Assembly (NCBI GenBank): GCA_963741795.1
Contig: CAVUJM010000007.1
Location: 19,092-83,091, forward strand
Direction: 5' to 3'
From: an uncultured Chloroflexia bacterium
GTDB lineage: Bacteria > Chloroflexota > Chloroflexia > Thermomicrobiales > UBA6265
Length of the DNA: 64,000 nucleotides
Shown here: in pieces, positions 1-64,000 of the stretch
Layout of the letters: every line of letters begins with the position of its first letter
How positions within the stretch are numbered: the stretch's first letter is position 1
The notes under the pieces: model-generated
What the model was told of the DNA's origin: nothing
Databases searched by the model: none
The model's input: only the letters and a program-made list of their open reading frames with translations
Made by a program: the position numbers and the translations under genes

Positions 1-8
1 CGCAACAG

Positions 9-101
9 GTAGTCCTGGCCCCATGGTGGCCAGGGAGGGTCAGCAGACCCGTGCCTGATCGGGCGCCGTTCCTCTCGCCGACCACTGCGGGCCGGCGCTA
101 C
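9..101. repeat. REPIN-like element: inverted pair of GTAG-tagged palindromes with two inner hairpins
   Basis: Left GTAG-TCCTGGCC-ccatggt-GGCCAGGG; right arm on minus strand GTAG-CGCCGGCC-cgcagt-GGTCGGCG; inner GGGTC-agca-GACCC. Confidence 0.65.
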
Positions 102-126
102 CAAGGTGCTTTGGCGTGCTGGCGGC

Positions 127-1381
127 CTACGGAACGGGCCGCAACAACTCCAGCATCGCGGGCGGGTTGGTGGCAAGGACCGTCCAACTGCCTGGCTGGC
201 CACCGAGGAAACGCACAAGATCATCCAGCGCGCGGGAGATCGAGCCGGCCAGCGACGCGCTCACGCGGACACCGGGCTCAAGGTGAAGCGCTTTCACCGT
301 CAGCACGCCCGTTTTCCGGTTGAACGACGGATCGAGCCGCCCCACGATCTTGCCGCGATGCAGGATCGGCAGCGAGTAGTACCCGTACATCCGCTTCGGC
401 GCGGGCACGTAACACTCCAGCCGGTAGTCGAAGTTCCACAACTGCTCGCCACGGGTCCGGTTCCAGGTCAGGTTGTCGAACGGCGAGAGGAACGTGGTCA
501 GGGTCGGCCACCCCTTGCGCTCGCGCAACCCCTCCAGACGCTCCTGAAGCGAGGCATCCATCCAGACAGGCTCATCGATCCCCTCGACCTCGACCTCAAG
601 CAGTCGCCCTTCGCCGGCAAAGTCCCGCAAAATCCGCCGCGCCTCGGTCGCTGGCACATGCGGACGGCCACCGGTGCGGAAGTAGTCGGTCGCCCATTTC
701 GCGGTCGTGACGCCGAGCGGACGGATCGCGTGGTCGAGGATCAGGCGCCATGCCTCCTCCTGCGGCAACGGAGGGCCGTTCCACAACTCCGGGACAACGC
801 GTTCGGCGAGGTCGAAATGCCGCGCGAAGCCACTGTCCCGCTTGTGAATCATCAGTTCACCGTGGATCCAGAGATAGGTCATCAGGCGGCGTTCGGGCTT
901 ATTCCCCCACCAGTGCCAGGCCGGAAGGCGCTCGGCATCCGGAGGCGACTCGAACTGCCGCGAGGTCATCGGGCCCTCGATGCGCGATACGCTGGAGGAT
1001 CGCGTCGGCGATGGCCCGCTCGTCCGGGTCCGACAGCGGCCCTTTCCCTTCCGACCGGGCGCGCTCCATGTAGGGCCGAAACATGGGGAGCAGCTCGGAC
1101 GGCAGGATGGACGCGGCGTGCACGATATACTCAGTCAGCGCATGGCCGTCCTCATAGAGGCCCGTCACCAGCGCGGGATCGTAGGGCCCAAGTCGGCTCC
1201 AGAGCACGGTCTCGTGCGAGCGCGAAATCACCGAGATGGTATCGAGCTGGATCGTGCCGAGATGCCGGAAGGTATCGAGGATATCCTCCCGTGTCGCGCG
1301 GCGCCGCGAGGGGCGACGGTCCAACCGACTGGCGATCACCGCCAGGGCTTGTGCTTCGGCTTTCGTCAGTCTCACGATCAT
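127..1381 (-). CDS. YcaQ-like winged-helix (HTH_42) crosslink-repair DNA glycosylase; +1 frameshift near 982
   Basis: ORFs 899-1444 and 127-969 join: IQLDTISVISRSH (QxD motif), LSPFDNL, FDYRLECYVPAPKRMYGYYSLP; ATG 1381 with AGGGA RBS; span is 3n+1. Confidence 0.85.
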
Positions 1382-1497
1382 CCTGTCCCTTGGCCTGGGG
1401 CCGGTCCTGTCCAACTCCTGCATCCTACTATCCATTCCGGACATTGTCTGACCGGGTATGCTTGCCGCAGCGTTGACCGTTGTCGTCGGAGACCTAG

Positions 1498-2607
1498 ATG
1501 CGCGTTGCTCTCGTTCACGATTACCTCACACAATATGGTGGCGCAGAGCGCGTGCTGGAAGTCCTTCACTCGATGTACCCGGAGGCCCCGGTCTACACCT
1601 CGTTGTTCGACCCCAGGGGCCTGCCACCCGGGTTCGACCGCTGGGAGATCCACACCAGCGCCCTCTCCCGCGTGCCCGGCGCCGTGCGCGACCATCGCCT
1701 CTGGACCCTGCTCTACCCGGGCATCTTCCGGCGCATCGGCAAGGACCTGGGCGGCACATTCGACGTCGTGATCGCCGACTCCAGCGCGTGGGCGCACCTG
1801 GCCCAGCCGGATGACGGTACGCCGATGATCTGCTACTGCCACTCGCCCGCGCGGTTCCTCTACAACGACGACGACTACCTCGCCGCCGTTCGATACCCGG
1901 CGCCAGTGAAGAAGGCGACGGACGCCGTGTTCCGCGCCTTGCGCGCCAACGACCAGCGCGCCGGTCGCAAGGTCACCCGCTTCGTCGCGAACTCCGAAGA
2001 AGTCCGACGCCGCATCCAACGCACGTGGGGGCAGGACGCCACGGTGATCCACCCGCCCGTCGATGTCGACCGGTTCCGCCCACAGGCGCCCGTCCCGGCG
2101 GAGGACTGGTACCTGGTGGTGTCACGCCTCGTGCCGCACAAGTGGATCGATCTGGCGGTGCGCGCCAGCACGGCGGCGAACGTGCCCCTGAAGGTCATCG
2201 GGGCCGGGCGCGCCGAGCATAGCCTGCGGGAGATGGCCGGCCCGACCGTCGAGTTCCTCGGGGAGCTGGACGACGACGCGGTGGTGTCGTACATGCAGCG
2301 CTGCAAGGCGCTCATCCTGCCCGGCGTCGAGGACTTCGGGATGACGGCCGTCGAGGCGCAGGCCGCGGGTCGTCCGGTGATCGCCGCCGGAGCCGGTGGC
2401 GCGCTGGAGACGGTGATCGACGGCGTCACCGGCCAACACTTCACACCGCACAGCGAGGCTGAGCTCGCCGAGATCCTGCGCGACGGGGACGGGCAGGCAT
2501 GGGATACGGCGGCGATCCAGGAGAACGCGGCACGCTTCCGCCGCGCCGTCTTCGAGGAGAAGATGGCCGCTCTGGTTGAAGAGATCGTCGCCAGCCGACC
2601 CTCGTAG
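1498..2607 (+). CDS. Glycosyltransferase family 4
   Basis: MRVALVHDYLTQYGGAERV N-terminus; EDFGMTAVEAQAAGRPVI GT-B motif. Confidence 0.93.
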   Translation: MRVALVHDYLTQYGGAERVLEVLHSMYPEAPVYTSLFDPRGLPPGFDRWEIHTSALSRVPGAVRDHRLWTLLYPGIFRRIGKDLGGTFDVVIADSSAWAHLAQPDDGTPMICYCHSPARFLYNDDDYLAAVRYPAPVKKATDAVFRALRANDQRAGRKVTRFVANSEEVRRRIQRTWGQDATVIHPPVDVDRFRPQAPVPAEDWYLVVSRLVPHKWIDLAVRASTAANVPLKVIGAGRAEHSLREMAGPTVEFLGELDDDAVVSYMQRCKALILPGVEDFGMTAVEAQAAGRPVIAAGAGGALETVIDGVTGQHFTPHSEAELAEILRDGDGQAWDTAAIQENAARFRRAVFEEKMAALVEEIVASRPS

Positions 2608-2700
2608 TCTCGCACCATATGTGCGAGACATCGGCCGCAGGCCGATACGGGCGCGATATGACCCTTCGGGTCATGTCCCGGACACATGGTCCGGGACTAC
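2604..2700. repeat. Four-hairpin REPIN-like element (GTAG...CTAC)
   Basis: GTAG-TCTCGCAC-catat-GTGCGAGA, ATCGGCC-gca-GGCCGAT, ATGACCC-ttc-GGGTCAT, GTCCCGGAC-acatg-GTCCGGGAC-TAC; same layout at 20493 and 49628. Confidence 0.85.
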
Positions 2701-2712
2701 GAAATCTACACC

Positions 2713-3486
2713 CTAGAAGTAATTCACCGTGATGCCGCCGTCGACGACGAACTGGGACCCGGTCATCCACGACGATTCATCCGACGCGAGGAAGATGCCG
2801 GCGTTGACGATGTCCTCGGCGCGGCCAAAGCGCCCGAGCGGGATGCGGTTGAGGCGCTTGTTCTTCTCCTCCTCGCTTGCGAAGAGGGTCTCCATCAATG
2901 GCGTCAGGATCGGTCCCGGGCAGAGCGCGTTCGCGCGGACGCCGTGCCGGCCATACTGGACCGCCAGCGACCGCGTCAGCGACAGGACGCCGCCCTTGCT
3001 CGCCGTATAGGCGTCCTGCGGCACGGTGCAGCCCATCAGCGCGACGAACGAGGCGATGTTGATCACCGAGCCGCCACCGGCCTCGATCAGCTTCGGGATG
3101 CCATGCTTGCAGACGAGGAAGATGCTCTTGAGGTTGACGTCGATCACGCGGTCGAACGTCTCCTCGCTCGTCTCGATCACCGAGGTATCCTCGTCCGGCA
3201 TGATCCCGGCATTGTTGTAGAGCACGTTCAGCGATCCGAAGCGCTCGACGCTCTCGTCGATGATCCGGCGGACATCGGCGTCGACCGCGACGTCGCCGGT
3301 GACCGCATGGACGCACCCGGCGTCGCCCACTTCCCCCATCGCTTCCCCGATGGCATCGTGCAGCGCGCCTTCGTTGATGTCCGCCGCGATCACCTTCGCG
3401 CCCTGCTCGACGAACATTCGGGTCGCCACGCGCCCCATACCGCTCGCCGCCCCCGTGACCAGGATGACCTTCCCCGCCAATCGCAT
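2713..3486 (-). CDS. Short-chain dehydrogenase/reductase (SDR)
   Basis: TGAASGMG, NNAG, YTASK motifs; ATG 3486 with AAGGAG RBS. Confidence 0.92.
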   Translation of the reverse strand: MRLAGKVILVTGAASGMGRVATRMFVEQGAKVIAADINEGALHDAIGEAMGEVGDAGCVHAVTGDVAVDADVRRIIDESVERFGSLNVLYNNAGIMPDEDTSVIETSEETFDRVIDVNLKSIFLVCKHGIPKLIEAGGGSVINIASFVALMGCTVPQDAYTASKGGVLSLTRSLAVQYGRHGVRANALCPGPILTPLMETLFASEEEKNKRLNRIPLGRFGRAEDIVNAGIFLASDESSWMTGSQFVVDGGITVNYF

Positions 3487-3644
3487 GCGTTGCTCCTTTG
3501 TGCTGGTATCTCGGTTGGATGTTCCACGCATCCTAGCATCGCTGGCCGTTGACAGGAACAACCCCGCCACGGACAATCCGGAGCATCGAATCGGGACCAC
3601 CTATCCGCGCCGTACCTGCCGCATCGCCGGCGAGGGGGAACACC

Positions 3645-5018
3645 GTGCACGCTGGCAAGATCACGATCGAGGAACTGACGTCGGCCATCCGCTCCGGGGA
3701 GATCGATACCGTCATCACCGCCGTCCCGGACATGCAGGGGCGGCTCGTCGGCAAGCGCGTGACGGGGACGCACTTCCTCGACCACTGCCTGGAGCACGGC
3801 ACCCATTTCTGCACCTACCTGCTCGCGACCGACATGGAGATGGAGACGCCGGACGGCTTCCCCGGCCATGACTGGACGACCGGCTACGGCGACTACCTCG
3901 CCAGGCCGGATTGGGGAACGCTGCGCGTCATCCCGTGGCTGGAGCGGACCGCGACTGGTGCTCTGCGATGCCGTCGAGCAGGAATCCGGGGAGACGGTCG
4001 ATGTCGCGCCACGCACGATCCTCCAGCGCCAGGTCGAGCGCGCGGAGGCGATGGGGTTCACCCCCAAGATGGCGACCGAGCTGGAGTTCTACCTGCTTCG
4101 GGAATCGTTCGAGGAGGCCCACGAGAAGGGGTACGCGAACCTGACGCCCTTCGGCTGGTACAACGAGGACTACCACCTCTTCCAGGCGACCAAGGCCGAG
4201 CCGATCTATCGACGTTTCCGCAACGAGATGACGGCGGCCGGCATCCCGGTCGAGTTCTCGAAGGGCGAAGCGGCGGCCGGGCAACATGAGGTGAACATCC
4301 ACTACGATACGGCGCTGGAGGCGGCCGACCGGGCAGTGCTGTTCAAGCACGGCGCGCGGGAGATCGCCTGGCAGGACGGACGCGCCCTGACCTTCATGTC
4401 GAAGCCGCACCAGACGTGGACGGGCTCCAGCGGGCATATCCACATCAGCTTGTGGGACGCTGAGGGCATAGGAGCGGTGTTCCCGCAGGACGAAACGGCC
4501 GGGAGATGAGCGACACGATGCGCTGGTTCCTCGGCGGGATGATCGCCGGCGCGCAGGAGCTTGCGCTGTTCATGGCGAGTACCGTCAACGCCTACAAGCG
4601 CTTCGCGGCGGCGTCGTGGGCGCCGACGAACATCGTCTGGGGACGCGATAACCGCACCTGCGGGTTCCGCGTGGTCGGCTCTGGCCCGGCGTTACGGATC
4701 GAGAACCGGCTCCCGGGCGCGGACAGCAACCCCTATCTCGCCTTCGCGGCTGTCCTCGCGGCCGGGCTGGCAGGCATCGAGCGGAAGATCGAGCCGCCGG
4801 AGGAGTTCCGCGGGAACGGGTACCTGGCGACTGATGCGCCGAAGATCCCGAGCGCGCTGTACAAGGCGATCGCGAACTGGGAGCGCAGCGAGCTGGCGCG
4901 GGAGGTCTTCGGCGAGCGGGTGCATGCGCATTACCTCAACCTCGCCCGCGTCGAGCAGGAGACGTACGACCGCGTGGTGACGGATTGGGAGCGCGTGCGG
5001 TACCTGGAACGAGGATAG
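3645..5018 (+). CDS. Glutamine synthetase family protein (GlnA4-like gamma-glutamyl-amine ligase); frameshifts near 3954 and 4503
   Basis: Three ORF pieces give PDMQGRLVGKR, ELEFYL, GQHEVN, TFMSKP, GSSGHIH, WGRDNRT, IENRLPGADSNPY; GTG 3645 after GAGGGGG. Confidence 0.85.
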
Positions 5019-5032
5019 AACGTTCCTGCCCG

Positions 5033-5057
5033 CGCCACACACAAGGTGCGGCGGTAC
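5033..5057 (-). repeat. Single GTAC-tagged REP-like palindrome
   Basis: Minus strand GTAC-CGCCGCAC-cttgt-GTGTGGCG, matching copies at 37991 and 40348. Confidence 0.7.
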
Positions 5058-5072
5058 GAGAACGTTTGATTC

Positions 5073-5149
5073 GTAGAGCCGGCCCTCGCAGCTGCGGGCG
5101 GTGGCCGGCTTGAGGACAGACGTGAGCCGGCCACAAGGGCCGGCTGTAC
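5073..5149. repeat. REPIN-like element with a GTAG left arm and a GTAC right arm
   Basis: GTAG-AGCCGGCC-(inner hairpin)-gt-GGCCGGCT and AGCCGGCC-acaag-GGCCGGCT-GTAC. Confidence 0.75.
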
Positions 5150-5194
5150 GCGCGAGGGTTTTGCATCCACTTTGCGAGGCCGCAAGGCAGACTG

Positions 5195-5954
5195 CTACCA
5201 GCGCTTACCGGTGAGCTGGCGGAGGCGCATGCGCCAGACCATGAGGGCGGCCTCGATGACGACGCTGCGGGAGAGCTTGGAGGCGCCGGCAACGCGGTCG
5301 TGGAACGTGATCGGGGATTGCCGCCACGTCTTGCCGAGGCGCAAGGCGCGGTAGGTCGTCTCGATCTGGAAACCGTAGCCATCAGAGCGGACGGTATCGA
5401 GGTCGATCGCCTCCAGCGTCTCGCGACGCCAAAGCTTGAAGCCACCGGTGAGATCGCGGATCGGCACGCCGAGGATCAGGCCGGCGTACATACCACCCGC
5501 CCGGCTGATCGCCTTGCGCGGCCACGGCCACCCCACCGTCTCGCCGCCTGGGATATAGCGACTGCCGAGAACGAGGTCGGCGCCGGTCGTGCGCGCGACA
5601 TCGATCATCTTCTGCAGGTCGGCGGCACTGTGCGAGAGGTCGGCGTCCATCTGCGCGATATGCGTGGTGCCCGAGCTCCAGCGCGCGGCGGAAGCCGGCG
5701 ACGTAGGCGCGCCCCAGTCCCTCCTTGCCCTTCCGGTGGAGAACGTGGACTCGCCCGGGATGCTCCCGCGCCATGGCATCGGCCATCTCGCCGGTGCCAT
5801 CCGGGGAGCTGTCATCGACGATGAGCACCTGTGGCGCAGGATCCAGCGCCAGCACAGCGTTCACCTGCTGCTCGATGTTCTCGCGTTCGTTGTACGTGGG
5901 AATGACGACCACGAGGGTCATCGGCTGATCGCTCGCGGAGACCGCCTGGGTCAT
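5195..5954 (-). CDS. Polyprenol monophosphomannose synthase (GT2, Ppm1/DPM1-like); +1 frameshift near 5669
   Basis: VIPTYNERENI, VDDSSPDGT, GKEGLGRAY, then QMDADLSH, DLTGGFK, GYGFQIE in the second frame. Confidence 0.88.
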
Positions 5955-6337
5955 GCCTCGTCGCCGTCTCCGCGCCCGCGCGAGAGCAGGAAGTTCACCT
6001 GCACGAGCAGGGCGTCGACGTCGAACGGCTTGGAGAGCAGCGCGTCGGCCTGCAGCTCGCCGGTGCGGTCACGCAAGGTCCGGCTGGCGGACATGGCGAT
6101 GATCGGCAGGTCCTTCGTCTCCGGCTCGCGCCGCAGGCGGGCGATGAGGGTGCCGCCATCGACGCCAGGCAGCATGATGTCCATCAGGATCAGGTCGGGG
6201 TCCCAGTCGCGGGACATCATCAGGCCCTGGGCGCCGTCTCGCGCGATGGCCACGGTGTAGCCCTCGCCCTTCAGCACCACGTCGATGAGCTGGGCGACGT
6301 CTTCCTGATCTTCGACCACCAGAATTCGTGAGGACAC
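5951..6337 (-). CDS. Single-domain response regulator (CheY-like receiver)
   Basis: ILVVEDQ, DLILMDIMLPGVDG, KPFD; stop overlaps downstream ATG (ATGA). Confidence 0.9.
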   Translation of the reverse strand: MSSRILVVEDQEDVAQLIDVVLKGEGYTVAIARDGAQGLMMSRDWDPDLILMDIMLPGVDGGTLIARLRREPETKDLPIIAMSASRTLRDRTGELQADALLSKPFDVDALLVQVNFLLSRGRGDGDEA

Positions 6338-6516
6338 GTGCTCTATCCCTCGTGACTCGCTGCACGGCGCCCGGCCGACGCCGGTTCTTCCCTTATCGTA
6401 CTGTACGAACGCGATCTTCGCGAGGAAGCCGGACGCTGCGGCCCATGAACGAGTGGACCTATGTCTCGCAGATATCGACCTTCGGCCGATGCATCGCACA
6501 TGCCAGTGCGACGCTA

Positions 6517-7851
6517 TTACGCCTTGCCGGTGTCTTCGAGATCGGCGCCGAGCTCCGTAAGCTTACGAACGAAGTCGGCGTAGCCGCGGTCGATGTGGAA
6601 GACGTCGGTGACCTCTGTCTCCCCCTCCGCGACGAGACCGGCGAGCACAACGCTGACGGCGGAACGAATATCGAGCGACTGGACGCGCGCGCCGTGAAGT
6701 TTCACGGGCCCGTGGACCTCGGCGGAGGTGGCGAGGAACTCGCCATTGTCGCCCCAGCGCTGGACGCGAATATCGGCGCCCATTTTGATCAGCTCGTCGG
6801 TATAGCGCAGGCGGTCCTCGTAGACGCGCTCGTGCACGTGCGCGATGCCCTCGGCCTGCGTCAGGAGCGGCATGAAGGTCGATTGGGAGTCGGTCGGGAA
6901 GCCGGGATACGGCAGCGTCTGGATATCGACGGCCTTCAGCGTCTTGCCGGGACGGACGAGCATCTCGCGGTCACGCATCCAGACGTCGGCGCCCGCCTCC
7001 TTCAGCTTCTCCGTGATCGGCACCATGTGATTCTCGATCACCTGGTCGATCGTCACCTCGCCGCCGGTGATGACGCCGGCGATCGCGTAGGTCGCGGCCT
7101 CCAGGCGATCCGGCAAGACGATCTCCGAGACGCCGGTCAGGCGCTCGACGCCGTGGACGGTGATGAACGGGGTACCGAGGCCGGAGATTCGCGCGCCCAT
7201 CCGGTTCAGCATCTCGCCGAGCCAGACGATCTCGGGCTCCGCGGAGGCGTTCATGATGACCGTCGTGCCGGCGGCCTTGGTGGCGGCCATCATCAGGGCC
7301 TCGGTACCGGTGTGGCTCGGATAGTCCATGTAGATGCGCGCGCCCTGCAGGGCACTGACGCGGGCGTGGATCATGTGCTCGTCGCGCTCGATCTCCGTGC
7401 CCATACGCTCGAAGCCGCGCAGGTGCATGTCGATCGGCCGCTTGCCGATCTGGTCGCCACCGGGGAGCGCGAACGAGATTTCGCCCATGCGCGCCAGCAT
7501 CGGACCCGTGACGACAACGGAAGCCCGCGTGGCGCGGAAGAGGCCATGGGGCGCATTCGTTCGGGTGATGTGCTCGGCGCGAATACGCACGCGCTCATGC
7601 TCGCGCTCGATCTCCACCTCGGCGCCAAAGGCCCGCAGCAACTCCGCCATGGAGAGGACGTCGTCGATCATCGGGACGTTGTTGAGGACAACTTCTTCCG
7701 GCGTCAGGAGCGACGCGGCCAGGGCCTTCAGGGCGGCATTCTTCGCGCCGCTAATGCGGACCCGGCCGCTCAGGGTATGGCCACCCCGAATCTTGAGCAG
7801 TCGCTCGGCGACAGGGGCCTGGGCGGTGGTGGAGTGCGCCGTTCCGGACAT
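6517..7851 (-). CDS. murA: UDP-N-acetylglucosamine 1-carboxyvinyltransferase
   Basis: SGAKNAAL, LPGGDQIGKRPIDMH, PDRLEA, PYPGFPTD, HIDRGY. Confidence 0.95.
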   Translation of the reverse strand: MSGTAHSTTAQAPVAERLLKIRGGHTLSGRVRISGAKNAALKALAASLLTPEEVVLNNVPMIDDVLSMAELLRAFGAEVEIEREHERVRIRAEHITRTNAPHGLFRATRASVVVTGPMLARMGEISFALPGGDQIGKRPIDMHLRGFERMGTEIERDEHMIHARVSALQGARIYMDYPSHTGTEALMMAATKAAGTTVIMNASAEPEIVWLGEMLNRMGARISGLGTPFITVHGVERLTGVSEIVLPDRLEAATYAIAGVITGGEVTIDQVIENHMVPITEKLKEAGADVWMRDREMLVRPGKTLKAVDIQTLPYPGFPTDSQSTFMPLLTQAEGIAHVHERVYEDRLRYTDELIKMGADIRVQRWGDNGEFLATSAEVHGPVKLHGARVQSLDIRSAVSVVLAGLVAEGETEVTDVFHIDRGYADFVRKLTELGADLEDTGKA

Positions 7852-8061
7852 GCAGAAATTCCTCGTGTGGGGTAGCGCCGCGGGATGGCGGCAGGTGTCG
7901 GGCATGCGTGGGCCTGGTGGGGCCCGGACGTGGTCAGTATACCCGCCCGGCCCGGTGGGGCTTGCTTGCCACGACAGAGCTTCTGTTCGGCAAGGCTACC
8001 CTCTTTCACATTTCACGTAGTCCGCAGCAGCGCCATGCGATGGGACGAATGGCTCTCGAAC

Positions 8062-8099
8062 ACAGAACCGGCGATGTCGTGTGACATCGCCGGTTCTGT
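8062..8099 (-). terminator. Strong hairpin downstream of atpC
   Basis: Perfect 17-bp stem ACAGAACCGGCGATGTC/GACATCGCCGGTTCTGT; weak U-tract. Confidence 0.65.
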
Positions 8100-8137
8100 A
8101 TCCCTCTTCCCCGTGGTGTGCGGTGTTGGTGATGGCG

Positions 8138-8566
8138 CTAGACGCGCGTGGCGGCGCCCCGGCCGTTGCCCTGGGCGGCGCGCATGCGCACCTCGGCCTG
8201 CTGGCGGTCGGCGTGCGCCTGGCGCACGGCCTCAGTTGATTCGCGTTGCTCGATGCGCTCACGCGCATGATCGTAGGCGCGACGGGCAGCTTCGAGATCG
8301 ATGTCCGCGACGCGCTCGGCGGTGTCCGCCAGGATGATGACGCGGTTGTACGTCACCTGGATGAAGCCGCCGAACACGACGAAGTGCTCGTCGTGGCCGC
8401 CCTTGCGGATGCGCACCTCACCAGCGTCCAGCGTCGAGATCAGCGACGCGTGGTTCGGCAGGATGCCCAACGTGCCCTCGGTCCCTGGCGCGGAAACGAG
8501 CTCAACGCCGGTATCCTGGTACACGACGCGCTCGCCGGTAACGAGCTCCACACTCAATGTCGCCAT
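8138..8566 (-). CDS. atpC: ATP synthase F1 epsilon subunit
   Basis: EGTLGILPNHASLIS, GGFIQV, ILADTAE; operon position. Confidence 0.95.
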   Translation of the reverse strand: MATLSVELVTGERVVYQDTGVELVSAPGTEGTLGILPNHASLISTLDAGEVRIRKGGHDEHFVVFGGFIQVTYNRVIILADTAERVADIDLEAARRAYDHARERIEQRESTEAVRQAHADRQQAEVRMRAAQGNGRGAATRV

Positions 8567-8636
8567 GTGATGCCTCCCTCGACATGGGGCCGGCGGGCGG
8601 GGCGCTCCCCTGCCCGGCCGGCCTCACGATGGCGAA

Positions 8637-10139
<1,503 letters not shown>

Positions 10140-10165
10140 TCAATGTCGACTCCGGGGCCGGAACG

Positions 10166-11047
10166 CTAGTCCACGCGGAATGCGTTCGCACCAGCGGAGA
10201 TCTCGGCCACCTCGTTGGTGATCTGGGACTGCCGCGCCTTGTTGTACGACAGGTTGAGCTCGTCAACGAGCTCCTTGGCGTTGTCCGTCGCGTTGCGCAT
10301 CGCCACCATCTGGGCCGAGTAGAACGAAGCGATGGTTTCGAGCTGGGCCTGATAAATGAGGACCTCGACGTAGCGCGGGAGGATGGCGTTCAGCACATCG
10401 GGCGCGCTTGGCTCGAAGATGTAGTCCTCATTCGCCGAGGCACGGTCCTCGTCCACCTCCGGGCGCTCGATCGGCAGGATCTGCACCACCTCGGGGGTTT
10501 GGACGAGGGTATTGACGAACTTCGGATAGACCAAATGGACCGCGTCGACCTCTCCCTGAAGGAACATGTCGACGGCGGCCTCGGCGATCGGGCGGGTGTC
10601 CGCCATCGTCGGCTTGTCGCCGAGTTGGATGAACTCCGCGGTGATGTCCCGGCCGGTCTTGGCCAGGAAGTCTCGCCCGCGCTTGCCAACCGCGATCACC
10701 TGCGGGTTTTCCTCGCGGTGCTCGCGGAACCACTGCGCGCCGCGGCGGAACAGGTTCGAGTTCAGCGCGCCGCTCAGGCCGCGATCCGGCGTCATGAAGA
10801 TGACCGCGCTGCGCTCGACCTCCCGCTGCTCGAGCAGCGGGAAGGCTTTCATGTCGTCCGCGTCGAGCTGGGCCGAGGCCAGGTCCGCAAGGACATCCCG
10901 AAGCCGCTCGGAATACGGCCGGCCGGCGGTCACGCGGTCCTGCGCACGCCGCATCTTCGACGCAGCGACCATCTCCATGGCGCGCGTGATCTGCGACATG
11001 TTCTTGACGCTGCGGATGCGGCGGCGGATTTCACGTGGGCTTGGCAT
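10166..11047 (-). CDS. atpG: ATP synthase F1 gamma subunit
   Basis: ITRAMEMVAASK, DRGLSG, NKARQSQITNE. Confidence 0.97.
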   Translation of the reverse strand: MPSPREIRRRIRSVKNMSQITRAMEMVAASKMRRAQDRVTAGRPYSERLRDVLADLASAQLDADDMKAFPLLEQREVERSAVIFMTPDRGLSGALNSNLFRRGAQWFREHREENPQVIAVGKRGRDFLAKTGRDITAEFIQLGDKPTMADTRPIAEAAVDMFLQGEVDAVHLVYPKFVNTLVQTPEVVQILPIERPEVDEDRASANEDYIFEPSAPDVLNAILPRYVEVLIYQAQLETIASFYSAQMVAMRNATDNAKELVDELNLSYNKARQSQITNEVAEISAGANAFRVD

Positions 11048-11067
11048 GATGCCTCATCCTTCCGGGA

Positions 11068-12609
11068 CTAGTCGGCCGCCGCGTCGTCGCGGGCCACAAG
11101 CCCGGACTGCGCCTTGAACTCGGTGGTGACCTTCTTCAGCGTCTCGACGATCTCATCGCTCAGCGCCTTCTCCTCGCGGATGCGCTGGAGCAGGCCGGAC
11201 TGGGTGCTGCGCATGTACTCGAGGTACTGGGCCTCGAACTCACGCACATTCTCGACCGGGATGTCGTCCAGAAGTCCGGCGGAGCCGGCCCACAGGATCG
11301 CCACCTGCTCCTCAACCGGGAGCGGGCTGTACTGCGGCTGCTTGAGGACCTCGGTCATGACCTGGCCGCGCTCGATCTGGCGACGGGTCGACGCGTCGAG
11401 GTCGCTCGTGCCGAACTGGGCGAAGGCCGCAAGCGAGCGGTAGTTCGCCATGTCGAGACGGAGCGAACCGGCAACGGTCTTCATGGCCTTGATCTGGGCC
11501 GCACCACCGACGCGGGACACCGAGAGACCGGTGTTGATGGCCGGGCGGATACCGCCGTAGAACAGGTCAGTCTCGAGGAAGATCTGGCCGTCGGTGATCG
11601 AGATCACGTTCGTCGGGATGTAGGCCGAGATGTCGCCGGCCTGCGTCTCGATGAGCGGGATCGACGTCAGCGAGCCACCACCAAGCTCGTCGCTGAGGCG
11701 CGCGGCGCGCTCAAGCAAGCGGCTGTGGAGGTAGAAGACGTCACCCGGGTAGGCCTCGCGTCCCGGCGGGCGGCGGACCAGCAGCGACACCTGGCGGTAG
11801 GCCTGGGCGTGCTTGGTGAGGTCGTCGTAGATGATGAGCGCGTCGCCGCCGTTCTCCATGAACTCCTCGCCCATCGCGGTACCCGCAAACGGGGCGATGT
11901 ACTGGAGCGGAGCCGGGTCGGCGGCCGAGGCGACGACGATGATCGTGTGATCGAGGGCGCCGTTCTCTTCCAGGATGCGGGAGAGCTGGGCAATCTGGGA
12001 CTGCTTCTGCCCGATGGCGACGTAGATGCACTTCACGCCGCTATCGCGCTGGTTGATGATCATATCCGTCGCGATCACCGACTTACCGGTCTGGCGGTCG
12101 CCCAGGATGAGCTGGCGCTGGCCGCGGCCGATCGGGGTCATCGCGTCGATGGCCTTGACACCCGTCTGGAGCGGCGTATCAACGTCCTGGCGCTTGATGA
12201 CGCCCGGAGCGATGCGCTCGATCTCGCGGGTCTTCTCCGTCTGGATCGGGCCCTTGCCGTCAATCGGCTGGCCGAGGGCGTTGACCACGCGACCGAGAAG
12301 GGCATCGCCGACGGGAACCGAGGCGACGGCACCGGTGGTGCGGACCTCGTCCCCTTCCTCGATGTCGATGTAGTCGCCCATCACGATGACGGACACGGCG
12401 TCTTCGCCGAGATTGAGCACGAGACCGTAGGTCCCGTCCTTGGTGAATTCGACAAGCTCCGACTGCATGGCCTGGCTCAGGCCGTGCACGGTGGCCACAC
12501 CGTCACCAACGGCGATCACCTGACCGACGTTGGAGACCGTAGCCTTCTCTGAGAAACCCTGGATCTGCTGCTTGAGCAGATCACTGATTTCGGTCGCGCG
12601 TACCGCCAT
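11068..12609 (-). CDS. atpA: ATP synthase F1 alpha subunit
   Basis: [37 protein letters not shown]. Confidence 0.98.
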
Positions 12610-12733
12610 GATCGCTCCGTTCCTCCGCGGCCTCAGTGCCGCGCCGCGCGGTCCTGATCGTTGCCGTGGCTGTTCGCCTGGCTCGCCCCCGCACCTGCGG
12701 AGGCGCTCTCAAGCACCGTTCCGAGCCGTCTCG

Positions 12734-13265
12734 CTAGACGGCGTTCATCCTCGCCCGCAGGCGACGTAGTTGGGTCAACACACTTCCATCGATGACCTGG
12801 TCACCGATGCGCGCCACGATGCCGCCGATCATGCTGGCATCGGTGTGCAGGCGCAGCTCGACTTCCTTGCCCACGATGCTCTTCATCCGCTCGCGCACGA
12901 GCTCTTTGCCGGCATCGTCGAGCGCATCCGCAGTGGTCACATCGACCAGCACAACCCCGCGCGCCTCCATCGCCGCCTCATCGAAGAGTTCGACGATGTC
13001 GGGCATCAGCGAAAGCCGCCGCCGCTCGATCAACATGTGGAACAAGGTGCGAGCTTCTGGCTGCAGATCGGTCAGGACCGCGTCAACGGCCTTGAACTTC
13101 TCCGCATCCTGCACGCCGGGATTCGTCAGGAAGTTGACGATGTCCGAATCCGCGACCAGCGCGTTGAGCGTCCCCAGGTCGCGCTGCCAGGCCTCAAAGG
13201 TAGTTCGATTCCTGGGCGATCTCTTTCAGCGCCTGGGTGTAGCGCTTCGCTGCACTGCTTGCCAT
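12734..13265 (-). CDS. atpH: ATP synthase F1 delta subunit; +1 frameshift near 13202
   Basis: MASSAAKRYTQAL joins FEAWQRDL...FLTNPGV...MIGGIVARIGDQVIDGSV after removing one base. Confidence 0.92.
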
Positions 13266-13403
13266 TGCCCATGTCCTTGCGATCCGGATCACCCTCCCTG
13301 GCGGGGAGTTGCATGGCGTCCGGCCCTGTGTTGCCGTCTCGTGACTGTTGATACGACGGAAGGCAGCCGGCGAGGAGGCCCCGCCACTGCCTTCTGGCGT
13401 CTG

Positions 13404-13904
13404 TTACCGCCCGACGGGAGCCGAGTTCTCGGCCAGCGTGGCCTCGATCAGCTCCTTCTGGTCAGCCGGGGAGATCTCCTTGCGGATGATCTTGCCCGCG
13501 GCGGTGACCGCCAGGTCGGCAACTTCCTGGCGAAGCTGCTGGCGAGCCTGGGCAGTCTCCTGCCGCAGGGTCTCCTGCGCCCGTCCAAGGAACTCGTCTG
13601 CCGCGGCCCCGGCACGCTCGCGGGCCTTGGACTCCACCTGCTCGGCGTTCTGCCGCGCGGTCTGGAGGAGTTCCTGCGCCTCGCGCCGAGCCTGGGCCAT
13701 GATCTCCTCGTTCTTCGCCTGCGTCTCGCGCAGCTCAACCTGCATGCGCTCGGCGGCCATCAGGCTCTCGCTGATGCGCGCCTGGCGCTGGTCGAGCACC
13801 CGGACGATCGGCCCGACGGCGTACCGCCAGAGCAGATACACGAAGACCAGGAAGGCGATCGCCTGGACGAGTAGATTCCATCCATTGATGCCAAGTTGGT
13901 CCAT
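13404..13904 (-). CDS. atpF: ATP synthase F0 b subunit
   Basis: Single N-terminal TM helix followed by long coiled coil; operon position. Confidence 0.95.
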   Translation of the reverse strand: MDQLGINGWNLLVQAIAFLVFVYLLWRYAVGPIVRVLDQRQARISESLMAAERMQVELRETQAKNEEIMAQARREAQELLQTARQNAEQVESKARERAGAAADEFLGRAQETLRQETAQARQQLRQEVADLAVTAAGKIIRKEISPADQKELIEATLAENSAPVGR

Positions 13905-14050
13905 TACCGGCCACTCCTTCGCTACACATCCCGGGCCCGTCAGTCAATCAACGAGTGCGCTGCGGTGGTCCGCAGCGCACCCGGAGAGGACCAGAGCAGT
14001 GGGCTGCCGGCACTCCGCCTTCGCGGCGCGCCGGCACGATCCACCGATTC

Positions 14051-14383
<333 letters not shown>

Positions 14384-14456
14384 TCACACTCACGAAAAAA
14401 ACTCCGGTTCGAACCCGAGCCCCCGAGCCGTTCGAGGGCTGAACTCGCAAGGTTGG

Positions 14457-15488
14457 TTAGTCGCCCGCGGGAGACGGCGCTGTGCCGCGCGCCGGGGCAT
14501 TGTCGTCAACGGCCCGGACGGCGTCATGATTCTCCGCATGGGATTCATCATGATCGTCGTGCCCCGCGGCCGCGAGGGTGATGTAGATCAGGGTAAGGAG
14601 CGAGAAGACCAGCGCCTGGATGGTGCCGAACAGCGTTTCGAGCCCAAGGAAGATGACCGGGAAGAGCAGGGGCACGATCGCGATCTTGACAGCATTGGCG
14701 ATGGCGTACGCGACGCCGAGCAGGATCTCGCCTGCGAAGACGTTCCCGAAAAGACGGGCGGAGAGCGAGATGATGCGCGAGAGCTCCGAGATGACTTCGA
14801 TCGGGAACAGGAAGGGCGGGTTCGCCATGTGCTTCAGGCGGCCACCGACGCCGTGCGCCCGCACGCCGAAGATCTGGACAGCCACAAACGTGATGGTGGA
14901 CATCGCCAGCGTCATGTTCAGGTCGGCTGTCGGCGGGCGGAACAGCGGAACGTGCTCCGTCTCATGGGCGGCTTCCTCGCCACCATGCCCCTCGGCATCG
15001 TCGGCGACGGCCTCGGTGGTCGTCCCCGCGGCGTGATCATCGCCACCGCCATTGACGGCGGCGGTCGCGATCTGGCCCTCCTCGGTCTCCGTCACGACGT
15101 TCGCGTTCTCGACGGCGACCTCAGCCTCCGGGGCGTGATCGTCCTCGGCGTCCTTGGCGATCCAGATCGTGCCGATGCCCGGCAGCAGGCCGGTGAAGTT
15201 CGAGAAGATAATGAAGATGAAGAGACCGGAAACGAGCGGGAAGATCTTGCGCCCGAGCGTCTTGCCGCCGGAGCCTTCCACCAGGTTCAGCAGGAAGTCG
15301 ATGATCATCTCGCCGATGCCGCCGAAGCGGCCACCCTTGCGCGGGTCCACCGTGATGCGGCGGGCCATGAGCGAGAACACGACCAGCAACGCGGCCATGA
15401 CCAGGATCATGACAAGGAACGAGTTGGTTATCGGGATCGGGCCGATGTGGAAGAGCGTTTCAGCCGCAAGCGAGATATGCAAATCCAT
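14457..15488 (-). CDS. atpB: ATP synthase F0 a subunit with long acidic/His-rich insertion
   Basis: PITNS, SNFTGLLPG, PTADLN, SLSARLFGNVFAGE, IQALVFSLLT. Confidence 0.95.
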   Translation of the reverse strand: MDLHISLAAETLFHIGPIPITNSFLVMILVMAALLVVFSLMARRITVDPRKGGRFGGIGEMIIDFLLNLVEGSGGKTLGRKIFPLVSGLFIFIIFSNFTGLLPGIGTIWIAKDAEDDHAPEAEVAVENANVVTETEEGQIATAAVNGGGDDHAAGTTTEAVADDAEGHGGEEAAHETEHVPLFRPPTADLNMTLAMSTITFVAVQIFGVRAHGVGGRLKHMANPPFLFPIEVISELSRIISLSARLFGNVFAGEILLGVAYAIANAVKIAIVPLLFPVIFLGLETLFGTIQALVFSLLTLIYITLAAAGHDDHDESHAENHDAVRAVDDNAPARGTAPSPAGD

Positions 15489-15639
15489 GACGTGTGGTGC
15501 GCCTCTCTTCAACTCTCGCACGCAACCTTGCGTGCTGGAGTACTCCCCGCTGTGGAGTCCCCCCGGATCCACGAATCGCCAACCGGAAAATGGAATCAAC
15601 CGGGTTGGCTCGCACAAAAGAACGCCGTTCAGACGGAGG

Positions 15640-15930
15640 TCAAACCCTTCGGGAGAACCGGCGTTCCAGGACTCGCCCGACCGGACCATTGTTGCGGTCC
15701 GTCCGGTTGAGCAGCGCGAGCTCATACAACTGATAGCCCGCGGACACGAGGCCAAGCGCAAGACCGATCAGTGTAAAAACAGGAGCCATATCGAGCCGGC
15801 GGTCCAGCCAGACCCCGCCACCGACCATGACTGCGAGAGAAAGCGCAACGCCAAACCCGAGGGTTGAGGCGGTGGCGATCTTCTGCAGGTCGCGGTCCTT
15901 CTGGAGGTCGGGCAACTTCTCGTCGCTCAA
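15640..15930 (-). CDS. atpI: AtpZ/AtpI family small membrane protein
   Basis: GGGVWLDRRLDMAPVFTLIGLALG two-TM motif; TTG 15930 after AGGAG; first gene of the atp operon. Confidence 0.8.
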   Translation of the reverse strand: MSDEKLPDLQKDRDLQKIATASTLGFGVALSLAVMVGGGVWLDRRLDMAPVFTLIGLALGLVSAGYQLYELALLNRTDRNNGPVGRVLERRFSRRV

Positions 15931-15986
15931 GCTGCGCTCCTGACAACGCATCACGCACCTGACAGCCCGTGACGCACTTACGCGAG

Positions 15987-16015
15987 AGTGTACCACCCCG
16001 ACCAGTTGTGAGCAA
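15987..16015 (-). promoter_or_regulatory. Sigma70-type promoter of the atp operon
   Basis: Minus strand TTGCTC-17 bp-TACACT with TGn extension. Confidence 0.65.
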
Positions 16016-16023
16016 AATCACAA
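16006..16023. promoter_or_regulatory. Rex-like (or CRP-like) operator overlapping the atp -35
   Basis: TTGTGAGCAAAATCACAA vs Rex consensus TTGTGAA-N4-TTCACAA. Confidence 0.7.
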
Positions 16024-16052
16024 TTCGCGATCGAACGCGATGTGTCCGCTCG

Positions 16053-17057
16053 CTAGAACAGCACGAACCCGTCGGCGAGCGGGTCGGAAGGGTCCACATA
16101 GAAGGTATGAGTGCCGGTGACCTGCCCGCGCCCGGAGATCTCGATGATCACGCCCGGGTGCTCCCCCACCGTCGTGTTATTGACGATGCGACCCGTCATG
16201 TAGGTGTCAACCACGCTCTCGGAGACGTAGGGCTGGCTAACGTCCAGCTCACCGTCGGCGGCGCGGGCCGCCATTGTCGCGGCCATGCCGGTGGCACAGG
16301 GTGAGCGGTCGATCAGACCGTCAAGATAGACGGTCGCGTTCCGGCTGTCGGCCTCGTCGCTCGTCGGGTCCCCGAGGAAGACCGTGCCGAAGATACCGGA
16401 GAGCGCCGGATCGACGGGGTGGACGATATCGAACCGGTTGCCGACTTCTCGCGAGATCGCGACGCCCATCTCGGACAACGACTTGGCGGCCCCGGGGTCC
16501 AGTGAGACCTCGGCGTCCTCCGCCCGCACGATCGCGTACCAGTTCCCGCCGTAGGCGATATCGACCGTCATGCGGCGGTCGCCGACGGTGATCTCGATGT
16601 CTTTATGCGTCCGGAACGCAGGCACGTTGCGAAAGCGGACGTTGCGTACGCGGCCCTGGTCAACGCTGGCGCGCGCCTGGATCGGGCCGGAGAAGGTATC
16701 GAAGGTGATGCGCGTGTCAGGGCCATCGGTGGGCACCGTTCCCGACTCGATCAGGATGGTGGCGAGGGCGATCATGCCATGGCCCGACATCGGCTTGTAG
16801 CCACCAGCGGACATGAAGATCACGCCGTAGTCGATCTCCGGATCCAGCGACGGCAGCAACACCGCGCCGGTCAGCCCGGCGTGGCCACGGGGCTCGGCAA
16901 GGAGCCAGCGACGGATAGCGTCGTGATCCTTCTGGAAGAGCGCGATCTGCTCGCGTACCGGGGCTGCCGCGATCCTCGGCACGCCGAAGGTGACCAACCG
17001 CAAAGGCTGGCCTGCCACATGGGCGTCGATGGTCGTCAGCATGTCCTTCCAGCGCAC
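16053..17057 (-). CDS. Proline racemase superfamily protein (Ser/Cys active-site pair)
   Basis: IDAHVAGQPLR, EPRGH, PMSGHG, AYGGNWY, DRSPCATG. Confidence 0.9.
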   Translation of the reverse strand: MRWKDMLTTIDAHVAGQPLRLVTFGVPRIAAAPVREQIALFQKDHDAIRRWLLAEPRGHAGLTGAVLLPSLDPEIDYGVIFMSAGGYKPMSGHGMIALATILIESGTVPTDGPDTRITFDTFSGPIQARASVDQGRVRNVRFRNVPAFRTHKDIEITVGDRRMTVDIAYGGNWYAIVRAEDAEVSLDPGAAKSLSEMGVAISREVGNRFDIVHPVDPALSGIFGTVFLGDPTSDEADSRNATVYLDGLIDRSPCATGMAATMAARAADGELDVSQPYVSESVVDTYMTGRIVNNTTVGEHPGVIIEISGRGQVTGTHTFYVDPSDPLADGFVLF

Positions 17058-17205
17058 GTTCGTCTCTCCCCCTGGAACTCGAGCACCCTGCCGGAGTCAC
17101 GGGCTTCGCGATCCGACGTCAGGCGCTGGTGTGTGGTGCGGTCGGCCGGTCGGCCACTATCAGCATCATCATACAACCGTCGTCACCCATCGCCGCGTGT
17201 ATGGG

Positions 17206-17979
17206 TCACCACCAGCCGTAGGGGATGTTGCGGTGCGGATCCAGGAGCGGGTACCGGCGGGAGGCGATCAGCCCTTGCAGGCGCGAGCGCAACGCGGCCC
17301 ACTCCTGCGCCGAGAGCAGGACCGGAAGCTCCGAAAGCTTCGCCTCGAGATCGGCGGCGAGCGCCTCCAGATCGGCCAGCAGCTCCTCGCTGATTGGGCG
17401 ACCGACGAACTGCCAGAGCACCGTGCGCAGCTTCGGGTACTGGTTGAAGGTAAGGCCGTGATCGATGCCGATCACCTTGCCGGACGGCGTCAGCAGGCAA
17501 TGGGTGATCTTGCGGTCGGCGTTATTGGCGAGGTGGTCGAACAGCACCAGACGCTCGATCTCGACCGTGCGCTGGCCCCAGTACTCGGCGTCTTCCATGA
17601 CGTCCGGCTGGCTGGGCACGTAGATCTGGACGCTGCCAACGCCATGCGGTCCATCGCGCACGACGGTCGGCGGCACGATCCCCCACCCCAGCGCGCGGCT
17701 GAGGAGATACGAGGCACGTTCGCGGTTGTGGAGCGTCCCGTGCTGGAAATCATGAAGCGGGCGCTCGCCGGCCATCGGCTTGTAGATAGCGAGGTGCCCC
17801 GGCGCGCCTTCACGCTCCAGGGCTACCGCGAACGTGTAGTTGCTGCCCCAGGGCACCAGCTCGGTGGCCGTGATCTCCGCTTCCGCCAGCATCTGCAACG
17901 CGTCGTCATCATCGAGCTCCGGCTGCGGGATAATCTCGCCGGTCTCTTCGTCCCGGAGGAACAGGTTCAGCTCGGGCAT
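17206..17979 (-). CDS. SCO1664 family protein (PI3/PI4-kinase-like fold)
   Basis: PWGSNYTF, IYKPMAGERPLHDF, VPPTVVRDGPHG, NNADRK, IDHGLTF. Confidence 0.85.
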   Translation of the reverse strand: MPELNLFLRDEETGEIIPQPELDDDDALQMLAEAEITATELVPWGSNYTFAVALEREGAPGHLAIYKPMAGERPLHDFQHGTLHNRERASYLLSRALGWGIVPPTVVRDGPHGVGSVQIYVPSQPDVMEDAEYWGQRTVEIERLVLFDHLANNADRKITHCLLTPSGKVIGIDHGLTFNQYPKLRTVLWQFVGRPISEELLADLEALAADLEAKLSELPVLLSAQEWAALRSRLQGLIASRRYPLLDPHRNIPYGWW

Positions 17980-18098
17980 CAGGAGGCTCCCGGATCGCGG
18001 CGGCGTGATTCGGCCTCTATGATATCGCGACCTGGGGGATTCCCATGTACGATGAGCCGCAGACACGTGGGATCAGATACGAAGGAGAACCCGGAATC

Positions 18099-18872
18099 AT
18101 GAAGATCGTGCGCTACTCGGACAAGAACGGCGGCGACGGCGCCTTTGGCATCCTCGAAGACTCGACCATCTACGCGCTCGAGGGCGATCTCTTCGGCACG
18201 CATAGCAAGGGAGCCGAGGTTGGGTCCGTGGACGACATCACGCTGCTTGCGCCGCTGGAACCAGGAAAGATCGTCGCGATCGGTCTCAACTACAAGGCCC
18301 ACGTGACGGAGCTGGACTCCTCCCGCAAGCTCCCCGAGTTCCCGGTCATGTTCATGAAGCCTCAGTCAGCCGTGATCGGACCGGACGCGCCGATCGAGAT
18401 CGCGAACCCGGAGCATGACACTCACTACGAGGCCGAGCTCGTCGCCGTGATCGGCAAGACGGCCCGCGACGTCTCCGAGGATGAGGCGCTCGAGTACGTA
18501 TTCGGGTACACGGCCGGAAATGATGTCTCCGACCGCAAGATCCAGTACGCCTCGGGGCAATGGATCCAGGGCAAGGGCTACGACACCTACTGCCCGCTCG
18601 GCCCATGGATCGAGACGGAGCTGGACCCGGGCCATGTCCAGGTGCAGTCGCGCCTGAACGGCGAGGTTCGCCAGGATAGCAACACGGAGATCCTGATCTT
18701 CAGCGTCCCCTTCCTGGTCAGCTATGTCAGCAAGGTGATGACGCTGCACCCGGGCGACGTGATCATGACGGGGACACCGCACGGCGTCGGCCCGATGAAG
18801 GCCGGCGACACGATCGAGATCGACGTCGAGGGCGTCGGCGTCCTACGCAACCCGGTCGTCAACCGGGCCTGA
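18099..18872 (+). CDS. Fumarylacetoacetate hydrolase family protein
   Basis: [38 protein letters not shown]; AAGGAG RBS. Confidence 0.92.
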
Positions 18873-19072
18873 CGCCGCTCCCCTCCCGACGCCTCGCACA
18901 CCCCGGCCGGAGCTATTCCGCCGGGGTGTGCTGCGTGGTGGAGGTGTACACTCTCCTCTCAGGACGCCGGTTACAAACCGGCGCATTCGGGGCGCTCGCC
19001 GGCTCACGCTGCCTGTTCCATGCGACGCCACGCCCCGCCACCAACGATGATGTCCGGGAGGATTCGTATCCA

Positions 19073-20470
19073 ATGAATGTCACCATGTTCGGGACGGGCT
19101 ACGTCGGCCTCGTCACCGGCGCCTGCTTCGCCGAGAGCGGCAACACCGTCTATTGCGTGGACGTTGACGCGAACAAGATCGAAGGCCTGAACAACGGCAT
19201 CGTGCCGATCTACGAGCCGGGCTTGACCGAGCTGGTCGAGCAGAACCATGCCGCCGGCCGCCTGAAGTTCACGACCGACGCCCAGGACGGCATCGACCAC
19301 GGCCGCTTCATCTTCATCGCCGTCGGCACGCCCCCGAACGAAGACGGTTCGTCCGACCTGAAGTACGTCGAGGCGGTCGCGAGCACGATTGGCGAGCACC
19401 TCTCGAAGCCGGCGATCATCGTCAACAAGTCGACGGTGCCGGTCGGGACGGCTGACCGCGTGCGTGAGATCATCACCGCCCGGCTGAAGGAGCGCGGCGT
19501 CGACGTGCCGTTCGACGTGGTGAGCAACCCGGAGTTTTTGAAGGAAGGCGCGGCGATCGAGGACTTCCAGCGCCCGGACCGCATCATCATCGGCGCGGAA
19601 TCCAGCGAGGCGATCGAGGCGATGCGCCAGCTCTACTCCCCGTTCAACCGCAACCACAACCGCATCATCGTCATGGACATCCGCTCGGCGGAGCTGACGA
19701 AGTACGCCGCGAACGCGATGCTGGCGACGAAGATCTCGTTCATGAACGAGATCGCGAACATCGCCGAGCGCGTCGGGGCGAACATCGAGAACGTCCGCAT
19801 CGGCATCGGCTCGGACGAGCGCATCGGCTACAACTTCATCTATGCCGGCATCGGCTACGGTGGCTCGTGCTTCCCCAAGGACATCCGCGCGCTGGTCAAT
19901 ACCGCGCAAGCGTATGGCTACGACGCCCGTCTGATCGAGTCCGTCGAGGACGTCAACCAGGACCAGAAGCAGCTGATGATCGGCAAGATCGTCGATCATT
20001 TCGGCGACGACCTGCGCGGTAAAACGTTCGCGCTGTGGGGTCTGGCCTTCAAGCCGAAGACCGACGACATGCGCGATGCGCCGAGCCGCGACATCATGGA
20101 GGGCCTTTGGTCCCGTGGCGCGCGGGTCCAGGCGTACGATCCGGAGGCAATGGAGACGGCCGAGCGCCTGTATGGCGAGAGCGAGCAGTTCCAGCTGGCC
20201 GCCAGCCGTGACGAGGCGCTGCTGAACGCCGACGCGCTGATCATCGCGACGGAGTGGCGGCAGTTCCGCAGCCCGGATTGGGAAGCGCTGCGCGAGCGCC
20301 TGGCGGAGCCGATCATCTTCGACGGCCGGAACATCTTCGACCCGGCGAGGGTGACGCGCGAGGGCTTCACCTACTACGGTATCGGCCTGGGCGACCAGAT
20401 CCGCAAGGCGAACGGCGAAACGCAGGACAGGACGCCGAAGCCGGACCCGCAGATGGTGACCGCCGATTAG
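19073..20470 (+). CDS. ugd: UDP-glucose/GDP-mannose 6-dehydrogenase
   Basis: [31 protein letters not shown]; GGAGG RBS. Confidence 0.93.
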
Positions 20471-20492
20471 AGCGCGATCAGGGCGGTTGATA

Positions 20493-20588
20493 GTAGTCCC
20501 GGGCCGTGCCCGGGACGGCACCGAAGGTGCCGCGTTGGCGCCCATATCGCCCTTCGGGCGATGTCTCGCCCACCGAGGGCGAGACGAC
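20493..20588. repeat. Four-hairpin REPIN-like element (GTAG...CGAC)
   Basis: GTAG-TCCCGGGC-cgt-GCCCGGGA, GGCACC-gaa-GGTGCC, ATCGCCC-ttc-GGGCGAT, GTCTCGCCC-accga-GGGCGAGAC. Confidence 0.8.
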
Positions 20589-20649
20589 ATGGCGGTCAAC
20601 CACCCTGCAGATGGCTATAGGCCACGTCGAACAGTACAGGTGCACAACT

Positions 20650-20724
20650 GTAGACCCGAGCGACCTCGCTGTCCGGGTCTTGCGTTATGTCGCCGACCTC
20701 CGGGCTCGAGCGTCCAGGGTCTAC
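20650..20724. repeat. Second REPIN-like element (GTAGACCC...GGGTCTAC)
   Basis: Terminal inverted repeat GTAGACCC/GGGTCTAC; each half forms an imperfect hairpin. Confidence 0.6.
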
Positions 20725-20755
20725 GGAATGCCGTCAACATGGGGTGTCCGGCGGC

Positions 20756-21682
20756 CTACCCGAGGACGAGGCGGTCCAGCGACATGGCGAAGAAGATGCC
20801 GGCCATGTACCAGATGGAGAAGAAGAACGTCCGGCGGGCAAGGCCCTTGCTCGGGTTCATGAGCAGCTGCATCGCCAGCTTCAGGAACCAGATGCCGAGA
20901 CCGAGCGCCCCGGCCAGGTATATCCACCCCATCCCGAACGGCATCAGGAGCAGCGAAACGGCGACCAGCATCACGGTGTAGAGGGCGATCTGCTTCCGCG
21001 TCTCCTCCTCACCGGCGACGTTCGGCAGCATCGGCATCCCGACGCGGCCATACTCGCCCTGCTTGAGCAGCGCCAGCGACCAGAAGTGCGGTGGGGTCCA
21101 GTAGAAGATGATCGCGAAGAGGATCCATGCCGGCGCCGAGATCGAGCCGGTGATCGCCGCCCAGCCGACGAGCGGCGGCATCGCCCCGGCCGCGCCGCCA
21201 ATGACGATGTTCTGGGCGGTACGGCGCTTGAGGATCAGCGTGTAAATGACGACGTAGTAGAAGTTGCCGGCCAGTGCGATCCCCGCCGCGACCCAGTTCA
21301 CCAGGAATCCGAGCAGCAGGAAGCCGCCGAGCGTCAGGGCGCCGGCGAACAGCGCGCCGTTAAGCGCCGAAATGCGGCCGTTGGCCGTCCCGCGCTTGCG
21401 CGTGCGAGGCATCTTCGCGTCGATATCGCGGTCGATCACGCAATTGAACGCGTTCGCGCCGCCGGCGGTCATCCACCCGCCGAGGAGCGTGACGACGATC
21501 AGCCAGAACGGCGGCGCCCCACGATACGCGACGAGCATCGCGCCGAGGGTGGTGACCAGCAAGAGCGCCATGATGCCGGGCTTGGTAAGGGCGATGTACT
21601 CGCCCACCAGCCCCATCACGCCATCGGAAGCCTCATCGGCCGCCGGCTGATTATGCTGCTCGACGTTCTGCGTGTTGATCAT
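20756..21682 (-). CDS. cyoE: Heme o synthase (protoheme IX farnesyltransferase)
   Basis: LTKPGI, DRDIDAKMPRT, LKRRTAQNIVIGGAAG, WTPPHFWSL. Confidence 0.95.
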   Translation of the reverse strand: MINTQNVEQHNQPAADEASDGVMGLVGEYIALTKPGIMALLLVTTLGAMLVAYRGAPPFWLIVVTLLGGWMTAGGANAFNCVIDRDIDAKMPRTRKRGTANGRISALNGALFAGALTLGGFLLLGFLVNWVAAGIALAGNFYYVVIYTLILKRRTAQNIVIGGAAGAMPPLVGWAAITGSISAPAWILFAIIFYWTPPHFWSLALLKQGEYGRVGMPMLPNVAGEEETRKQIALYTVMLVAVSLLLMPFGMGWIYLAGALGLGIWFLKLAMQLLMNPSKGLARRTFFFSIWYMAGIFFAMSLDRLVLG

Positions 21683-21974
21683 GAATCGAAAACCCTGCCA
21701 ATGGAGGAGTGGGACGAATTGACGAAGAGGTACACCCCGTACGGGTCTGCGCGTCAACGGTACCGCTGCAATGATCGTGCCCGCCGCGTGGTGAACGCAA
21801 TGCCCGGACTCTGGTCGGTCGTGGAATCGGTTGGATACCCGCCCGGGATTCGGGCAACACAAGCACCCCGCCACGCGGGTTCCCATATTCTACCCTGTTC
21901 CAAAAGGGAAGGCATACGGACAACGGCACGGACTCCACACCCCTTGACAGGCGGGACGGACGGCCTGAAGGTAT

Positions 21975-21992
21975 TGGTGAAATCCGTCACAA
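21975..21992. promoter_or_regulatory. Second Rex/CRP-like operator, between cyoE and a divergent small ORF
   Basis: TGGTGAAATCCGTCACAA; just downstream of TTGACA (21944-21949) and a weak -10. Confidence 0.5.
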
Positions 21993-22131
21993 GGGTTTCA
22001 CCTCGCCTCCGCGGACGGTCCGGGCGCGAGGGCCCACGCCGCGTGGCGCAACGATTGCGTTAACGCGGGCAGAATCGATCCTGATCTTACGCGTGCAACG
22101 ACGCACGCCGTCCCCGGGGAGGTGAATCGCC

Positions 22132-22392
22132 ATGACCGCATCCTTCAAGACGCCACCCACATCCATCTCCACCTGGCTGCGGCCAGGTCAGCGCTTCCGC
22201 TCGCCGGATGGCGGATCGGAGAGCGAGCTGACGGTGTCTCGCCTCGTGCAGGACACCATGGGCTTGACCCATGCGGTGTTACGGGACAACTCCGGCCGCG
22301 AGATCAGCATGTTTGCCGACCAGATCCAGTTCGCGATCGAGGTCGGGATGCTGTCTCCCATGGAGACAACCATGGTCGGCCCCGCCTGCTAG
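22132..22392 (+). CDS. Hypothetical small protein (86 aa)
   Basis: Strong GGAGGTGA RBS, GC3-biased codons, downstream terminator. Confidence 0.75.
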   Translation: MTASFKTPPTSISTWLRPGQRFRSPDGGSESELTVSRLVQDTMGLTHAVLRDNSGREISMFADQIQFAIEVGMLSPMETTMVGPAC

Positions 22393-22420
22393 CAACAATC
22401 CCAACCGTCTGAAACACAAG

Positions 22421-22456
22421 GAACCGCCCGGTATCCGAGGGGATGCCGGGCGGTTC
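22421..22456. terminator. Hairpin between convergent small ORF and mscL
   Basis: GAACCGCCCGGTATCC/GGATGCCGGGCGGTTC 16-bp stem, T-rich tail on plus strand. Confidence 0.7.
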
Positions 22457-22486
22457 TCTCTGTTGTTCACTCTGCGTGGACAGTGG

Positions 22487-22915
22487 CTAGATCGCCGCCG
22501 TCGTGGCCGAGATCTCCGACGTGCATGCCGGGCAGCGTGTCGCGTCGATCGGCACGTCCGTCATGCAATACGGGCACTTCTTCAGCGTTGGGCTCTCCGG
22601 CTCCTCACGCTTGGAGCGCTCGAGCAGGTGATTCATCGGTTTCACGATGAAGAAGAAGACAACGAGCGCGATAATCAGGAACGAGATCACGGAGTTCAGG
22701 AACAGCCCGATGTTGAACTGGCTGCCGTTGATCGTGAACGTGATCCCACTGAAGTCCGGCTGGCCGCCAATCGCCGCGATGAGCGGCGTGATCATGTTGG
22801 CGACGAGCGAATTGACGATCTCGTTGAATGCCGCGCCGATGATAACGGCGACAGCCAGCGAGACGACGTTACCCCGGAGGATGAATTCCTTGAACTCCGA
22901 TCCCCAGGATCGCAT
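22487..22915 (-). CDS. mscL: Large-conductance mechanosensitive channel with C-terminal CxxC...CxxC tail
   Basis: EFKEFILRGNVVSLAVAVIIGAAF; GGAGGTGA RBS. Confidence 0.95.
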   Translation of the reverse strand: MRSWGSEFKEFILRGNVVSLAVAVIIGAAFNEIVNSLVANMITPLIAAIGGQPDFSGITFTINGSQFNIGLFLNSVISFLIIALVVFFFIVKPMNHLLERSKREEPESPTLKKCPYCMTDVPIDATRCPACTSEISATTAAI

Positions 22916-22996
22916 GGTTCACCTCCTCTTTCCCGCTCCGACCGCATCCCTACCCGGCCAAAGTCCGGACCTCACAGGGAGCCGATATGGAATGGA

Positions 22997-23035
22997 ATAA
23001 CCCCCTGGCACCAGTATAGGCACCAGGGGGGTTAT
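22997..23035 (-). terminator. Hairpin downstream of secreted-protein gene
   Basis: ATAACCCCCTGG...CCAGGGGGGTTAT inverted repeat. Confidence 0.55.
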
Positions 23036-23051
23036 CGTGGAAGCGCGTCGT

Positions 23052-24386
23052 TTACGGCGCGCAGGAACTCTCGCTCGCGGCCAGCGTGTAGTACGCCTCA
23101 CCTTCCTCATACCCCATCTTGAAGTAGTCGCCACAGGCGTTCGTGAAGTTCGTGTTGACACCCGACGAGGTATAGACCTCGAAAGTGGTGCCCACCACCG
23201 GGCCAGAGCTCGCGCCGGCCGGCAAGGTGCCGTCAAAGACCACCAACCCGTCCACCGTGATGGTGAGGTAGATGTCCGCGTCGGCGGTCACGTTGATCGA
23301 GGTGACGTACTCGCCCGCTTCGGAGGTCGGGGCCGCCTGCTGGGTATCGGTCGTGGTGTCGGCCTGCTCCTGGAGGCTATCGCCGCTGGTGGAGGTCGTG
23401 CCACTCGTGCCGTCAGAAGCGGTCGTCGTGCTCGTCGACGTGTCGGTGGTCGCGTTGGCCGAGCCCTGCGCCGCGCCAGCGGTCGCGTCGCCGACCTCCT
23501 CGCCCAGATACACATAGACAAAGACGGCCGGGCGGGAGCCCTCGTTGGAGACCCGCGTGTCGTTCGGGACGGACTGGCCATCGCCGCTCGCGAGCGCGCT
23601 CAGCTGGCCATCGACATCGACCTGCACCTCGCCGGAAGTGACCATGATCATGCCGGCGCCACTGTTATCCGGCATGTCGGCCGACTCGCCGGGCTGGAGC
23701 ACGTAGCGCGTCATCATCATGTCGTAGACGCCCTCGTCCACCCGATCGAGCACCGGGCTCTGGTAGAAGGCGTCGAGGTCGACGTTGTCCGGGTCGACGA
23801 GCTCAAACCACCACAAGGTGGACTCCTCATCCTCGGTCATCGTCGTGTAGGAGTCATCCGACGCGCGGAAGAAGGCCTCGCCCGGGTGCATCAGGGCGCG
23901 CTTGCCCGTGGCGTTGTTGCGGATCACGCTGGTGCCGTCGCGCTGCAGCAGAATGGCCTCGTCGGAGGTTTCCGCGCGGGCATCGTCCACGTTCGGCACG
24001 GTGATCTCCCGCACCTGCCAGACGAGATCATCACCACTGGCGTAGGCAAGCCCGTGCGCGAGCACGGCCGGCGCGCCAGGTCCGGCGGCGTCCTCCGCCC
24101 GCTCGGCGAGCCGCGGCTGACTATTGGTGGACGTGCCGGTCGCGGTGTTGGACGGCGCCTGCGTCGGCTGCGCGGTCGGCTGGACCGTCGCCTCCGGCGT
24201 GGAACCCTCGTCCTGGGTGTCCTGCGGGGCGGTCGGGTCGTTCGGGACGAGCTGCGCAGGGTCCTGCGTAGGTTGCGCCTGCTCGTTCTGCGCGTATACC
24301 GGGGCGCCGGCGGCCATCCCGATCACCAGCGTACATGCCAGGATCGACAGCCACCTCCGGACGGCGTTCGCGTTGCCACGATTCAT
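23052..24386 (-). CDS. Secreted protein with cupin-like domain(s), Thr/Ser/Gln-rich linkers and a C-terminal beta domain (DUF4115/RodZ-C-like)
   Basis: Signal peptide ending VYA-Q; YVLQPGES...IMVTSGEV cupin pattern; YLTITVDGLVVFDGTLPAG; GGAG RBS. Confidence 0.65.
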   Translation of the reverse strand: MNRGNANAVRRWLSILACTLVIGMAAGAPVYAQNEQAQPTQDPAQLVPNDPTAPQDTQDEGSTPEATVQPTAQPTQAPSNTATGTSTNSQPRLAERAEDAAGPGAPAVLAHGLAYASGDDLVWQVREITVPNVDDARAETSDEAILLQRDGTSVIRNNATGKRALMHPGEAFFRASDDSYTTMTEDEESTLWWFELVDPDNVDLDAFYQSPVLDRVDEGVYDMMMTRYVLQPGESADMPDNSGAGMIMVTSGEVQVDVDGQLSALASGDGQSVPNDTRVSNEGSRPAVFVYVYLGEEVGDATAGAAQGSANATTDTSTSTTTASDGTSGTTSTSGDSLQEQADTTTDTQQAAPTSEAGEYVTSINVTADADIYLTITVDGLVVFDGTLPAGASSGPVVGTTFEVYTSSGVNTNFTNACGDYFKMGYEEGEAYYTLAASESSCAP

Positions 24387-24702
24387 GTGGTTCTCCGTTT
24401 GCTCAAGGTGAACAGCCAATGATCGGCGATGCCGTCTGCGGCTCCGCCTGCGATCAGTCACCGGGCCCTTCCCTTGCCCTGCGGCTGACGTGTCGCGAAG
24501 AGTATCATGATGCGCGGACCGGCCTGCCGCGAGGGCGCTCGCCCCATTCCGGCGAACCCGCGCCCAACCACCGCGCCCGTCGCTCGCCAAAGCATACGGA
24601 TTCGACGCGGCCCACGCACATAGTGACCGTACACAGTTTACACCGATTCTGCGGGAGTGAACACTCCCTCGTTCCCAAATCCTGAAGGACTGCCACGGCC
24701 CC

Positions 24703-25281
24703 ATGAGCGATCAGCAGCAGAACCCGCGCCCGCCACGCCCCCGCAGCGCGGCGCCCTCGACTCCGAAACGCATGACGGCGCCGAGCGGTGTCTCGCTCAC
24801 GACGCTCATTTCCGGCGTCGTGGCGCTGCTCCTGCTCGGGATGACGATCTGGATCGTGAACCTGCGCGGGGATGTCGCCGACCTCCAACGCGACGTCGAC
24901 CGCATTCAGGGAGAGAACAGCACCTTGCGGGCCAGCGCGAACGCGACGGTCTACCAATTGCTGCCGACCGAGGACGCCCCGCCCAACGCGAACGCCCAGG
25001 CGTGGTTCTCGGTACAGGGATCCGGCGTGCTGTCGGCGGCAAACCTCCCCCAGCCGGACGACGGCTCCGTCTACCAGCTCTGGTACATCACCGATTCGCC
25101 GACCAACCCGGTCCCGGGCGGCACGTTCTCCGTCGATCGCACCGGCCAGGGATTCATGCTGATCCCCGCGGACGTTGACGGCGTGACCTCGATCGCGATC
25201 TCGCTGGAGCCGGAGGGCGGCAGCGCGTCGCCCACCGGCGCGATTCTGCTGACCAGCGACGTCTCGGACGCGCGCGGATAG
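24703..25281 (+). CDS. Membrane protein with RskA-type anti-sigma C-terminal domain
   Basis: One TM helix, coiled coil, LPQPDDGSVYQLWYI, AISLEPEGGSASPTG. Confidence 0.82.
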   Translation: MSDQQQNPRPPRPRSAAPSTPKRMTAPSGVSLTTLISGVVALLLLGMTIWIVNLRGDVADLQRDVDRIQGENSTLRASANATVYQLLPTEDAPPNANAQAWFSVQGSGVLSAANLPQPDDGSVYQLWYITDSPTNPVPGGTFSVDRTGQGFMLIPADVDGVTSIAISLEPEGGSASPTGAILLTSDVSDARG

Positions 25282-25366
25282 CCCAGATCGGACCCGGGTC
25301 TGGTACCGTCTGGACAGCACCTTGCCGGATGCCCGGCGGGCATCCCCATCACGAAAGCATCTGCTC

Positions 25367-26989
25367 GTGGCCCTGCGATCGCCCACCATCACGCCGAGCG
25401 ATATCCCCGGGACGGGCCCTTACCCCGCCCCGGTGCAGGATGGTGCCCCCCGGGTGCACCAGGCGCCGGCCACGGCGACTGACATCCTTTGGCTCGTGAT
25501 CGCGATCCTGCTCAGTCTCGCCGCGCGCGTGCCCTTCCTGACGATCCCGATGATCCACGACGAGGGTGGGTATGCCTACGCGGCGCGGGGCTGGCTGGAG
25601 GGAACGGGTGATCTCTACGATGACCTCTGGATCAGCCGCCCGCAGGGGATATTCGCCCTCTACGCGCTCGTCTTCGAGACGCTCGGCACCAGCGTGCTCG
25701 CCCTGCGCTTCACGGCCTGGCTCTTCGCCGCGCTGACCGTCTATGCCGTTTGGCTCTATGGCCGGCGCTGGACGTCGCCACGCGTTGCCAACCTCGCCGC
25801 CATCCTCGCGGCGTTGATGCTCTCCTGGCCAAGCTTCGAGGGGTTCACCGCCAACGCCGAAGTGTTCATGGGCATGCCGGCCGCCTTCGCCGCGTTCTGG
25901 CTGCTGCGCATGGCCCAGACGCGCTGGTCCTCGCCACAACTGGTCGGGGTTGGAGTGCTGATCGGTCTCTCGACCGTGCTCAAACCGTCTGGCATCGTCA
26001 TGCTCCCTGTCGCCTGGGCGATGCTCTGGCTGGTTGATGACACGACACGCCGTGAGCGGCTCCGGCGTGGCGGATGGGTGCTGCTCGGGCTTGGCATCGT
26101 CGCCGCGGTCACCTTCATCCATGGTTACTTCCTCGGGTGGGACGACTTCTTCTACGCCACTGTCACCTACCGTTTGACGATGCAGAGCAGCGCGACCGTC
26201 TCGCTCTCGCGGCATCTGTGGGCGATCGGGGCGCTGACGCTGGCCTCAGCCCCGCTTGTCGGGATGCTGCTGATGATCTGGGCGTTCCGGACACGCTTCC
26301 CCTTGCGCGCTGTCCTCGACGCCGACATTCGAGGCCCGCGGCAACACTGGATCCGGGTACGCCGCCCGGCACACCCAGGCGGCTTACTCCTGGCGTTATG
26401 GATGATCGGCGCAGGGATCGGCATCGCGATGGGAGGAGATTGGTGGCGGCACTACATGATCCAGGCGGTGCCCCCCCTGTCGTTGTGGCTGGCATGGAAC
26501 ATCGACGGCATCCTGCACGCCCTGCGACGATGGCGCCGGGGCCTCGCCACCGTGCTGGTGGCCACGCTGGTGTTGCTGCCGTTCACGATGCTCGCGGGCG
26601 GCCGGGACGGGCTTCTGACCGCGCTCTACAACCACCCCGGCTACCCGGCGCAAGCGGAAGTGGCCGCCTACATCCGGGCGCATACGGACCCGGACGACAC
26701 GATCTACGTCGCCTTTGACCAGGCCTCGATCTACTACCTCTCCGACCGAAAGCCAGCCTATCGACACCTGTATGACCAGGAGCTGCAGGCCCTGCCGGAG
26801 TCGTACGCAGACATCATCGGCATCATCAGCGGACCGGATCGTCCGGTCTACATCATCAGTACGCTCCACCCGGGCCCGTTCCCGGACGATAGCCGCGCGT
26901 TCTGGCGTGAGGTCGGACAGTACTACGACCTCGAGACCACGATCGACGGCGTCCCGATCTACCGCGCGAAGGATGCACCAGCGCCATAG
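25367..26989 (+). CDS. GT-C membrane glycosyltransferase (GT39/ArnT-like); start uncertain
   Basis: HDEGGYAY, LYDDLWISRPQG, multiple TM helices, ANAEVFM, WWRHYMIQ. Confidence 0.8.
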   Translation: MALRSPTITPSDIPGTGPYPAPVQDGAPRVHQAPATATDILWLVIAILLSLAARVPFLTIPMIHDEGGYAYAARGWLEGTGDLYDDLWISRPQGIFALYALVFETLGTSVLALRFTAWLFAALTVYAVWLYGRRWTSPRVANLAAILAALMLSWPSFEGFTANAEVFMGMPAAFAAFWLLRMAQTRWSSPQLVGVGVLIGLSTVLKPSGIVMLPVAWAMLWLVDDTTRRERLRRGGWVLLGLGIVAAVTFIHGYFLGWDDFFYATVTYRLTMQSSATVSLSRHLWAIGALTLASAPLVGMLLMIWAFRTRFPLRAVLDADIRGPRQHWIRVRRPAHPGGLLLALWMIGAGIGIAMGGDWWRHYMIQAVPPLSLWLAWNIDGILHALRRWRRGLATVLVATLVLLPFTMLAGGRDGLLTALYNHPGYPAQAEVAAYIRAHTDPDDTIYVAFDQASIYYLSDRKPAYRHLYDQELQALPESYADIIGIISGPDRPVYIISTLHPGPFPDDSRAFWREVGQYYDLETTIDGVPIYRAKDAPAP

Positions 26990-27072
26990 GCACGGCGATG
27001 GCTCACTCTCCTACCCTCAACCCGAGCTATGTCGCGCGGTATTGCTCCGTGTTTGGGAATGCGTCCGGCTCT

Positions 27073-27435
27073 CTACAGGCGCCAGGACGGCTCGTCGTGG
27101 CCGTCCTCATGCTCCGGAACGAGCGTGTGCGACTCATCGATCGCGCCCGGGGTCTCCATCCGCTCCTGCATCTGGTACGCGGCATGGCCGATGACATGGG
27201 ACGAGATGGGCGTCGTCATCGCGACCAACAGCACGATCAGGATGATGCGATGGGTCATCTGGTCGGTGGCGACCACGGTCGTGCTCAATGAGAGCAGGAT
27301 GATGCCGAGGAACACCGACTTGCTCGCGCCGTGCAGCTTCGTATAGATGTCCGGCATCCGCATGATGCCGACGACGCCAAGCGTGATAACCAGCAGCGAC
27401 AGGATGACGAGGACGTCGTAGAGGTACGCATCCAT
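27073..27435 (-). CDS. mrpG: Mrp antiporter subunit G
   Basis: GIMRMPDIYTKLHGASK, TPISSHVI. Confidence 0.92.
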   Translation of the reverse strand: MDAYLYDVLVILSLLVITLGVVGIMRMPDIYTKLHGASKSVFLGIILLSLSTTVVATDQMTHRIILIVLLVAMTTPISSHVIGHAAYQMQERMETPGAIDESHTLVPEHEDGHDEPSWRL

Positions 27436-27437
27436 GG

Positions 27438-27704
27438 CTAGAACAGCCTCCTCTCGCTGTGGTAGCGGGCGGCGGCGATGACCGAGATGAACGAGATCAA
27501 GGCCAACACCAGCGCGGCGTCGAGGTAGTACGAGCTATCGGTGGTCACCGAGTAGATAACGAGCAGCGCGACGGTGACAAGCGTCAGGGTATCGAGCAGC
27601 AACACGCGCACGAGCCCGGATTTCGCCCGCACGGTCATGATGACGAGGCTGGAGAACAACGCGACCAGCCAGACCAGCGCTACGTAGAACGTCACGTCAT
27701 GCAT
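27438..27704 (-). CDS. mrpF: Mrp antiporter subunit F
   Basis: RVLLLDTL, YLDAALVLALISFISVIAAARY; operon order. Confidence 0.88.
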   Translation of the reverse strand: MHDVTFYVALVWLVALFSSLVIMTVRAKSGLVRVLLLDTLTLVTVALLVIYSVTTDSSYYLDAALVLALISFISVIAAARYHSERRLF

Positions 27705-28239
27705 CGCGCGGTCCCTCCGTGTCGTCACGCCCCCGCGTGCCTTCGGGGAGATAGGATCCGTACTCCCAGAGGCGGTAGTACTTCTCCGCGTCCTTGCGCA
27801 CGCCATCGGGATCATGGGCGTCGATGACATGGACCAGCATCACGCCCTCCGTCCAGTCGATATCGACGAGGAAGGACCCGGGCGACAGGGTGATGAAGAA
27901 GCCGACAGGCCCGACACCCGCCACGCTATGCGCCCCGATCGGGATCTTGACGATACCCGGCTGCACGAGCGGCCGTAGCCCCAGCGTGATCGTGATGATC
28001 TGCCAGGTGCCTTTGAGGATGTCGATCAGCAGGAACCAGAACAGCACCGGCGAGTAGATAACGAGATGCAGGGCGAGCCCGGCCGGCGGAAGGGATCGCG
28101 GCAGCGCCTGCTTGCGGAAGACCACCAGCAGCGCACCGGCCAGCGTGAACGCGACGACCATGTTCTCCCACGAGAAGTCGCTCACGACGAGCGCGAAGAC
28201 CATGGCGGAAGAGATGAGGATGCCGAGGACCAGGATCAT
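27697..28239 (-). CDS. mrpE: Mrp antiporter subunit E
   Basis: PGIVKIP, ITLSPGS, LVHVID. Confidence 0.9.
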   Translation of the reverse strand: MILVLGILISSAMVFALVVSDFSWENMVVAFTLAGALLVVFRKQALPRSLPPAGLALHLVIYSPVLFWFLLIDILKGTWQIITITLGLRPLVQPGIVKIPIGAHSVAGVGPVGFFITLSPGSFLVDIDWTEGVMLVHVIDAHDPDGVRKDAEKYYRLWEYGSYLPEGTRGRDDTEGPRDA

Positions 28240-29606
28240 GGGTTCATCGCCTCCGGCAGCGAGAGCGCCGCGCGCTCGGCCATATTCAGCAACAGCTCCG
28301 GATAGACCCCGATGAACAGCACCAGCAACGCGAGCACGACGATGAGCGCCTGGATAGCGACCGGGCTGGTGTCGGCCTCGTCGATTTCGCTCGTGCGGCG
28401 GCGGTAGAGCTGGAACATGTAGACGAACGAGAGCGCCCCGCCGAAGAAGACCAGCGCGATGATCCAGGGGCGGTCATCCTCGACGGCGATGCGGAACAGC
28501 GCCATTTTGGCCAGGAACCCGCCCGCCGGCGGCAATCCGGCGACGCTGAACGCGCCGATCACGAACGCGGCGCCCGCCAGCCAGCCGCGCAGCGATCCGG
28601 AGAGGAACAACAGCACCTTGTTGAGGCTGTTGAGCACCGCGTAGATCACCGCCGCCGCCCATCCGGCCGTCCCGCCGATGGCGAGGGCGACCATGATGTA
28701 TCCGACCTGGCCAATCGCGGAATACGCGAGGACCTCGCTTGTGGCGTGGCGGGAGATGGCCTGGTGCGCACCGTAGATGATGCTGGCCGCGCCCAGGACA
28801 AGCAGCACGCCGGACGCCGCCGCGAGCTCGCGCGGGAAGATATCCGCCCCGAAGCGGAGCAGGCCGTAGGTGCCGATATTCGCCAGCGCGCCGCTGAGAA
28901 TCGCGGCGACGGCCGGGCGCGTGCCGGTATAGACCGCCGGCAGCCAGAAGTGGAACGGGAAGAGACCCAGCTTGACTGAGAACGCGACGAAGATGATGGT
29001 CGCGGTGAGGATCGCCGGGTTCTCCTGCACCAGCGGCATCTGGTCGCGGATGCGCTCCATGTCAAGGAAGCCGGTGGTGTGGTAGATGGCCGAGATACCG
29101 ATCAGGAACAGCACCGATCCGAGCAGGTTCACGGTAATGAACACGAATGCGGCGCGGAACTGGCGCGGGGTCTCGCCGTACCCCGTCAGGATGTACGACG
29201 AGATCATCGAGATCTCGAAGAAGACGTAGAAGTTGAAGGCGTCGCCGGTAAAGACGAGTCCGGTCATGCCGAGCGCGAGGAAGATGACGAGCGCCGGGAA
29301 GATGCGCGCGCCGACGTCGCCGATGACCTCGTACGCCAGCGCGACGATGAGCGCGACCTGCGACAGCAACGCGAAGACCACGCTCATCATGTCGATGCGG
29401 AGCGTGATGCCGATGCCCATGTCCCAACCGCCGACGGCCATCGTCTGCTGGCCGTGTTGCGAGACATCGACCGCGATCACGATCGTCGCGGCGATCGCCG
29501 CCGCCAGGATGCCGACGCCGAGCCAGCCAACCCGCTTACGCGTGCCGTCCGTGACGGCGAGGATCAGGCCGCCAACCCAGAGGATGACGAGGGGAAGCGC
29601 GATCAT
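28236..29606 (-). CDS. mrpD: Mrp antiporter subunit D
   Basis: GDAFNFYVFFEI, KLGLFPFHFWLP, LAYSAIGQVGY. Confidence 0.92.
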   Translation of the reverse strand: MIALPLVILWVGGLILAVTDGTRKRVGWLGVGILAAAIAATIVIAVDVSQHGQQTMAVGGWDMGIGITLRIDMMSVVFALLSQVALIVALAYEVIGDVGARIFPALVIFLALGMTGLVFTGDAFNFYVFFEISMISSYILTGYGETPRQFRAAFVFITVNLLGSVLFLIGISAIYHTTGFLDMERIRDQMPLVQENPAILTATIIFVAFSVKLGLFPFHFWLPAVYTGTRPAVAAILSGALANIGTYGLLRFGADIFPRELAAASGVLLVLGAASIIYGAHQAISRHATSEVLAYSAIGQVGYIMVALAIGGTAGWAAAVIYAVLNSLNKVLLFLSGSLRGWLAGAAFVIGAFSVAGLPPAGGFLAKMALFRIAVEDDRPWIIALVFFGGALSFVYMFQLYRRRTSEIDEADTSPVAIQALIVVLALLVLFIGVYPELLLNMAERAALSLPEAMNP

Positions 29607-30040
29607 GGACGTCCCTCAGCGCTGGCATACACCTCGGACGGGCTGCCGTCGGTGTCGTCCTCGATATCCTCGCGCAGGTCCTCGGAGGCGGGTTCTTCCC
29701 GTTCCGCCTGCTGCTCTTCCGCCGCGGAGAGTCGCTGGATGTCGACCGAGTAGTGCGATGTGTAGACGCGATAGACGAGGACCAGCGCCAGCGCCACGAC
29801 GGCGAAGCTGATGACGATCGCCGTCAGGACCATCGCCTGCACCAAAGGATCGGCCATCTCCCCCTCGTTCGGGAGGATCGCGGCCGAGCCCCGGCGAAGC
29901 GCGGAGGCCATGATGAACAGGTTGGCGGCGTTGCCGATCAGGACCATGCCGGCGATGAGCCGAATGAGGTCCCGCTTGAGCATCAGGTAGGCGCCGGTGC
30001 CGAACATGGCAGCGATGGTGAGAGAGAAGAACAGGATCAC
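29603..30040 (-). CDS. mrpC: Mrp antiporter subunit C
   Basis: NAANLFI, ADPLVQAMVLTAIVISF. Confidence 0.93.
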   Translation of the reverse strand: MILFFSLTIAAMFGTGAYLMLKRDLIRLIAGMVLIGNAANLFIMASALRRGSAAILPNEGEMADPLVQAMVLTAIVISFAVVALALVLVYRVYTSHYSVDIQRLSAAEEQQAEREEPASEDLREDIEDDTDGSPSEVYASAEGRP

Positions 30041-30576
30041 GGCGTCACATCCTCCGTGTCACCGGCATGGATCGACCGCTCGACATCGCGCCGCCGTTGT
30101 TGGCGGGCGCGCTCGCGCAATCGGGCTTGCCGGGTCTCCGCGCGTGCGACAGCCAGGACCGCGCCCACGGAAAAGCCATAGACGATGAGGAAGACACCGA
30201 TATCGAACGCCACCGGGGTGATAAACTCCAGCGCGCCGAAGTGGTACGCGTGCTCATTGATGCGCGGCCAATGCATGAACAGCGGGTCGCCGAACAGGAG
30301 CGGGGTGAACGCCACCGCGAGCACGAGGCCAAGCCCAATGAAGCTCACGACGGGCGCATAGCGCGCGACAGGCATATGCTCCAGCTCGTCGGCCCCGAAG
30401 GCCAGCCCCTGCAGGAGGACGACCAGCGCCGCGATCACGCCACCGGAGAACCCGTCCCCGATATCGACGTAGCCCTTCAGCATCATCCCGATGGCGATGA
30501 CCCACCCGGGGATCAGCAGGATGCGCGCGGCGCTCTGCAGCATGCCGGCATTGTGGTGCTTTCCGCTGCGTGGCAT
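30037..30576 (-). CDS. mrpB: Mrp antiporter subunit B
   Basis: GDGFSGG, FDIGVFLIV; operon order. Confidence 0.88.
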   Translation of the reverse strand: MPRSGKHHNAGMLQSAARILLIPGWVIAIGMMLKGYVDIGDGFSGGVIAALVVLLQGLAFGADELEHMPVARYAPVVSFIGLGLVLAVAFTPLLFGDPLFMHWPRINEHAYHFGALEFITPVAFDIGVFLIVYGFSVGAVLAVARAETRQARLRERARQQRRRDVERSIHAGDTEDVTP

Positions 30577-32907
30577 CAGCGCAACCTCCCGCTACGGAGC
30601 AGGCTGAGCACCCCGAGCAATGTCAGCGCAATCACGGTGACCTCGCCCATGGTGTCGAACCCACGGAAGTCCGCGAGGATCACGGTCACGATGTTCTTGC
30701 CATGCACGGCCGGGGTCAGCACGCCGAACGAGTCGATGACCTCGGTCGTCGGCGCGGGCCGCGAGAGCGCGCCCCAGGCGACGAAGAAGATCAGCAGGCC
30801 GGCCACGACGGCGATGACGGCGTCGCGCGGGATGACCCGGCGGTCACCGCGCACATACGTCTCAAAGCGGAGGATCGGGCGCGGCATGAGCACCAGCATG
30901 CCCATGATGAACATCGAGAGCAGCGTCTCCACCACCAGCGCGACGACAGTAACGTTCGGCGCGCTCATGAAGGCGTAGACGGCGGCGAGGCTATATCCCG
31001 GCGAGGGAGAGCGCGATCGCGATCCGGAAATGGTCGCGGACGATAGCGACGACGAAGGCGCTGACCGTCGCGGCGATGAGCATGGTGATGACCGGCATGT
31101 TCTCGCGGGAGAGGCTGCCGACTTCGAACGAATTCGCGTTCGGCGTGACGATCACCGCGATCCCGACCAGCACACCTGCTGGCAGCAGGATCGTGGCGAC
31201 GCGGCTGCGCAGGTCCCGCACCTCGATCGCGTGGATGCGGTCGGAAAAGGCGTTGAGGTTGTGCAGACCCGCGTAGTAGAGATGGGCCGGCCCGAAGCGT
31301 TCACCGAGATGGGCGACGCCCAGCGCGAGGCTCCACCACAGGCGGCGCGTCAGGTAGATCACGATGCCAAGTGACCAGGTCGCGATCGCCATGAGGTTTT
31401 CCATCCGCGTATCGAGCGCGTAGGCGACATGGATGTGGATGTCCGTCGCCGCGCTTACGGAGGCCGCGGCGTCGGCAACCCGCACGATCGGCTCGGTCCA
31501 GATACCGTCCACCATGGCGATGATGCCAAGGATCACGACCGGCCAGACCAGATAGCCGGTAATCGGCCGCGGCTCGGTGCGGACCTTGCCCAGGAACGTC
31601 TGCAGCCAGAAGCGCGTGATGTAGGCAAACGAGAGCGCCGCTCCGACCACCGCGAGGACCACGTGCAGGGTCCCCTTCTCCTCCGCGGCGGCAAAAAAGA
31701 GCTCATCCTTGAAGAACCCGACGGTGAGCGGAAGGGCGATCAGGCCGGCCGACGCGAGGCCGCTGCCGATCGCGAGCAACGGCATCCGCCGCGCAAGCCC
31801 GCCAACGTCGGCAAGCGTCTTCTTGCCGGTCGCCTCGGTCACCGCGCCGGCGGTGAGGAACAGCGCGCTCTTCACGATCGCGTGGGCCAGCACGTAGAAC
31901 GTCGCCCCCGCGACTCCGTACTCGCCGCCCATGCCGAACATGAACACGACGTAGCCGTATTGGCTGATGGTCGAGTACGCGAGGATCTGCTTCAACACAT
32001 TGCGGGTCAGGGCGATGATGCCGCCGACGAGCATCGAGGCATAGCCAATCACCTGCAGCAGATCCAGCAGGCGCGTGTCCATGGCGATGAGCGGATAGAA
32101 ACGGCCAATGAGGAAGACGCCCGCCGCGACCATCGCCGCCGAATGCAGGTAGGCAGAGACCGGCGTCGGCGCGGCCATCGCGCGCGGCAACCAGAAGTGC
32201 ATCGGCACCTGCGCGCTCTTGGCGAGGGCGCCGATCATGATCAGCAGGACCGCCGCGCTGGCGTATCCGCGCAGCTCGCCTTCCGCGATGATCTCCGGCA
32301 GCGAGAAGGTGTTGTACTCGAAATCGAGCACGACCGCGCCGATCAGGACGAAGACGGCCGAGATGCCGGTGACCAGAATCGCCATCTGCGCGGAGCTGCG
32401 CGACTCCTCCTCCGCGCGGTCGAAGCCAATGAGGAAGTACGACGCGACGGCGGTGAGGTCCCAGAACAGGAAGATCAGGATCATGTCCTGCGCCATGACA
32501 AGGCCGACCATGGAGGCCATGAACAGGAGCAGGAAGCCGAAGAAGCGGATGCCCTCGCCGTCGCGCCGGTGCCCGTGGTGGAGGTGCAGCGGGATGTAGC
32601 GGGAAGCGTAGACGACGACGAAGAGGCCGATCCCGGTCGCGAGCAGGGCGTACATGCGCGCCAGCCCGTCGAGCTCGAGGTGGAACACGAGGTCCCAGGT
32701 CGGCGCCCACGGGACTTCGACCGTGGCGTCCGGCTGGGTAAAGGTCCAGAGGGAGACGGCGGCAGCCAGGGCAGTGGTGATGATCGCGGCACGCGGCACC
32801 CACGAGGCCCGCACAGCGCCAAGCAGCGACACGATCACCGGGGCGGCGAACGCGACGACAAGCAGCACCAGCGCGGGGTTGAGGTGGGCCAGGCGGCCGA
32901 TCTCCAC
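30576..32907 (-). CDS. mrpA: Mrp antiporter subunit A; +1 frameshift near 30996
   Basis: KSAQVPMHFWLPRAMAAPTPVSAYLHSAAMV, LAYSTISQ; joins APNV...NIVTVILADFRGFDTMGE. Confidence 0.92.
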
Positions 32908-33324
32908 GACTCCTCCAGAGATGACAATCAGGACACGATGATGCAGGGCCATCGGTCGGGTCGGGTACAGGTGGTCTCGGCTACGTTAAATCCGGGGCCC
33001 CGGAGGAAACCGGCGCAACGCGCCTCGCGAGATGTGTCGGGCCGGGCGGCCTTCTGCTCGATGGAACAGCCTGTCGGGCTGTCATTTCGGCAGTCCATGG
33101 CTGGCTGGCGGGCACCAGAACATTCCCATCGCGCGACTTCTCTCGCCACACCAATCGTACCCGAAACCCGGCCACCGTGTACACCTGAACCGTGATGCGC
33201 GGCGCGAGTACCGCTGCATCGAGTGCATGGCGATCCGCGTACATGTCTCGACCGGGCATGTCACGTATCATGGGACCGACGTCCGCCGGCACCGGCTCAG
33301 GCTTGACCCAAAGGACCCACACCC

Positions 33325-33733
33325 ATGCCCGCACCAGAGTTCGTCTACCTCAACGAGCAGGCCGTCCGCGTGACGGGATGGGAGAAGGACGACGCGTCCG
33401 GCACGATCGGCTTCGTGGTGATCGCCTCCGGCGAGAACGAGCGCGACGCGCTGCTGGACCTTTTCTCTCGCGAGCCGGTGATGGTCCGGCTCGGCCAGGG
33501 ATCAGCAATCCCGATGGAAGTCCGCTCGCTGGATACCCGCTCGATGGGCGACGGCCAGCGCGCCCCGTTCCGCCTCGAGGTCTCGCTCTGGCCGGAAGGC
33601 TCGGTACCGGCCTCGGATTCCTCGAGAAACAAGCTCCCGCAGGTGGACGATCCCGCTGCTGGACCGCCTCGACACGATCGTCGACCTCCTCACGGAGATT
33701 CGAGACAGCCTCCGACAGGCCCGTCGCCAGTAA
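33325..33733 (+). CDS. Hypothetical protein (about 135 aa); +1 frameshift near 33654
   Basis: AAAGGA RBS; GC3-biased frame; removing one base gives DPLLDRLDTIVDLLTEIRDSLRQARRQ-stop just before a hairpin. Confidence 0.7.
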
Positions 33734-33748
33734 CCAGCGCTGATACAG

Positions 33749-33780
33749 GAACGACCCGAGGCATCAGCCCCGGGTCGTTC
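33749..33780. terminator. Hairpin between convergent genes
   Basis: GAACGACCCG...CGGGTCGTTC. Confidence 0.6.
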
Positions 33781-33811
33781 GCTTCCCATCACGCCATTGT
33801 GATCAGGATCG

Positions 33812-34252
33812 CTAGAGCGTGGTCTCCGGCTGCGCGCCGAAATCGCGCTCGATCGCCGGCTCATCCGGGAGCGTCGAGGCGTCGGACTCGGCCGTCATCC
33901 CCGCCTCCTTTTGCCCGACCATGTCTTCAGCCTTGTGCATCAGGCCCGTCGCCGTTTCGGCGACCATCTCGCGGGTCTCACTACCGGATTTCGGCGCGAA
34001 GATCAGCGCCAGGATCGCGCCGACGACGATACCGAGCAGCACGCCCCCGAGGAAGCCTTCCGACGCGGCGTCCTCCTCGCGCTTCTGCATATCGAGCTGC
34101 TCCAGCTGCTTGCGGAGCTTCTTCTTGCCCTTGCTGGCGTCGACCCGCTTCAACGCGTCCGGATCAAGCCGGTGGAGGTCAATGTCCTTCAGCACCTTCT
34201 CGAGGTCAATATCCTCGAGATAGGCGCGGGCGTTCTTCAGGAAGTCATCCAT
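33812..34252 (-). CDS. YtxH domain-containing protein
   Basis: FLGGVLLGIVVGAILALIFAPKSGSETRE; GGAGG RBS. Confidence 0.85.
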   Translation of the reverse strand: MDDFLKNARAYLEDIDLEKVLKDIDLHRLDPDALKRVDASKGKKKLRKQLEQLDMQKREEDAASEGFLGGVLLGIVVGAILALIFAPKSGSETREMVAETATGLMHKAEDMVGQKEAGMTAESDASTLPDEPAIERDFGAQPETTL

Positions 34253-34270
34253 GTGCGTTTCCTCCCGTGC

Positions 34271-34696
34271 CTACGCCTTGTCGGCGTCGGTCTTCGTGTA
34301 GGTCGGCGGATTCGGCACCCTCTTGCGCTTCCCAACCACGGTCTTCTGCATCTGGCGGATCTTCGAGAAGTTGCTGGCGAAGGTGATGATCGGCTTGACC
34401 GCCTCCTCCGTCACGTAGTTGGTCGTATTGCGCACGCGGTTGACCGTTCCGGTCGCCTCCTCCAACAGCGGGATCACGCGATCCTTGATCTGGAAGGCGA
34501 GGTAGACCAGCGCCGCCGTGATCCCGGCAAGCAGGATCACCGTCACCAGCGAGAGCAGCACGACGAAGATAACCGCGATATCCCGCAGCTTCTCGAGCGC
34601 CGACTGGTGATCACCGCCAAGGAGGAACAGCCCCACGATAATGGCGATGAACACCACGGCAGCGCCGATGCTGCCCCAGATTAGCTTTGATTTCAA
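34271..34696 (-). CDS. Two-TM membrane protein, co-transcribed with YtxH (YtxG/DUF948-like position)
   Basis: Two hydrophobic helices then amphipathic tail; TTG after GGGAG. Confidence 0.65.
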   Translation of the reverse strand: MKSKLIWGSIGAAVVFIAIIVGLFLLGGDHQSALEKLRDIAVIFVVLLSLVTVILLAGITAALVYLAFQIKDRVIPLLEEATGTVNRVRNTTNYVTEEAVKPIITFASNFSKIRQMQKTVVGKRKRVPNPPTYTKTDADKA

Positions 34697-34824
34697 CGTC
34701 TTCTCCCTCTCCCTTGTCACTCGTCATTGCCAGGGCCACGCAATGGGCCGGGCCTTCCTGACGGGACCTCACGCAACTCCCGGACCATCGGCGCGTCGCC
34801 GGCCGGGTTCGTGCCGTGCTGATG

Positions 34825-36643
<1,819 letters not shown>

Positions 36644-37867
36644 TCAGGCCCCTTCGCCGCGTCGCTCTACTGTAGAGATTGTACCGCCACCAAGAACCTC
36701 ATCACCGCGATAGAAGACCACGGCCTGCCCCGGCGAGGCGATTGGGCCACGGTCACCGTCGAGCGTGATCGTCGCGGTGCGGTCGTCCGCGCCGCCGAGC
36801 TGGACGGTGGCCGGATGCGGCACGCCACGATAGCGCACGACGACATCCGCCGCGAACGGCTCCGCTGGCCATCCGCCGGACGTCATCGAGACCTCCGTCG
36901 CGGCGAGGGCGCGCGCCTCGGCGTCTTCCCGGTCGCCGACGACGAGGCGGTTGGCATTCGTGTCGAGATGCAGCACGAAATACGGCTTCTTCGCCGCCAC
37001 GCCGATCCCCCGGCGCTGCCCGACCGTGTGGTGGACCAGCCCCTTGTGCTGACCGAGGACGTCGCCATCCTTCGTCACGATCTCGCCCGGCTTCGTGACG
37101 TCCGGCCGGTGCTCGGCGACGAAATCGGCGTAGGAGCGGTTGCCGACGAAGCAAATCTCCTGGCTTTCGGCCTTGTCCGCCACCGGCAGGCCGAACGCAT
37201 GGGCGAGCCGGCGCGTCTCCGGCTTGGTGAGGTTCCCGAGCGGGAAGCGGATGAAGTCCATCTGCTCCTGCGTCAGCGTGTGGAGCACGTAGCTCTGGTC
37301 CTTGCGGTCATCGACGGCGCGCAGGAGGCGGTGCGGAATGCCTGCTGCCGGGTCGCCGCGTTCAATCCGCGCGTAGTGGCCGGTGGCCAGGCAATCCGCC
37401 CCGAGCAGCTTCGCGCGCTGGACGAGATGGCGGAACTTCACATGCCGGTTGCACTCCAGGCAGGGGTTCGGGGTGCGGCCTTCGGCATACTCGTCGATGA
37501 ACTTCTGGATCACCGCGCCGCCGAACTCGATCTCCATATTGATGGCGTAGAAGGGCACGCCGATCGTGGCGCAGGTCGCGCGAGCGTCGTCCATCGCCGG
37601 GATACCGCAGCAGGGGTTCGCGCGGTGGTCCTCATCCTCGGGCGAGAAGAGGCGCAGGTTCATGCCGACGACGCTGTAGCCGCGCTCGCGCATGATCAGC
37701 GCGGTGACCGCACTGTCGACGCCGCCGCTCATCGCGACGACGACCGTCTTGCCTTCGCCATCGCGCGGGCCGATCTTCTCCTCGGTCAGCAGGTCAGCGA
37801 CCTCGGAAAGATCACCCGGGGTGATCGTGGCGTCGTAGGTTTCGGGCGTTGGCGAGATTGCGGTCAT
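36644..37867 (-). CDS. mnmA: tRNA-specific 2-thiouridylase
   Basis: AMSGGVDS, GRTPNPCLECN, ATGHYAR, KDQSY, ESQEICF, PGQAVVFY. Confidence 0.96.
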   Translation of the reverse strand: MTAISPTPETYDATITPGDLSEVADLLTEEKIGPRDGEGKTVVVAMSGGVDSAVTALIMRERGYSVVGMNLRLFSPEDEDHRANPCCGIPAMDDARATCATIGVPFYAINMEIEFGGAVIQKFIDEYAEGRTPNPCLECNRHVKFRHLVQRAKLLGADCLATGHYARIERGDPAAGIPHRLLRAVDDRKDQSYVLHTLTQEQMDFIRFPLGNLTKPETRRLAHAFGLPVADKAESQEICFVGNRSYADFVAEHRPDVTKPGEIVTKDGDVLGQHKGLVHHTVGQRRGIGVAAKKPYFVLHLDTNANRLVVGDREDAEARALAATEVSMTSGGWPAEPFAADVVVRYRGVPHPATVQLGGADDRTATITLDGDRGPIASPGQAVVFYRGDEVLGGGTISTVERRGEGA

Positions 37868-37990
37868 GAGAACAGCCTGTCCGGGCGATGATGTCGGGAA
37901 GCATGGAAGGAGATGAGGGTCACGCGGGGCCGACGCCCACGCGGAATTCGGGCATCATTGTAGCATGGGGGTTCGGGACGCCCCATCTGC

Positions 37991-38045
37991 GTACCGCCGC
38001 AGCTGGTCTGCGGCGATCAACGCCGGACACAAGGTCCGGCGGTAC
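37991..38045. repeat. GTAC-tagged REPIN-like element between mnmA and dnaA
   Basis: GTAC-CGCCGCAG-ctggt-CTGCGGCG-atcaa-CGCCGGAC-acaag-GTCCGGCG-GTAC. Confidence 0.85.
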
Positions 38046-38077
38046 GAAGGCAGATTTGGGCGCTCCAGCAGGGGGAA

Positions 38078-38106
38078 TTGACATTCGCCGATAGTGTACG
38101 TACACT
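38078..38106 (+). promoter_or_regulatory. Sigma70-type dnaA promoter with a palindrome over the -10
   Basis: TTGACA-17 bp-TACACT; perfect 14-bp palindrome AGTGTACGTACACT at 38093-38106. Confidence 0.75.
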
Positions 38107-38144
38107 CTAATCTCTGCCGGATGAACGGCATGGGGGAGTGTGCG

Positions 38145-39666
38145 ATGTTGACAATGATGAGGACCAACGGCGTGTCTGGTGAGGGCGAGAACAACCCGGC
38201 TGTGGATGCCGGTACACCGGCGCCCAGCATCAATGTGAACCAACTCTGGCAAACCGTGCTCGGCGACCTCGAGACGCAGATTTCGCGCGGCCCGTTCGAC
38301 AACTGGTTCCGCCAGACCCGCCTCGCGTCGGTCGACGCCGAGACGGCGACCGTCTATGCCCCCAACGCCTTCAGCGCCTCGACCCTCCAGAGCCGCTATG
38401 CCACCCAGGTCGAGCGTGCCTTGCAGGGCGTGATCGGGCGTCGCCTCTCCGTGCGCTTCACCGTCGACTCACGCGCCACCGATCGCGAGCTTCCCGGCGC
38501 CGCAAGCCGCCAGGCAGCCGCCCGGAAGTCCGCCGCGCAATCAGAGCCGGCCTCTCCTGCCCCAACACCACGAAACCCACGCAAGCCGGCGTCAGAGACC
38601 GGTCTCAGCAACCGTCAGCTCGCGCTTGCAGCCATCGGCGCACGGGCTGGTTTCGCGCCTGACGTTCGACACCTATGTCGTCGGCAGCTCGAACCGCCTC
38701 GCCCACGCCGCCGCGCAGGCGATCGCCGAGGCCCCGGGTCGCCAGTACAACCCGTTCTTCGTGCATGGCGGCGTCGGGCTCGGCAAGACCCACCTTCTCC
38801 ATGCGATCGGCCACCGCGCGCTGGAGCTGAACCCGCAGCTGCAGGTGATGTACGTCACCTCCGAGACATTCACCAACGAGGTCATCAACGCGATCCGCAG
38901 CCAGCGCATGGACGAGTTCCGCGCCCGCTACCGCTCCATCGACATCCTGATGGTGGACGACGTCCAGTTCATCGCCGGCAAGGAGAGCACGCAGGAAGAG
39001 TTCTTCCACACCTTCAACTCGCTCTACCAGAACGGCAAGCAGGTCATCGTCAGCTCGGACAAGCCGCCGCGCGCGATCGAGCGGCTGGAGGAGCGCATGC
39101 GCTCCCGCTTCGCCGGCGGGCTGATCGCCGACGTCCAGATGCCGGACTTCGAGATGCGCACCGCGATCCTCCGCTCGAAAGCCGAGGAGCTGGGCGTGAA
39201 CCTGCCGCCGGACGTGATCGAGTACATCGCCCACCGCGACCAGACCAACATCCGCGAGCTCGAAGGCGCGCTGAACAAGATCCTGATGATGGCGCAGCTC
39301 TACAACCGCCGCCTGAACCTCGCTCTGGCGATGGAAGCCCTCACCGATGGCGTCGCCTCCCAGCGCCGGGCCGTGACGAGCGCCGCGGACGTCGTCGACG
39401 CCGTCTCCCGCCACTACGGCGTTGCCGAGAAGGATCTCAAGGGCCGCGCCCGGACGCGCAACATCGTTATGCCGCGCCAGGTCGCGATGTACCTGCTCCG
39501 TGAGGAAACCGACATCTCGCTGGAGGAGATCGGCCGCGCGATTGGCGGGCGGGATCACACCACGGTCATGCACGGCATCAAGAAGATCGAGGGCCAGATC
39601 GACACCGACAGCGAGCTCCGCGCCGCGATGATGGCGATCCGCGAGGACTTGCTGACGCCGAGATGA
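38145..39666 (+). CDS. dnaA: Chromosomal replication initiator DnaA; +1 frameshift near 38625
   Basis: Domain I LWQTVL...FDNWF; TFDTYVVGSSNRLA, GGVGLGKTHL, DDVQF, NIRELEG, GGRDHTTVMH. Confidence 0.95.
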
Positions 39667-39676
39667 GGCACGCTCA

Positions 39677-39741
39677 GGGAGGACATTTCGACCGGCGGCC
39701 CGCAGGAGATGTCGCTCCGGAGGTCGAAAGTCCTCTGCTAC
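39677..39741 (-). repeat. Single GTAG-tagged REP-like hairpin with extended upper arm (may also terminate dnaA)
   Basis: Minus strand GTAG-CAGAGGAC-TTTCGACC-(28 nt)-GGTCGAAA-t-GTCCTC. Confidence 0.6.
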
Positions 39742-39754
39742 GAAAGCGCTGATT

Positions 39755-40340
39755 TTGGCAACACCCAATTTCCCACGCCACTTCCCTCACCTCTCGCGAG
39801 GCGTGCGCTGGCGCAACACCGCGCTCGTCGGCGCGCATCCGGTCGTCGGCATGCCGGATTCCACCCTGCTCCAGAGCGTCAACATGGTGCCGTTTGTCGG
39901 CGACCGCGTGCTGGTCATCACGCTGGACGACGGGCATATCATGCTGCCCGGCGGTACGCGCGAGGCCGGGGAGTCACTGCTCCAGACGATCGTGCGCGAG
40001 ATGCTGGAGGAGACCGGTCACGCGATCGACTCCTGCTACCCCTTCATGGCGCTGGAGAACATCTCCTTCGACGCGACGCCCTGGCGGCCACACCTGCCGC
40101 ATCCGCGGTTCGAGCGGCTGGTTTGCCTGGGCGATGTCCATCACGTCAGCGCGCCGGAGAACCCGGAAGGCGCCGAGCAGATCGCGCACATTCACCAACT
40201 CAGCCCGGACGATGCTGTCCGAGTTCCTCGACGACGCCGGCCGACCGGAGATTGGCGAGGTCTATGCCTTCGCCGCCGAGATGCGCGACCGCACCGCCGA
40301 CCTCATCGATCTCGTGCGGCACGACATCCCGGCCGGGTGA
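39755..40340 (+). CDS. NUDIX hydrolase; +1 frameshift near 40219
   Basis: Nudix box LPGGTREAGESLLQTIVREMLEETG; C-terminus continues EFLDDAGRPEIGEVY in the next frame. Confidence 0.8.
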
Positions 40341-40347
40341 TGTCGTC

Positions 40348-40407
40348 GTACCGCCGCAGCTTGTCTGTGGCGTGGAAACAATCGCCGCAGACAAGCTGCG
40401 GCGGTAC
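40348..40407. repeat. GTAC-tagged REPIN-like element
   Basis: GTAC-CGCCGCAG-cttgt-CTGTGGCG-(10 nt)-CGCCGCAG-acaag-CTGCGGCG-GTAC. Confidence 0.85.
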
Positions 40408-40439
40408 GACGGTCTTTTCCTATCCAGAGAGGACACTGT

Positions 40440-41297
40440 ATGCCCCGTCTTGGCGTCATCACCGATGAGATCAGCGAGGATTTCGAGCACGCGCTCGCCG
40501 TCTGCACGGAGCTCGGTATCCGCGACGTTGAGCTGCGCAGCGTCTGGAACACGAGCATCGTCGAGCTTGCGGACGACGACCTCGCGCGCGTCGAGGCACT
40601 GCTGCGAGACGGCGGCTTCGCCACCTGCGCGATCGCCTCTCCCTTCCTCAAATGCCATATCGCGGGTGAGGGCGAGGCTGCGGGGCGGACGCACTCCGCA
40701 TCGTCGACGACCCGGGACGAGCAATGGGGCATCCTCGAGCGCTCGCTGAAGGTCGCCAAGCGGCTGGACGCTCCCCTGGTCCGGGCGTTCAGCTTCTGGC
40801 GCGTGGCCGACCCGGAATCCGTGCGGGCCGAGATCCTCGATACCCTGCGGGAGGCCACGGAGCGTGTAGCCGCAGCCGGGAAGCGCCTTGGGCTTGAGAA
40901 CGAGCACGCCTGCAACATCGCCACCGGTACCGAGGCCGCCTGGTACCTGGAGCGCATCCCGGACCCCACCCTCGGGCTGATCTGGGATCCCGGGAATATC
41001 GCCGCGCTCGGTGTGCCGCCAGACGAAGGGCAGTTCCGCGCCGTCTCTGACCGTATTCACCACGTTCACCTCAAGGACGCCGTGTCGCTGGTCGAGGCCG
41101 ACGGGTTCACGACAGTCGGCGACGGCGTGGTCGACTGGCCGCGGCAGTTGCGCCAGCTTGCCGGGATCGGCTACGACGGGGTGCTCTCGATCGAGACGCA
41201 TTTCGACCTCGACGGCAGCCGCGAGGCGGCAACACGAGCCTGCGCGATGGCGCTTCGCGACATGGCGGTCGACGTGAGCATGTCCCTGGAGGGGTGA
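40440..41297 (+). CDS. Sugar phosphate isomerase/epimerase (xylose-isomerase-like TIM barrel)
   Basis: LGVITDEIS, LGLENE, IWDPGN, HVHLKD, LSIETH. Confidence 0.88.
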   Translation: MPRLGVITDEISEDFEHALAVCTELGIRDVELRSVWNTSIVELADDDLARVEALLRDGGFATCAIASPFLKCHIAGEGEAAGRTHSASSTTRDEQWGILERSLKVAKRLDAPLVRAFSFWRVADPESVRAEILDTLREATERVAAAGKRLGLENEHACNIATGTEAAWYLERIPDPTLGLIWDPGNIAALGVPPDEGQFRAVSDRIHHVHLKDAVSLVEADGFTTVGDGVVDWPRQLRQLAGIGYDGVLSIETHFDLDGSREAATRACAMALRDMAVDVSMSLEG

Positions 41298-42208
41298 TGA
41301 TCCTTTCGCCGTCCAATCATCAGGCGCTGTATGGGGCGATCATCGATCGCTTCACGAGCTGGGTTGAGGGGGACCCAGGCATCCAGGCCGCGATCGTCAT
41401 CGGGTCCAGAGCGCGCACCGACCACCCCGCCGACCCGTGGTCGGACCTCGATATCGTCACCTTTGCAGACGACCCGGGACGACTCCTGGAGGACACGTCC
41501 TGGCTCGAACGCCTCGGGGAGCCAGCGATCACCTTTGTCCACGGCACGCCAATCGGCGGATTCGCCGAACGGCGCGTATTGTTCCGTAACGGCTGCGACC
41601 TCGATGTCCCGATCCTTTCCGCCAGCCTGATCGGCGCCCTCACGGGGGATGAACCGGAAGCCTCCCTGACCGAGGTCTTCGGCGGCGTGATGGCGCGCGG
41701 ATACCGCATCCTCCTCGATCGCTCCGGGAAGCTCCAGCGGTCGCTTGCCGGAATTTCCGCCCCGACGCCCATGCCGCCTACCCAGGCATCCCTCGACGAG
41801 ACGCTCGCCGACTTCTGGTACCACTGCGTCTGGACTGCCAAGAAGCTCCGCCGCGGGGAGATCTATACCGCGCACGACTGCCTCGACGGTTACCTTCGCC
41901 ATCTCATGATGCGGCTCATTCGCTGGAACGCAGAACATCATGGCGGATCGTGGCACGGCACGCGGTTCATGGAGGAGTGGCTGCCCCCAGAGGTGGCGGA
42001 TGTGCTTCCAGGCACCTGGGCGCTCCATACAGCGGGGGATATCGCCCGCGCTATGGAACGGATGATGCTTGTGGTGTCCCGACTGGCGCCGCTCATCGCG
42101 GCCGATCACGGCCTCACGTTCGGCCCGGACGACGAAGACGTCGCGCGCGGTCTCATCCGGGACATCGTCGGCCAGCCCCCACGTTTGCCGGGGAACGGAG
42201 GCGTGTGA
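41294..42208 (+). CDS. Aminoglycoside 6-adenylyltransferase-family nucleotidyltransferase
   Basis: IGSRARTDHPADPWSDLDI, ILLDRSG, AKKLRRGE, RFMEEW. Confidence 0.78.
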   Translation: MMILSPSNHQALYGAIIDRFTSWVEGDPGIQAAIVIGSRARTDHPADPWSDLDIVTFADDPGRLLEDTSWLERLGEPAITFVHGTPIGGFAERRVLFRNGCDLDVPILSASLIGALTGDEPEASLTEVFGGVMARGYRILLDRSGKLQRSLAGISAPTPMPPTQASLDETLADFWYHCVWTAKKLRRGEIYTAHDCLDGYLRHLMMRLIRWNAEHHGGSWHGTRFMEEWLPPEVADVLPGTWALHTAGDIARAMERMMLVVSRLAPLIAADHGLTFGPDDEDVARGLIRDIVGQPPRLPGNGGV

Positions 42209-42418
42209 GACGGAGGAGGCCCCGGTTTTGTATACACCTGGGGTGCATCAGCAGGATCGTGGCGAAAAGGAGTACGATTGCGCGTGGAATGCACGCCCTC
42301 CCGGCCAGCGGGCCGCGGATTTCGCGTGCGAGCGACACGACGGACACGGGTACAACAGGCTGCACGAGCGGTGCGCCGGGCCCGGACCACACGACACCAT
42401 CCTGGAGCAGGACAGACC

Positions 42419-43027
42419 ATGAGCGAGAATCCGACGACGCCGAAGAGTGACGACGTCATCAACCTCCATTCCGAGGCGCTGGACGCCGCCGAGCACACCA
42501 ACGAAGAAGAGGTCCTGGCGTTTATCGAGATTCCTCGCGGTAGCCGGAACAAGTACGAGTACGACGAAGAATCCGGCACGTTCCATCTCGACCGCGTCCT
42601 CTACTCCTCCGTCCACTACCCCACCGACTACGGCTTTGTGCCGGATACCCTCGCGGACGACGGCGACCACCTCGACATCTGCGTGCTGATGACCGAGCCG
42701 TCCTTCCCGGGCTGCACGATCATGGCTCGCCCGCTCGGCGGCCTGGAGATGCAGGACGAAAAGGGTGAGGACTTCAAGGTCCTCGCCGTGCCGGTGAACG
42801 ACCCGCGCTTCAACCACTACCGGAAGCTGGAGCAGGTCGGCAAGCACTGGCTGCGCGAGATCGAGACCTTCTTCGCCACCTACAAGCTCCTCGAGAACAA
42901 GGAGACGAACATCGTCGGATGGCACGGGTTGGAGCGCGCCCTCGAGGAGATCGAGCGCTCGCGCGAGATGTACCGCGCCTCCCAGGGCGGCGAGAAGTTC
43001 GTCGAGAAGACGCCATCCCGCTCCTGA
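42419..43027 (+). CDS. ppa: Family I inorganic pyrophosphatase
   Basis: IEIPRGSRNKYEYD, LDRVL, YPTDYGF, DGDHLD, MQDEKGEDFK, YKLLE. Confidence 0.95.
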   Translation: MSENPTTPKSDDVINLHSEALDAAEHTNEEEVLAFIEIPRGSRNKYEYDEESGTFHLDRVLYSSVHYPTDYGFVPDTLADDGDHLDICVLMTEPSFPGCTIMARPLGGLEMQDEKGEDFKVLAVPVNDPRFNHYRKLEQVGKHWLREIETFFATYKLLENKETNIVGWHGLERALEEIERSREMYRASQGGEKFVEKTPSRS

Positions 43028-43114
43028 TACTGGACGGGGACGCTATACTTTCTTTTAGGAAGTATTAGACGGTCGGGCGCGATATGCCCGGCATCCCGAT
43101 AAGGAGTACAGCGC

Positions 43115-43660
43115 ATGAGCACCGATACCCGCCGCCTGGACGGTTTCCGCCAGCGCAAGGACCAGTTCTTCAAGGAGCACGAGAACTCGCCGCTGACGGC
43201 GGGGCAGAAGGAGACCTTCGAGCACCTCTCCTACTTCCCGGCGAACCCGGATCTCTCGTTCATCCTCGAGCTGGATACAACCGGCGAGGGCATCGGCGAG
43301 GAGATCACCGTCGGCACCATGACCGGCGAGGCGAAGCAGTACGTCCGCTCCGGGCGCATCCACTTCGAGGTGGACGGCACGCCGGTGACGCTGACCGTCT
43401 TCGCAGATAAGGCAACCGGCAAGTTCTTCCTGCCCTTCCGCGACTCGACGGCTGGTGAGGAAACCTACTCGGTTGGCCGCTACCTCGATCCGAAGGCGCG
43501 CCCGGACGGCAAGCTGGTGGTCGACTTCAACATGGCCTACAACCCTTACTGCGCCTATAACCTCGGCTGGACCTGCACGATCCCGCCGATGGAGAACCGC
43601 ATCGACGTGGCGATCCGCGCCGGCGAGAAGCTGCCGGAATTCGACCACGAGGTCTTTTAG
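43115..43660 (+). CDS. DUF1684 domain protein
   Basis: LPFRDSTAGEETYSVGRYL, DFNMAYNPYCAY, IRAGEK; AAGGAG RBS. Confidence 0.9.
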   Translation: MSTDTRRLDGFRQRKDQFFKEHENSPLTAGQKETFEHLSYFPANPDLSFILELDTTGEGIGEEITVGTMTGEAKQYVRSGRIHFEVDGTPVTLTVFADKATGKFFLPFRDSTAGEETYSVGRYLDPKARPDGKLVVDFNMAYNPYCAYNLGWTCTIPPMENRIDVAIRAGEKLPEFDHEVF

Positions 43661-43675
43661 GCCGTCGTCACGAAG

Positions 43676-43696
43676 CGCCGGAGACGAGCTCCGGCG
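43676..43696 (-). repeat. REP-like palindrome with degenerate tag
   Basis: Minus strand (ACAC)-CGCCGGAG-ctcgt-CTCCGGCG; same stem/loop layout as the GTAC family. Confidence 0.55.
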
Positions 43697-43716
43697 GTGT
43701 GGAGCAGTACACCATG

Positions 43717-43753
43717 CAGCGACGCCCCGACCATGATGGTCGGGGCGTCGCTG
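43717..43753 (+). terminator. Strong hairpin downstream of the DUF1684 gene
   Basis: Perfect 17-bp stem CAGCGACGCCCCGACCA/TGGTCGGGGCGTCGCTG. Confidence 0.65.
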
Positions 43754-43774
43754 TGTCCTGACGCTACAAGACGT

Positions 43775-44122
43775 ACGTCATGTTGAGCGCAGCGAAACAT
43801 CCTACGCGAAGCGGGTTGCCGAGGGATGCGCCTGGCCAGAAGCCCCATACAGCCATGACACGCGCTCGCCAGGACATATCCTGCTCTCCGCCCCCCTCGC
43901 CGTCATCCCGACCAAGCGGACCGCGCAGCGGGTCGCGCGTGGAGGGATCTTTGCACGAGCTTGATGATGATTCTTGCCGGAGCAAAGATCCCTCGACACG
44001 GTCGTCTCACTCCGCTCGACAGACCGGCTCGGGATGACGAGCCGAGGGTTTACGGGACATGCAAGGACCGTGCACCGGTAGCCCGCTTCGCGTTGGATGT
44101 TTCGCTGCGCTCAACATGACGT
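43775..44122. mobile_element. Non-autonomous CGTC-tagged inverted-repeat element (47-bp arms) containing a nested second element
   Basis: Arms 43775-43821 and 44076-44122 match at 44/47 positions (ACGTCATGTTGAGCGCAGCGAAACATCC...); no credible ORF inside. Confidence 0.75.
43901..44039. repeat. Inner CGTC-tagged REPIN-like element
   Basis: Both halves read CGTCATCCCGA...GAGGGATCTTTGC on their own strand. Confidence 0.75.
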
Positions 44123-44150
44123 TGGAGATGAGCCGCAAGGCCCGGGCGGA

Positions 44151-44195
44151 ATCGAGCTGCCGTAGCAGGAAAGAAGCCTGCTACGGCAGCTCGAT
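44151..44195 (-). terminator. 19-bp perfect inverted repeat spanning the lipoprotein stop codon
   Basis: ATCGAGCTGCCGTAGCAGG-aaagaag-CCTGCTACGGCAGCTCGAT. Confidence 0.55.
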
Positions 44196-44657
44196 CTCCA
44201 CGGCGCCGGAGACCGTATCGCCCGTGTTGGTCGTGACCATGACCTCAAGCTCACCGAGCGGGAAGAAGCGGTCCTCCTGGCGAAGGAACTGGAAGGCGAC
44301 GTACGCGGTCGTCATATCATCGTCGATGGTCGTGCGCATTTCCGCTTCCGGAACCTGCTGCCCGTCGATCGTCCAGCTGGCGGTGAATGTCGTCCCGGCC
44401 GGGACATTGCTGGCCTCAACCACGGCGACGATCGCCGGGGAGGTCGTGGTGTAGGCGGCGACCTCGTCGACCGGCTCACCGGTGGTCTCGTCGACCGCTG
44501 AGGTCCACACCAGGCGCTCGATCTGCATGGCATCGGGCAGCCCGGGAGTCGGGGTGGGCGCCACTTCCGGCCCGGCATCGCTGCCACAGGCGGACGCCAC
44601 GACGAGCATGCCGATCATGGCCAGCACCAGGAACCATCGGTGTCGCACGGTCGTCAT
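44181..44657 (-). CDS. Hypothetical lipoprotein
   Basis: Signal peptide with lipobox ASA-C; acidic beta-rich body. Confidence 0.75.
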   Translation of the reverse strand: MTTVRHRWFLVLAMIGMLVVASACGSDAGPEVAPTPTPGLPDAMQIERLVWTSAVDETTGEPVDEVAAYTTTSPAIVAVVEASNVPAGTTFTASWTIDGQQVPEAEMRTTIDDDMTTAYVAFQFLRQEDRFFPLGELEVMVTTNTGDTVSGAVEIELP

Positions 44658-44785
44658 CCTCCCCCAGAGCATGCCAGCGGCACAGCGCGACCGCCCTGCC
44701 AGGAGACGATTGTACCCGCATGCCGGCAGCGAAACTGCGAACATGACAGCATTGACGGAAGGCCGGTAACGCACAGGACGACATC

Positions 44786-45601
44786 ATGGCAGCATCTGAC
44801 AAACGAGACGGCAAGCGCTATCGCGTCGACATGCCTCTCCAGCCACGCCCGACCACCGGAGGCGCCAAAAGCCGCTCCGGCTCAAAGGGCGCCGGCGACG
44901 ACCAGGTCCTCACCTGGACGGAGGAGGACCGGAGGCAAGCGGCGGAGTTCACCCACAGCGACCCCTGGCGCGTGCAGCGCATCACGTCGGAGTTCGTCGC
45001 CGGCTTTGACGCCCTGGCCGACACCGGCCCGGCGGTGAGCATCTTCGGCTCGGCGCGCACGCCAGAGGACGACCCGTGGTACGAGAAGGCGCGAGACCTC
45101 GGCCGGCACCTCGCCGAGGCCGGCGTGACGGTCATCACCGGTGGCGGGCCGGGTCTTATGGAAGCGACGAACCGCGGCGCCTTCGAGGCGGGCGGAGAAT
45201 CGATCGGGACCGGCATCGAGCTGCCGCACGAGCAGGGCATCAACGCCTACGTCAACGTCGGGCTCGAGTTCCGGTACTTCTTCGTGCGCAAGATGATGTT
45301 CGTGAAGTACGCCTCCGGCTTCGTCTTCCTTCCCGGAGGCTTCGGCACGCTCGACGAGCTGTTCGAAGTGCTGACCCTGGTGCAGACCGGCAAGATGACC
45401 AAGCCCATCGTGCTGATGGGATGCGAACACTGGTGCGGCCTGCGCGACTGGCTGGAGGGCGTGCTGGTGCGCGATGGCCGCATCTCGGCGCCCGATACAA
45501 GCCTCTTCACGATCACCGATGACGTCGCGGAAGCGGCCCGGATCATGGTTGAAGCGGCCCGGAACGGCCGAAAGATCGCCAACGGCGCGCATCACTCCTG
45601 A
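44786..45601 (+). CDS. LOG family (TIGR00730) nucleotide phosphoribohydrolase
   Basis: SIFGSAR, ITGGGPGLMEA, FRYFFVRK, PGGFGTLDE. Confidence 0.92.
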   Translation: MAASDKRDGKRYRVDMPLQPRPTTGGAKSRSGSKGAGDDQVLTWTEEDRRQAAEFTHSDPWRVQRITSEFVAGFDALADTGPAVSIFGSARTPEDDPWYEKARDLGRHLAEAGVTVITGGGPGLMEATNRGAFEAGGESIGTGIELPHEQGINAYVNVGLEFRYFFVRKMMFVKYASGFVFLPGGFGTLDELFEVLTLVQTGKMTKPIVLMGCEHWCGLRDWLEGVLVRDGRISAPDTSLFTITDDVAEAARIMVEAARNGRKIANGAHHS

Positions 45602-45837
45602 TTTCATCGTACGGACGCTTCCGTGACCTCGCTGTCACCGCCGAATGCCGCGTTCGTACGAATACGGCAGGCTCTCCCACGTGTCTGTGCCGACCGGTCA
45701 CGAGTGCTAGCGACCGGCGTCCCTCTGGGGTACTATGAAGGCCGCAGGCAGGAGTTGGCTGGTCTCGAATACGGCAGGGCCGAAGCCATGCCGTTAATCG
45801 CCTGCACACCAACGCTTGAAGGGGAGAATGTTGTCGC

Positions 45838-48297
45838 ATGCGACAATTCAAGGGGCTGGACAATCGACTGAAACCTGATTCCCACGACCAGGTACCGCTG
45901 CTCCCGTTCCGCAAGGTGGTGATCTTCCCGCGGAACGTTGTGACGCTGCAGGTCGGTCGACCCCGCTCCATCCACGCCGTCGAGGAAGCGATGATGACCG
46001 GCGGTCTCATCGCCGTCACCGCTCACCGGGACGAGGAGATCGACGACCCTCGCCCGCAGGACCTCTTCGACGTTGGCACGCTCGGGAACATCCTCTCGGC
46101 GGACCGCCAACCCGGCGGCAACCTCCAGGTCGTGTTGGAGGGCGTCGGGCGCATCCGGCTGCTCGATATCCAGAACAAGCGCCCCTTCTTCATGGCGACC
46201 ACGGAAGAGATCGCCGAGCCGCAGGTCGACCAGCATGAGGCGGCGGCGATGATCCGCCAGATCCAGGATCTGACGCTCCAGTACTCCGACATCAACGGCG
46301 ACCTCTCGGCCGAGGTGCTGGACATGGTCCAGCGCGCGACGAATCCGGGACACCTTGCCGACCTGCTCGCGACGCAGGTGGTGAGCGAAGTGCCAAAGCG
46401 GCAGACACTGCTGGAGACGGCGAACCCGCTCGAGCGGCTGGAAAACCTCGGTGGCATCCTCTCGAACGAGATCGAGATCGCCGAGCTCGACCGCCGCATC
46501 AAGGACCGCATCCATAAGGAAATGGATGAGACCCAGCGGCAGTACTACCTGACCAAGCAACTGGAGATCATCCAGAGCGAGCTGGGCGGCGAGGAAGGCA
46601 ACGAGTTCCAGCAGCTGCGTACCAAGATCGAGGAGCGCGGCTTCCCCGAGTACGCGAAGGACAAGCTCCTCCGCGAGCTGCAACGCCTCGAGCGCATGCC
46701 AAGCGTGTCGGCCGAGTCGACCGTCGTCCGCACCTATATCGAGACGATGCTCGCGCTGCCGTGGAACGAGCCGACGGACGACCAGATCGACCTCGGGGCT
46801 GCCGAGGAGATCCTCGATCACGACCATTACGGCCTGGAGCAGGTAAAGGAGCGCATCATCGAGTTCCTCGCCGTGCGCGCCCTGACCCAGGAATCCGGCA
46901 TCAACACGTCCGCCCAGATCCTCTGCCTGGCAGGCCCTCCGGGCGTCGGCAAGACCAGCCTCGGCCGCTCGATCGCCGAGGCGATGGGCCGCAAGTTCGT
47001 GCGCGTGTCGCTCGGTGGCGTGCGCGATGAGGCGGAGATTCGCGGGCACCGGCGCACCTACATCGGCGCGATGCCGGGCCGCATCATCAACGCGATGAAG
47101 TCGGCCGAAGCCACCAACCCGGTGATCCTGCTCGACGAGATCGACAAGCTCGCCAGCGACTATCGCGGCGACCCGACAGCGGCCATGCTGGAGGTGCTCG
47201 ATCCCGAGCAGAACAGGCATTTCACCGATCATTACCTCGACATGCCCTATGACCTCTCGCAGGTGCTGTTCATCTCGACCGCGAACTACCTGAACCAGAT
47301 CCCCCGGCCGCTGCGCGACCGCATGGAGATGCTGGAGGTGTCCGGGTACACCGAGGACGAGAAGATCGAGATCGCGCGGCGCCACCTTTTGCGGCGCCAG
47401 ATCTCGGCCAGCGGCCTCTCCGAGGACCAGCTGGAGATTTCGCCGGAGGTCTGGCGGCAGCTGATCCGCGACTATACCCGGGAGGCCGGAGTGCGCGGGC
47501 TCGACCGCGAGATCGCGCGGCTATCGCGCAAGGTCGCGACGATGATCGTGCGCGGCAAGACCGACCGCAATGGCAAGGTGGCTATCACCAAGGACCGGCT
47601 GGAGGAGTTCCTCGGGCCGAAGAAATACGGCTTCGAGCAGGACCTCGGCGGCAGCCAGGTTGGCCTCGCGATCGGCCTCGCGGCGAGCGAGCTTGGCGGC
47701 GAGATCATCCCGGTCGAGGTGGCGACGATGCCCGGCCGCGGCAACCTGACGATCACCGGCCAGGCCGGCGACGTGATGCAGGAGTCCGCCCGCGCGGCGC
47801 TCTCCTACGCTCGCTCGCGCGCCGAGGAGCTGAAGATCGACAAGGACTTCCAGGAGAAGGTGGACCTCCATATCCACCTCGCCGAGGGCGCGACGCCGAA
47901 GGACGGCCCGTCCGCCGGGATCACGATGGCGACCGCGCTGATCTCCGCGCTCACCCAGCGCCCGATCCGCAACGACACCGCGATGACCGGCGAGATCACC
48001 CTGCGCGGGCGGATCCTGCCGATCGGCGGCCTGCGCGACAAGTCGCTCGCGGCGCACCGGCACGGCATCCGCCGGCTGATCGCGCCGATCGACAACCAGC
48101 GCGACCTCCGCGAGATTCCGCAGAACGTGCGCGAGGAGATGGAGTTCATCTTCGTGGCGAGCATGGACGAGGTGATCCAGGAGGCGATCATGCTGGACGT
48201 CGAGCAAGCCGACCAGCTGCAGACAAAGCAGGACCGCATCTACACGACCATCCCGAAGATGCAGCCAGACGCCGTCGACGCAAAGGGCCGCGCGTAG
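45838..48297 (+). CDS. lon: ATP-dependent protease La (LonA)
   Basis: [39 protein letters not shown], catalytic Lys in IGGLRDK. Confidence 0.97.
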
Positions 48298-48300
48298 TCG

Positions 48301-49102
48301 ATGGCGCCGTCCCGGGACACGCTGGCGAACATCGTCGAGACGCTCTCGGCCTTGCCGCAGGTCGCCGGCATCGGGCTCGGCGGCTCGCGCGCGGCAAACC
48401 TCGGCGACGGTTCGTCGGACCACGATCTCTACATCTTCGGCACCGCGCCGGTACCCCTTGTGGTCCGGCGCGATCTTGGCCTGCGCTTCGATCCCACCCC
48501 GGAGATCGGCAACCCGTACTGGGGTGACGAGGACGCGTGGAGCGCTGACGGGACCTGGTTCGATCTCTCCTATTGGGACACCGCGGGCTTCGAAGCGGGT
48601 CTGCGCCAGGTGATCGAGGAGCATCGGCCCCGCGAACGGCTACTCGACTGCGTTCTGGTATACGGCGCGCAACCTGCAGCCGTTGTTCGACCGCGATGGA
48701 TGGTTGCGGAAAATCAGCGAGCTCGCGGCACGCCCCTACCCCGACGCCCTGGCCGAAGCGATCATTCAGCTCAACCATCCGCTCCTGCGAACCATCCATG
48801 CCTCCTACCGAAACCAGGTGGCCCGCGCCATCACGCTCGGCGACCCGGTCTCGGTGAATCACCGCGTCGCCGAGCTGCTCAAGACGGCGTTCGACATCGT
48901 CTTCGCGCACTATCGGCAATTGCACCCGGGCGAGAAGCGGCAGCTGCAGATGCTTGCGACGCTGCCCGGCACCGAGCACCTCGACTCCGCGATCCGCGCC
49001 CTCCTCGTCGCGTCGGGCGACCCGACCTATGACGGGTTGATGGGACGTGTCGACGCGCTCTGCGACGCGGTCGACGCCATGCTGGCCTCCGGCACGGCGT
49101 GA
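48301..49102 (+). CDS. Nucleotidyltransferase domain protein (DUF4037-like); +1 frameshift near 48630
   Basis: LGGSRA...SDHDLY; joins GYSTAFWY...LFDRDGW...HPGEKRQ. Confidence 0.8.
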
Positions 49103-49602
49103 GCCTCTCCTCTCCCGCACCGTTCGTCGAGCGCATGACGACGCGCGGGTATCGCCTCGCGCACCGGGTGCTCAAGCTGGCGTGGCGGCTATTCCAGCCA
49201 ACGACAATGGGCGTAAAGATCATCGCCCGGGACCCGGACGGGCGCATCCTGCTGGTGAAGGCGCGTTATCTGGAGCAATGGACGCTCCCCGGTGGAGGCG
49301 TGCACAAGCGCGAGACACCGGAGGATGCCGCCGCCCGCGAGCTACGCGAGGAGTCCGGGGTCATTGTGAGTCCCGAGGAGCTTCGGCTTGTCGGCCTGCT
49401 TTCGTCGTTCAGGGAAGGCAAGAACGATTACGTCGCGGTCTACACCAGCGACACCGCACCGGGGGCGGTCCCGAGACCGGGCGGTGAGATCGCGGAGGCC
49501 GCGTTCTTCCCGGTCGACGTCCTGCCGGAAGCGACCTCGGAGCGCACACGCCGACGGATCAGCGAGTTCCTGGCCGGCGAGGTGATGCGCGGGATATGGT
49601 GA
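49099..49602 (+). CDS. NUDIX hydrolase
   Basis: WTLPGGGVHKRETPEDAAARELREESG. Confidence 0.9.
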   Translation: MSLSSPAPFVERMTTRGYRLAHRVLKLAWRLFQPTTMGVKIIARDPDGRILLVKARYLEQWTLPGGGVHKRETPEDAAARELREESGVIVSPEELRLVGLLSSFREGKNDYVAVYTSDTAPGAVPRPGGEIAEAAFFPVDVLPEATSERTRRRISEFLAGEVMRGIW

Positions 49603-49627
49603 CGGTTCTCTCGCCGCTCGATTGCGT

Positions 49628-49741
49628 GTAGTCTCGCCCCCTGTGGGCGAGACATCGGCCGCAGGCCGATAGACGCGCGGTAATTCCCGGCTGCACATCT
49701 GCCGCTTCGCGGCAGGTCTCGGGCACAGGGCCCGAGACTAC
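49628..49741. repeat. Four-hairpin REPIN-like element (GTAG...CTAC)
   Basis: GTAG-TCTCGCCC-cctgt-GGGCGAGA, ATCGGCC-gca-GGCCGAT, CTGCCGC-ttc-GCGGCAG, GTCTCGGGC-acagg-GCCCGAGAC-TAC. Confidence 0.85.
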
Positions 49742-49750
49742 AGGGTGTGG

Positions 49751-50557
49751 TCACGCCTCGATATGGCTGGCGGTGACGGGGCGGTTGAGGAGCGCGGAGG
49801 CGATGCGGGAGGCGTCCGACGCGTCGCCCGTTGTCAGCAGGCGGAACGTGCCGGGGCCGGATCCCTCGCGCAGCAGCCCCGATGATTGCAGCACGCTGAG
49901 GGCGCGGCGCGCGATGGCGGTCCCGCTGTCGATGAGGCGCACGCCCGGCCCGACGTAGTCGCTGATCGCCCGGCGCAGGAACGGGTAGTGAGTGCAGCCG
50001 AGCACGATCACGTCGCAGCCCGCGCCGAGCATCCGGTCCAGCAGCGGCTGAATCGTGGCGTCGACCTCCGGACCGGCGAGCGTCCCGGCCTCGACCAGCT
50101 CAACCATCCCCTCCCCCGCCACGCGCTCGACGGTCACGCCCCCTGCCCACTGCTCGATCAGCCGCTGCAGTCGACCGCCGATGACGGTTCGCGGCGTCGC
50201 CAGCACACCGACATGCCCGGTGCGTGTCTCGATGGCGGCCGGTTTCACGGCGGGCTCAAGCCCGATGAACGAGAGCTCGGGCCACGTCGCGCGCAGGTGG
50301 TCGATCGCGTAGGCGCTGGCCGTGTTGCAAGCGACGATGACGATCTTCACGCCCTGGTCGACGAGATAGCGAACGATGTCCTCGCTGCGGGCGACGATCT
50401 CCTCCGGCGTGCGCGAGCCATACGGCACATAGGCGCCGTCGGCAACGTAGACCACGTTCTCGAGCGGCAGCATCTGCCGCACCTCGCGATAGACGCTGAG
50501 GCCGCCGATGCCGGAGTCGAAGATGCCGATCGGGGCATCCGGGGAGACGGGACGCAT
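49751..50557 (-). CDS. murI: Glutamate racemase
   Basis: FDSGIGGLSV, PYG, VACNTAS, LGCTHYPF. Confidence 0.96.
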   Translation of the reverse strand: MRPVSPDAPIGIFDSGIGGLSVYREVRQMLPLENVVYVADGAYVPYGSRTPEEIVARSEDIVRYLVDQGVKIVIVACNTASAYAIDHLRATWPELSFIGLEPAVKPAAIETRTGHVGVLATPRTVIGGRLQRLIEQWAGGVTVERVAGEGMVELVEAGTLAGPEVDATIQPLLDRMLGAGCDVIVLGCTHYPFLRRAISDYVGPGVRLIDSGTAIARRALSVLQSSGLLREGSGPGTFRLLTTGDASDASRIASALLNRPVTASHIEA

Positions 50558-50562
50558 CGGGA

Positions 50563-51198
50563 TTACCCGCCGAGCCGCCAGCTCGTGAGCAGCGTCCAGT
50601 CGAGCGTCTCCCACCAACGCCCCTTCCAGTCGTCGCTATGGAACGCGTAAAGGTGGACGTACTCGGCGGTGAAGACCTCCGGGCCGATGCCCCCCGCCTC
50701 CTGGACGAATGACATCACCTCATCGAACAGGTCCTCGCGCAGGTCGGCCATGGCGAGCGTGAGGTGAGCGTGGAAGTTCTCCATCGCGCCCTCAATCATC
50801 GTGAACGTGCAATCCGGGTCGACGAATGGCTTGATCGCCGTCCAGCCCGACTCATGCAGGGCCTGCAACGCCTCGTTCCGCTCGCCGTCCGAGGTGTGCT
50901 GGATGTCGATGACGATCGAGCCCCGTCCCCAGCCAACCGGGCCACGATTGGAGACGGCAAACGGCTCGTGTCCTTCGACCGCCTTGCCGAAGGCGTCCGC
51001 GATCTCCGCGACGGGCGCATCCGAGCGGAAGAACCCCTTGAGGGTTGCATGCGGCATGAAGACGCCGCCGCCGATCAGCCCGAACTGGCGCCTGAGGAGA
51101 TCGTGCATCTCCGCCTGCGCGCGGCTCATCTCGTACGAGGGGCGCAGATACCAGCCATATCGGATCGCGGGATTCGCTTCGATGGTCTCGGGCAGCAT
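50563..51198 (-). CDS. 2H-phosphoesterase (2'-5' RNA ligase-like) family protein
   Basis: Two HxT motifs: PHATLK and AHLTLA. Confidence 0.75.
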   Translation of the reverse strand: MLPETIEANPAIRYGWYLRPSYEMSRAQAEMHDLLRRQFGLIGGGVFMPHATLKGFFRSDAPVAEIADAFGKAVEGHEPFAVSNRGPVGWGRGSIVIDIQHTSDGERNEALQALHESGWTAIKPFVDPDCTFTMIEGAMENFHAHLTLAMADLREDLFDEVMSFVQEAGGIGPEVFTAEYVHLYAFHSDDWKGRWWETLDWTLLTSWRLGG

Positions 51199-52484
51199 TA
51201 CGGCCCTCCCTGCACCTCATGAACGTCGCGCCGGAACTCGTCCTGGTCGACGGCTTCGGCGCCTGGCGCGCGATGGCCGGGTCCTCCGGCGCGGAGGATC
51301 GGCTGCTGGGCGTCCGGCAGCTCCGCGAAGAAGTGTACCGGGCGCTCCGGGGTGCGTGGCAGCTCGCGACCGTCGATGAGCGTCAGGGTACTCGTGATGC
51401 GGCGATCCGTACGGCGCTCGTTCATGAAGACGTCGTAGTAGGCGAAGTCGCCCTCCTCAATGCGGAACAGCGCGATATCGGCCTTTTGTCCGACCGCCAG
51501 CGAGCCTGCTTCGGCCAGCCCGGCGGCCTTTGCCGGGTTCACGGTCGTACGAAGAACGATATCCTCCAGCGACATGCCGAGCATCAGGAACTTGGTCATC
51601 GTGGTCGGCATGTCGAACGCCGGCCCCTGCACCGCGATCTGGTGAATGTCCGTCGAGATAGCGTCCGGGACGATGCCGTCCGCGAGCATGCGCTCGGCGA
51701 CATCGAAGCTGAACGCGCCCATGCCGTGCCCCACGTCAAGCAGCAGCCCCTGCCGCTGCAGGTCACGAATCTCCGGGCGGATGTGCCCGTCCGGCCCGCT
51801 GATGCCCATCGTGCGGCCGGTGAAGCAATGCGTCAGGATGTCGCCGGGCCGCAGGTACGGCACCAATTCCTCCAGCGTCGGCGGGCCATCGCCGATGTGC
51901 GTCATCAGCGGCAGGCCGACGCGGTCCGCCAGCTCGCGCGCATGCTTCATCGGCTCGATACCGACGCCGCGCGTGGTGCGGCTGTCCATGCGGATCTTGA
52001 TGCCGAGGATGAGGTCGCGGTTGCGCTCGACGGTCTCCGCTGCGAGGTCAACGTCCCAGTAGTCCGGGTTCGAGAGCTCCCACGTCGGCGCGATGAGCCC
52101 GATCGAGGAAAGGTGCAGGAAGGCGTAGATGCGCGCGGTGGAGCGGTTCGCGATGTACTCGCGGAACCCCGCGAAGCTGTACCCGCCGGCGCTGCCGACG
52201 TCGATCCAGGTCGTCACGCCGGAGCGCGCGGCGATCGGATCCGGCTCGACGCCCCAGTAGGTTGCTCCCCAGTAGACATGCGTGTGCAAGTCCACCAAAC
52301 CCGGTGTGACGATCTCGCCAAAGGCGTCGATCTCCCGGGCTGCCGTGCCGCCAAGGTGCGTCTCGACGGCGGAGATGCGGCCGTCACGGACGCCGATGTC
52401 GCGGACGCCCGAGGTGCCGCTGGCGGGGTCGATGACGTGGCCGCCGCGGACGATGAGGTCGAATTGCGTCGTGGTGTCTGTCAT
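51198..52484 (-). CDS. Amidohydrolase/deacetylase family metallohydrolase (dihydroorotase-like)
   Basis: PGLVDLHTH, GVTTWIDVGSAG, GIKIR, GDILTHCF, DVGHG, ISTDIH. Confidence 0.88.
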   Translation of the reverse strand: MTDTTTQFDLIVRGGHVIDPASGTSGVRDIGVRDGRISAVETHLGGTAAREIDAFGEIVTPGLVDLHTHVYWGATYWGVEPDPIAARSGVTTWIDVGSAGGYSFAGFREYIANRSTARIYAFLHLSSIGLIAPTWELSNPDYWDVDLAAETVERNRDLILGIKIRMDSRTTRGVGIEPMKHARELADRVGLPLMTHIGDGPPTLEELVPYLRPGDILTHCFTGRTMGISGPDGHIRPEIRDLQRQGLLLDVGHGMGAFSFDVAERMLADGIVPDAISTDIHQIAVQGPAFDMPTTMTKFLMLGMSLEDIVLRTTVNPAKAAGLAEAGSLAVGQKADIALFRIEEGDFAYYDVFMNERRTDRRITSTLTLIDGRELPRTPERPVHFFAELPDAQQPILRAGGPGHRAPGAEAVDQDEFRRDVHEVQGGP

Positions 52485-53314
52485 CGGGCGACCTCCGTAT
52501 CGTCCCGCTCCTGGACGGACCAGCCGGCGGAGGCGCGTGCGGCCCAGCGGCCGTCGAACTCGTGGACGTCGATCGGGAAGCCGAAGCACTCCGAGACCAG
52601 CTCGCTCGTCAGCATCTCGCGCACCGGCCCCTTCGCGAGGATGCCGCCGTCACGCATCAGCAAGACGTGGCTAATGCTCGTCGGCAACTCTTCCAGATGG
52701 TGCGAGACCATCACGGTCGGAAGGTCCGGATAGGTCGTCGTCATGCGGTCCAGCGACGCCAGCAGGGCCTCGCGCGCCGGGAAGTCGAGCCCGGTCGCCG
52801 GCTCGTCGAGCAGGAGCAGCTCCGGCGCCTTGATCAGTGCCCGGGCGATGCGCACGCGCTGACGCTCGCCATGGGACAATTCACCCACCTCGCGCTCGGC
52901 CAGCGCCCCGGCCCCAACCGCGTCGAGCGCCTCGTGGGCGGCGGCGTATTCGGCCTCGCCCCAGTCGTCCCACTGCGGCCAGGTCGTGTTCTTCAGGCCG
53001 GTCAGGACCGCCTCGCGCCCGGTGAGCCAATCCAGCATGCGCAGGGCCGGGTCGACGCGGCCGATGCGGCTCCGCAGCTCGCGCATGTCGGTCTGGCCGA
53101 ACGTCTCGCCGAAGATCGTGACCGTGCCCGCGCTCGGGTGGCGCTCGGCGGCGAGCACGGAGAGCGTCGTGGTCTTGCCGGCCCCGTTCGGCCCGAGCAC
53201 GACCCAGTGCTCGCCCGGCGCGATCGTCCAGGACACATCATCGAGGATCCGCTTCTTCTCCGGCGTCCAGATCGACACCCCCTCCAGCTCAACGCTCCCG
53301 GTGCCAACAGTCAT
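52481..53314 (-). CDS. ABC ATP-binding protein (ModF/YlmA-like)
   Basis: GPNGAGKT, LSHGERQRV, LLDEP, VSHH; GAGG RBS. Confidence 0.9.
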   Translation of the reverse strand: MTVGTGSVELEGVSIWTPEKKRILDDVSWTIAPGEHWVVLGPNGAGKTTTLSVLAAERHPSAGTVTIFGETFGQTDMRELRSRIGRVDPALRMLDWLTGREAVLTGLKNTTWPQWDDWGEAEYAAAHEALDAVGAGALAEREVGELSHGERQRVRIARALIKAPELLLLDEPATGLDFPAREALLASLDRMTTTYPDLPTVMVSHHLEELPTSISHVLLMRDGGILAKGPVREMLTSELVSECFGFPIDVHEFDGRWAARASAGWSVQERDDTEVAR

Positions 53315-53429
53315 CAGCGCGGATTCCTCCCTCTTGGCGCAAGCCGCGAGCACGCGAATCGTGCACGCCATCATGCTGGTCATCATCCCCGAAATCGTCG
53401 GATGTTCAAGCAAGGATGATCATGCCTCC

Positions 53430-53457
53430 TTGCATAACCCCGTGCACTTAGTATGAT
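53430..53457 (+). promoter_or_regulatory. Probable sigma70-type promoter of the sugar ABC operon
   Basis: TTGCAT-16 bp-TATGAT. Confidence 0.55.
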
Positions 53458-53639
53458 GAATACAGCCGAAAGGGACCCTCAATATGCACGTCGTGCCTAT
53501 GGACGCAGACCATACACGCGGACCGTGAACGATGTGCGGAGCAAGGGGGCCTCACGGCGGGGACCCACGTTGTTGCGGGGGTAATCGTGCCCCTGCAGGA
53601 GCGGATCGAGTGAATCAGGTCAAGCGAAGGAGCGCGATC

Positions 53640-54986
53640 ATGATATCCAGGAAGATCAACCGTCGACGTATGGTTCAGGGCAGCGCCGGGCTGGCCACAG
53701 CGGGCGCCGTATCAACACGCTTCGCGGTCCCGATGGTCAACGCCCAGGAGAAGACGCCGGTCCTCGTCTGGACGACGCACAGCAGTGAGGACTTCGACGC
53801 GATCCAGAAAATCGTCGACGAGTTCAACGCCCAGAGCGATACCGTGGAAGCAACGCTCGAGCAGGTGCCCGGTACCGAGACCGATGCCACCAAGCTGATC
53901 ACCGCTGTTCGCGGCGGCACCGGCCCCGATGCCTATATGCTCGACCGCTTCACCGTCGCCGAGCGCGCCGCGAATGGGCTGCTGCAGGACCTCTCGGGAC
54001 TTCTCGAAGGCGCCGGCATGGATCCGGACCTGACCCAGACATACATCCCGTTCGCGGCGGAAGAGGCGACCTATCAAGGCAAGCCGTACGCCCTGCCATT
54101 CGATACGGACGCTCGCGCCCTCTTCATCAACAACGATCTCTTCGAAGCGGCAGGCGCCGACCCCTCGGCCTTCGACCCGGCCAACGGTCCGGCAACCTGG
54201 GACGCGCTCAAAGAAGCCGCGGCGATGGTGAACGTCGAGTCCTCGTCCGGCGACATCTTCGAGCAGATCGGGTTCGTGCCGTGGTTCAACCAGGGGTGGC
54301 ACTACACCTACGGCTTCTCGTGGGGCGCTGACTTCTTCGACGAGGAGAATTGCGAGGTCACCCCGAACACCGAGGAGATGATCGCCGCCTCCCAGTGGGT
54401 TGCCGATTTCGCGGCGGAGTACGGTCCGGAGCGGCTCGCCGCGTTCGTCCAGATGAACCCCGGCGCGCCTCCGACCGAGAGCCCGTGGATCCAGAAGCGC
54501 CTCGGCGCAATGATCTCCGGCGACTGGATGATCGCGCAGAACGCGAACTACATCCCCGACACCAACTACACGATCACCTACGTCCCTGTCCCTGAAGAGG
54601 GCATGGATTCGGCCACCTGGGCAGGCGGCTGGTCGTTCGTGATTCCGCAGGGTGCCAAGCAGCCCGAAGCCGCCGCGGAGTTCCTTGCCTACGCATCCGG
54701 TGAGCCGGGCCAGAAGGTCTATCTCACCGATACGACGCACCTGCCGACGGTCATCTCGCTGCAGGATCAGACCGACCTCTACAGCGAGCGTCACCTGTTC
54801 TTCGCACAGGAGCTCCTCCCGATCGCCCATAGCCGGCCACCGCTGCCGGTTGGCGCGAAGTATTGGGATGAGCTGACCGCCGCCTGGGAGAAGATCTATC
54901 TCGGCGAGCAGGAGCCGGCGGACGCGCTGCAGGAGGCCAAGGACAACACCATGACCCTCCTCAGCCCGCTTTGCCCGATCAACTAG
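53640..54986 (+). CDS. Carbohydrate ABC transporter substrate-binding protein with Tat signal
   Basis: INRRRMVQG twin-arginine motif; YALPFDTD; WAGGWS; AAGGAG RBS. Confidence 0.92.
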   Translation: MISRKINRRRMVQGSAGLATAGAVSTRFAVPMVNAQEKTPVLVWTTHSSEDFDAIQKIVDEFNAQSDTVEATLEQVPGTETDATKLITAVRGGTGPDAYMLDRFTVAERAANGLLQDLSGLLEGAGMDPDLTQTYIPFAAEEATYQGKPYALPFDTDARALFINNDLFEAAGADPSAFDPANGPATWDALKEAAAMVNVESSSGDIFEQIGFVPWFNQGWHYTYGFSWGADFFDEENCEVTPNTEEMIAASQWVADFAAEYGPERLAAFVQMNPGAPPTESPWIQKRLGAMISGDWMIAQNANYIPDTNYTITYVPVPEEGMDSATWAGGWSFVIPQGAKQPEAAAEFLAYASGEPGQKVYLTDTTHLPTVISLQDQTDLYSERHLFFAQELLPIAHSRPPLPVGAKYWDELTAAWEKIYLGEQEPADALQEAKDNTMTLLSPLCPIN

Positions 54987-54997
54987 CTCGTACTCGT

Positions 54998-55035
54998 GCC
55001 GGGAGCGGTCAGCTGGCCGCTCCCGGCTTTCTCTT
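54998..55035 (+). terminator. Hairpin and T-rich tail after the binding-protein gene
   Basis: GCCGGGAGCGGTC-agct-GGCCGCTCCCGGC-TTTCTCTT. Confidence 0.7.
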
Positions 55036-55100
55036 CCTTAACCGGGCTATCGGGATTCATGCACCGAACGGATATGCCCGGACGTGAGGGATGCGAACTC

Positions 55101-56051
55101 ATGGCAACCACCAACGCGGTCAGCACCGCCTCACCCTCGCCACTGGTGAAACGACGACGCTTCTCCATGACCAAAGAGGAGAGAAAGAGGCTCTTCCTGG
55201 GGCTCATCTTTATCTCGCCCTGGATCATCGGCTTCCTCGCGTTCTTGCTCTACCCCATCTACTACACGGTCCACCTCAGCTTCACGCAGTACGGCGGCTT
55301 CGGGGACCCGGTGTGGATCGGGCTTGACAATTATCGACGTATGTTCGACGACAACGTCTTCCGCACATCGCTGTGGAACACCCTCTACTACACAGCGTTC
55401 GCGGTCCCGATCGGCGTCGTGGTGGCGATGGCGCTCGCGCTCGCGATGAACCAACCGGTACGAGAAATCCCGATCTACCGCACGATCCTGTTCCTGCCAT
55501 CGGTGCTCCCGTTGTTCGCGGTGTCGTTTATCTTCATGATCCTGCTTGATCCCCGCCAGGGCATCATCAACGAGTTCCTGCGCCGCCTCGGCGCGAGTCC
55601 GCCAAGCTGGTTCAGCGACCCCGACTACGCGAAGCTCGGCATCGTGATGATCGCGCAGATGGGCGCCGGTCAGGTCGCCCTGATCTTCCTTGCCGGGTTA
55701 AGGGGCATCCCGACACATTTGTATGAGTCGGCCATGCTCGATGGCGCGGGTTGGTGGAACCGCTTCCGCAAGATCACCATTCCGCTGATGACGCCGATCA
55801 TCCTCTATGACCTGATCCTCGGCATCAGCCTCGGGCTGCAGGTCTTTACCCAGTCCTACATCATTACCCAGGGTGGACCGGCAAACTCCACCAACTTCAT
55901 GGTGTTCTACATGTACAACAATGCCTTCCGGTACGGCGGCCAGATGGGGTATGCCTCGGCAATCGGCGTCGTAATCTTCATCCTCACGTTCATCATTGCC
56001 GGACTCGTCTTCTGGACATCCAACAAATGGGTGAACTACGACCTCAACTAG
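55101..56051 (+). CDS. Carbohydrate ABC transporter permease
   Basis: WIGLDNY, EAA-like loop LYESAMLDGA, MGYASA. Confidence 0.93.
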   Translation: MATTNAVSTASPSPLVKRRRFSMTKEERKRLFLGLIFISPWIIGFLAFLLYPIYYTVHLSFTQYGGFGDPVWIGLDNYRRMFDDNVFRTSLWNTLYYTAFAVPIGVVVAMALALAMNQPVREIPIYRTILFLPSVLPLFAVSFIFMILLDPRQGIINEFLRRLGASPPSWFSDPDYAKLGIVMIAQMGAGQVALIFLAGLRGIPTHLYESAMLDGAGWWNRFRKITIPLMTPIILYDLILGISLGLQVFTQSYIITQGGPANSTNFMVFYMYNNAFRYGGQMGYASAIGVVIFILTFIIAGLVFWTSNKWVNYDLN

Positions 56052-56080
56052 CACGGGCACCGAGCGGGAAGGAGTGACTC

Positions 56081-57004
56081 ATGGCGGTAACCACGTCGGC
56101 CCCAGAAAACGAAATCATTGAGGCCCACGGCGAGCACCTGTATCAGCCGAGGCGAGCGAAGAAGGACAAGTACGTCCGTATCTTCAGCCAACGATTCTTA
56201 CCCAGGATCTTCCTCATCCTGATGTGCACGTTGTTCATGCTTCCCTTCTACTGGATGGTCGCGACGGCGCTGAAGGGGAATCTGGAGCTCGCGGCGTACC
56301 CGCCCACCCTGATTCCTCATTCACCGGACTGGAACAACTTCGTGCGCGCCACGGAAGCTTTCCCGTTCTGGCGATACGCCTGGAACACAACGTTCATCAC
56401 CGGTCTGTCGATCCTGGGCGCGGTCATCTCCAACACGATCGTGGCGTATGGGTTCTCCCGTATCGATTGGCCCGGGCGCGACAAGGTGTTCTTCTTCGTG
56501 CTGGCGACGGTGTTCGTGCCCGCCCCGGTCCTCTATATCGCCCTGTTTGACATCTTTGCCCAGTTCAACATGATCGACACCTACTGGCCACTGATTCTCC
56601 CGCTCTGGTTCGGAAACGCGTTCTGGATCTTTCTTATGCGTCAGTTCTTCCTTCAAATCCCGAAGGATCTTTCGGATGCCGCGCGACTCGACGGCGCAAA
56701 CGAGTTCCAGATATTTGGCCAGGTCATCCTGCCAATCGCCCGGTCGGCGGTCGGCGTGGTGGCGATCTTCGCGGCCGTCGGCGCATGGAACGACTTCATG
56801 GGCCCGCTGATCTACCTGCAGAGCGGGACGAAGTACACGCTCTCGATCGGCCTGACGTTCTTCCAGCAGGCAAACGCGCGGGACATCCAGTACAACCTCC
56901 TGATGGCCGCATCGGCGCTGATCGTGCTGCCCGTCATCGCCCTCTTCCTCTCGTTCCAGCGCGCGTTCACGGAGGGGATCTCGGTCGCCGGCCTGAAGGG
57001 GTAG
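56081..57004 (+). CDS. Carbohydrate ABC transporter permease
   Basis: LMRQFF, LSDAARLDGA, WNDFMGPL. Confidence 0.93.
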   Translation: MAVTTSAPENEIIEAHGEHLYQPRRAKKDKYVRIFSQRFLPRIFLILMCTLFMLPFYWMVATALKGNLELAAYPPTLIPHSPDWNNFVRATEAFPFWRYAWNTTFITGLSILGAVISNTIVAYGFSRIDWPGRDKVFFFVLATVFVPAPVLYIALFDIFAQFNMIDTYWPLILPLWFGNAFWIFLMRQFFLQIPKDLSDAARLDGANEFQIFGQVILPIARSAVGVVAIFAAVGAWNDFMGPLIYLQSGTKYTLSIGLTFFQQANARDIQYNLLMAASALIVLPVIALFLSFQRAFTEGISVAGLKG

Positions 57005-57053
57005 GCTTCCTTCACAACGGATTCGATTGGGGGTACATTCGCCCCCGAAGCAG

Positions 57054-57084
57054 GGAGATGGCCGGTGCGAGACCGGCCATCTCC
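57054..57084 (+). terminator. Intergenic hairpin before the mannosidase gene
   Basis: GGAGATGGCCGGT-gcgag-ACCGGCCATCTCC. Confidence 0.55.
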
Positions 57085-57146
57085 ACGACGACGCACCGTT
57101 GCGTCAGACAGTCCGGCCGCGTGAAGGCTGGCGAGAGGAATTGGGT

Positions 57147-60100
57147 GTGGAAGACTTCCGCAAATTTGACGAACGACGACTCGAGCGCCAGGCCCGCTGG
57201 CTGCCGGAGCTCCGCGCCTGGCGCAACGCCATGGTCGCGCCGATCGACGCCTGGACGTTCACCGCGCCCGACGGCACGACCACCGGGCTGCACCGCGGCG
57301 ACGCCTGGCCGATCGTGGAGCATCACCGGCCAGCGCGGTTCTCCGCCGAGGTCACGGTGCCCCAGGCGTGGGCCGGGTTGCCGGTCGAGCTCCAGCTTTG
57401 GCTTGGTGGCGAAGGCTTCTTCACCGTCACCCCGGGCAAGCAGTACGGCCTGAACCCGTTCCACCAGGATTTCCGCCTGGCGGACAGCGCCGAGGGCGGC
57501 GAAACCTACCAGATCGACGCCGAGGTGATGCCGAAGGGCATGTTCGGGACCCACGTTGATCACCCCTCCATCGGGCGCGCCTTCATCGCCGTGCCGCACG
57601 ACGCGGTGCGCGAGCTGGAGATCGACCTTCACCTGCTGATCGCGACCGCGAAGGTCCTCAAGGACCACGAGATCATGCCGCACCTGCTCGATCTCGTTGA
57701 CGACGCCTACGCCGTCATCGCGCCGTTTTGGCCGACGAGCACCGAGACGGCAAAGACTCGCCTGATCTCCGGCGATACGCTCGGAGGCAACAGCTACGCC
57801 ACCGGCCAGGGCGACTACGGTCAGCCTGGATACAAGGGGCACCTCGTGCTCCCGCGCGTGCTGTGGCACCACGACGGTCCCACGGGCGAGCTCCAGATGC
57901 TGTCGCAGGAGGCGCTCGACGCCTGCGGCACGGCCCGCGAGATGATCGCCGAGCGGCTGGACGCGCTGCGCGAGAAGTACCCGCCGCAGGGCAACATCCT
58001 GCTCTCCGGCCACGCGCATATCGACCTCGCCTGGCTGTGGCCGGTCGCCGAGACGCGCCGCAAGGCCCGCCGTACGTGGTCGAACCAGCTCCGGCTGATG
58101 GAGAAGTACGACGACTTCGTGTTCAACCAGTCGTCGGCGCAGGCCTATGCGTGGATCGAGAAGGACGACCCGGAGCTGTTCGCGGCGATCCAGCAGGCCG
58201 TGAAGGATGGCCGCTGGGAGCCCGTCGGCGGCAGCTGGGTCGAGCCGGACAGCCAGGTCAGCGGCGGCGAGGCCTATGTCCGCCAGCTTTTCTACGGCCA
58301 GCGCTATTTCGAGCACGCCTTCGGCATCCGCAACGCGACCGCCTGGCTGCCGGACGTCTTCGGCTTCTCCGCCGCGGTACCGCAGATCCTGCTCGGTGCC
58401 GGCATCGAAAACTTCTTCACGATCAAGGTGACCTGGAGCGAGGCGAACGTCTTCCCCTACGACCTGTTCATGTGGGAGGGCATCGACGGCAGCAAGGTGC
58501 TGACACACACGTTCAACAACCCGGACGGCGGCTACAACGGCCTGATCGAGCCGAACGCCACCTTCACGACGTGGAAGAACTTCGTCGGCAAGCGCTGGCA
58601 CGACCAGACCTTGCTCTCCTTCGGCTGGGGCGACGGTGGCGGCGGCCCGAGCGAGGACATGCTCGAGAAGTACGACCGCCTGAAGGACTACCCGGTGCTG
58701 CCGCGGCTGGAGATGGGCAAGGTCGAGGACTTCTTCGCCAGCCTGCCGGTCGAGGGCATCCCGACGTACGTCGGCGAGCTCTACCTGGAGCTGCACCGCG
58801 CGACGCTGACCACCCAGGCCGCGACAAAGTACCTCATGCGCCAGGGCGAGCACCGGCTCGCGGAGGCCGAGGCCTTCGCCGCGCTCGGCACGCTGGACGG
58901 CCGCGACTTCCCGTTCGAGACGCTCGACGCGAAGTGGCAGGACCTGCTCTACAACCAGTTCCACGACGTCCTGCCGGGCTCCTCCATCAAGGAGGTGTAC
59001 AAGGACACCGTGCCGCAGCTCACCGAGGTCACCGAGACGGCGATGAGCGTGCGCGACGAGGCGATTGTCACCCGCGCCGGCAGCGGCGAGGGGGCCTACG
59101 CGATCGCCAACCCATCGCTGGAGGCCCGCCCGTTGACGGCGACCCTGCCGGGCAACGCCTCGATCACCGGGGTCCACCAGCAGGCGGTCGAGGACGGCAT
59201 CCTGATCCACAACCCGGCCGAGATCCTCGGCGGGTTCGAGACGCGCGTCCTCTCGAACGCCGGTGAGGGTTCGCACTCCGAAGCGGCATCCGAGGCTGTC
59301 AGCGCGACGGCGGCCGGTAACGGCTACACGCTCGAGAACAGCGTTGTCCGCGTCGAGATCGGCGAGGACGGCACCCTGCACAGCGTGTTCGACAAGCGCG
59401 CTGGTCGCGAGACGCTGAAGGAGCGCGGCAACCAGCTCTGGGCCTACGTTGACCGCCCGCGTGCCTGGGATGCGTGGGACATCGACGAGACCTACGAGGA
59501 GATCGGCGAGGAGATCACCGCCGTCGACAGCATCGAGCTTGTCGAGGACGGTCCGCTGCGTGTCGCCGTCCGCGTGACCCGCTCGTGGCGCAATTCGACG
59601 TTCGTGCAGACCTACCGCCTCATGTCGCAGTCAAGCCGGGTCGATATCAAGACCCAGATCGACTGGCACGAGCGCATGATGCTGGTCCGCGCGGTGTTCC
59701 CGACCACGATCCGCACGCACGAGGCCGTCTTCGAGACGATGTTCGGCGTGCACAAGCGCGTGACGCACCGCAACACGACCTGGGAGCGCGCCCGCTTCGA
59801 GGTCAGCGCGCATCGCTTCGTCGATCTCTCCGAGCCAACCTACGGCGTGGCCCTGATGAACAACGGCAAGTACGGGCACAGCGCCGTCGATGGTGTGCTC
59901 GGCATGAGCCTGGTGCGCGGGTCGCTCTACCCGGACCCGACCGCCGACGAGGGCGCGCACGAGTTCACCTACGCGTTCTTCCCGCACACCGGTGACTGGG
60001 TCGACGCGGGTGTGACGTATGAAGCGAAGGCGCTGAACGCGCCGCTGATCGCCGTGCCGGTGGCCGAGGATGCGACGGCGTCCGCGCCGTTCGTCGAAAA

Positions 60101-60350
60101 CGAAGGCGTCCGGCTCGGATTCGGGGCGCTGAAGAAGGCGCACGACCGCGACGGCCTGACGTTGCGCGTCTATGAGCCGCACGGCATCCGCGGCGAGGCG
60201 TCGCTGGTCTTCGATCGGCCGGTGAAGGCGGCGAACCGCACGAACCTGCTGGAAGAGGACGCCGAAGGCGCCGACATTCGCGTCGAGGGCGAGCGCGTCA
60301 CCTTCGAGGTGCGGCCGTTCGAGATCGTGACGATGGTCCTGGAGTTCTAG
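57147..60350 (+). CDS. Alpha-mannosidase (GH38)
   Basis: GHAHIDLAWLW, WLPDVFG, GWGDGGGGP, GELYLELHR, NQFHDVLPGSSI. Confidence 0.95.
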   Translation: MEDFRKFDERRLERQARWLPELRAWRNAMVAPIDAWTFTAPDGTTTGLHRGDAWPIVEHHRPARFSAEVTVPQAWAGLPVELQLWLGGEGFFTVTPGKQYGLNPFHQDFRLADSAEGGETYQIDAEVMPKGMFGTHVDHPSIGRAFIAVPHDAVRELEIDLHLLIATAKVLKDHEIMPHLLDLVDDAYAVIAPFWPTSTETAKTRLISGDTLGGNSYATGQGDYGQPGYKGHLVLPRVLWHHDGPTGELQMLSQEALDACGTAREMIAERLDALREKYPPQGNILLSGHAHIDLAWLWPVAETRRKARRTWSNQLRLMEKYDDFVFNQSSAQAYAWIEKDDPELFAAIQQAVKDGRWEPVGGSWVEPDSQVSGGEAYVRQLFYGQRYFEHAFGIRNATAWLPDVFGFSAAVPQILLGAGIENFFTIKVTWSEANVFPYDLFMWEGIDGSKVLTHTFNNPDGGYNGLIEPNATFTTWKNFVGKRWHDQTLLSFGWGDGGGGPSEDMLEKYDRLKDYPVLPRLEMGKVEDFFASLPVEGIPTYVGELYLELHRATLTTQAATKYLMRQGEHRLAEAEAFAALGTLDGRDFPFETLDAKWQDLLYNQFHDVLPGSSIKEVYKDTVPQLTEVTETAMSVRDEAIVTRAGSGEGAYAIANPSLEARPLTATLPGNASITGVHQQAVEDGILIHNPAEILGGFETRVLSNAGEGSHSEAASEAVSATAAGNGYTLENSVVRVEIGEDGTLHSVFDKRAGRETLKERGNQLWAYVDRPRAWDAWDIDETYEEIGEEITAVDSIELVEDGPLRVAVRVTRSWRNSTFVQTYRLMSQSSRVDIKTQIDWHERMMLVRAVFPTTIRTHEAVFETMFGVHKRVTHRNTTWERARFEVSAHRFVDLSEPTYGVALMNNGKYGHSAVDGVLGMSLVRGSLYPDPTADEGAHEFTYAFFPHTGDWVDAGVTYEAKALNAPLIAVPVAEDATASAPFVENEGVRLGFGALKKAHDRDGLTLRVYEPHGIRGEASLVFDRPVKAANRTNLLEEDAEGADIRVEGERVTFEVRPFEIVTMVLEF

Positions 60351-60378
60351 GTTCCAGCGACAATCGCGAGGTGACCGA

Positions 60379-60401
60379 GGGGAGCGGCAGTACCGCTCCC
60401 C
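60379..60401 (+). terminator. Hairpin downstream of the mannosidase gene
   Basis: GGGGAGCGG-cagta-CCGCTCCCC. Confidence 0.55.
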
Positions 60402-60427
60402 GTCCCGTCGGTTTCGCATGTGTCGCC

Positions 60428-60452
60428 GTACCGCCCGCCCTCGTGGCTGGCG
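60428..60452 (+). repeat. Single GTAC-tagged REP-like palindrome
   Basis: GTAC-CGCCCGCC-ctcgt-GGCTGGCG. Confidence 0.6.
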
Positions 60453-60572
60453 TCGCGGTCAATAGCTCCTTCACAGGAGGCGGGATCACACGGTCGTTCC
60501 GAGCAGCGCCTTATCGGGCGGTGGTACCATCCAGGACAGACTGACCGTACGCCCTCACGCCCGGGACACCCA

Positions 60573-62306
60573 ATGCCGCTCTCCCGTATCCCACGCCCGC
60601 GACCAACCTGGATCGAGCCCGAGCCGATCCCGGACGATGTCGGCCTGCTCGCGCTTCATCCGCACCGGCTGGTCGCCTCCCTCCTCTATCGGCGTGGCAT
60701 CCGCACTCCGGAGGATGCGGCGGCCTTCCTCACGCGTCGCGAGCCGGATGCGCTGGAGCCGGACCTCCTGCCGAACATGCGCGAGGCGCTGACCCGCACG
60801 ACGACGGCGATCAACAACGGCGAAATGATTGGCATCTTCGGCGACTACGATGCCGACGGCGTGACCTCGACGACGCTACTGACGCGCGCCCTGCGCTCCG
60901 CTGCCGGCGAGGACAAGGTCGTGCCGTTCGTGCCGGACCGCGTGGATGGGTACGGCGTGAGCGAGCGCGGCGTGCGCATGCTCGCCCAAACCGGTTGCGC
61001 GCTGATGATCGCCGTCGACTGCGGGAGCAACGACGTCGAAGCGGTCGCCCTGGCGCGTGGCTTGGGCATGGACGTCATCATCCTCGATCACCACGCGCTC
61101 AACGGCGACGGGCCGGAAGGGGCGATCCTCGTCTCCGCGCAGCTCCGCCCGGACGGCATCTACCGCGAGCTGACCGGCGTCGGCATCGCCTGGCTCTTCG
61201 TGCTCGGGCTGATGGAGCGCGGCTACGACATCACCCGGCTGGAGAACGGCGACGCGGGCAGGCTGCTCGACCTGGTCGCGCTCGGCACCGTCGCGGACGT
61301 CGGGGCACTGAAGGGGGCGAACCGGGCGCTCGTCGGTCATGGCCTCCACCGGCTGCGGGCGGCGGAGCGGCCGGGCGTCCGCGCGATGCTCCGGCACGGA
61401 CAGATGGAGCCGGCGGCGATCACGGCGGATCGCATCTCGTTCGGGCTCGCGCCGCGCCTCAACGCGGCCGGACGCGTCGCCTCGGCATCCGCGGCGCTGG
61501 AGTTGCTTCTCACGGATGACCGCGACCTCGCCGACCGCCTCGCCATGCAGCTCGAGCAGTGGAACCAGCAGCGCCGGGAGCGGACGGACCACATCCTCGC
61601 GGAGATCGCGGCGACGATCCTCGCCACGCCAGGCTGGGCGGAGAAGCCCTTCCTCGCGCTCCATGGACCGGACTGGGACAAGGGACTCGTCGGCCCGATC
61701 GCGGCGAAGATCACCGAGCGCCTCGGCGTGCCGGCGGTCATCATGCAGGAGCAGGACGGCGTCCTCTCCGGCTCCGGCCGCTCGGTGCCGGGCGTGAACC
61801 TGCTCGAAGCGCTGCGCGCCGCCGACGGGCTGATGACGCGCTACGGCGGTCACTCCGGCGCGGCGGGGCTGACCCTCCCGCGCGAGCATCTCGACGCTTT
61901 TACGGCGGCGGTCACCGATGCCGTCCGCGCGCAGGGCGTACCCCTCCCGCAGCCCCCGGCACTCCAGCTCCATGCCTGGCTGCCCGAGGTGGCGCAGCAG
62001 GTCAGCATCGTCGAGGCGCTGGAGCACCTCGAGCCATTCGGGCAGGACAACCCGCTGCCGATGTTCGGCGTGCAGGGAGCGCGGATCCTCGACATCCGCA
62101 CGATGGGCCGAGAGAAGCAGCACCTGAAGATCAGTGTCGGCGGACGGCGGCGCGGCCTGGACGCGATCCTCTGGGGCGGTGCGGCCCGCGCGGCCGAGCT
62201 TCGCGGCGCGGCCAATGTGGACCTGGCCGGGACGCTGAGCGTGAACACCTGGAACGGTGTCAAGCGCCTCCAGATGATCCTCGCCGACTTCCGCCGCGCG
62301 TCCTGA
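60573..62306 (+). CDS. recJ: Single-stranded-DNA-specific exonuclease RecJ
   Basis: GDYDADG, VDCG, LDHH, LGTVADV, PRLNAAGR, GSGRS, GGHSGAAG. Confidence 0.95.
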   Translation: MPLSRIPRPRPTWIEPEPIPDDVGLLALHPHRLVASLLYRRGIRTPEDAAAFLTRREPDALEPDLLPNMREALTRTTTAINNGEMIGIFGDYDADGVTSTTLLTRALRSAAGEDKVVPFVPDRVDGYGVSERGVRMLAQTGCALMIAVDCGSNDVEAVALARGLGMDVIILDHHALNGDGPEGAILVSAQLRPDGIYRELTGVGIAWLFVLGLMERGYDITRLENGDAGRLLDLVALGTVADVGALKGANRALVGHGLHRLRAAERPGVRAMLRHGQMEPAAITADRISFGLAPRLNAAGRVASASAALELLLTDDRDLADRLAMQLEQWNQQRRERTDHILAEIAATILATPGWAEKPFLALHGPDWDKGLVGPIAAKITERLGVPAVIMQEQDGVLSGSGRSVPGVNLLEALRAADGLMTRYGGHSGAAGLTLPREHLDAFTAAVTDAVRAQGVPLPQPPALQLHAWLPEVAQQVSIVEALEHLEPFGQDNPLPMFGVQGARILDIRTMGREKQHLKISVGGRRRGLDAILWGGAARAAELRGAANVDLAGTLSVNTWNGVKRLQMILADFRRAS

Positions 62307-62517
62307 GCCATCGTCTCCTCGGATTGCTATGGTCTGAATCTGGCGTCATTCCCATCGGGATGGCCTGCCTGTGCTCGCTCGGCGCACCCGAATCAATGCG
62401 CGGGTATGGCGGACGTGTCTATCGCGACATCTTTGTCTCAGGAACACGACGTCACGTCTTGCAGAGACACAGACTCCTCGACCAGCTGACCGCGATGAAC
62501 GTGTCAAGAGAACCATC

Positions 62518-62557
62518 GTACCGCCGCACATCGCGGCCGCGACCGGGTGCGGCGGTA
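62518..62557. repeat. GTAC-family REP-like hairpin with extended loop
   Basis: GTAC-CGCCGCAC-(17 nt)-GTGCGGCG-GTA. Confidence 0.65.
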
Positions 62558-62816
62558 GGAGCCAGAGCACGTGTTGGATGCACGCTGGTGAGCATCCAAC
62601 ACAAGACACGATAGAGACGACACCCAAGGACGACACGATCCGCGATGATGCAGGTCTGCGATCCCCGAAGCGCACTGCATGCAGAAAACACCCCGATAAA
62701 CAGCGGATCGCGGCCCGGTATATGCGAAGGATGTGCTTACCATATATCTATCTGTGATGTCTGAAAGGGGGTTTCTGGGTTGCAGGTCTGCTCGTCGGAT
62801 GTGAAAGGGTGGAGAG

Positions 62817-63752
62817 ATGCAACAGGGGGTTGCGACGGCGCGCGCCGACGCGTCATCCCCGCAAGGGGAGAGGGAATTCACGCCGAACCGACGGTCGTTT
62901 GGCGCTCGCATCAGTAAACACCGGTTTGAGATCCTGATGGTGTTGCCATTCCTGGCATACATCCTCTACTTCATGTTCATCCCGGTGCTGCAATCGATCT
63001 ACTACAGCTTCGTCGGAGAAGGGACGTCCAGCTTCACGCTGGACAACTACCGGACGATCATCGACCGGAGCCAGTTCAACGACGCCTTCGTGAACACCCT
63101 CGGCATCACGGCGATCGGCGTGACGCTGGAGATGGTGATCGGCCTCGGCATCGCGTTCATGCTGTCCCGCGAGTTCAGCGGGCGCGGCATCTTCCGCTCC
63201 ATCGTGCTGATCCCGATGGGCGTGCCGACGATCGTTGCCGGCGCGGCGATGCTCTACATCGTCGGCTTCAACGGGTACCTCAATCGGTTCCTGCTCGATC
63301 TCGGGATCATCGATGTCCCGGTGTACTGGCAGCAGAGCGGTATCCGCGGCATGTTTGCCATCGCCCTCGCCGATCTCTGGAAAGCGCTGCCGCTGGTCGT
63401 GCTGATCCTTCTGGCGGGGCTCGAGAGCATCCCGGGTGATGTCTACGAGGCGGCAGGCGTCGATGGCGCGAACGGGTGGCAGAAATTCCTGCACCACACG
63501 CTGCCATTGCTGATGCCGTCGATCACGATGGCGCTGATCCTCCGCGCGATCGATGCGTTCCGCATCTTCGACATCGCGATGGTGCTCGCCGGCCAATCGA
63601 TCCCGGTGATGAGCTCGTTCGTCTACTTCGACTACCGCGCAGGGAACACGAATACGGCATCCGCGGCAGCGGTCATCCTCCTGATGATGATCGTGGTCTT
63701 CGTGATCGCCTACTTCTTCCTTGTCGAGCGCCGGGGAGGTGACGATCGATGA
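62817..63752 (+). CDS. Carbohydrate ABC transporter permease
   Basis: FTLDNY, ADLWK, VYEAAGVDGA, IDAFRIFD. Confidence 0.92.
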   Translation: MQQGVATARADASSPQGEREFTPNRRSFGARISKHRFEILMVLPFLAYILYFMFIPVLQSIYYSFVGEGTSSFTLDNYRTIIDRSQFNDAFVNTLGITAIGVTLEMVIGLGIAFMLSREFSGRGIFRSIVLIPMGVPTIVAGAAMLYIVGFNGYLNRFLLDLGIIDVPVYWQQSGIRGMFAIALADLWKALPLVVLILLAGLESIPGDVYEAAGVDGANGWQKFLHHTLPLLMPSITMALILRAIDAFRIFDIAMVLAGQSIPVMSSFVYFDYRAGNTNTASAAAVILLMMIVVFVIAYFFLVERRGGDDR

Positions 63753-64000
63753 GCTCCGCAGAGATCGCGGCCGCAACGCCGCAATACGAGGAAAAATCGC
63801 GGCTCCGAAAGATATTCACGCCCGGGACGGTGATCTTCTGGGCGCTGGTGGCCATCATCTCGGTGATGCTGCTGGTCCCGCTGTACATCCTGATCAAGGT
63901 CTCGGTGAGTTCCCTGGCGCAGGCCACCGCGCCGCGCCCAAGCTACCTGATCGAAAACCCGACGTGGGAGAACTGGAACCGCCTTGCGAACTGGGACACC
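63749..64000 (+). CDS. Carbohydrate ABC transporter permease (partial, runs off window)
   Basis: GGAGGTGA RBS, ATGA overlap; TM helix LLVPLYILIKVS then PTWENW. Confidence 0.8.
   Translation, partial: MSSAEIAAATPQYEEKSRLRKIFTPGTVIFWALVAIISVMLLVPLYILIKVSVSSLAQATAPRPSYLIENPTWENWNRLANWDT

Follow-up and report, generated by a model that had tools for sequence, protein, structure and literature searches.

The tagged hairpins scattered through the stretch of DNA analyzed here (64,000 nucleotides, hereafter the window) are probably, at roughly 85%, REPs, mostly paired as REPINs, of several RAYT/REP pairs (REPtrons) that have diversified together in a probable Chloroflexota genus. An initial annotation had listed 13 loci of REP-like palindromes in the window, and the letters at all 13 match its transcription. 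The palindromes are real: nine perfect hairpins with a GTA[GC] tag, an 8-bp stem and a loop of 3-8 nt were counted in the window, compared to a mean of 0.075 and a maximum of 1 in 200 dinucleotide shuffles. Every one of the eight stems and six loops named by that annotation also occurs, with the CAGAGGAC stem found only at the doubtful locus 39677. The loci, with their state in the sister genome G006, are as follows.

9..101: tag-outward REP dimer; both arms present at the orthologous site in G006
9-35, + strand: left arm of this dimer, GTAG TCCTGGCC CCATGGT, 7/8 pairs, from the pattern catalogue
76-101, - strand: right arm of this dimer, GTAG CGCCGGCC CGCAGT, 7/8 pairs, perfect in G006
2604..2700: four-hairpin composite REPIN, a GTAG TCTCGCAC CATAT arm and then an inverted GTAG TCCCGGAC CATGT arm, with two inner hairpins (3-nt loops) between them; covariance model 38.2 and 45.2 bits; computed fold of four hairpins, z -7.9; the orthologous G006 gap has GTAC-class REPs in place
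5033..5057, - strand: single arm, GTAC CGCCGCAC CTTGT, 7/8 pairs; covariance model 31.4 bits, E 5e-6; absent from G006
5073..5149: tag-outward dimer of the AGCCGGCC class, found by covariance model and catalogue; the same class flanks the genome's intact RAYT
5073-5110: left arm of this dimer, tag GTAG, 18-nt loop (CTCGCAGCTGCGGGCGGT); no orthologue in G006
5125-5149, - strand: right arm of this dimer, GTAC AGCCGGCC CTTGT; orthologous in G006
20493..20591: composite of four hairpins whose left arm, GTAG TCCCGGGC, has a 3-nt loop and whose right arm, of the TCTCGCCC class, has its tag decayed to GTCG; covariance model E 0.0042 and 0.018; computed fold of four hairpins and a further short hairpin of 3 bp, z -6.9; missing from the corresponding G006 gap
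20650..20681, + strand: weak, possibly decayed arm, GTAG ACCCG...; covariance model 14.2 bits, E 0.2; unalignable with G006
37991..38045: 55-nt REPIN, a GTAC CGCCGCAG CTGGT arm, a 5-nt spacer and an inverted GTAC CGCCGGAC CTTGT arm; computed fold of two separate hairpins, z -7.0; unrelated sequence at the G006 site
39677..39741, - strand: long hairpin with a GTAG-like end, doubtful as a REP; no covariance model match; hairpin kept in G006, tag not kept
40348..40407: 60-nt REPIN, both arms GTAC CGCCGCAG CTTGT, left arm with 7/8 pairs; orthologous copy in G006, the element diverged more than its flanks
43676..43698, - strand: single CGCCGGAG CTCGT arm with a decayed tag that reads CACC; covariance model 25.6 bits, E 1.8e-4, model positions 6-31; G006 retains GTAC
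49628..49741: 114-nt four-hairpin composite, GTAG TCTCGCCC CCTGT and an inverted GTAG TCTCGGGC CCTGT, the class pair that flanks the frameshifted RAYT on contig C9; fold z -6.5; missing from the corresponding G006 gap
60428..60452, + strand: decayed arm, GTAC CGCCCGCC CTCGT, 7/8 pairs, covariance model E 0.0011, partner arm lost; the G006 site has a tag-outward pair whose left arm pairs perfectly and whose right-arm loop is atypical (ACAAC)
62518..62557, + strand: weak member, GTAC CGCCGCAC stem with a 17-nt loop; covariance model 12.2 bits, E 0.66; unalignable with G006

A covariance model trained on 44 arms and run unfiltered over the window returned 20 matches at E<=1, 15 of them at E<0.05, and matched nine of the 13 loci at E<0.01 (2604, 5033, 5073, 20493, 37991, 40348, 43676, 49628 and 60428). 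The 7-nt loop of locus 9 misfits this 5-nt-loop model and is accepted by the pattern catalogue at 7/8 pairs, bringing the loci upheld to 10 of 13, whereas 20650 and 62518 are weak and 39677 is unmatched. Model and catalogue also added partner arms at 76-101, 2676-2700, 5125-5149, 20561-20591, 38021-38045, 40383-40407 and 49717-49741. Rfam gave no match inside the window at the gathering threshold.

Across the 3.08-Mb genome (66% G+C, assembly 88% complete), the perfect-hairpin pattern occurs 214 times, compared to 3, 3, 2, 4 and 4 in shuffles, and a wider pattern catalogue holds 278 arms, compared to 5-10 in shuffles, spread over 36 of the 44 contigs. These totals rest on the pattern catalogues with their shuffles; a genome-wide covariance search is a lower bound only, with at least 149 matches, from 150 scored of 2510 candidates. 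A relaxed rule of 7/8 pairs without a loop condition was rejected, as it drew many chance matches in genes and only 86 of 200 were extragenic. Tags are enriched: among the 5' tetranucleotides of 3138 perfect 8-bp hairpins on both strands, GTAG (138) and GTAC (76) lead, followed by AACG (60).

As the initial annotation had proposed, stem sequences change from arm to arm without loss of the fold. When GTAS-N8-CNNGT sites were chosen without a pairing criterion (n=1086), 140 paired at 8/8 positions and 30 at 7/8, compared to 0-1 at 8/8 in slid controls and 0-6 with 13 other tags, and the pair counts were bimodal in a way that no control tag reproduced. With the tag and 5' half-stem as the sole criterion (19 classes), the 3' half was perfect at 168 of 220 sites. 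The plan shared by the arms has four parts, namely the tag (C)GTA[G/C], a stem of 8 bp that is often NNNCGNNC, a C-G closing pair and a 3' T left unpaired, and within that plan 176 distinct sequences are found among the 278 arms, no exact arm exceeding 10 copies. In the 214 perfect short-loop arms the loop reads C..GT in 170 and T..AT in 16 and ends in T in 197; judged by conservation, this fits the suggested C-G closing pair, or a T-A swap, with a bulged 3' T. The closing pair does not form in the computed DNA fold, where the 5-nt loop stays open.

Approximate gene calls made for this analysis class 21% of the genome as non-coding and 223 of the 278 arms as extragenic. Gaps holding REP loci (n=153) are convergent in 60 cases, tandem in 82 and divergent in 11, compared to shares of total gap length of 19%, 58% and 24%, and in tandem gaps the loci lie a median of 24.5 nt past the upstream gene end and 95 nt before the next gene start. 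Arms pair tag-outward in 61 cases, tag-inward in 8 and in tandem in 9, an arrangement of mostly inverted pairs for which CRISPR-like arrays were rejected. Pairs are 54-68 nt long, or 92-114 nt in the four-hairpin form, and both arms have identical stems in 19 of the 61 dimers. Spacers within 64-nt REPINs vary from copy to copy, which is not predicted by simple copying of whole REPINs. The base before GTAC is C in 86 of 87 scored arms, and arms of the TCTCG class can pair the G of their GTAG tag with the base following the stem. No T-run follows the GC-rich stem at positions +1 to +4 in either tag class, and intrinsic terminators were rejected on this basis; no CT, GT or GA dinucleotide stands out at a fixed position beside the arms.

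The initial annotation had tied the hairpins to HUH/Y1 (RAYT) genes outside the window, and such genes were found on contigs C9 and C11. A Pfam scan of the genome identified one RAYT, and tblastn with that protein identified two more, both broken. The intact gene (C9:184780-185292) encodes 171 aa and scores 26.1 bits on Pfam Y1_Tnp, whose cut-off is 23; inverted GTAC AGCCGGCC CTTGT arms flank it. The second, frameshifted (C9:46307-46827), sits between two GTAG TCTCGCCC/TCTCGGGC composites, and the third, also frameshifted (C11:33123-33581), is bordered by two arms of one class and strand, a perfect GTAG GGGCGATG arm and, across the gene from it, an arm with 7/8 pairs. The RAYT count is uncertain, given an assembly completeness of 88% and two frameshifts that may be errors of assembly.

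Protein identity among the three loci is 26-60%. REP_Tyr_transpos of NCBIfam is the top family at 56.1 bits, below its cut-off of 80, so these proteins are distant from curated RAYTs; with loci that are not near-identical copies and an NCBIfam IS200 score of 18.5 bits against a cut-off of 55, an IS200/IS605 insertion sequence was rejected. Among solved structures, a profile of 34 RAYT paralogues best matched E. coli TnpA-REP (4ER8), at the low similarity of E 9e-6, and a single-sequence search found no match. Across these paralogues His82 is nearly invariant and His84 and Tyr155 are invariant. The closest RAYT loci elsewhere are in Chloroflexia and Thermomicrobiales MAGs, which fits the Chloroflexota host guessed from the window without proving it.

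Sister-species genomes hold 0-8 RAYT matches each, and at 25 of 37 full-length loci a tagged hairpin with at least 7/8 pairs adjoins the gene. A scan of the flanks of 11 further sister-species RAYTs found no tagged hairpin at any; at a twelfth (L157), counted as GTAG-flanked, a GTAG-like hairpin sits out of register by one base. Most of the RAYT paralogues in sister species are each flanked by their own stem class, and classes without a RAYT in our genome flank RAYTs there: CGCCGCAC in G013, GGGTCGAC and CATCGGAC in G006, CGCCGACC in G012, and GGGAGGAG and CCCCGCAC in G002. The pattern GTASNNNCGNNCCNNGTGNNCGNNN occurs 133 times in our genome and 0-216 times across 13 congeners. In 11 other genera of the family its count never exceeds 4, and the reversed-pattern control gave 0-5 there.

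Comparison with G006, at 86-92% identity over aligned blocks holding the window loci, revealed gain, loss and decay of elements between species. Five of the 13 loci are shared (9, 39677, 40348, 43676 and 60428, with the membership of 39677 doubtful), 5073-5149 shares its right arm only, and the other seven are absent, different or unalignable. Sister genomes offered no clean empty site, their gaps being too diverged or filled by other REP classes and three REPIN loci on contig C22 not being alignable, so no insertion boundary or target could be defined. In two orthologous REPINs the same difference from G006 is found in both arms, for the loop CTCGT versus CTGGT and for the stem ACCCGGCC versus AGCCGGCC. 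This hints that compensatory change arises through copying between arms and not through paired point mutations, a weaker suggestion than the change of guide discussed below.

By analogy to E. coli, Stenotrophomonas and Marinomonas, we infer that the RAYTs act on single-stranded DNA and move these elements. A RAYT monomer would bind the hairpin at its foot together with the splayed 5' tag, cut and rejoin nearby DNA via its HUH/Tyr site, and by this cut-and-join spread or remove REP copies. Each paralogue would serve its own stem class. The remaining classes of our genome match paralogues that survive in sister species and that were either lost or not assembled here.

The initial annotation had instead proposed a single structure-reading enzyme acting in trans, with one RAYT recognizing the common shape of the arms, from tag and 8-bp stem to closing pair and bulged T, and maintaining all classes. 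The assembly does hold a single intact RAYT, and classes without a cognate enzyme pair equally well: the perfect-hairpin fraction is similar for classes with and without a RAYT here, so these data give no sign that pairing depends on an enzyme present in the genome. The C..GT or T..AT loop plan is also common to all classes (186 of 214), and the E. coli RAYT is described as contacting neither the hairpin tip nor the five nearest base pairs (PMC3479197). However, a particular class flanks each of our three RAYT loci and the majority of those in sister species, congeners hold paralogues matching the classes that lack a RAYT here, structure-preserving randomization of the stem abolished E. coli binding (PMC3479197), and an 88% complete assembly could be missing enzymes. 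The class-specific flanks and the sister-species matches argue for several enzyme/REP pairs, which leaves one shape-reading enzyme quite unlikely.

A role as host elements selected at gene 3' ends (mRNA stabilizers, terminator-like structures or protein sites), with RAYTs incidental or historical, would account for the strong bias to convergent and tandem gaps near upstream gene ends and for the loci kept between species at ~10% divergence, and such roles have been reported for REPs (PMC3733652). It is compatible with several RAYT/REP pairs; as a replacement for them we consider it very unlikely, as the stems lack a following T-run, RNA 3'-end function leaves the unpaired 5' tag and the tag-outward dimers unexplained, the same elements flank RAYT genes, and conserved copies decay (40348 has diverged beyond its flanks and 60428 has lost one arm here). 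Chance palindromes might be expected at 66% G+C, where 7/8-pair matches abound, mostly in genes, once the loop plan is dropped, but they are an exceedingly improbable source of these arms, refuted by the shuffles (2-4 hairpins versus 214) and by bimodal pair counts unmatched by any control tag.

Several RAYT/REP pairs in one lineage have precedents, and the pattern is less unusual than the initial annotation had supposed, as most of the system is already described: many classes, complementary stems and tag-outward dimers (PMC3733652, PMC3686654). One RAYT to one REP class is a known rule (PMC6006769), and more than 20 REP classes occur in one species complex (PMC3686654). The GTAG super-family of Di Nocera et al. 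2013 (PMC3733652) likewise has an unpaired 5' tetranucleotide and stems (6-13 bp in their case) with short loops. Its sub-families differ by complementary changes in the stem, one genome can hold several of its families, the tag-outward (HH) form is the commonest dimer, copies lie downstream of genes where the gap is convergent or unidirectional, and RAYT flanks are class-specific. The paper already lists a Chloroflexi genome, T. roseum, with family GTAG-23. This was the only report of REP/RAYT in Chloroflexota in the literature searched, whose supplementary files and figures may list more.

As in the REPIN/RAYT systems of Pseudomonas fluorescens and Stenotrophomonas (PMC3116915, PMC3686654), we observed inverted doublets, one RAYT per class with many classes, orthologous RAYTs with differing flanking REP classes, and very uneven copy number between relatives (here 0-216). 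Unlike those systems, the population here is diffuse (176 distinct arms among 278; identical stems in 19 of 61 dimers), its spacers are variable, and its 92-114-nt form consists of four hairpins in a row. The E. coli enzyme (4ER8, PMC3479197) shares the HUH and Tyr core, the W-Q...R segment that holds the tag, the tag at the hairpin foot and a stem irregularity, which here is the unpaired T. Perfect 8-bp palindromes are also described for Stenotrophomonas group-3 REPs (PMC8266576).

GTAG tags 178 of the 278 catalogued arms and GTAC the other 100, whose fourth base is therefore not G, and the arms around the sole intact RAYT carry GTAC. The initial annotation had pooled the two tags, and the difference between them is the most interesting point of the system. 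The tag variants given for the GTAG super-family (GYAG, GYRG, GTRG, GTMG and GTGG; PMC3733652) keep the fourth base constant, unlike GTAC here. In E. coli TnpA-REP, Gln Q95 wedges beside G4 of the tag (PMC3479197). RAYTs of the genus that are flanked by GTAG have Gln at the aligned position in 20 of 20 cases, whereas in seven of eight GTAC-flanked RAYTs it is replaced by Leu, His or Met. On the RAYT tree the fourth tag base becomes C instead of G at three separate points, each with at least one enzyme without Gln. The combination of GTAC-tagged arms and Gln replacement in their RAYTs looks new; no natural GTAC-tagged REPs were reported in the literature searched, again with the proviso that its supplementary files and figures may list more.

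The guide model has the C|T cleavage site paired to A3 and G4 of the tag, and a GTAC tag, made as a mutant substrate only, moved cleavage by the Marinomonas enzyme from CT/CA to GT/GA (PMC8266576). On this basis GTAC enzymes should cut G|T or G|A and not C|T, and a natural change of the RAYT guide within the genus is a possible reading that we put forward tentatively. The near-invariant C before GTAC may be part of the changed recognition.

The REP/RAYT system of this genus is a well-populated example outside Proteobacteria, and pattern and covariance searches recovered populations that identity-based repeat finders would split (176 distinct arms among 278). With its range of 0-8 RAYTs and 0-216 pattern matches per genome, the genus is a convenient set for asking whether REPs decay after RAYT loss. 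For the HUH/Y1 guide model, so far probed with mutated substrates only, the GTAC classes are a test provided by nature, and if the guide has indeed changed, they would form a natural series for the co-evolution of enzyme, tag and cleavage site.

The genome studied here (G000; 3.08 Mb in 44 contigs, 66% G+C, 88% complete) carries a real, dense population of REPs and REPINs together with its RAYTs. The initial annotation had described 13 palindromic loci in the window (C7:19092-83091), and re-reading the sequence at those positions matched its description. The window contains 9 perfect hairpins with a GTA[G/C] tag, 8-bp stem and loop of 3-8, compared to a mean of 0.075 and a maximum of 1 in 200 dinucleotide-preserving shuffles. 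The excess over shuffled sequence, without which the REP reading would fail, holds genome-wide, with 214 perfect arms versus 3, 3, 2, 4 and 4 in five shuffles. The expected tag enrichment was also found: among 3138 perfect 8-bp hairpins on both strands, GTAG (138) and GTAC (76) were the commonest 4-mers 5' of the stem, followed by AACG (60).

Pairing was also evaluated at sites chosen by tag and loop only, with no selection on pairing (GTAS-N8-CNNGT, n=1086). These were complementary at 8/8 positions in 140 cases and at 7/8 in 30, compared to 0-1 at 8/8 when the 3' arm was slid 1-3 bases and 0-6 with 13 other tags. Likewise, sites chosen by tag and 5' half-stem (19 classes) had a perfect 3' half-stem in 168/220 cases. 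A wider catalogue, which also takes 7/8 arms with the loop plan as well as long loops, holds 278 arms on 36 of the 44 contigs, versus 5, 7 and 10 in three shuffles. These comprise 94 tag and stem types and 176 distinct arm sequences, none with more than 10 exact copies.

A covariance model made from 44 arms (43 distinct) has both-sided changes at 8/8 pairs; since the arms were preselected for perfect pairing, what this tells is limited to how varied the pair types are. An unfiltered search of the window gave 20 matches at E<=1 (15 at E<0.05), and the genome gave at least 149 (149 of the 150 candidates scored, out of 2510 candidates). Nine of the 13 loci matched at E<0.01, and the locus at 9, which has a 7-nt loop, is included through the catalogue; 20650 and 62518 are weak and 39677 had no model match.

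Among the 214 perfect arms with short loops, the loop follows C..GT in 170 and T..AT in 16, and ends in T in 197; loops of 7 bases read CC...GGT. It is this conservation, including a C-G to T-A swap, that supports the proposed closing pair with an unpaired 3' T. The stem pattern NNNCGNNC fits 205/278 arms.

REP hairpin classes
Class of the intact RAYT on contig C9: CGTAC-AGCCGGCC-CTTGT-GGCCGGCT
Other stem classes: TCTCG, CGCCGCAC, GGGTCGAC and GGGAGGAC hairpins

Paired arms are mostly tag-outward (61, versus 8 tag-inward and 9 tandem), with spans in two clusters of 54-68 nt and 92-114 nt, and both stems are identical in just 19 of the 61 tag-outward pairs. The long form is predicted to fold in DNA into four hairpins in a row and the short form into two separate ones (z -5.8 to -7.9); the predicted fold of the dimer at 9-104 was not significant (z -1.6). 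Directly 3' of 69/178 GTAG arms, versus 1/100 GTAC arms, lies a further perfect hairpin whose loop is 3 nt long (typically ATCGACC-GNA-GGTCGAT). GNA loops closed by C-G form very stable DNA mini-hairpins. The stems of these second hairpins (ATCGACC-GCA/GAA-GGTCGAT) also vary yet stay paired (CGGCACC, ATGACCC, CTGCCGC). The base before the tag is C in 86/87 GTAC arms, and no base is preferred before GTAG arms.

Using crude gene calls from our own codon-usage method (2536 genes, 79% coding), 223 of the 278 arms fall outside genes. Of 194 REP loci, 153 lie within gaps, with 60 in convergent, 82 in tandem and 11 in divergent gaps, which make up 19%, 58% and 24% of gap length, respectively. Within tandem gaps, the median distances are 24.5 nt past the upstream gene end and 95 nt ahead of the next gene. 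No T-run was seen after the stems in the bases 3' of GTAG and GTAC arms.

A Pfam Y1_Tnp search of the genome found one gene, and tblastn with its protein found three loci. RAYT genes flanked by arms had been anticipated, and tagged arms adjoin all three.

RAYT loci in the genome studied
C9:184780-185292, intact, 171-aa ORF, between inverted GTAC AGCCGGCC CTTGT arms
C9:46307-46827, broken, two frames, between two GTAG TCTCGCCC/TCTCGGGC four-hairpin composites
C11:33123-33581, broken, at least 3 frames, between a perfect GTAG GGGCGATG arm and a 7/8 arm that shares its class and strand

Against Y1_Tnp (cut-off 23) the intact protein reaches 26.1 bits; against NCBIfam REP_Tyr_transpos it reaches 56.1 bits, under the cut-off of 80, with IS200 far lower at 18.5. 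The best solved structure for a profile of 34 paralogues is E. coli TnpA-REP (4ER8, E 9e-6), and the HUH motif and Tyr155 are conserved in the paralogue alignment. Both broken genes (L002, about 840-870; L003, 495-957) show frameshifts, not stops, which could be sequencing errors given the metagenome-type assembly. The closest public RAYT loci, one 91% identical in a record titled uncultured Chloroflexia and one 52% identical in a record titled Thermomicrobiales, are both flanked by GTAC arms of classes present in G000, and remoter homologues from many phyla have their own GTAG hairpins at their flanks. In some homologues of other phyla (L011, L027, L029, L032, L033, L036-L040, L046, L048), the protein-matched region contains a GTAG hairpin, or a pair of hairpins, about 200-300 nt in; matches longer than 500 nt (L032, L033, L036-L040, L046, L048) exceed the query length of 513 nt. 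In these, a REP may sit inserted in the RAYT gene itself.

The suggestion that the system is served in trans by an enzyme beyond the window agrees with the RAYT loci on C9 and C11, but not as a single enzyme, since flank classes differ by RAYT. The 13 congeners have 0-8 RAYT matches per genome, and RAYT flanks in these sister species carry classes without a RAYT in G000.

Congener RAYT flank classes
G013: GTAC CGCCGCAC
G006: GTAG GGGTCGAC and CATCGGAC
G012: CGCCGACC
G002: GGGAGGAG and CCCCGCAC

The variable stems thus mark several co-diversified RAYT/REP pairs, and most RAYTs for the G000 classes are lost or not assembled. Counts of the pattern GTASNNNCGNNCCNNGTGNNCGNNN are 133 in G000, 0-216 in the 13 congeners and no more than 4 in 11 further genera of the family, against 0-5 for the controls there. 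A genome from another family of the order (G034) has 66 matches, nearly all of one class, GTAG GGGCGAAC CTTGT. Its REPs form regularly spaced inverted pairs, a homogeneous REPIN population compared to the diffuse one in G000.

G006 is syntenic with the window, and the aligned blocks holding REP loci are 86-92% identical.

Window REP loci compared with G006
9-101, common to both
5125-5149, arm common to both
39677, common to both
40348-40407, common to both, divergence above that of its flanks in G006
43676, common to both, tag intact in G006 and decayed in G000
60428, common to both, in G006 a tag-outward pair, of which G000 has lost one arm
2604-2700, different, GTAC-class REPs occupy the gap in G006 instead
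5033-5110, 20493-20591, 20650 (weak), 37991-38045, 49628-49741 and 62518, missing from G006, different there or unalignable

Two further loci, C20:92934-92997 and C9:90998-91061, have different classes in the same gap in G013. At each, the orthologous REPIN in G006 differs from that in G000 identically in its two arms, by a loop base in one case and by a stem base pair in the second, and these two cases suggest copying between arms. Comparisons with G006 and G013 found no clean empty sites that would mark element ends and targets, and no CT, GT or GA stands out at a fixed position near arms.

At 43899-44040 lies a palindromic repeat about 140 nt long that lacks a GTAG or GTAC tag. G000 has copies of >=90 nt at about 27 places, and the repeat is also present in G006 and G013. 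The copy in the window is about 98% identical to G006, versus 90% for the whole region. The same convergent gap contains a perfect 18-nt palindrome at 43717-43753 and a 62-nt inverted-repeat pair (43775-43836 / 44061-44122, 84% complementary). The 140-nt repeat lies inside this pair, which makes the whole a nested palindromic composite.

The kind of system is ordinary and already described in principle, phylum included. The G000 system agrees with descriptions, in the parts of these sources considered, that every tnpA-REP has its own REP family (PMC6006769), that lineages have many REP classes and differing REPs can flank orthologous RAYTs (PMC3686654), and that sub-families carry complementary stem changes, tag-outward dimers are commonest and REPs lie downstream of genes (PMC3733652); the last source also reports GTAG REPs in the Chloroflexi member T. 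roseum. The published tag variants given there are GYAG, GYRG, GTRG, GTMG and GTGG (PMC3733652) and GT[AG]G (PMC6006769). The fourth base is unchanged in every one of these, whereas it is C in the GTAC classes of G000.

As described in part of PMC3479197, A3 and G4 are the E. coli tag bases available for pairing with the C|T cleavage site, and Q95 together with R21 forms a wedge between G4 and the stem; for a Marinomonas RAYT, an engineered GTAC substrate shifted cleavage to GT and GA (PMC8266576, in part). In the 4ER8 alignment, the equivalent of Q95 is the residue following invariant Trp134. This residue is Gln in 20/20 GTAG-flanked RAYTs of the genus, versus Leu in three, His in three, Met in one and Gln in one of the 8 GTAC-flanked ones; the intact C9 protein has Leu. 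The latter occupy three separate places on a maximum-likelihood tree, making the effective sample about three events. There are exceptions: among GTAG-flanked homologues elsewhere, one from another phylum (L010) has His versus Gln in 12. Within the genus, one RAYT with His (L156) has no REP identified at its flanks. What makes this REP system noteworthy is its diversity and its natural GTAC-tagged classes, which by analogy predict a changed cleavage specificity.

Follow-up and report, generated by a model that had tools for sequence, protein, structure and literature searches.

In E. coli, BIMEs combine alternating REP types with linker motifs. REPs that bear a GTAG tag have also been recorded in Chloroflexi, namely as family GTAG-23 of T. 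roseum, and in the same account published REP dimers carry their tags on the outside, are preferentially heterodimers and enclose spacers of 20–100 bp that may hold small stem-loops, while GTAG REPs prefer convergent or unidirectional gaps and can supply the TAG of their tag as a stop codon (Di Nocera, De Gregorio and Rocco 2013, PMC3733652). RAYTs (REP-associated tyrosine transposases), as characterized by Corneloup et al. (2021, PMC8266576), bind the folded single-stranded REP in a strand-specific manner, need GTAG for cleavage and contact bases of the loop. An old open question is whether REPs are kept as DNA, in the form of transposase substrates or replication-time structures, or as RNA, in the form of 3′-UTR stabilisers. 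Most REP hairpins fold equally well as DNA or RNA and on either strand, and a loop whose stability is confined to DNA and to one strand, tied to the strand that a RAYT reads, would give an experimental handle on whether selection acts on DNA or RNA.

The window, by which we mean the whole 64-kb stretch of DNA analysed here, contains three head-to-head dimers of GTAG-tagged REP hairpins, located by reading of the sequence at 2604–2700, 20493–20588 and 49628–49741. A strict REP-core search returned exactly these three loci in the 64 kb, with two inverted REP hairpins each and no others. The original prediction of four-hairpin composites was thus right as to both coordinates and layout; its count of three copies holds for the dimers, but a further, decayed single arm of the same family lies at 6474–6520 on the minus strand. 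Read on its own strand, each arm consists of a tetranucleotide tag, a 9-bp REP hairpin and then an abutting 7-bp hairpin with a 3-nt loop. The REP stems of all six window arms are perfect over 9 bp and GC-rich, with loops of 3–5 nt, and the last G of the tag is the first base of the stem; the tag is GTAG in five of these arms and GTCG in the sixth (element 2, right). On each arm's tag strand the inner triloop is either GCA (2/6) or GAA (4/6), closed by a C-G pair in every case (6/6), and the six predicted inner stems and loops (ATCGGCC-GCA twice, GGCACC-GAA, ATGACCC-GAA, ATCGCCC-GAA and CTGCCGC-GAA), all C-GNA-G on the tag strand, are correct without exception. The features are as follows.

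2604..2629, + strand: element 1, left arm, GTAG and 9-bp REP hairpin of type A with a 5-nt loop
2630..2646, + strand: element 1, left inner 7-bp hairpin with C-GCA-G triloop
2647..2657: element 1, spacer of 11 nt, whose sequence as read from the A arm is conserved between copies
2658..2674, − strand: element 1, right inner 7-bp hairpin with C-GAA-G
2675..2700, − strand: element 1, right arm, GTAG and 9-bp REP hairpin of type B
Neighbours of element 1: GT4 glycosyltransferase (+) and short-chain dehydrogenase (−)
6474–6520, − strand: decayed single arm of the C-GNA-G family between tandem (−) genes (covariance model, 27.7 bits, rough E 1.8e-5)
20493..20516, + strand: element 2, left arm, GTAG and B-like REP hairpin with a 3-nt loop
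20516..20532, + strand: element 2, left inner hairpin with C-GAA-G, its first C in common with the REP stem
20546..20562, − strand: element 2, right inner hairpin with C-GAA-G
20563..20588, − strand: element 2, right arm, degenerate tag GTCG and REP hairpin of type A
Neighbours of element 2: UDP-glucose dehydrogenase (+) and UbiA prenyltransferase (−)
49628..49653, + strand: element 3, left arm, GTAG and REP hairpin of type A
49654..49670, + strand: element 3, left inner hairpin with C-GCA-G
49671..49698: element 3, spacer of 28 nt, 17 nt longer than that of element 1
49699..49715, − strand: element 3, right inner hairpin with C-GAA-G
49716..49741, − strand: element 3, right arm, GTAG and REP hairpin with an A/B hybrid stem
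Neighbours of element 3: NUDIX hydrolase (+) and Asp/Glu racemase (−)

Our single-stranded DNA folding calculations return the two-hairpin arm as both the minimum free energy and the centroid structure for all 12 arm strands, with z-scores of −5.1 to −7.2 and no fold as good in 200 shuffles. Folded as whole elements, all six strands form four local hairpins and never one long one, since the two arms carry different stem types and do not make up one long palindrome. In the same gap as element 2, 60 nt to its right, a GTAG-tagged bulged hairpin at 20650–20679 may be a decayed REP of another type.

The family is common to the window and to MAGs of Chloroflexota (Chloroflexia/Thermomicrobiales). 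Among at least 114 genome-contig loci, the true relatives are four dimers, L038, L040 and L105 in one uncultured Chloroflexia MAG and L114 in a Thermomicrobiales MAG, and about 107 loci are chance matches in unrelated high-GC genomes. The covariance model that found the decayed window arm was built from the 14 arms of these seven dimers (three from the window, four from MAGs), of which 12 have the tag GTAG. In the decayed arm the tag region provides the TAA (followed by TAG) stop of an EPSP-synthase gene, the REP stem is preserved through compensatory changes plus one G.T pair, and the inner hairpin is C-GAA-G with one G.T on the tag strand. Together with this arm the set comprises 15 arms from three or four genomes, and the abutting inner hairpin is found in 14 of them: 11 perfect, one with a G.T pair and two with a mismatch. 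The 14 inner loops are GAA (nine), GCA (four) and GAG (one, the left arm of L114), and hence GNA on the tag strand in 13 of 14; the first loop position is G and the closing pair C-G in all 14, and the third loop position is A in 13. The right inner hairpin of L038 has kept a G.T on the non-tag strand and an A.C on the tag strand. Searches beyond these genomes gave no blastn relative of any of the three elements among PLSDB plasmids, nor any Thermomicrobium match there, no family copy in the first 50 kb of the T. roseum megaplasmid (L115), which has only two weak GTAG hairpins, and no Rfam match for the elements. A similar two-hairpin layout, which in this other phylum may be coincidence, is seen in an Actinomycetota MAG, where a REP-like GTAG hairpin at L083:294–326 (minus strand) has directly after it a second, perfect hairpin of 10 bp with 4 nt in the loop.

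Importantly, the repeated unit is the whole head-to-head heterodimer of about 97 bp and not the arm. When oriented by arm type, the seven dimers align from tag to tag through the spacer, homology stops at GTAG and CTAC, and the ten bases beyond each tag are unrelated among the seven. Likewise, blastn of the loci against the window finds similarity confined to the element, at 72–93% identity. In addition, the two arms are of different stem types (A and B) in all seven dimers, and the spacer motif has a fixed polarity relative to the A arm. The two-hairpin module that had been proposed as the recognised unit therefore does not stand as the unit of repetition. The same type of REP also occurs without an inner hairpin, both in the right arm of L114 and in another Chloroflexia MAG (L004 and L070), and two other REP families in the window likewise lack one. 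The 72–93% likeness among copies gives no sign of recent amplification, as judged from the 64-kb sample.

The stems vary between copies in a manner that keeps them paired. Over the 14 aligned arms, the 16 proposed pairs are paired in 94.6% of cells as opposed to 76.8% in shuffles, and nine of the 16, including six of the seven inner-helix pairs, show changes on both sides. None of 500 shuffles matched the observed covariation score and no slid register came near it; one row of the alignment (W2L) has its inner helix off by one column, which lowers the score rather than raising it. The inner stems, which the original prediction had described as mostly unrelated, are thus homologous positions that covary. 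The unpaired tag, the loop G1 and A3 and the closing C-G pair stay nearly invariant while the stems covary, and the middle loop base switches between A and C, with GAA and GCA both seen in both arm types. Because the stems covary while the unpaired bases remain fixed, the alignment supports a folded single strand, putatively read at its unpaired bases, as the conserved feature, and not a duplex site. The proposed selection on a folded single strand is upheld to this extent; that this strand is DNA and not the transcript is a plausible reading, the tag strand being mostly also the sense strand.

The inner hairpins stand out from the background of the window. Of its 34 perfect triloop hairpins with a stem of 6 bp or longer, seven fall within the three elements; among the other 27, two of which are intergenic, none is C-GNA-G or C-TNC-G in the list as read by eye. 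Similarly, among the 114 REP-core pattern matches listed from unrelated genomes, a triloop hairpin abuts one, and C-GNA-G is found beside none. The elements are also placed in a particular way with respect to genes. On our GC3-based gene map with Pfam domains (61 predicted genes), all three dimers lie in convergent gaps, as had been claimed, with P of about 0.0016 given eight convergent junctions among 60, and all seven window arms of the family are extragenic in the 64-kb sample. For the three window dimers and for L038, the flanking stop codons are convergent and the dimer starts 0–25 nt past the nearer one. Five arms supply the stop codon of the gene next to them, four through the TAG of their tag (the right ends of L040, L105 and L114, and 2605–2607 in the left tag of element 1, which ends the glycosyltransferase gene 1498–2607) and the decayed arm through TAA then TAG (6514–6519).

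From the observed anatomy, boundaries, covariation, location bias and relatives we infer that these elements are REPIN/BIME-like, non-autonomous heterodimers of about 97 bp that are handled by a RAYT as folded single-stranded DNA and carry mini-hairpins acting as a clamp, a reading to which we assign a probability of roughly 0.6. A RAYT would most likely make and move the element on folded single-stranded DNA, acting on the strand that has GTAG 5′ of the hairpin, and the element would persist chiefly where convergent genes end, in gaps free of promoters. The C-GNA-G hairpin beside the RAYT-readable REP is probably a fast-folding and very stable clamp, which would keep the GC-rich arm in its hairpin register on the GTAG strand. 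Such a clamp would have a job to do, as GC-rich REP oligonucleotides are described as conformationally heterogeneous in vitro (PMC4690160). We put forward only tentatively, as a possibility, the stronger claim that the C-GNA-G mini-hairpin is a required and DNA-specific part of the RAYT substrate, a strand-marking clamp that outdoes its RNA and its complement in both folding speed and stability. If this were true, the family would be a natural case of DNA mini-hairpin thermodynamics under selection in a chromosomal repeat, and its built-in asymmetry between DNA and RNA would permit a direct test of the level at which REPs are selected.

That selection acts on DNA rather than RNA is plausible. 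The alternative at the RNA level, which we regard as rather unlikely, is that the dimer is a shared 3′-UTR structure of two convergent mRNAs whose stacked hairpins block 3′ exonucleases or aid termination, with the conserved loop bases serving as contacts for an RNA-binding protein or RNase. The position of the three window dimers and L038 directly after convergent stops would suit this role, and REPs are known 3′-UTR regulators in E. coli according to one report (10.64898/2026.03.23.713779). Among the 13 arms (of 15 in all) whose neighbouring gene can be oriented, moreover, 12 have a tag strand that is also the sense strand of that gene. In a head-to-head dimer between convergent genes, each transcript meets its tag-sense arm first. 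The original prediction had hoped to separate the two levels by asking whether loop orientation follows the tag or transcription; it does follow the tag, but in 12 of 13 arms it follows transcription as well and so does not discriminate, and descent alone would give the same outcome, since every copying event carries tag, REP and inner hairpin along together. The sole arm read antisense, which is the left one of L105 and lies in a tandem context, is perfect although crossed only by antisense transcription, and it is the sense-read right arm of the same dimer that has decayed; as a single case, this contrast is suggestive of DNA over RNA. G-T pairing in REP stems has been taken as a sign of RNA function (as presented in PMC3733652), and the single arm at 6474–6520 does have its G.T pairs on the sense strand; counted over the family, three G.T pairs fall on the tag strand and one on the other, too few to use. 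An RNA role in termination finds no echo in our scan for U-tract or T-run terminators around the three elements, which found none, and an RNA role finds none in Rfam. We rejected an intrinsic terminator as the identity of the elements, their GC-rich hairpins having no following T-run at any of the three. The loop chemistry also speaks for DNA. The original prediction had invoked very stable C-GNA-G triloops with a sheared G.A pair, and the chemistry holds: d(GCGAAGC) is listed with a sheared G-A pair and a Tm of 76.5 °C, the RNA counterpart of the tetraloop form with 39 °C (PMC13037366), and the stability of d(C-GNA-G) is described as DNA-specific (PMC13037366; PMC3201870). With the RNA form of the GNA-type mini-hairpin so much weaker in these data, the RNA level offers no obvious reason for the C-GNA-G constraint. 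In a nearest-neighbour DNA model, which is blind to the GNA bonus, the two strands differ by at most 0.6 kcal/mol, so the DNA argument draws on the published melting data only.

Two further explanations would do without selection on a folded DNA strand. The loops could simply have been inherited from one founder dimer, with the apparent covariation of the stems produced by hairpin-templated correction of quasi-palindromes and no selection on the loop. All arms are indeed homologous, the sample, at 15 arms drawn from three or four genomes, is small, and the arms of each dimer are inverted copies, so that the six of six window loops are not six independent events. We nevertheless consider descent alone improbable, because six of the seven inner pairs have diverged while G1 and the closing pair are unchanged in 14 of 14 arms and A3 in 13, because the A/C switch of the middle base in both arm types is the pattern of a GNA constraint and not of neutrality, and because the spacer and the REP loops vary more than the inner loop. 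The elements could alternatively be binding sites read as duplex DNA, for instance by gyrase or a nucleoid protein, proteins of the kind that E. coli BIMEs are described as binding (PMC2817692), and the conserved motif in the spacer would fit such a site. A reader of duplex would, however, preserve the sequence of the stems, whereas in these elements fixed bases are confined to unpaired positions and the stems covary, which makes this explanation very improbable indeed.

Other repeats in the window form families of their own. A second REP family is represented at 5073–5149 by a head-to-head dimer whose tags are GTAG and GTAC and whose 8-bp stems read AGCCGGCC; it has no inner mini-hairpins, sits in another convergent gap (4506+/5195−), and its left unit has an 18-nt loop that contains a nested palindrome. 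In a third family, again lacking an inner hairpin, the tag is GTAC and the 8-bp stems read CGCCGSAS; it occurs as a tight head-to-head dimer immediately upstream of dnaA (37991–38045) and as a single unit (40383–40407). Its REP loops, CTGGT and CTTGT, are similar to those of the other two families, which read CNTGT. Unrelated to any REP family, a perfect 17-bp hairpin with a 3-nt loop lies at 43717–43753, where the convergent genes 43115+ and 44181− are 520 nt apart. The dnaA gene itself (38082–39663) sits at a switch in gene orientation, with genes mostly (−) to its left and mostly (+) to its right, which suggests a replication origin near 38 kb; the GC-skew profile of the window has no clear turn near dnaA and leaves this origin unconfirmed by skew. 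Four genes, dnaA among them, have Pfam domains split over two frames: an AlkZ-like glycosylase (130–1525), a glutamine synthetase (3868–5018), an alpha-amylase (34825–36568) and dnaA (38082–39663). They are either pseudogenes or the result of indel errors in assembly; in the latter case minor irregularities, for example the 3-nt loop in the REP hairpin of element 2, may likewise be artefacts.

Compared with described systems, the elements agree in several features with the published GTAG REP families (PMC3733652). Each arm has a short palindromic stem-loop, within the stem range of 6–13 bp that defines these families, and a GTAG or degenerate tag at one end, and the tags on the outside, the unlike arms, the use of the tag as stop codon and the type of gap all correspond to the published description; the window arms differ from it in that a mini-hairpin with a fixed C-GNA-G loop abuts the REP hairpin in each of them. 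The REPINs of Bertels and Rainey (2011; PMC3116915, PMC3337134) are likewise inverted REPs that are repeated together with their spacer as one unit and presumed to be mobilised by a RAYT, and this one-unit organisation is found in seven of our seven dimers. Contrasting with the elements described here, REPINs are portrayed in those papers as forming one long hairpin and near-identical populations, whereas we see four local hairpins and, in the 64-kb sample, copies of only 72–93% identity. A cognate RAYT gene, present in single copy and usually flanked by REPs or REPINs, also belongs to the REPIN picture, but is not seen in the window, where no Y1/RAYT domain occurs among 139 translations (61 predicted genes plus 78 leftover frames).

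E. coli BIMEs resemble the elements in having two inverted REP types, a conserved linker and a defined polarity, but their linker is a protein-binding motif where ours contains two mini-hairpins, and both the phylum and the sequence are different. The same four-hairpin architecture can be recognised in the published accounts of the A. tumefaciens CGTC-3 dimers, with two stem-loops in the spacer, and of the Pseudomonas inverted repeats that flank RAYT genes and combine a degenerated GTAG-1 with an unrelated SLS (PMC3733652); these have another family and tag, and the likeness is one of architecture by description only. GTAG-23 of T. roseum is also a Thermomicrobiales GTAG REP, associated with small GC-rich palindromes with loops of 3–4 nt, but described as large blocks at few loci inside CCGSSCC(n3,4)GGSSCGG palindromes (PMC3733652), in contrast to dispersed elements whose palindromes lie within the dimer. 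This palindrome has no match in the window and none in the 50 kb of the T. roseum megaplasmid covered here, and judged by the published description of GTAG-23 the elements do not correspond to it (PMC3733652).

A parallel for the inner hairpins comes from outside the REP literature. The d(GCGNAGC) mini-hairpins at the phage G4 origin, at ssiA and at the N4 virion-RNAP promoters, as summarised in PMC13037366, have the same triloop on a short GC stem and are read by proteins in single-stranded DNA; they are single phage or plasmid sites, whereas the hairpins described here lie within a dispersed chromosomal repeat. No paper in the library searched brings repetitive extragenic elements together with triloops, and among the matches listed in a broader literature search none connects REPs or RAYTs to GNA triloops or to mini-hairpins. 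GTAG REPs of Chloroflexi, head-to-head dimers, structured spacers and tags that serve as stop codons are all already published, and in these respects the elements are ordinary REP dimers; the new detail that sets them apart from the known systems is the C-GNA-G inner hairpin on the REP arms.
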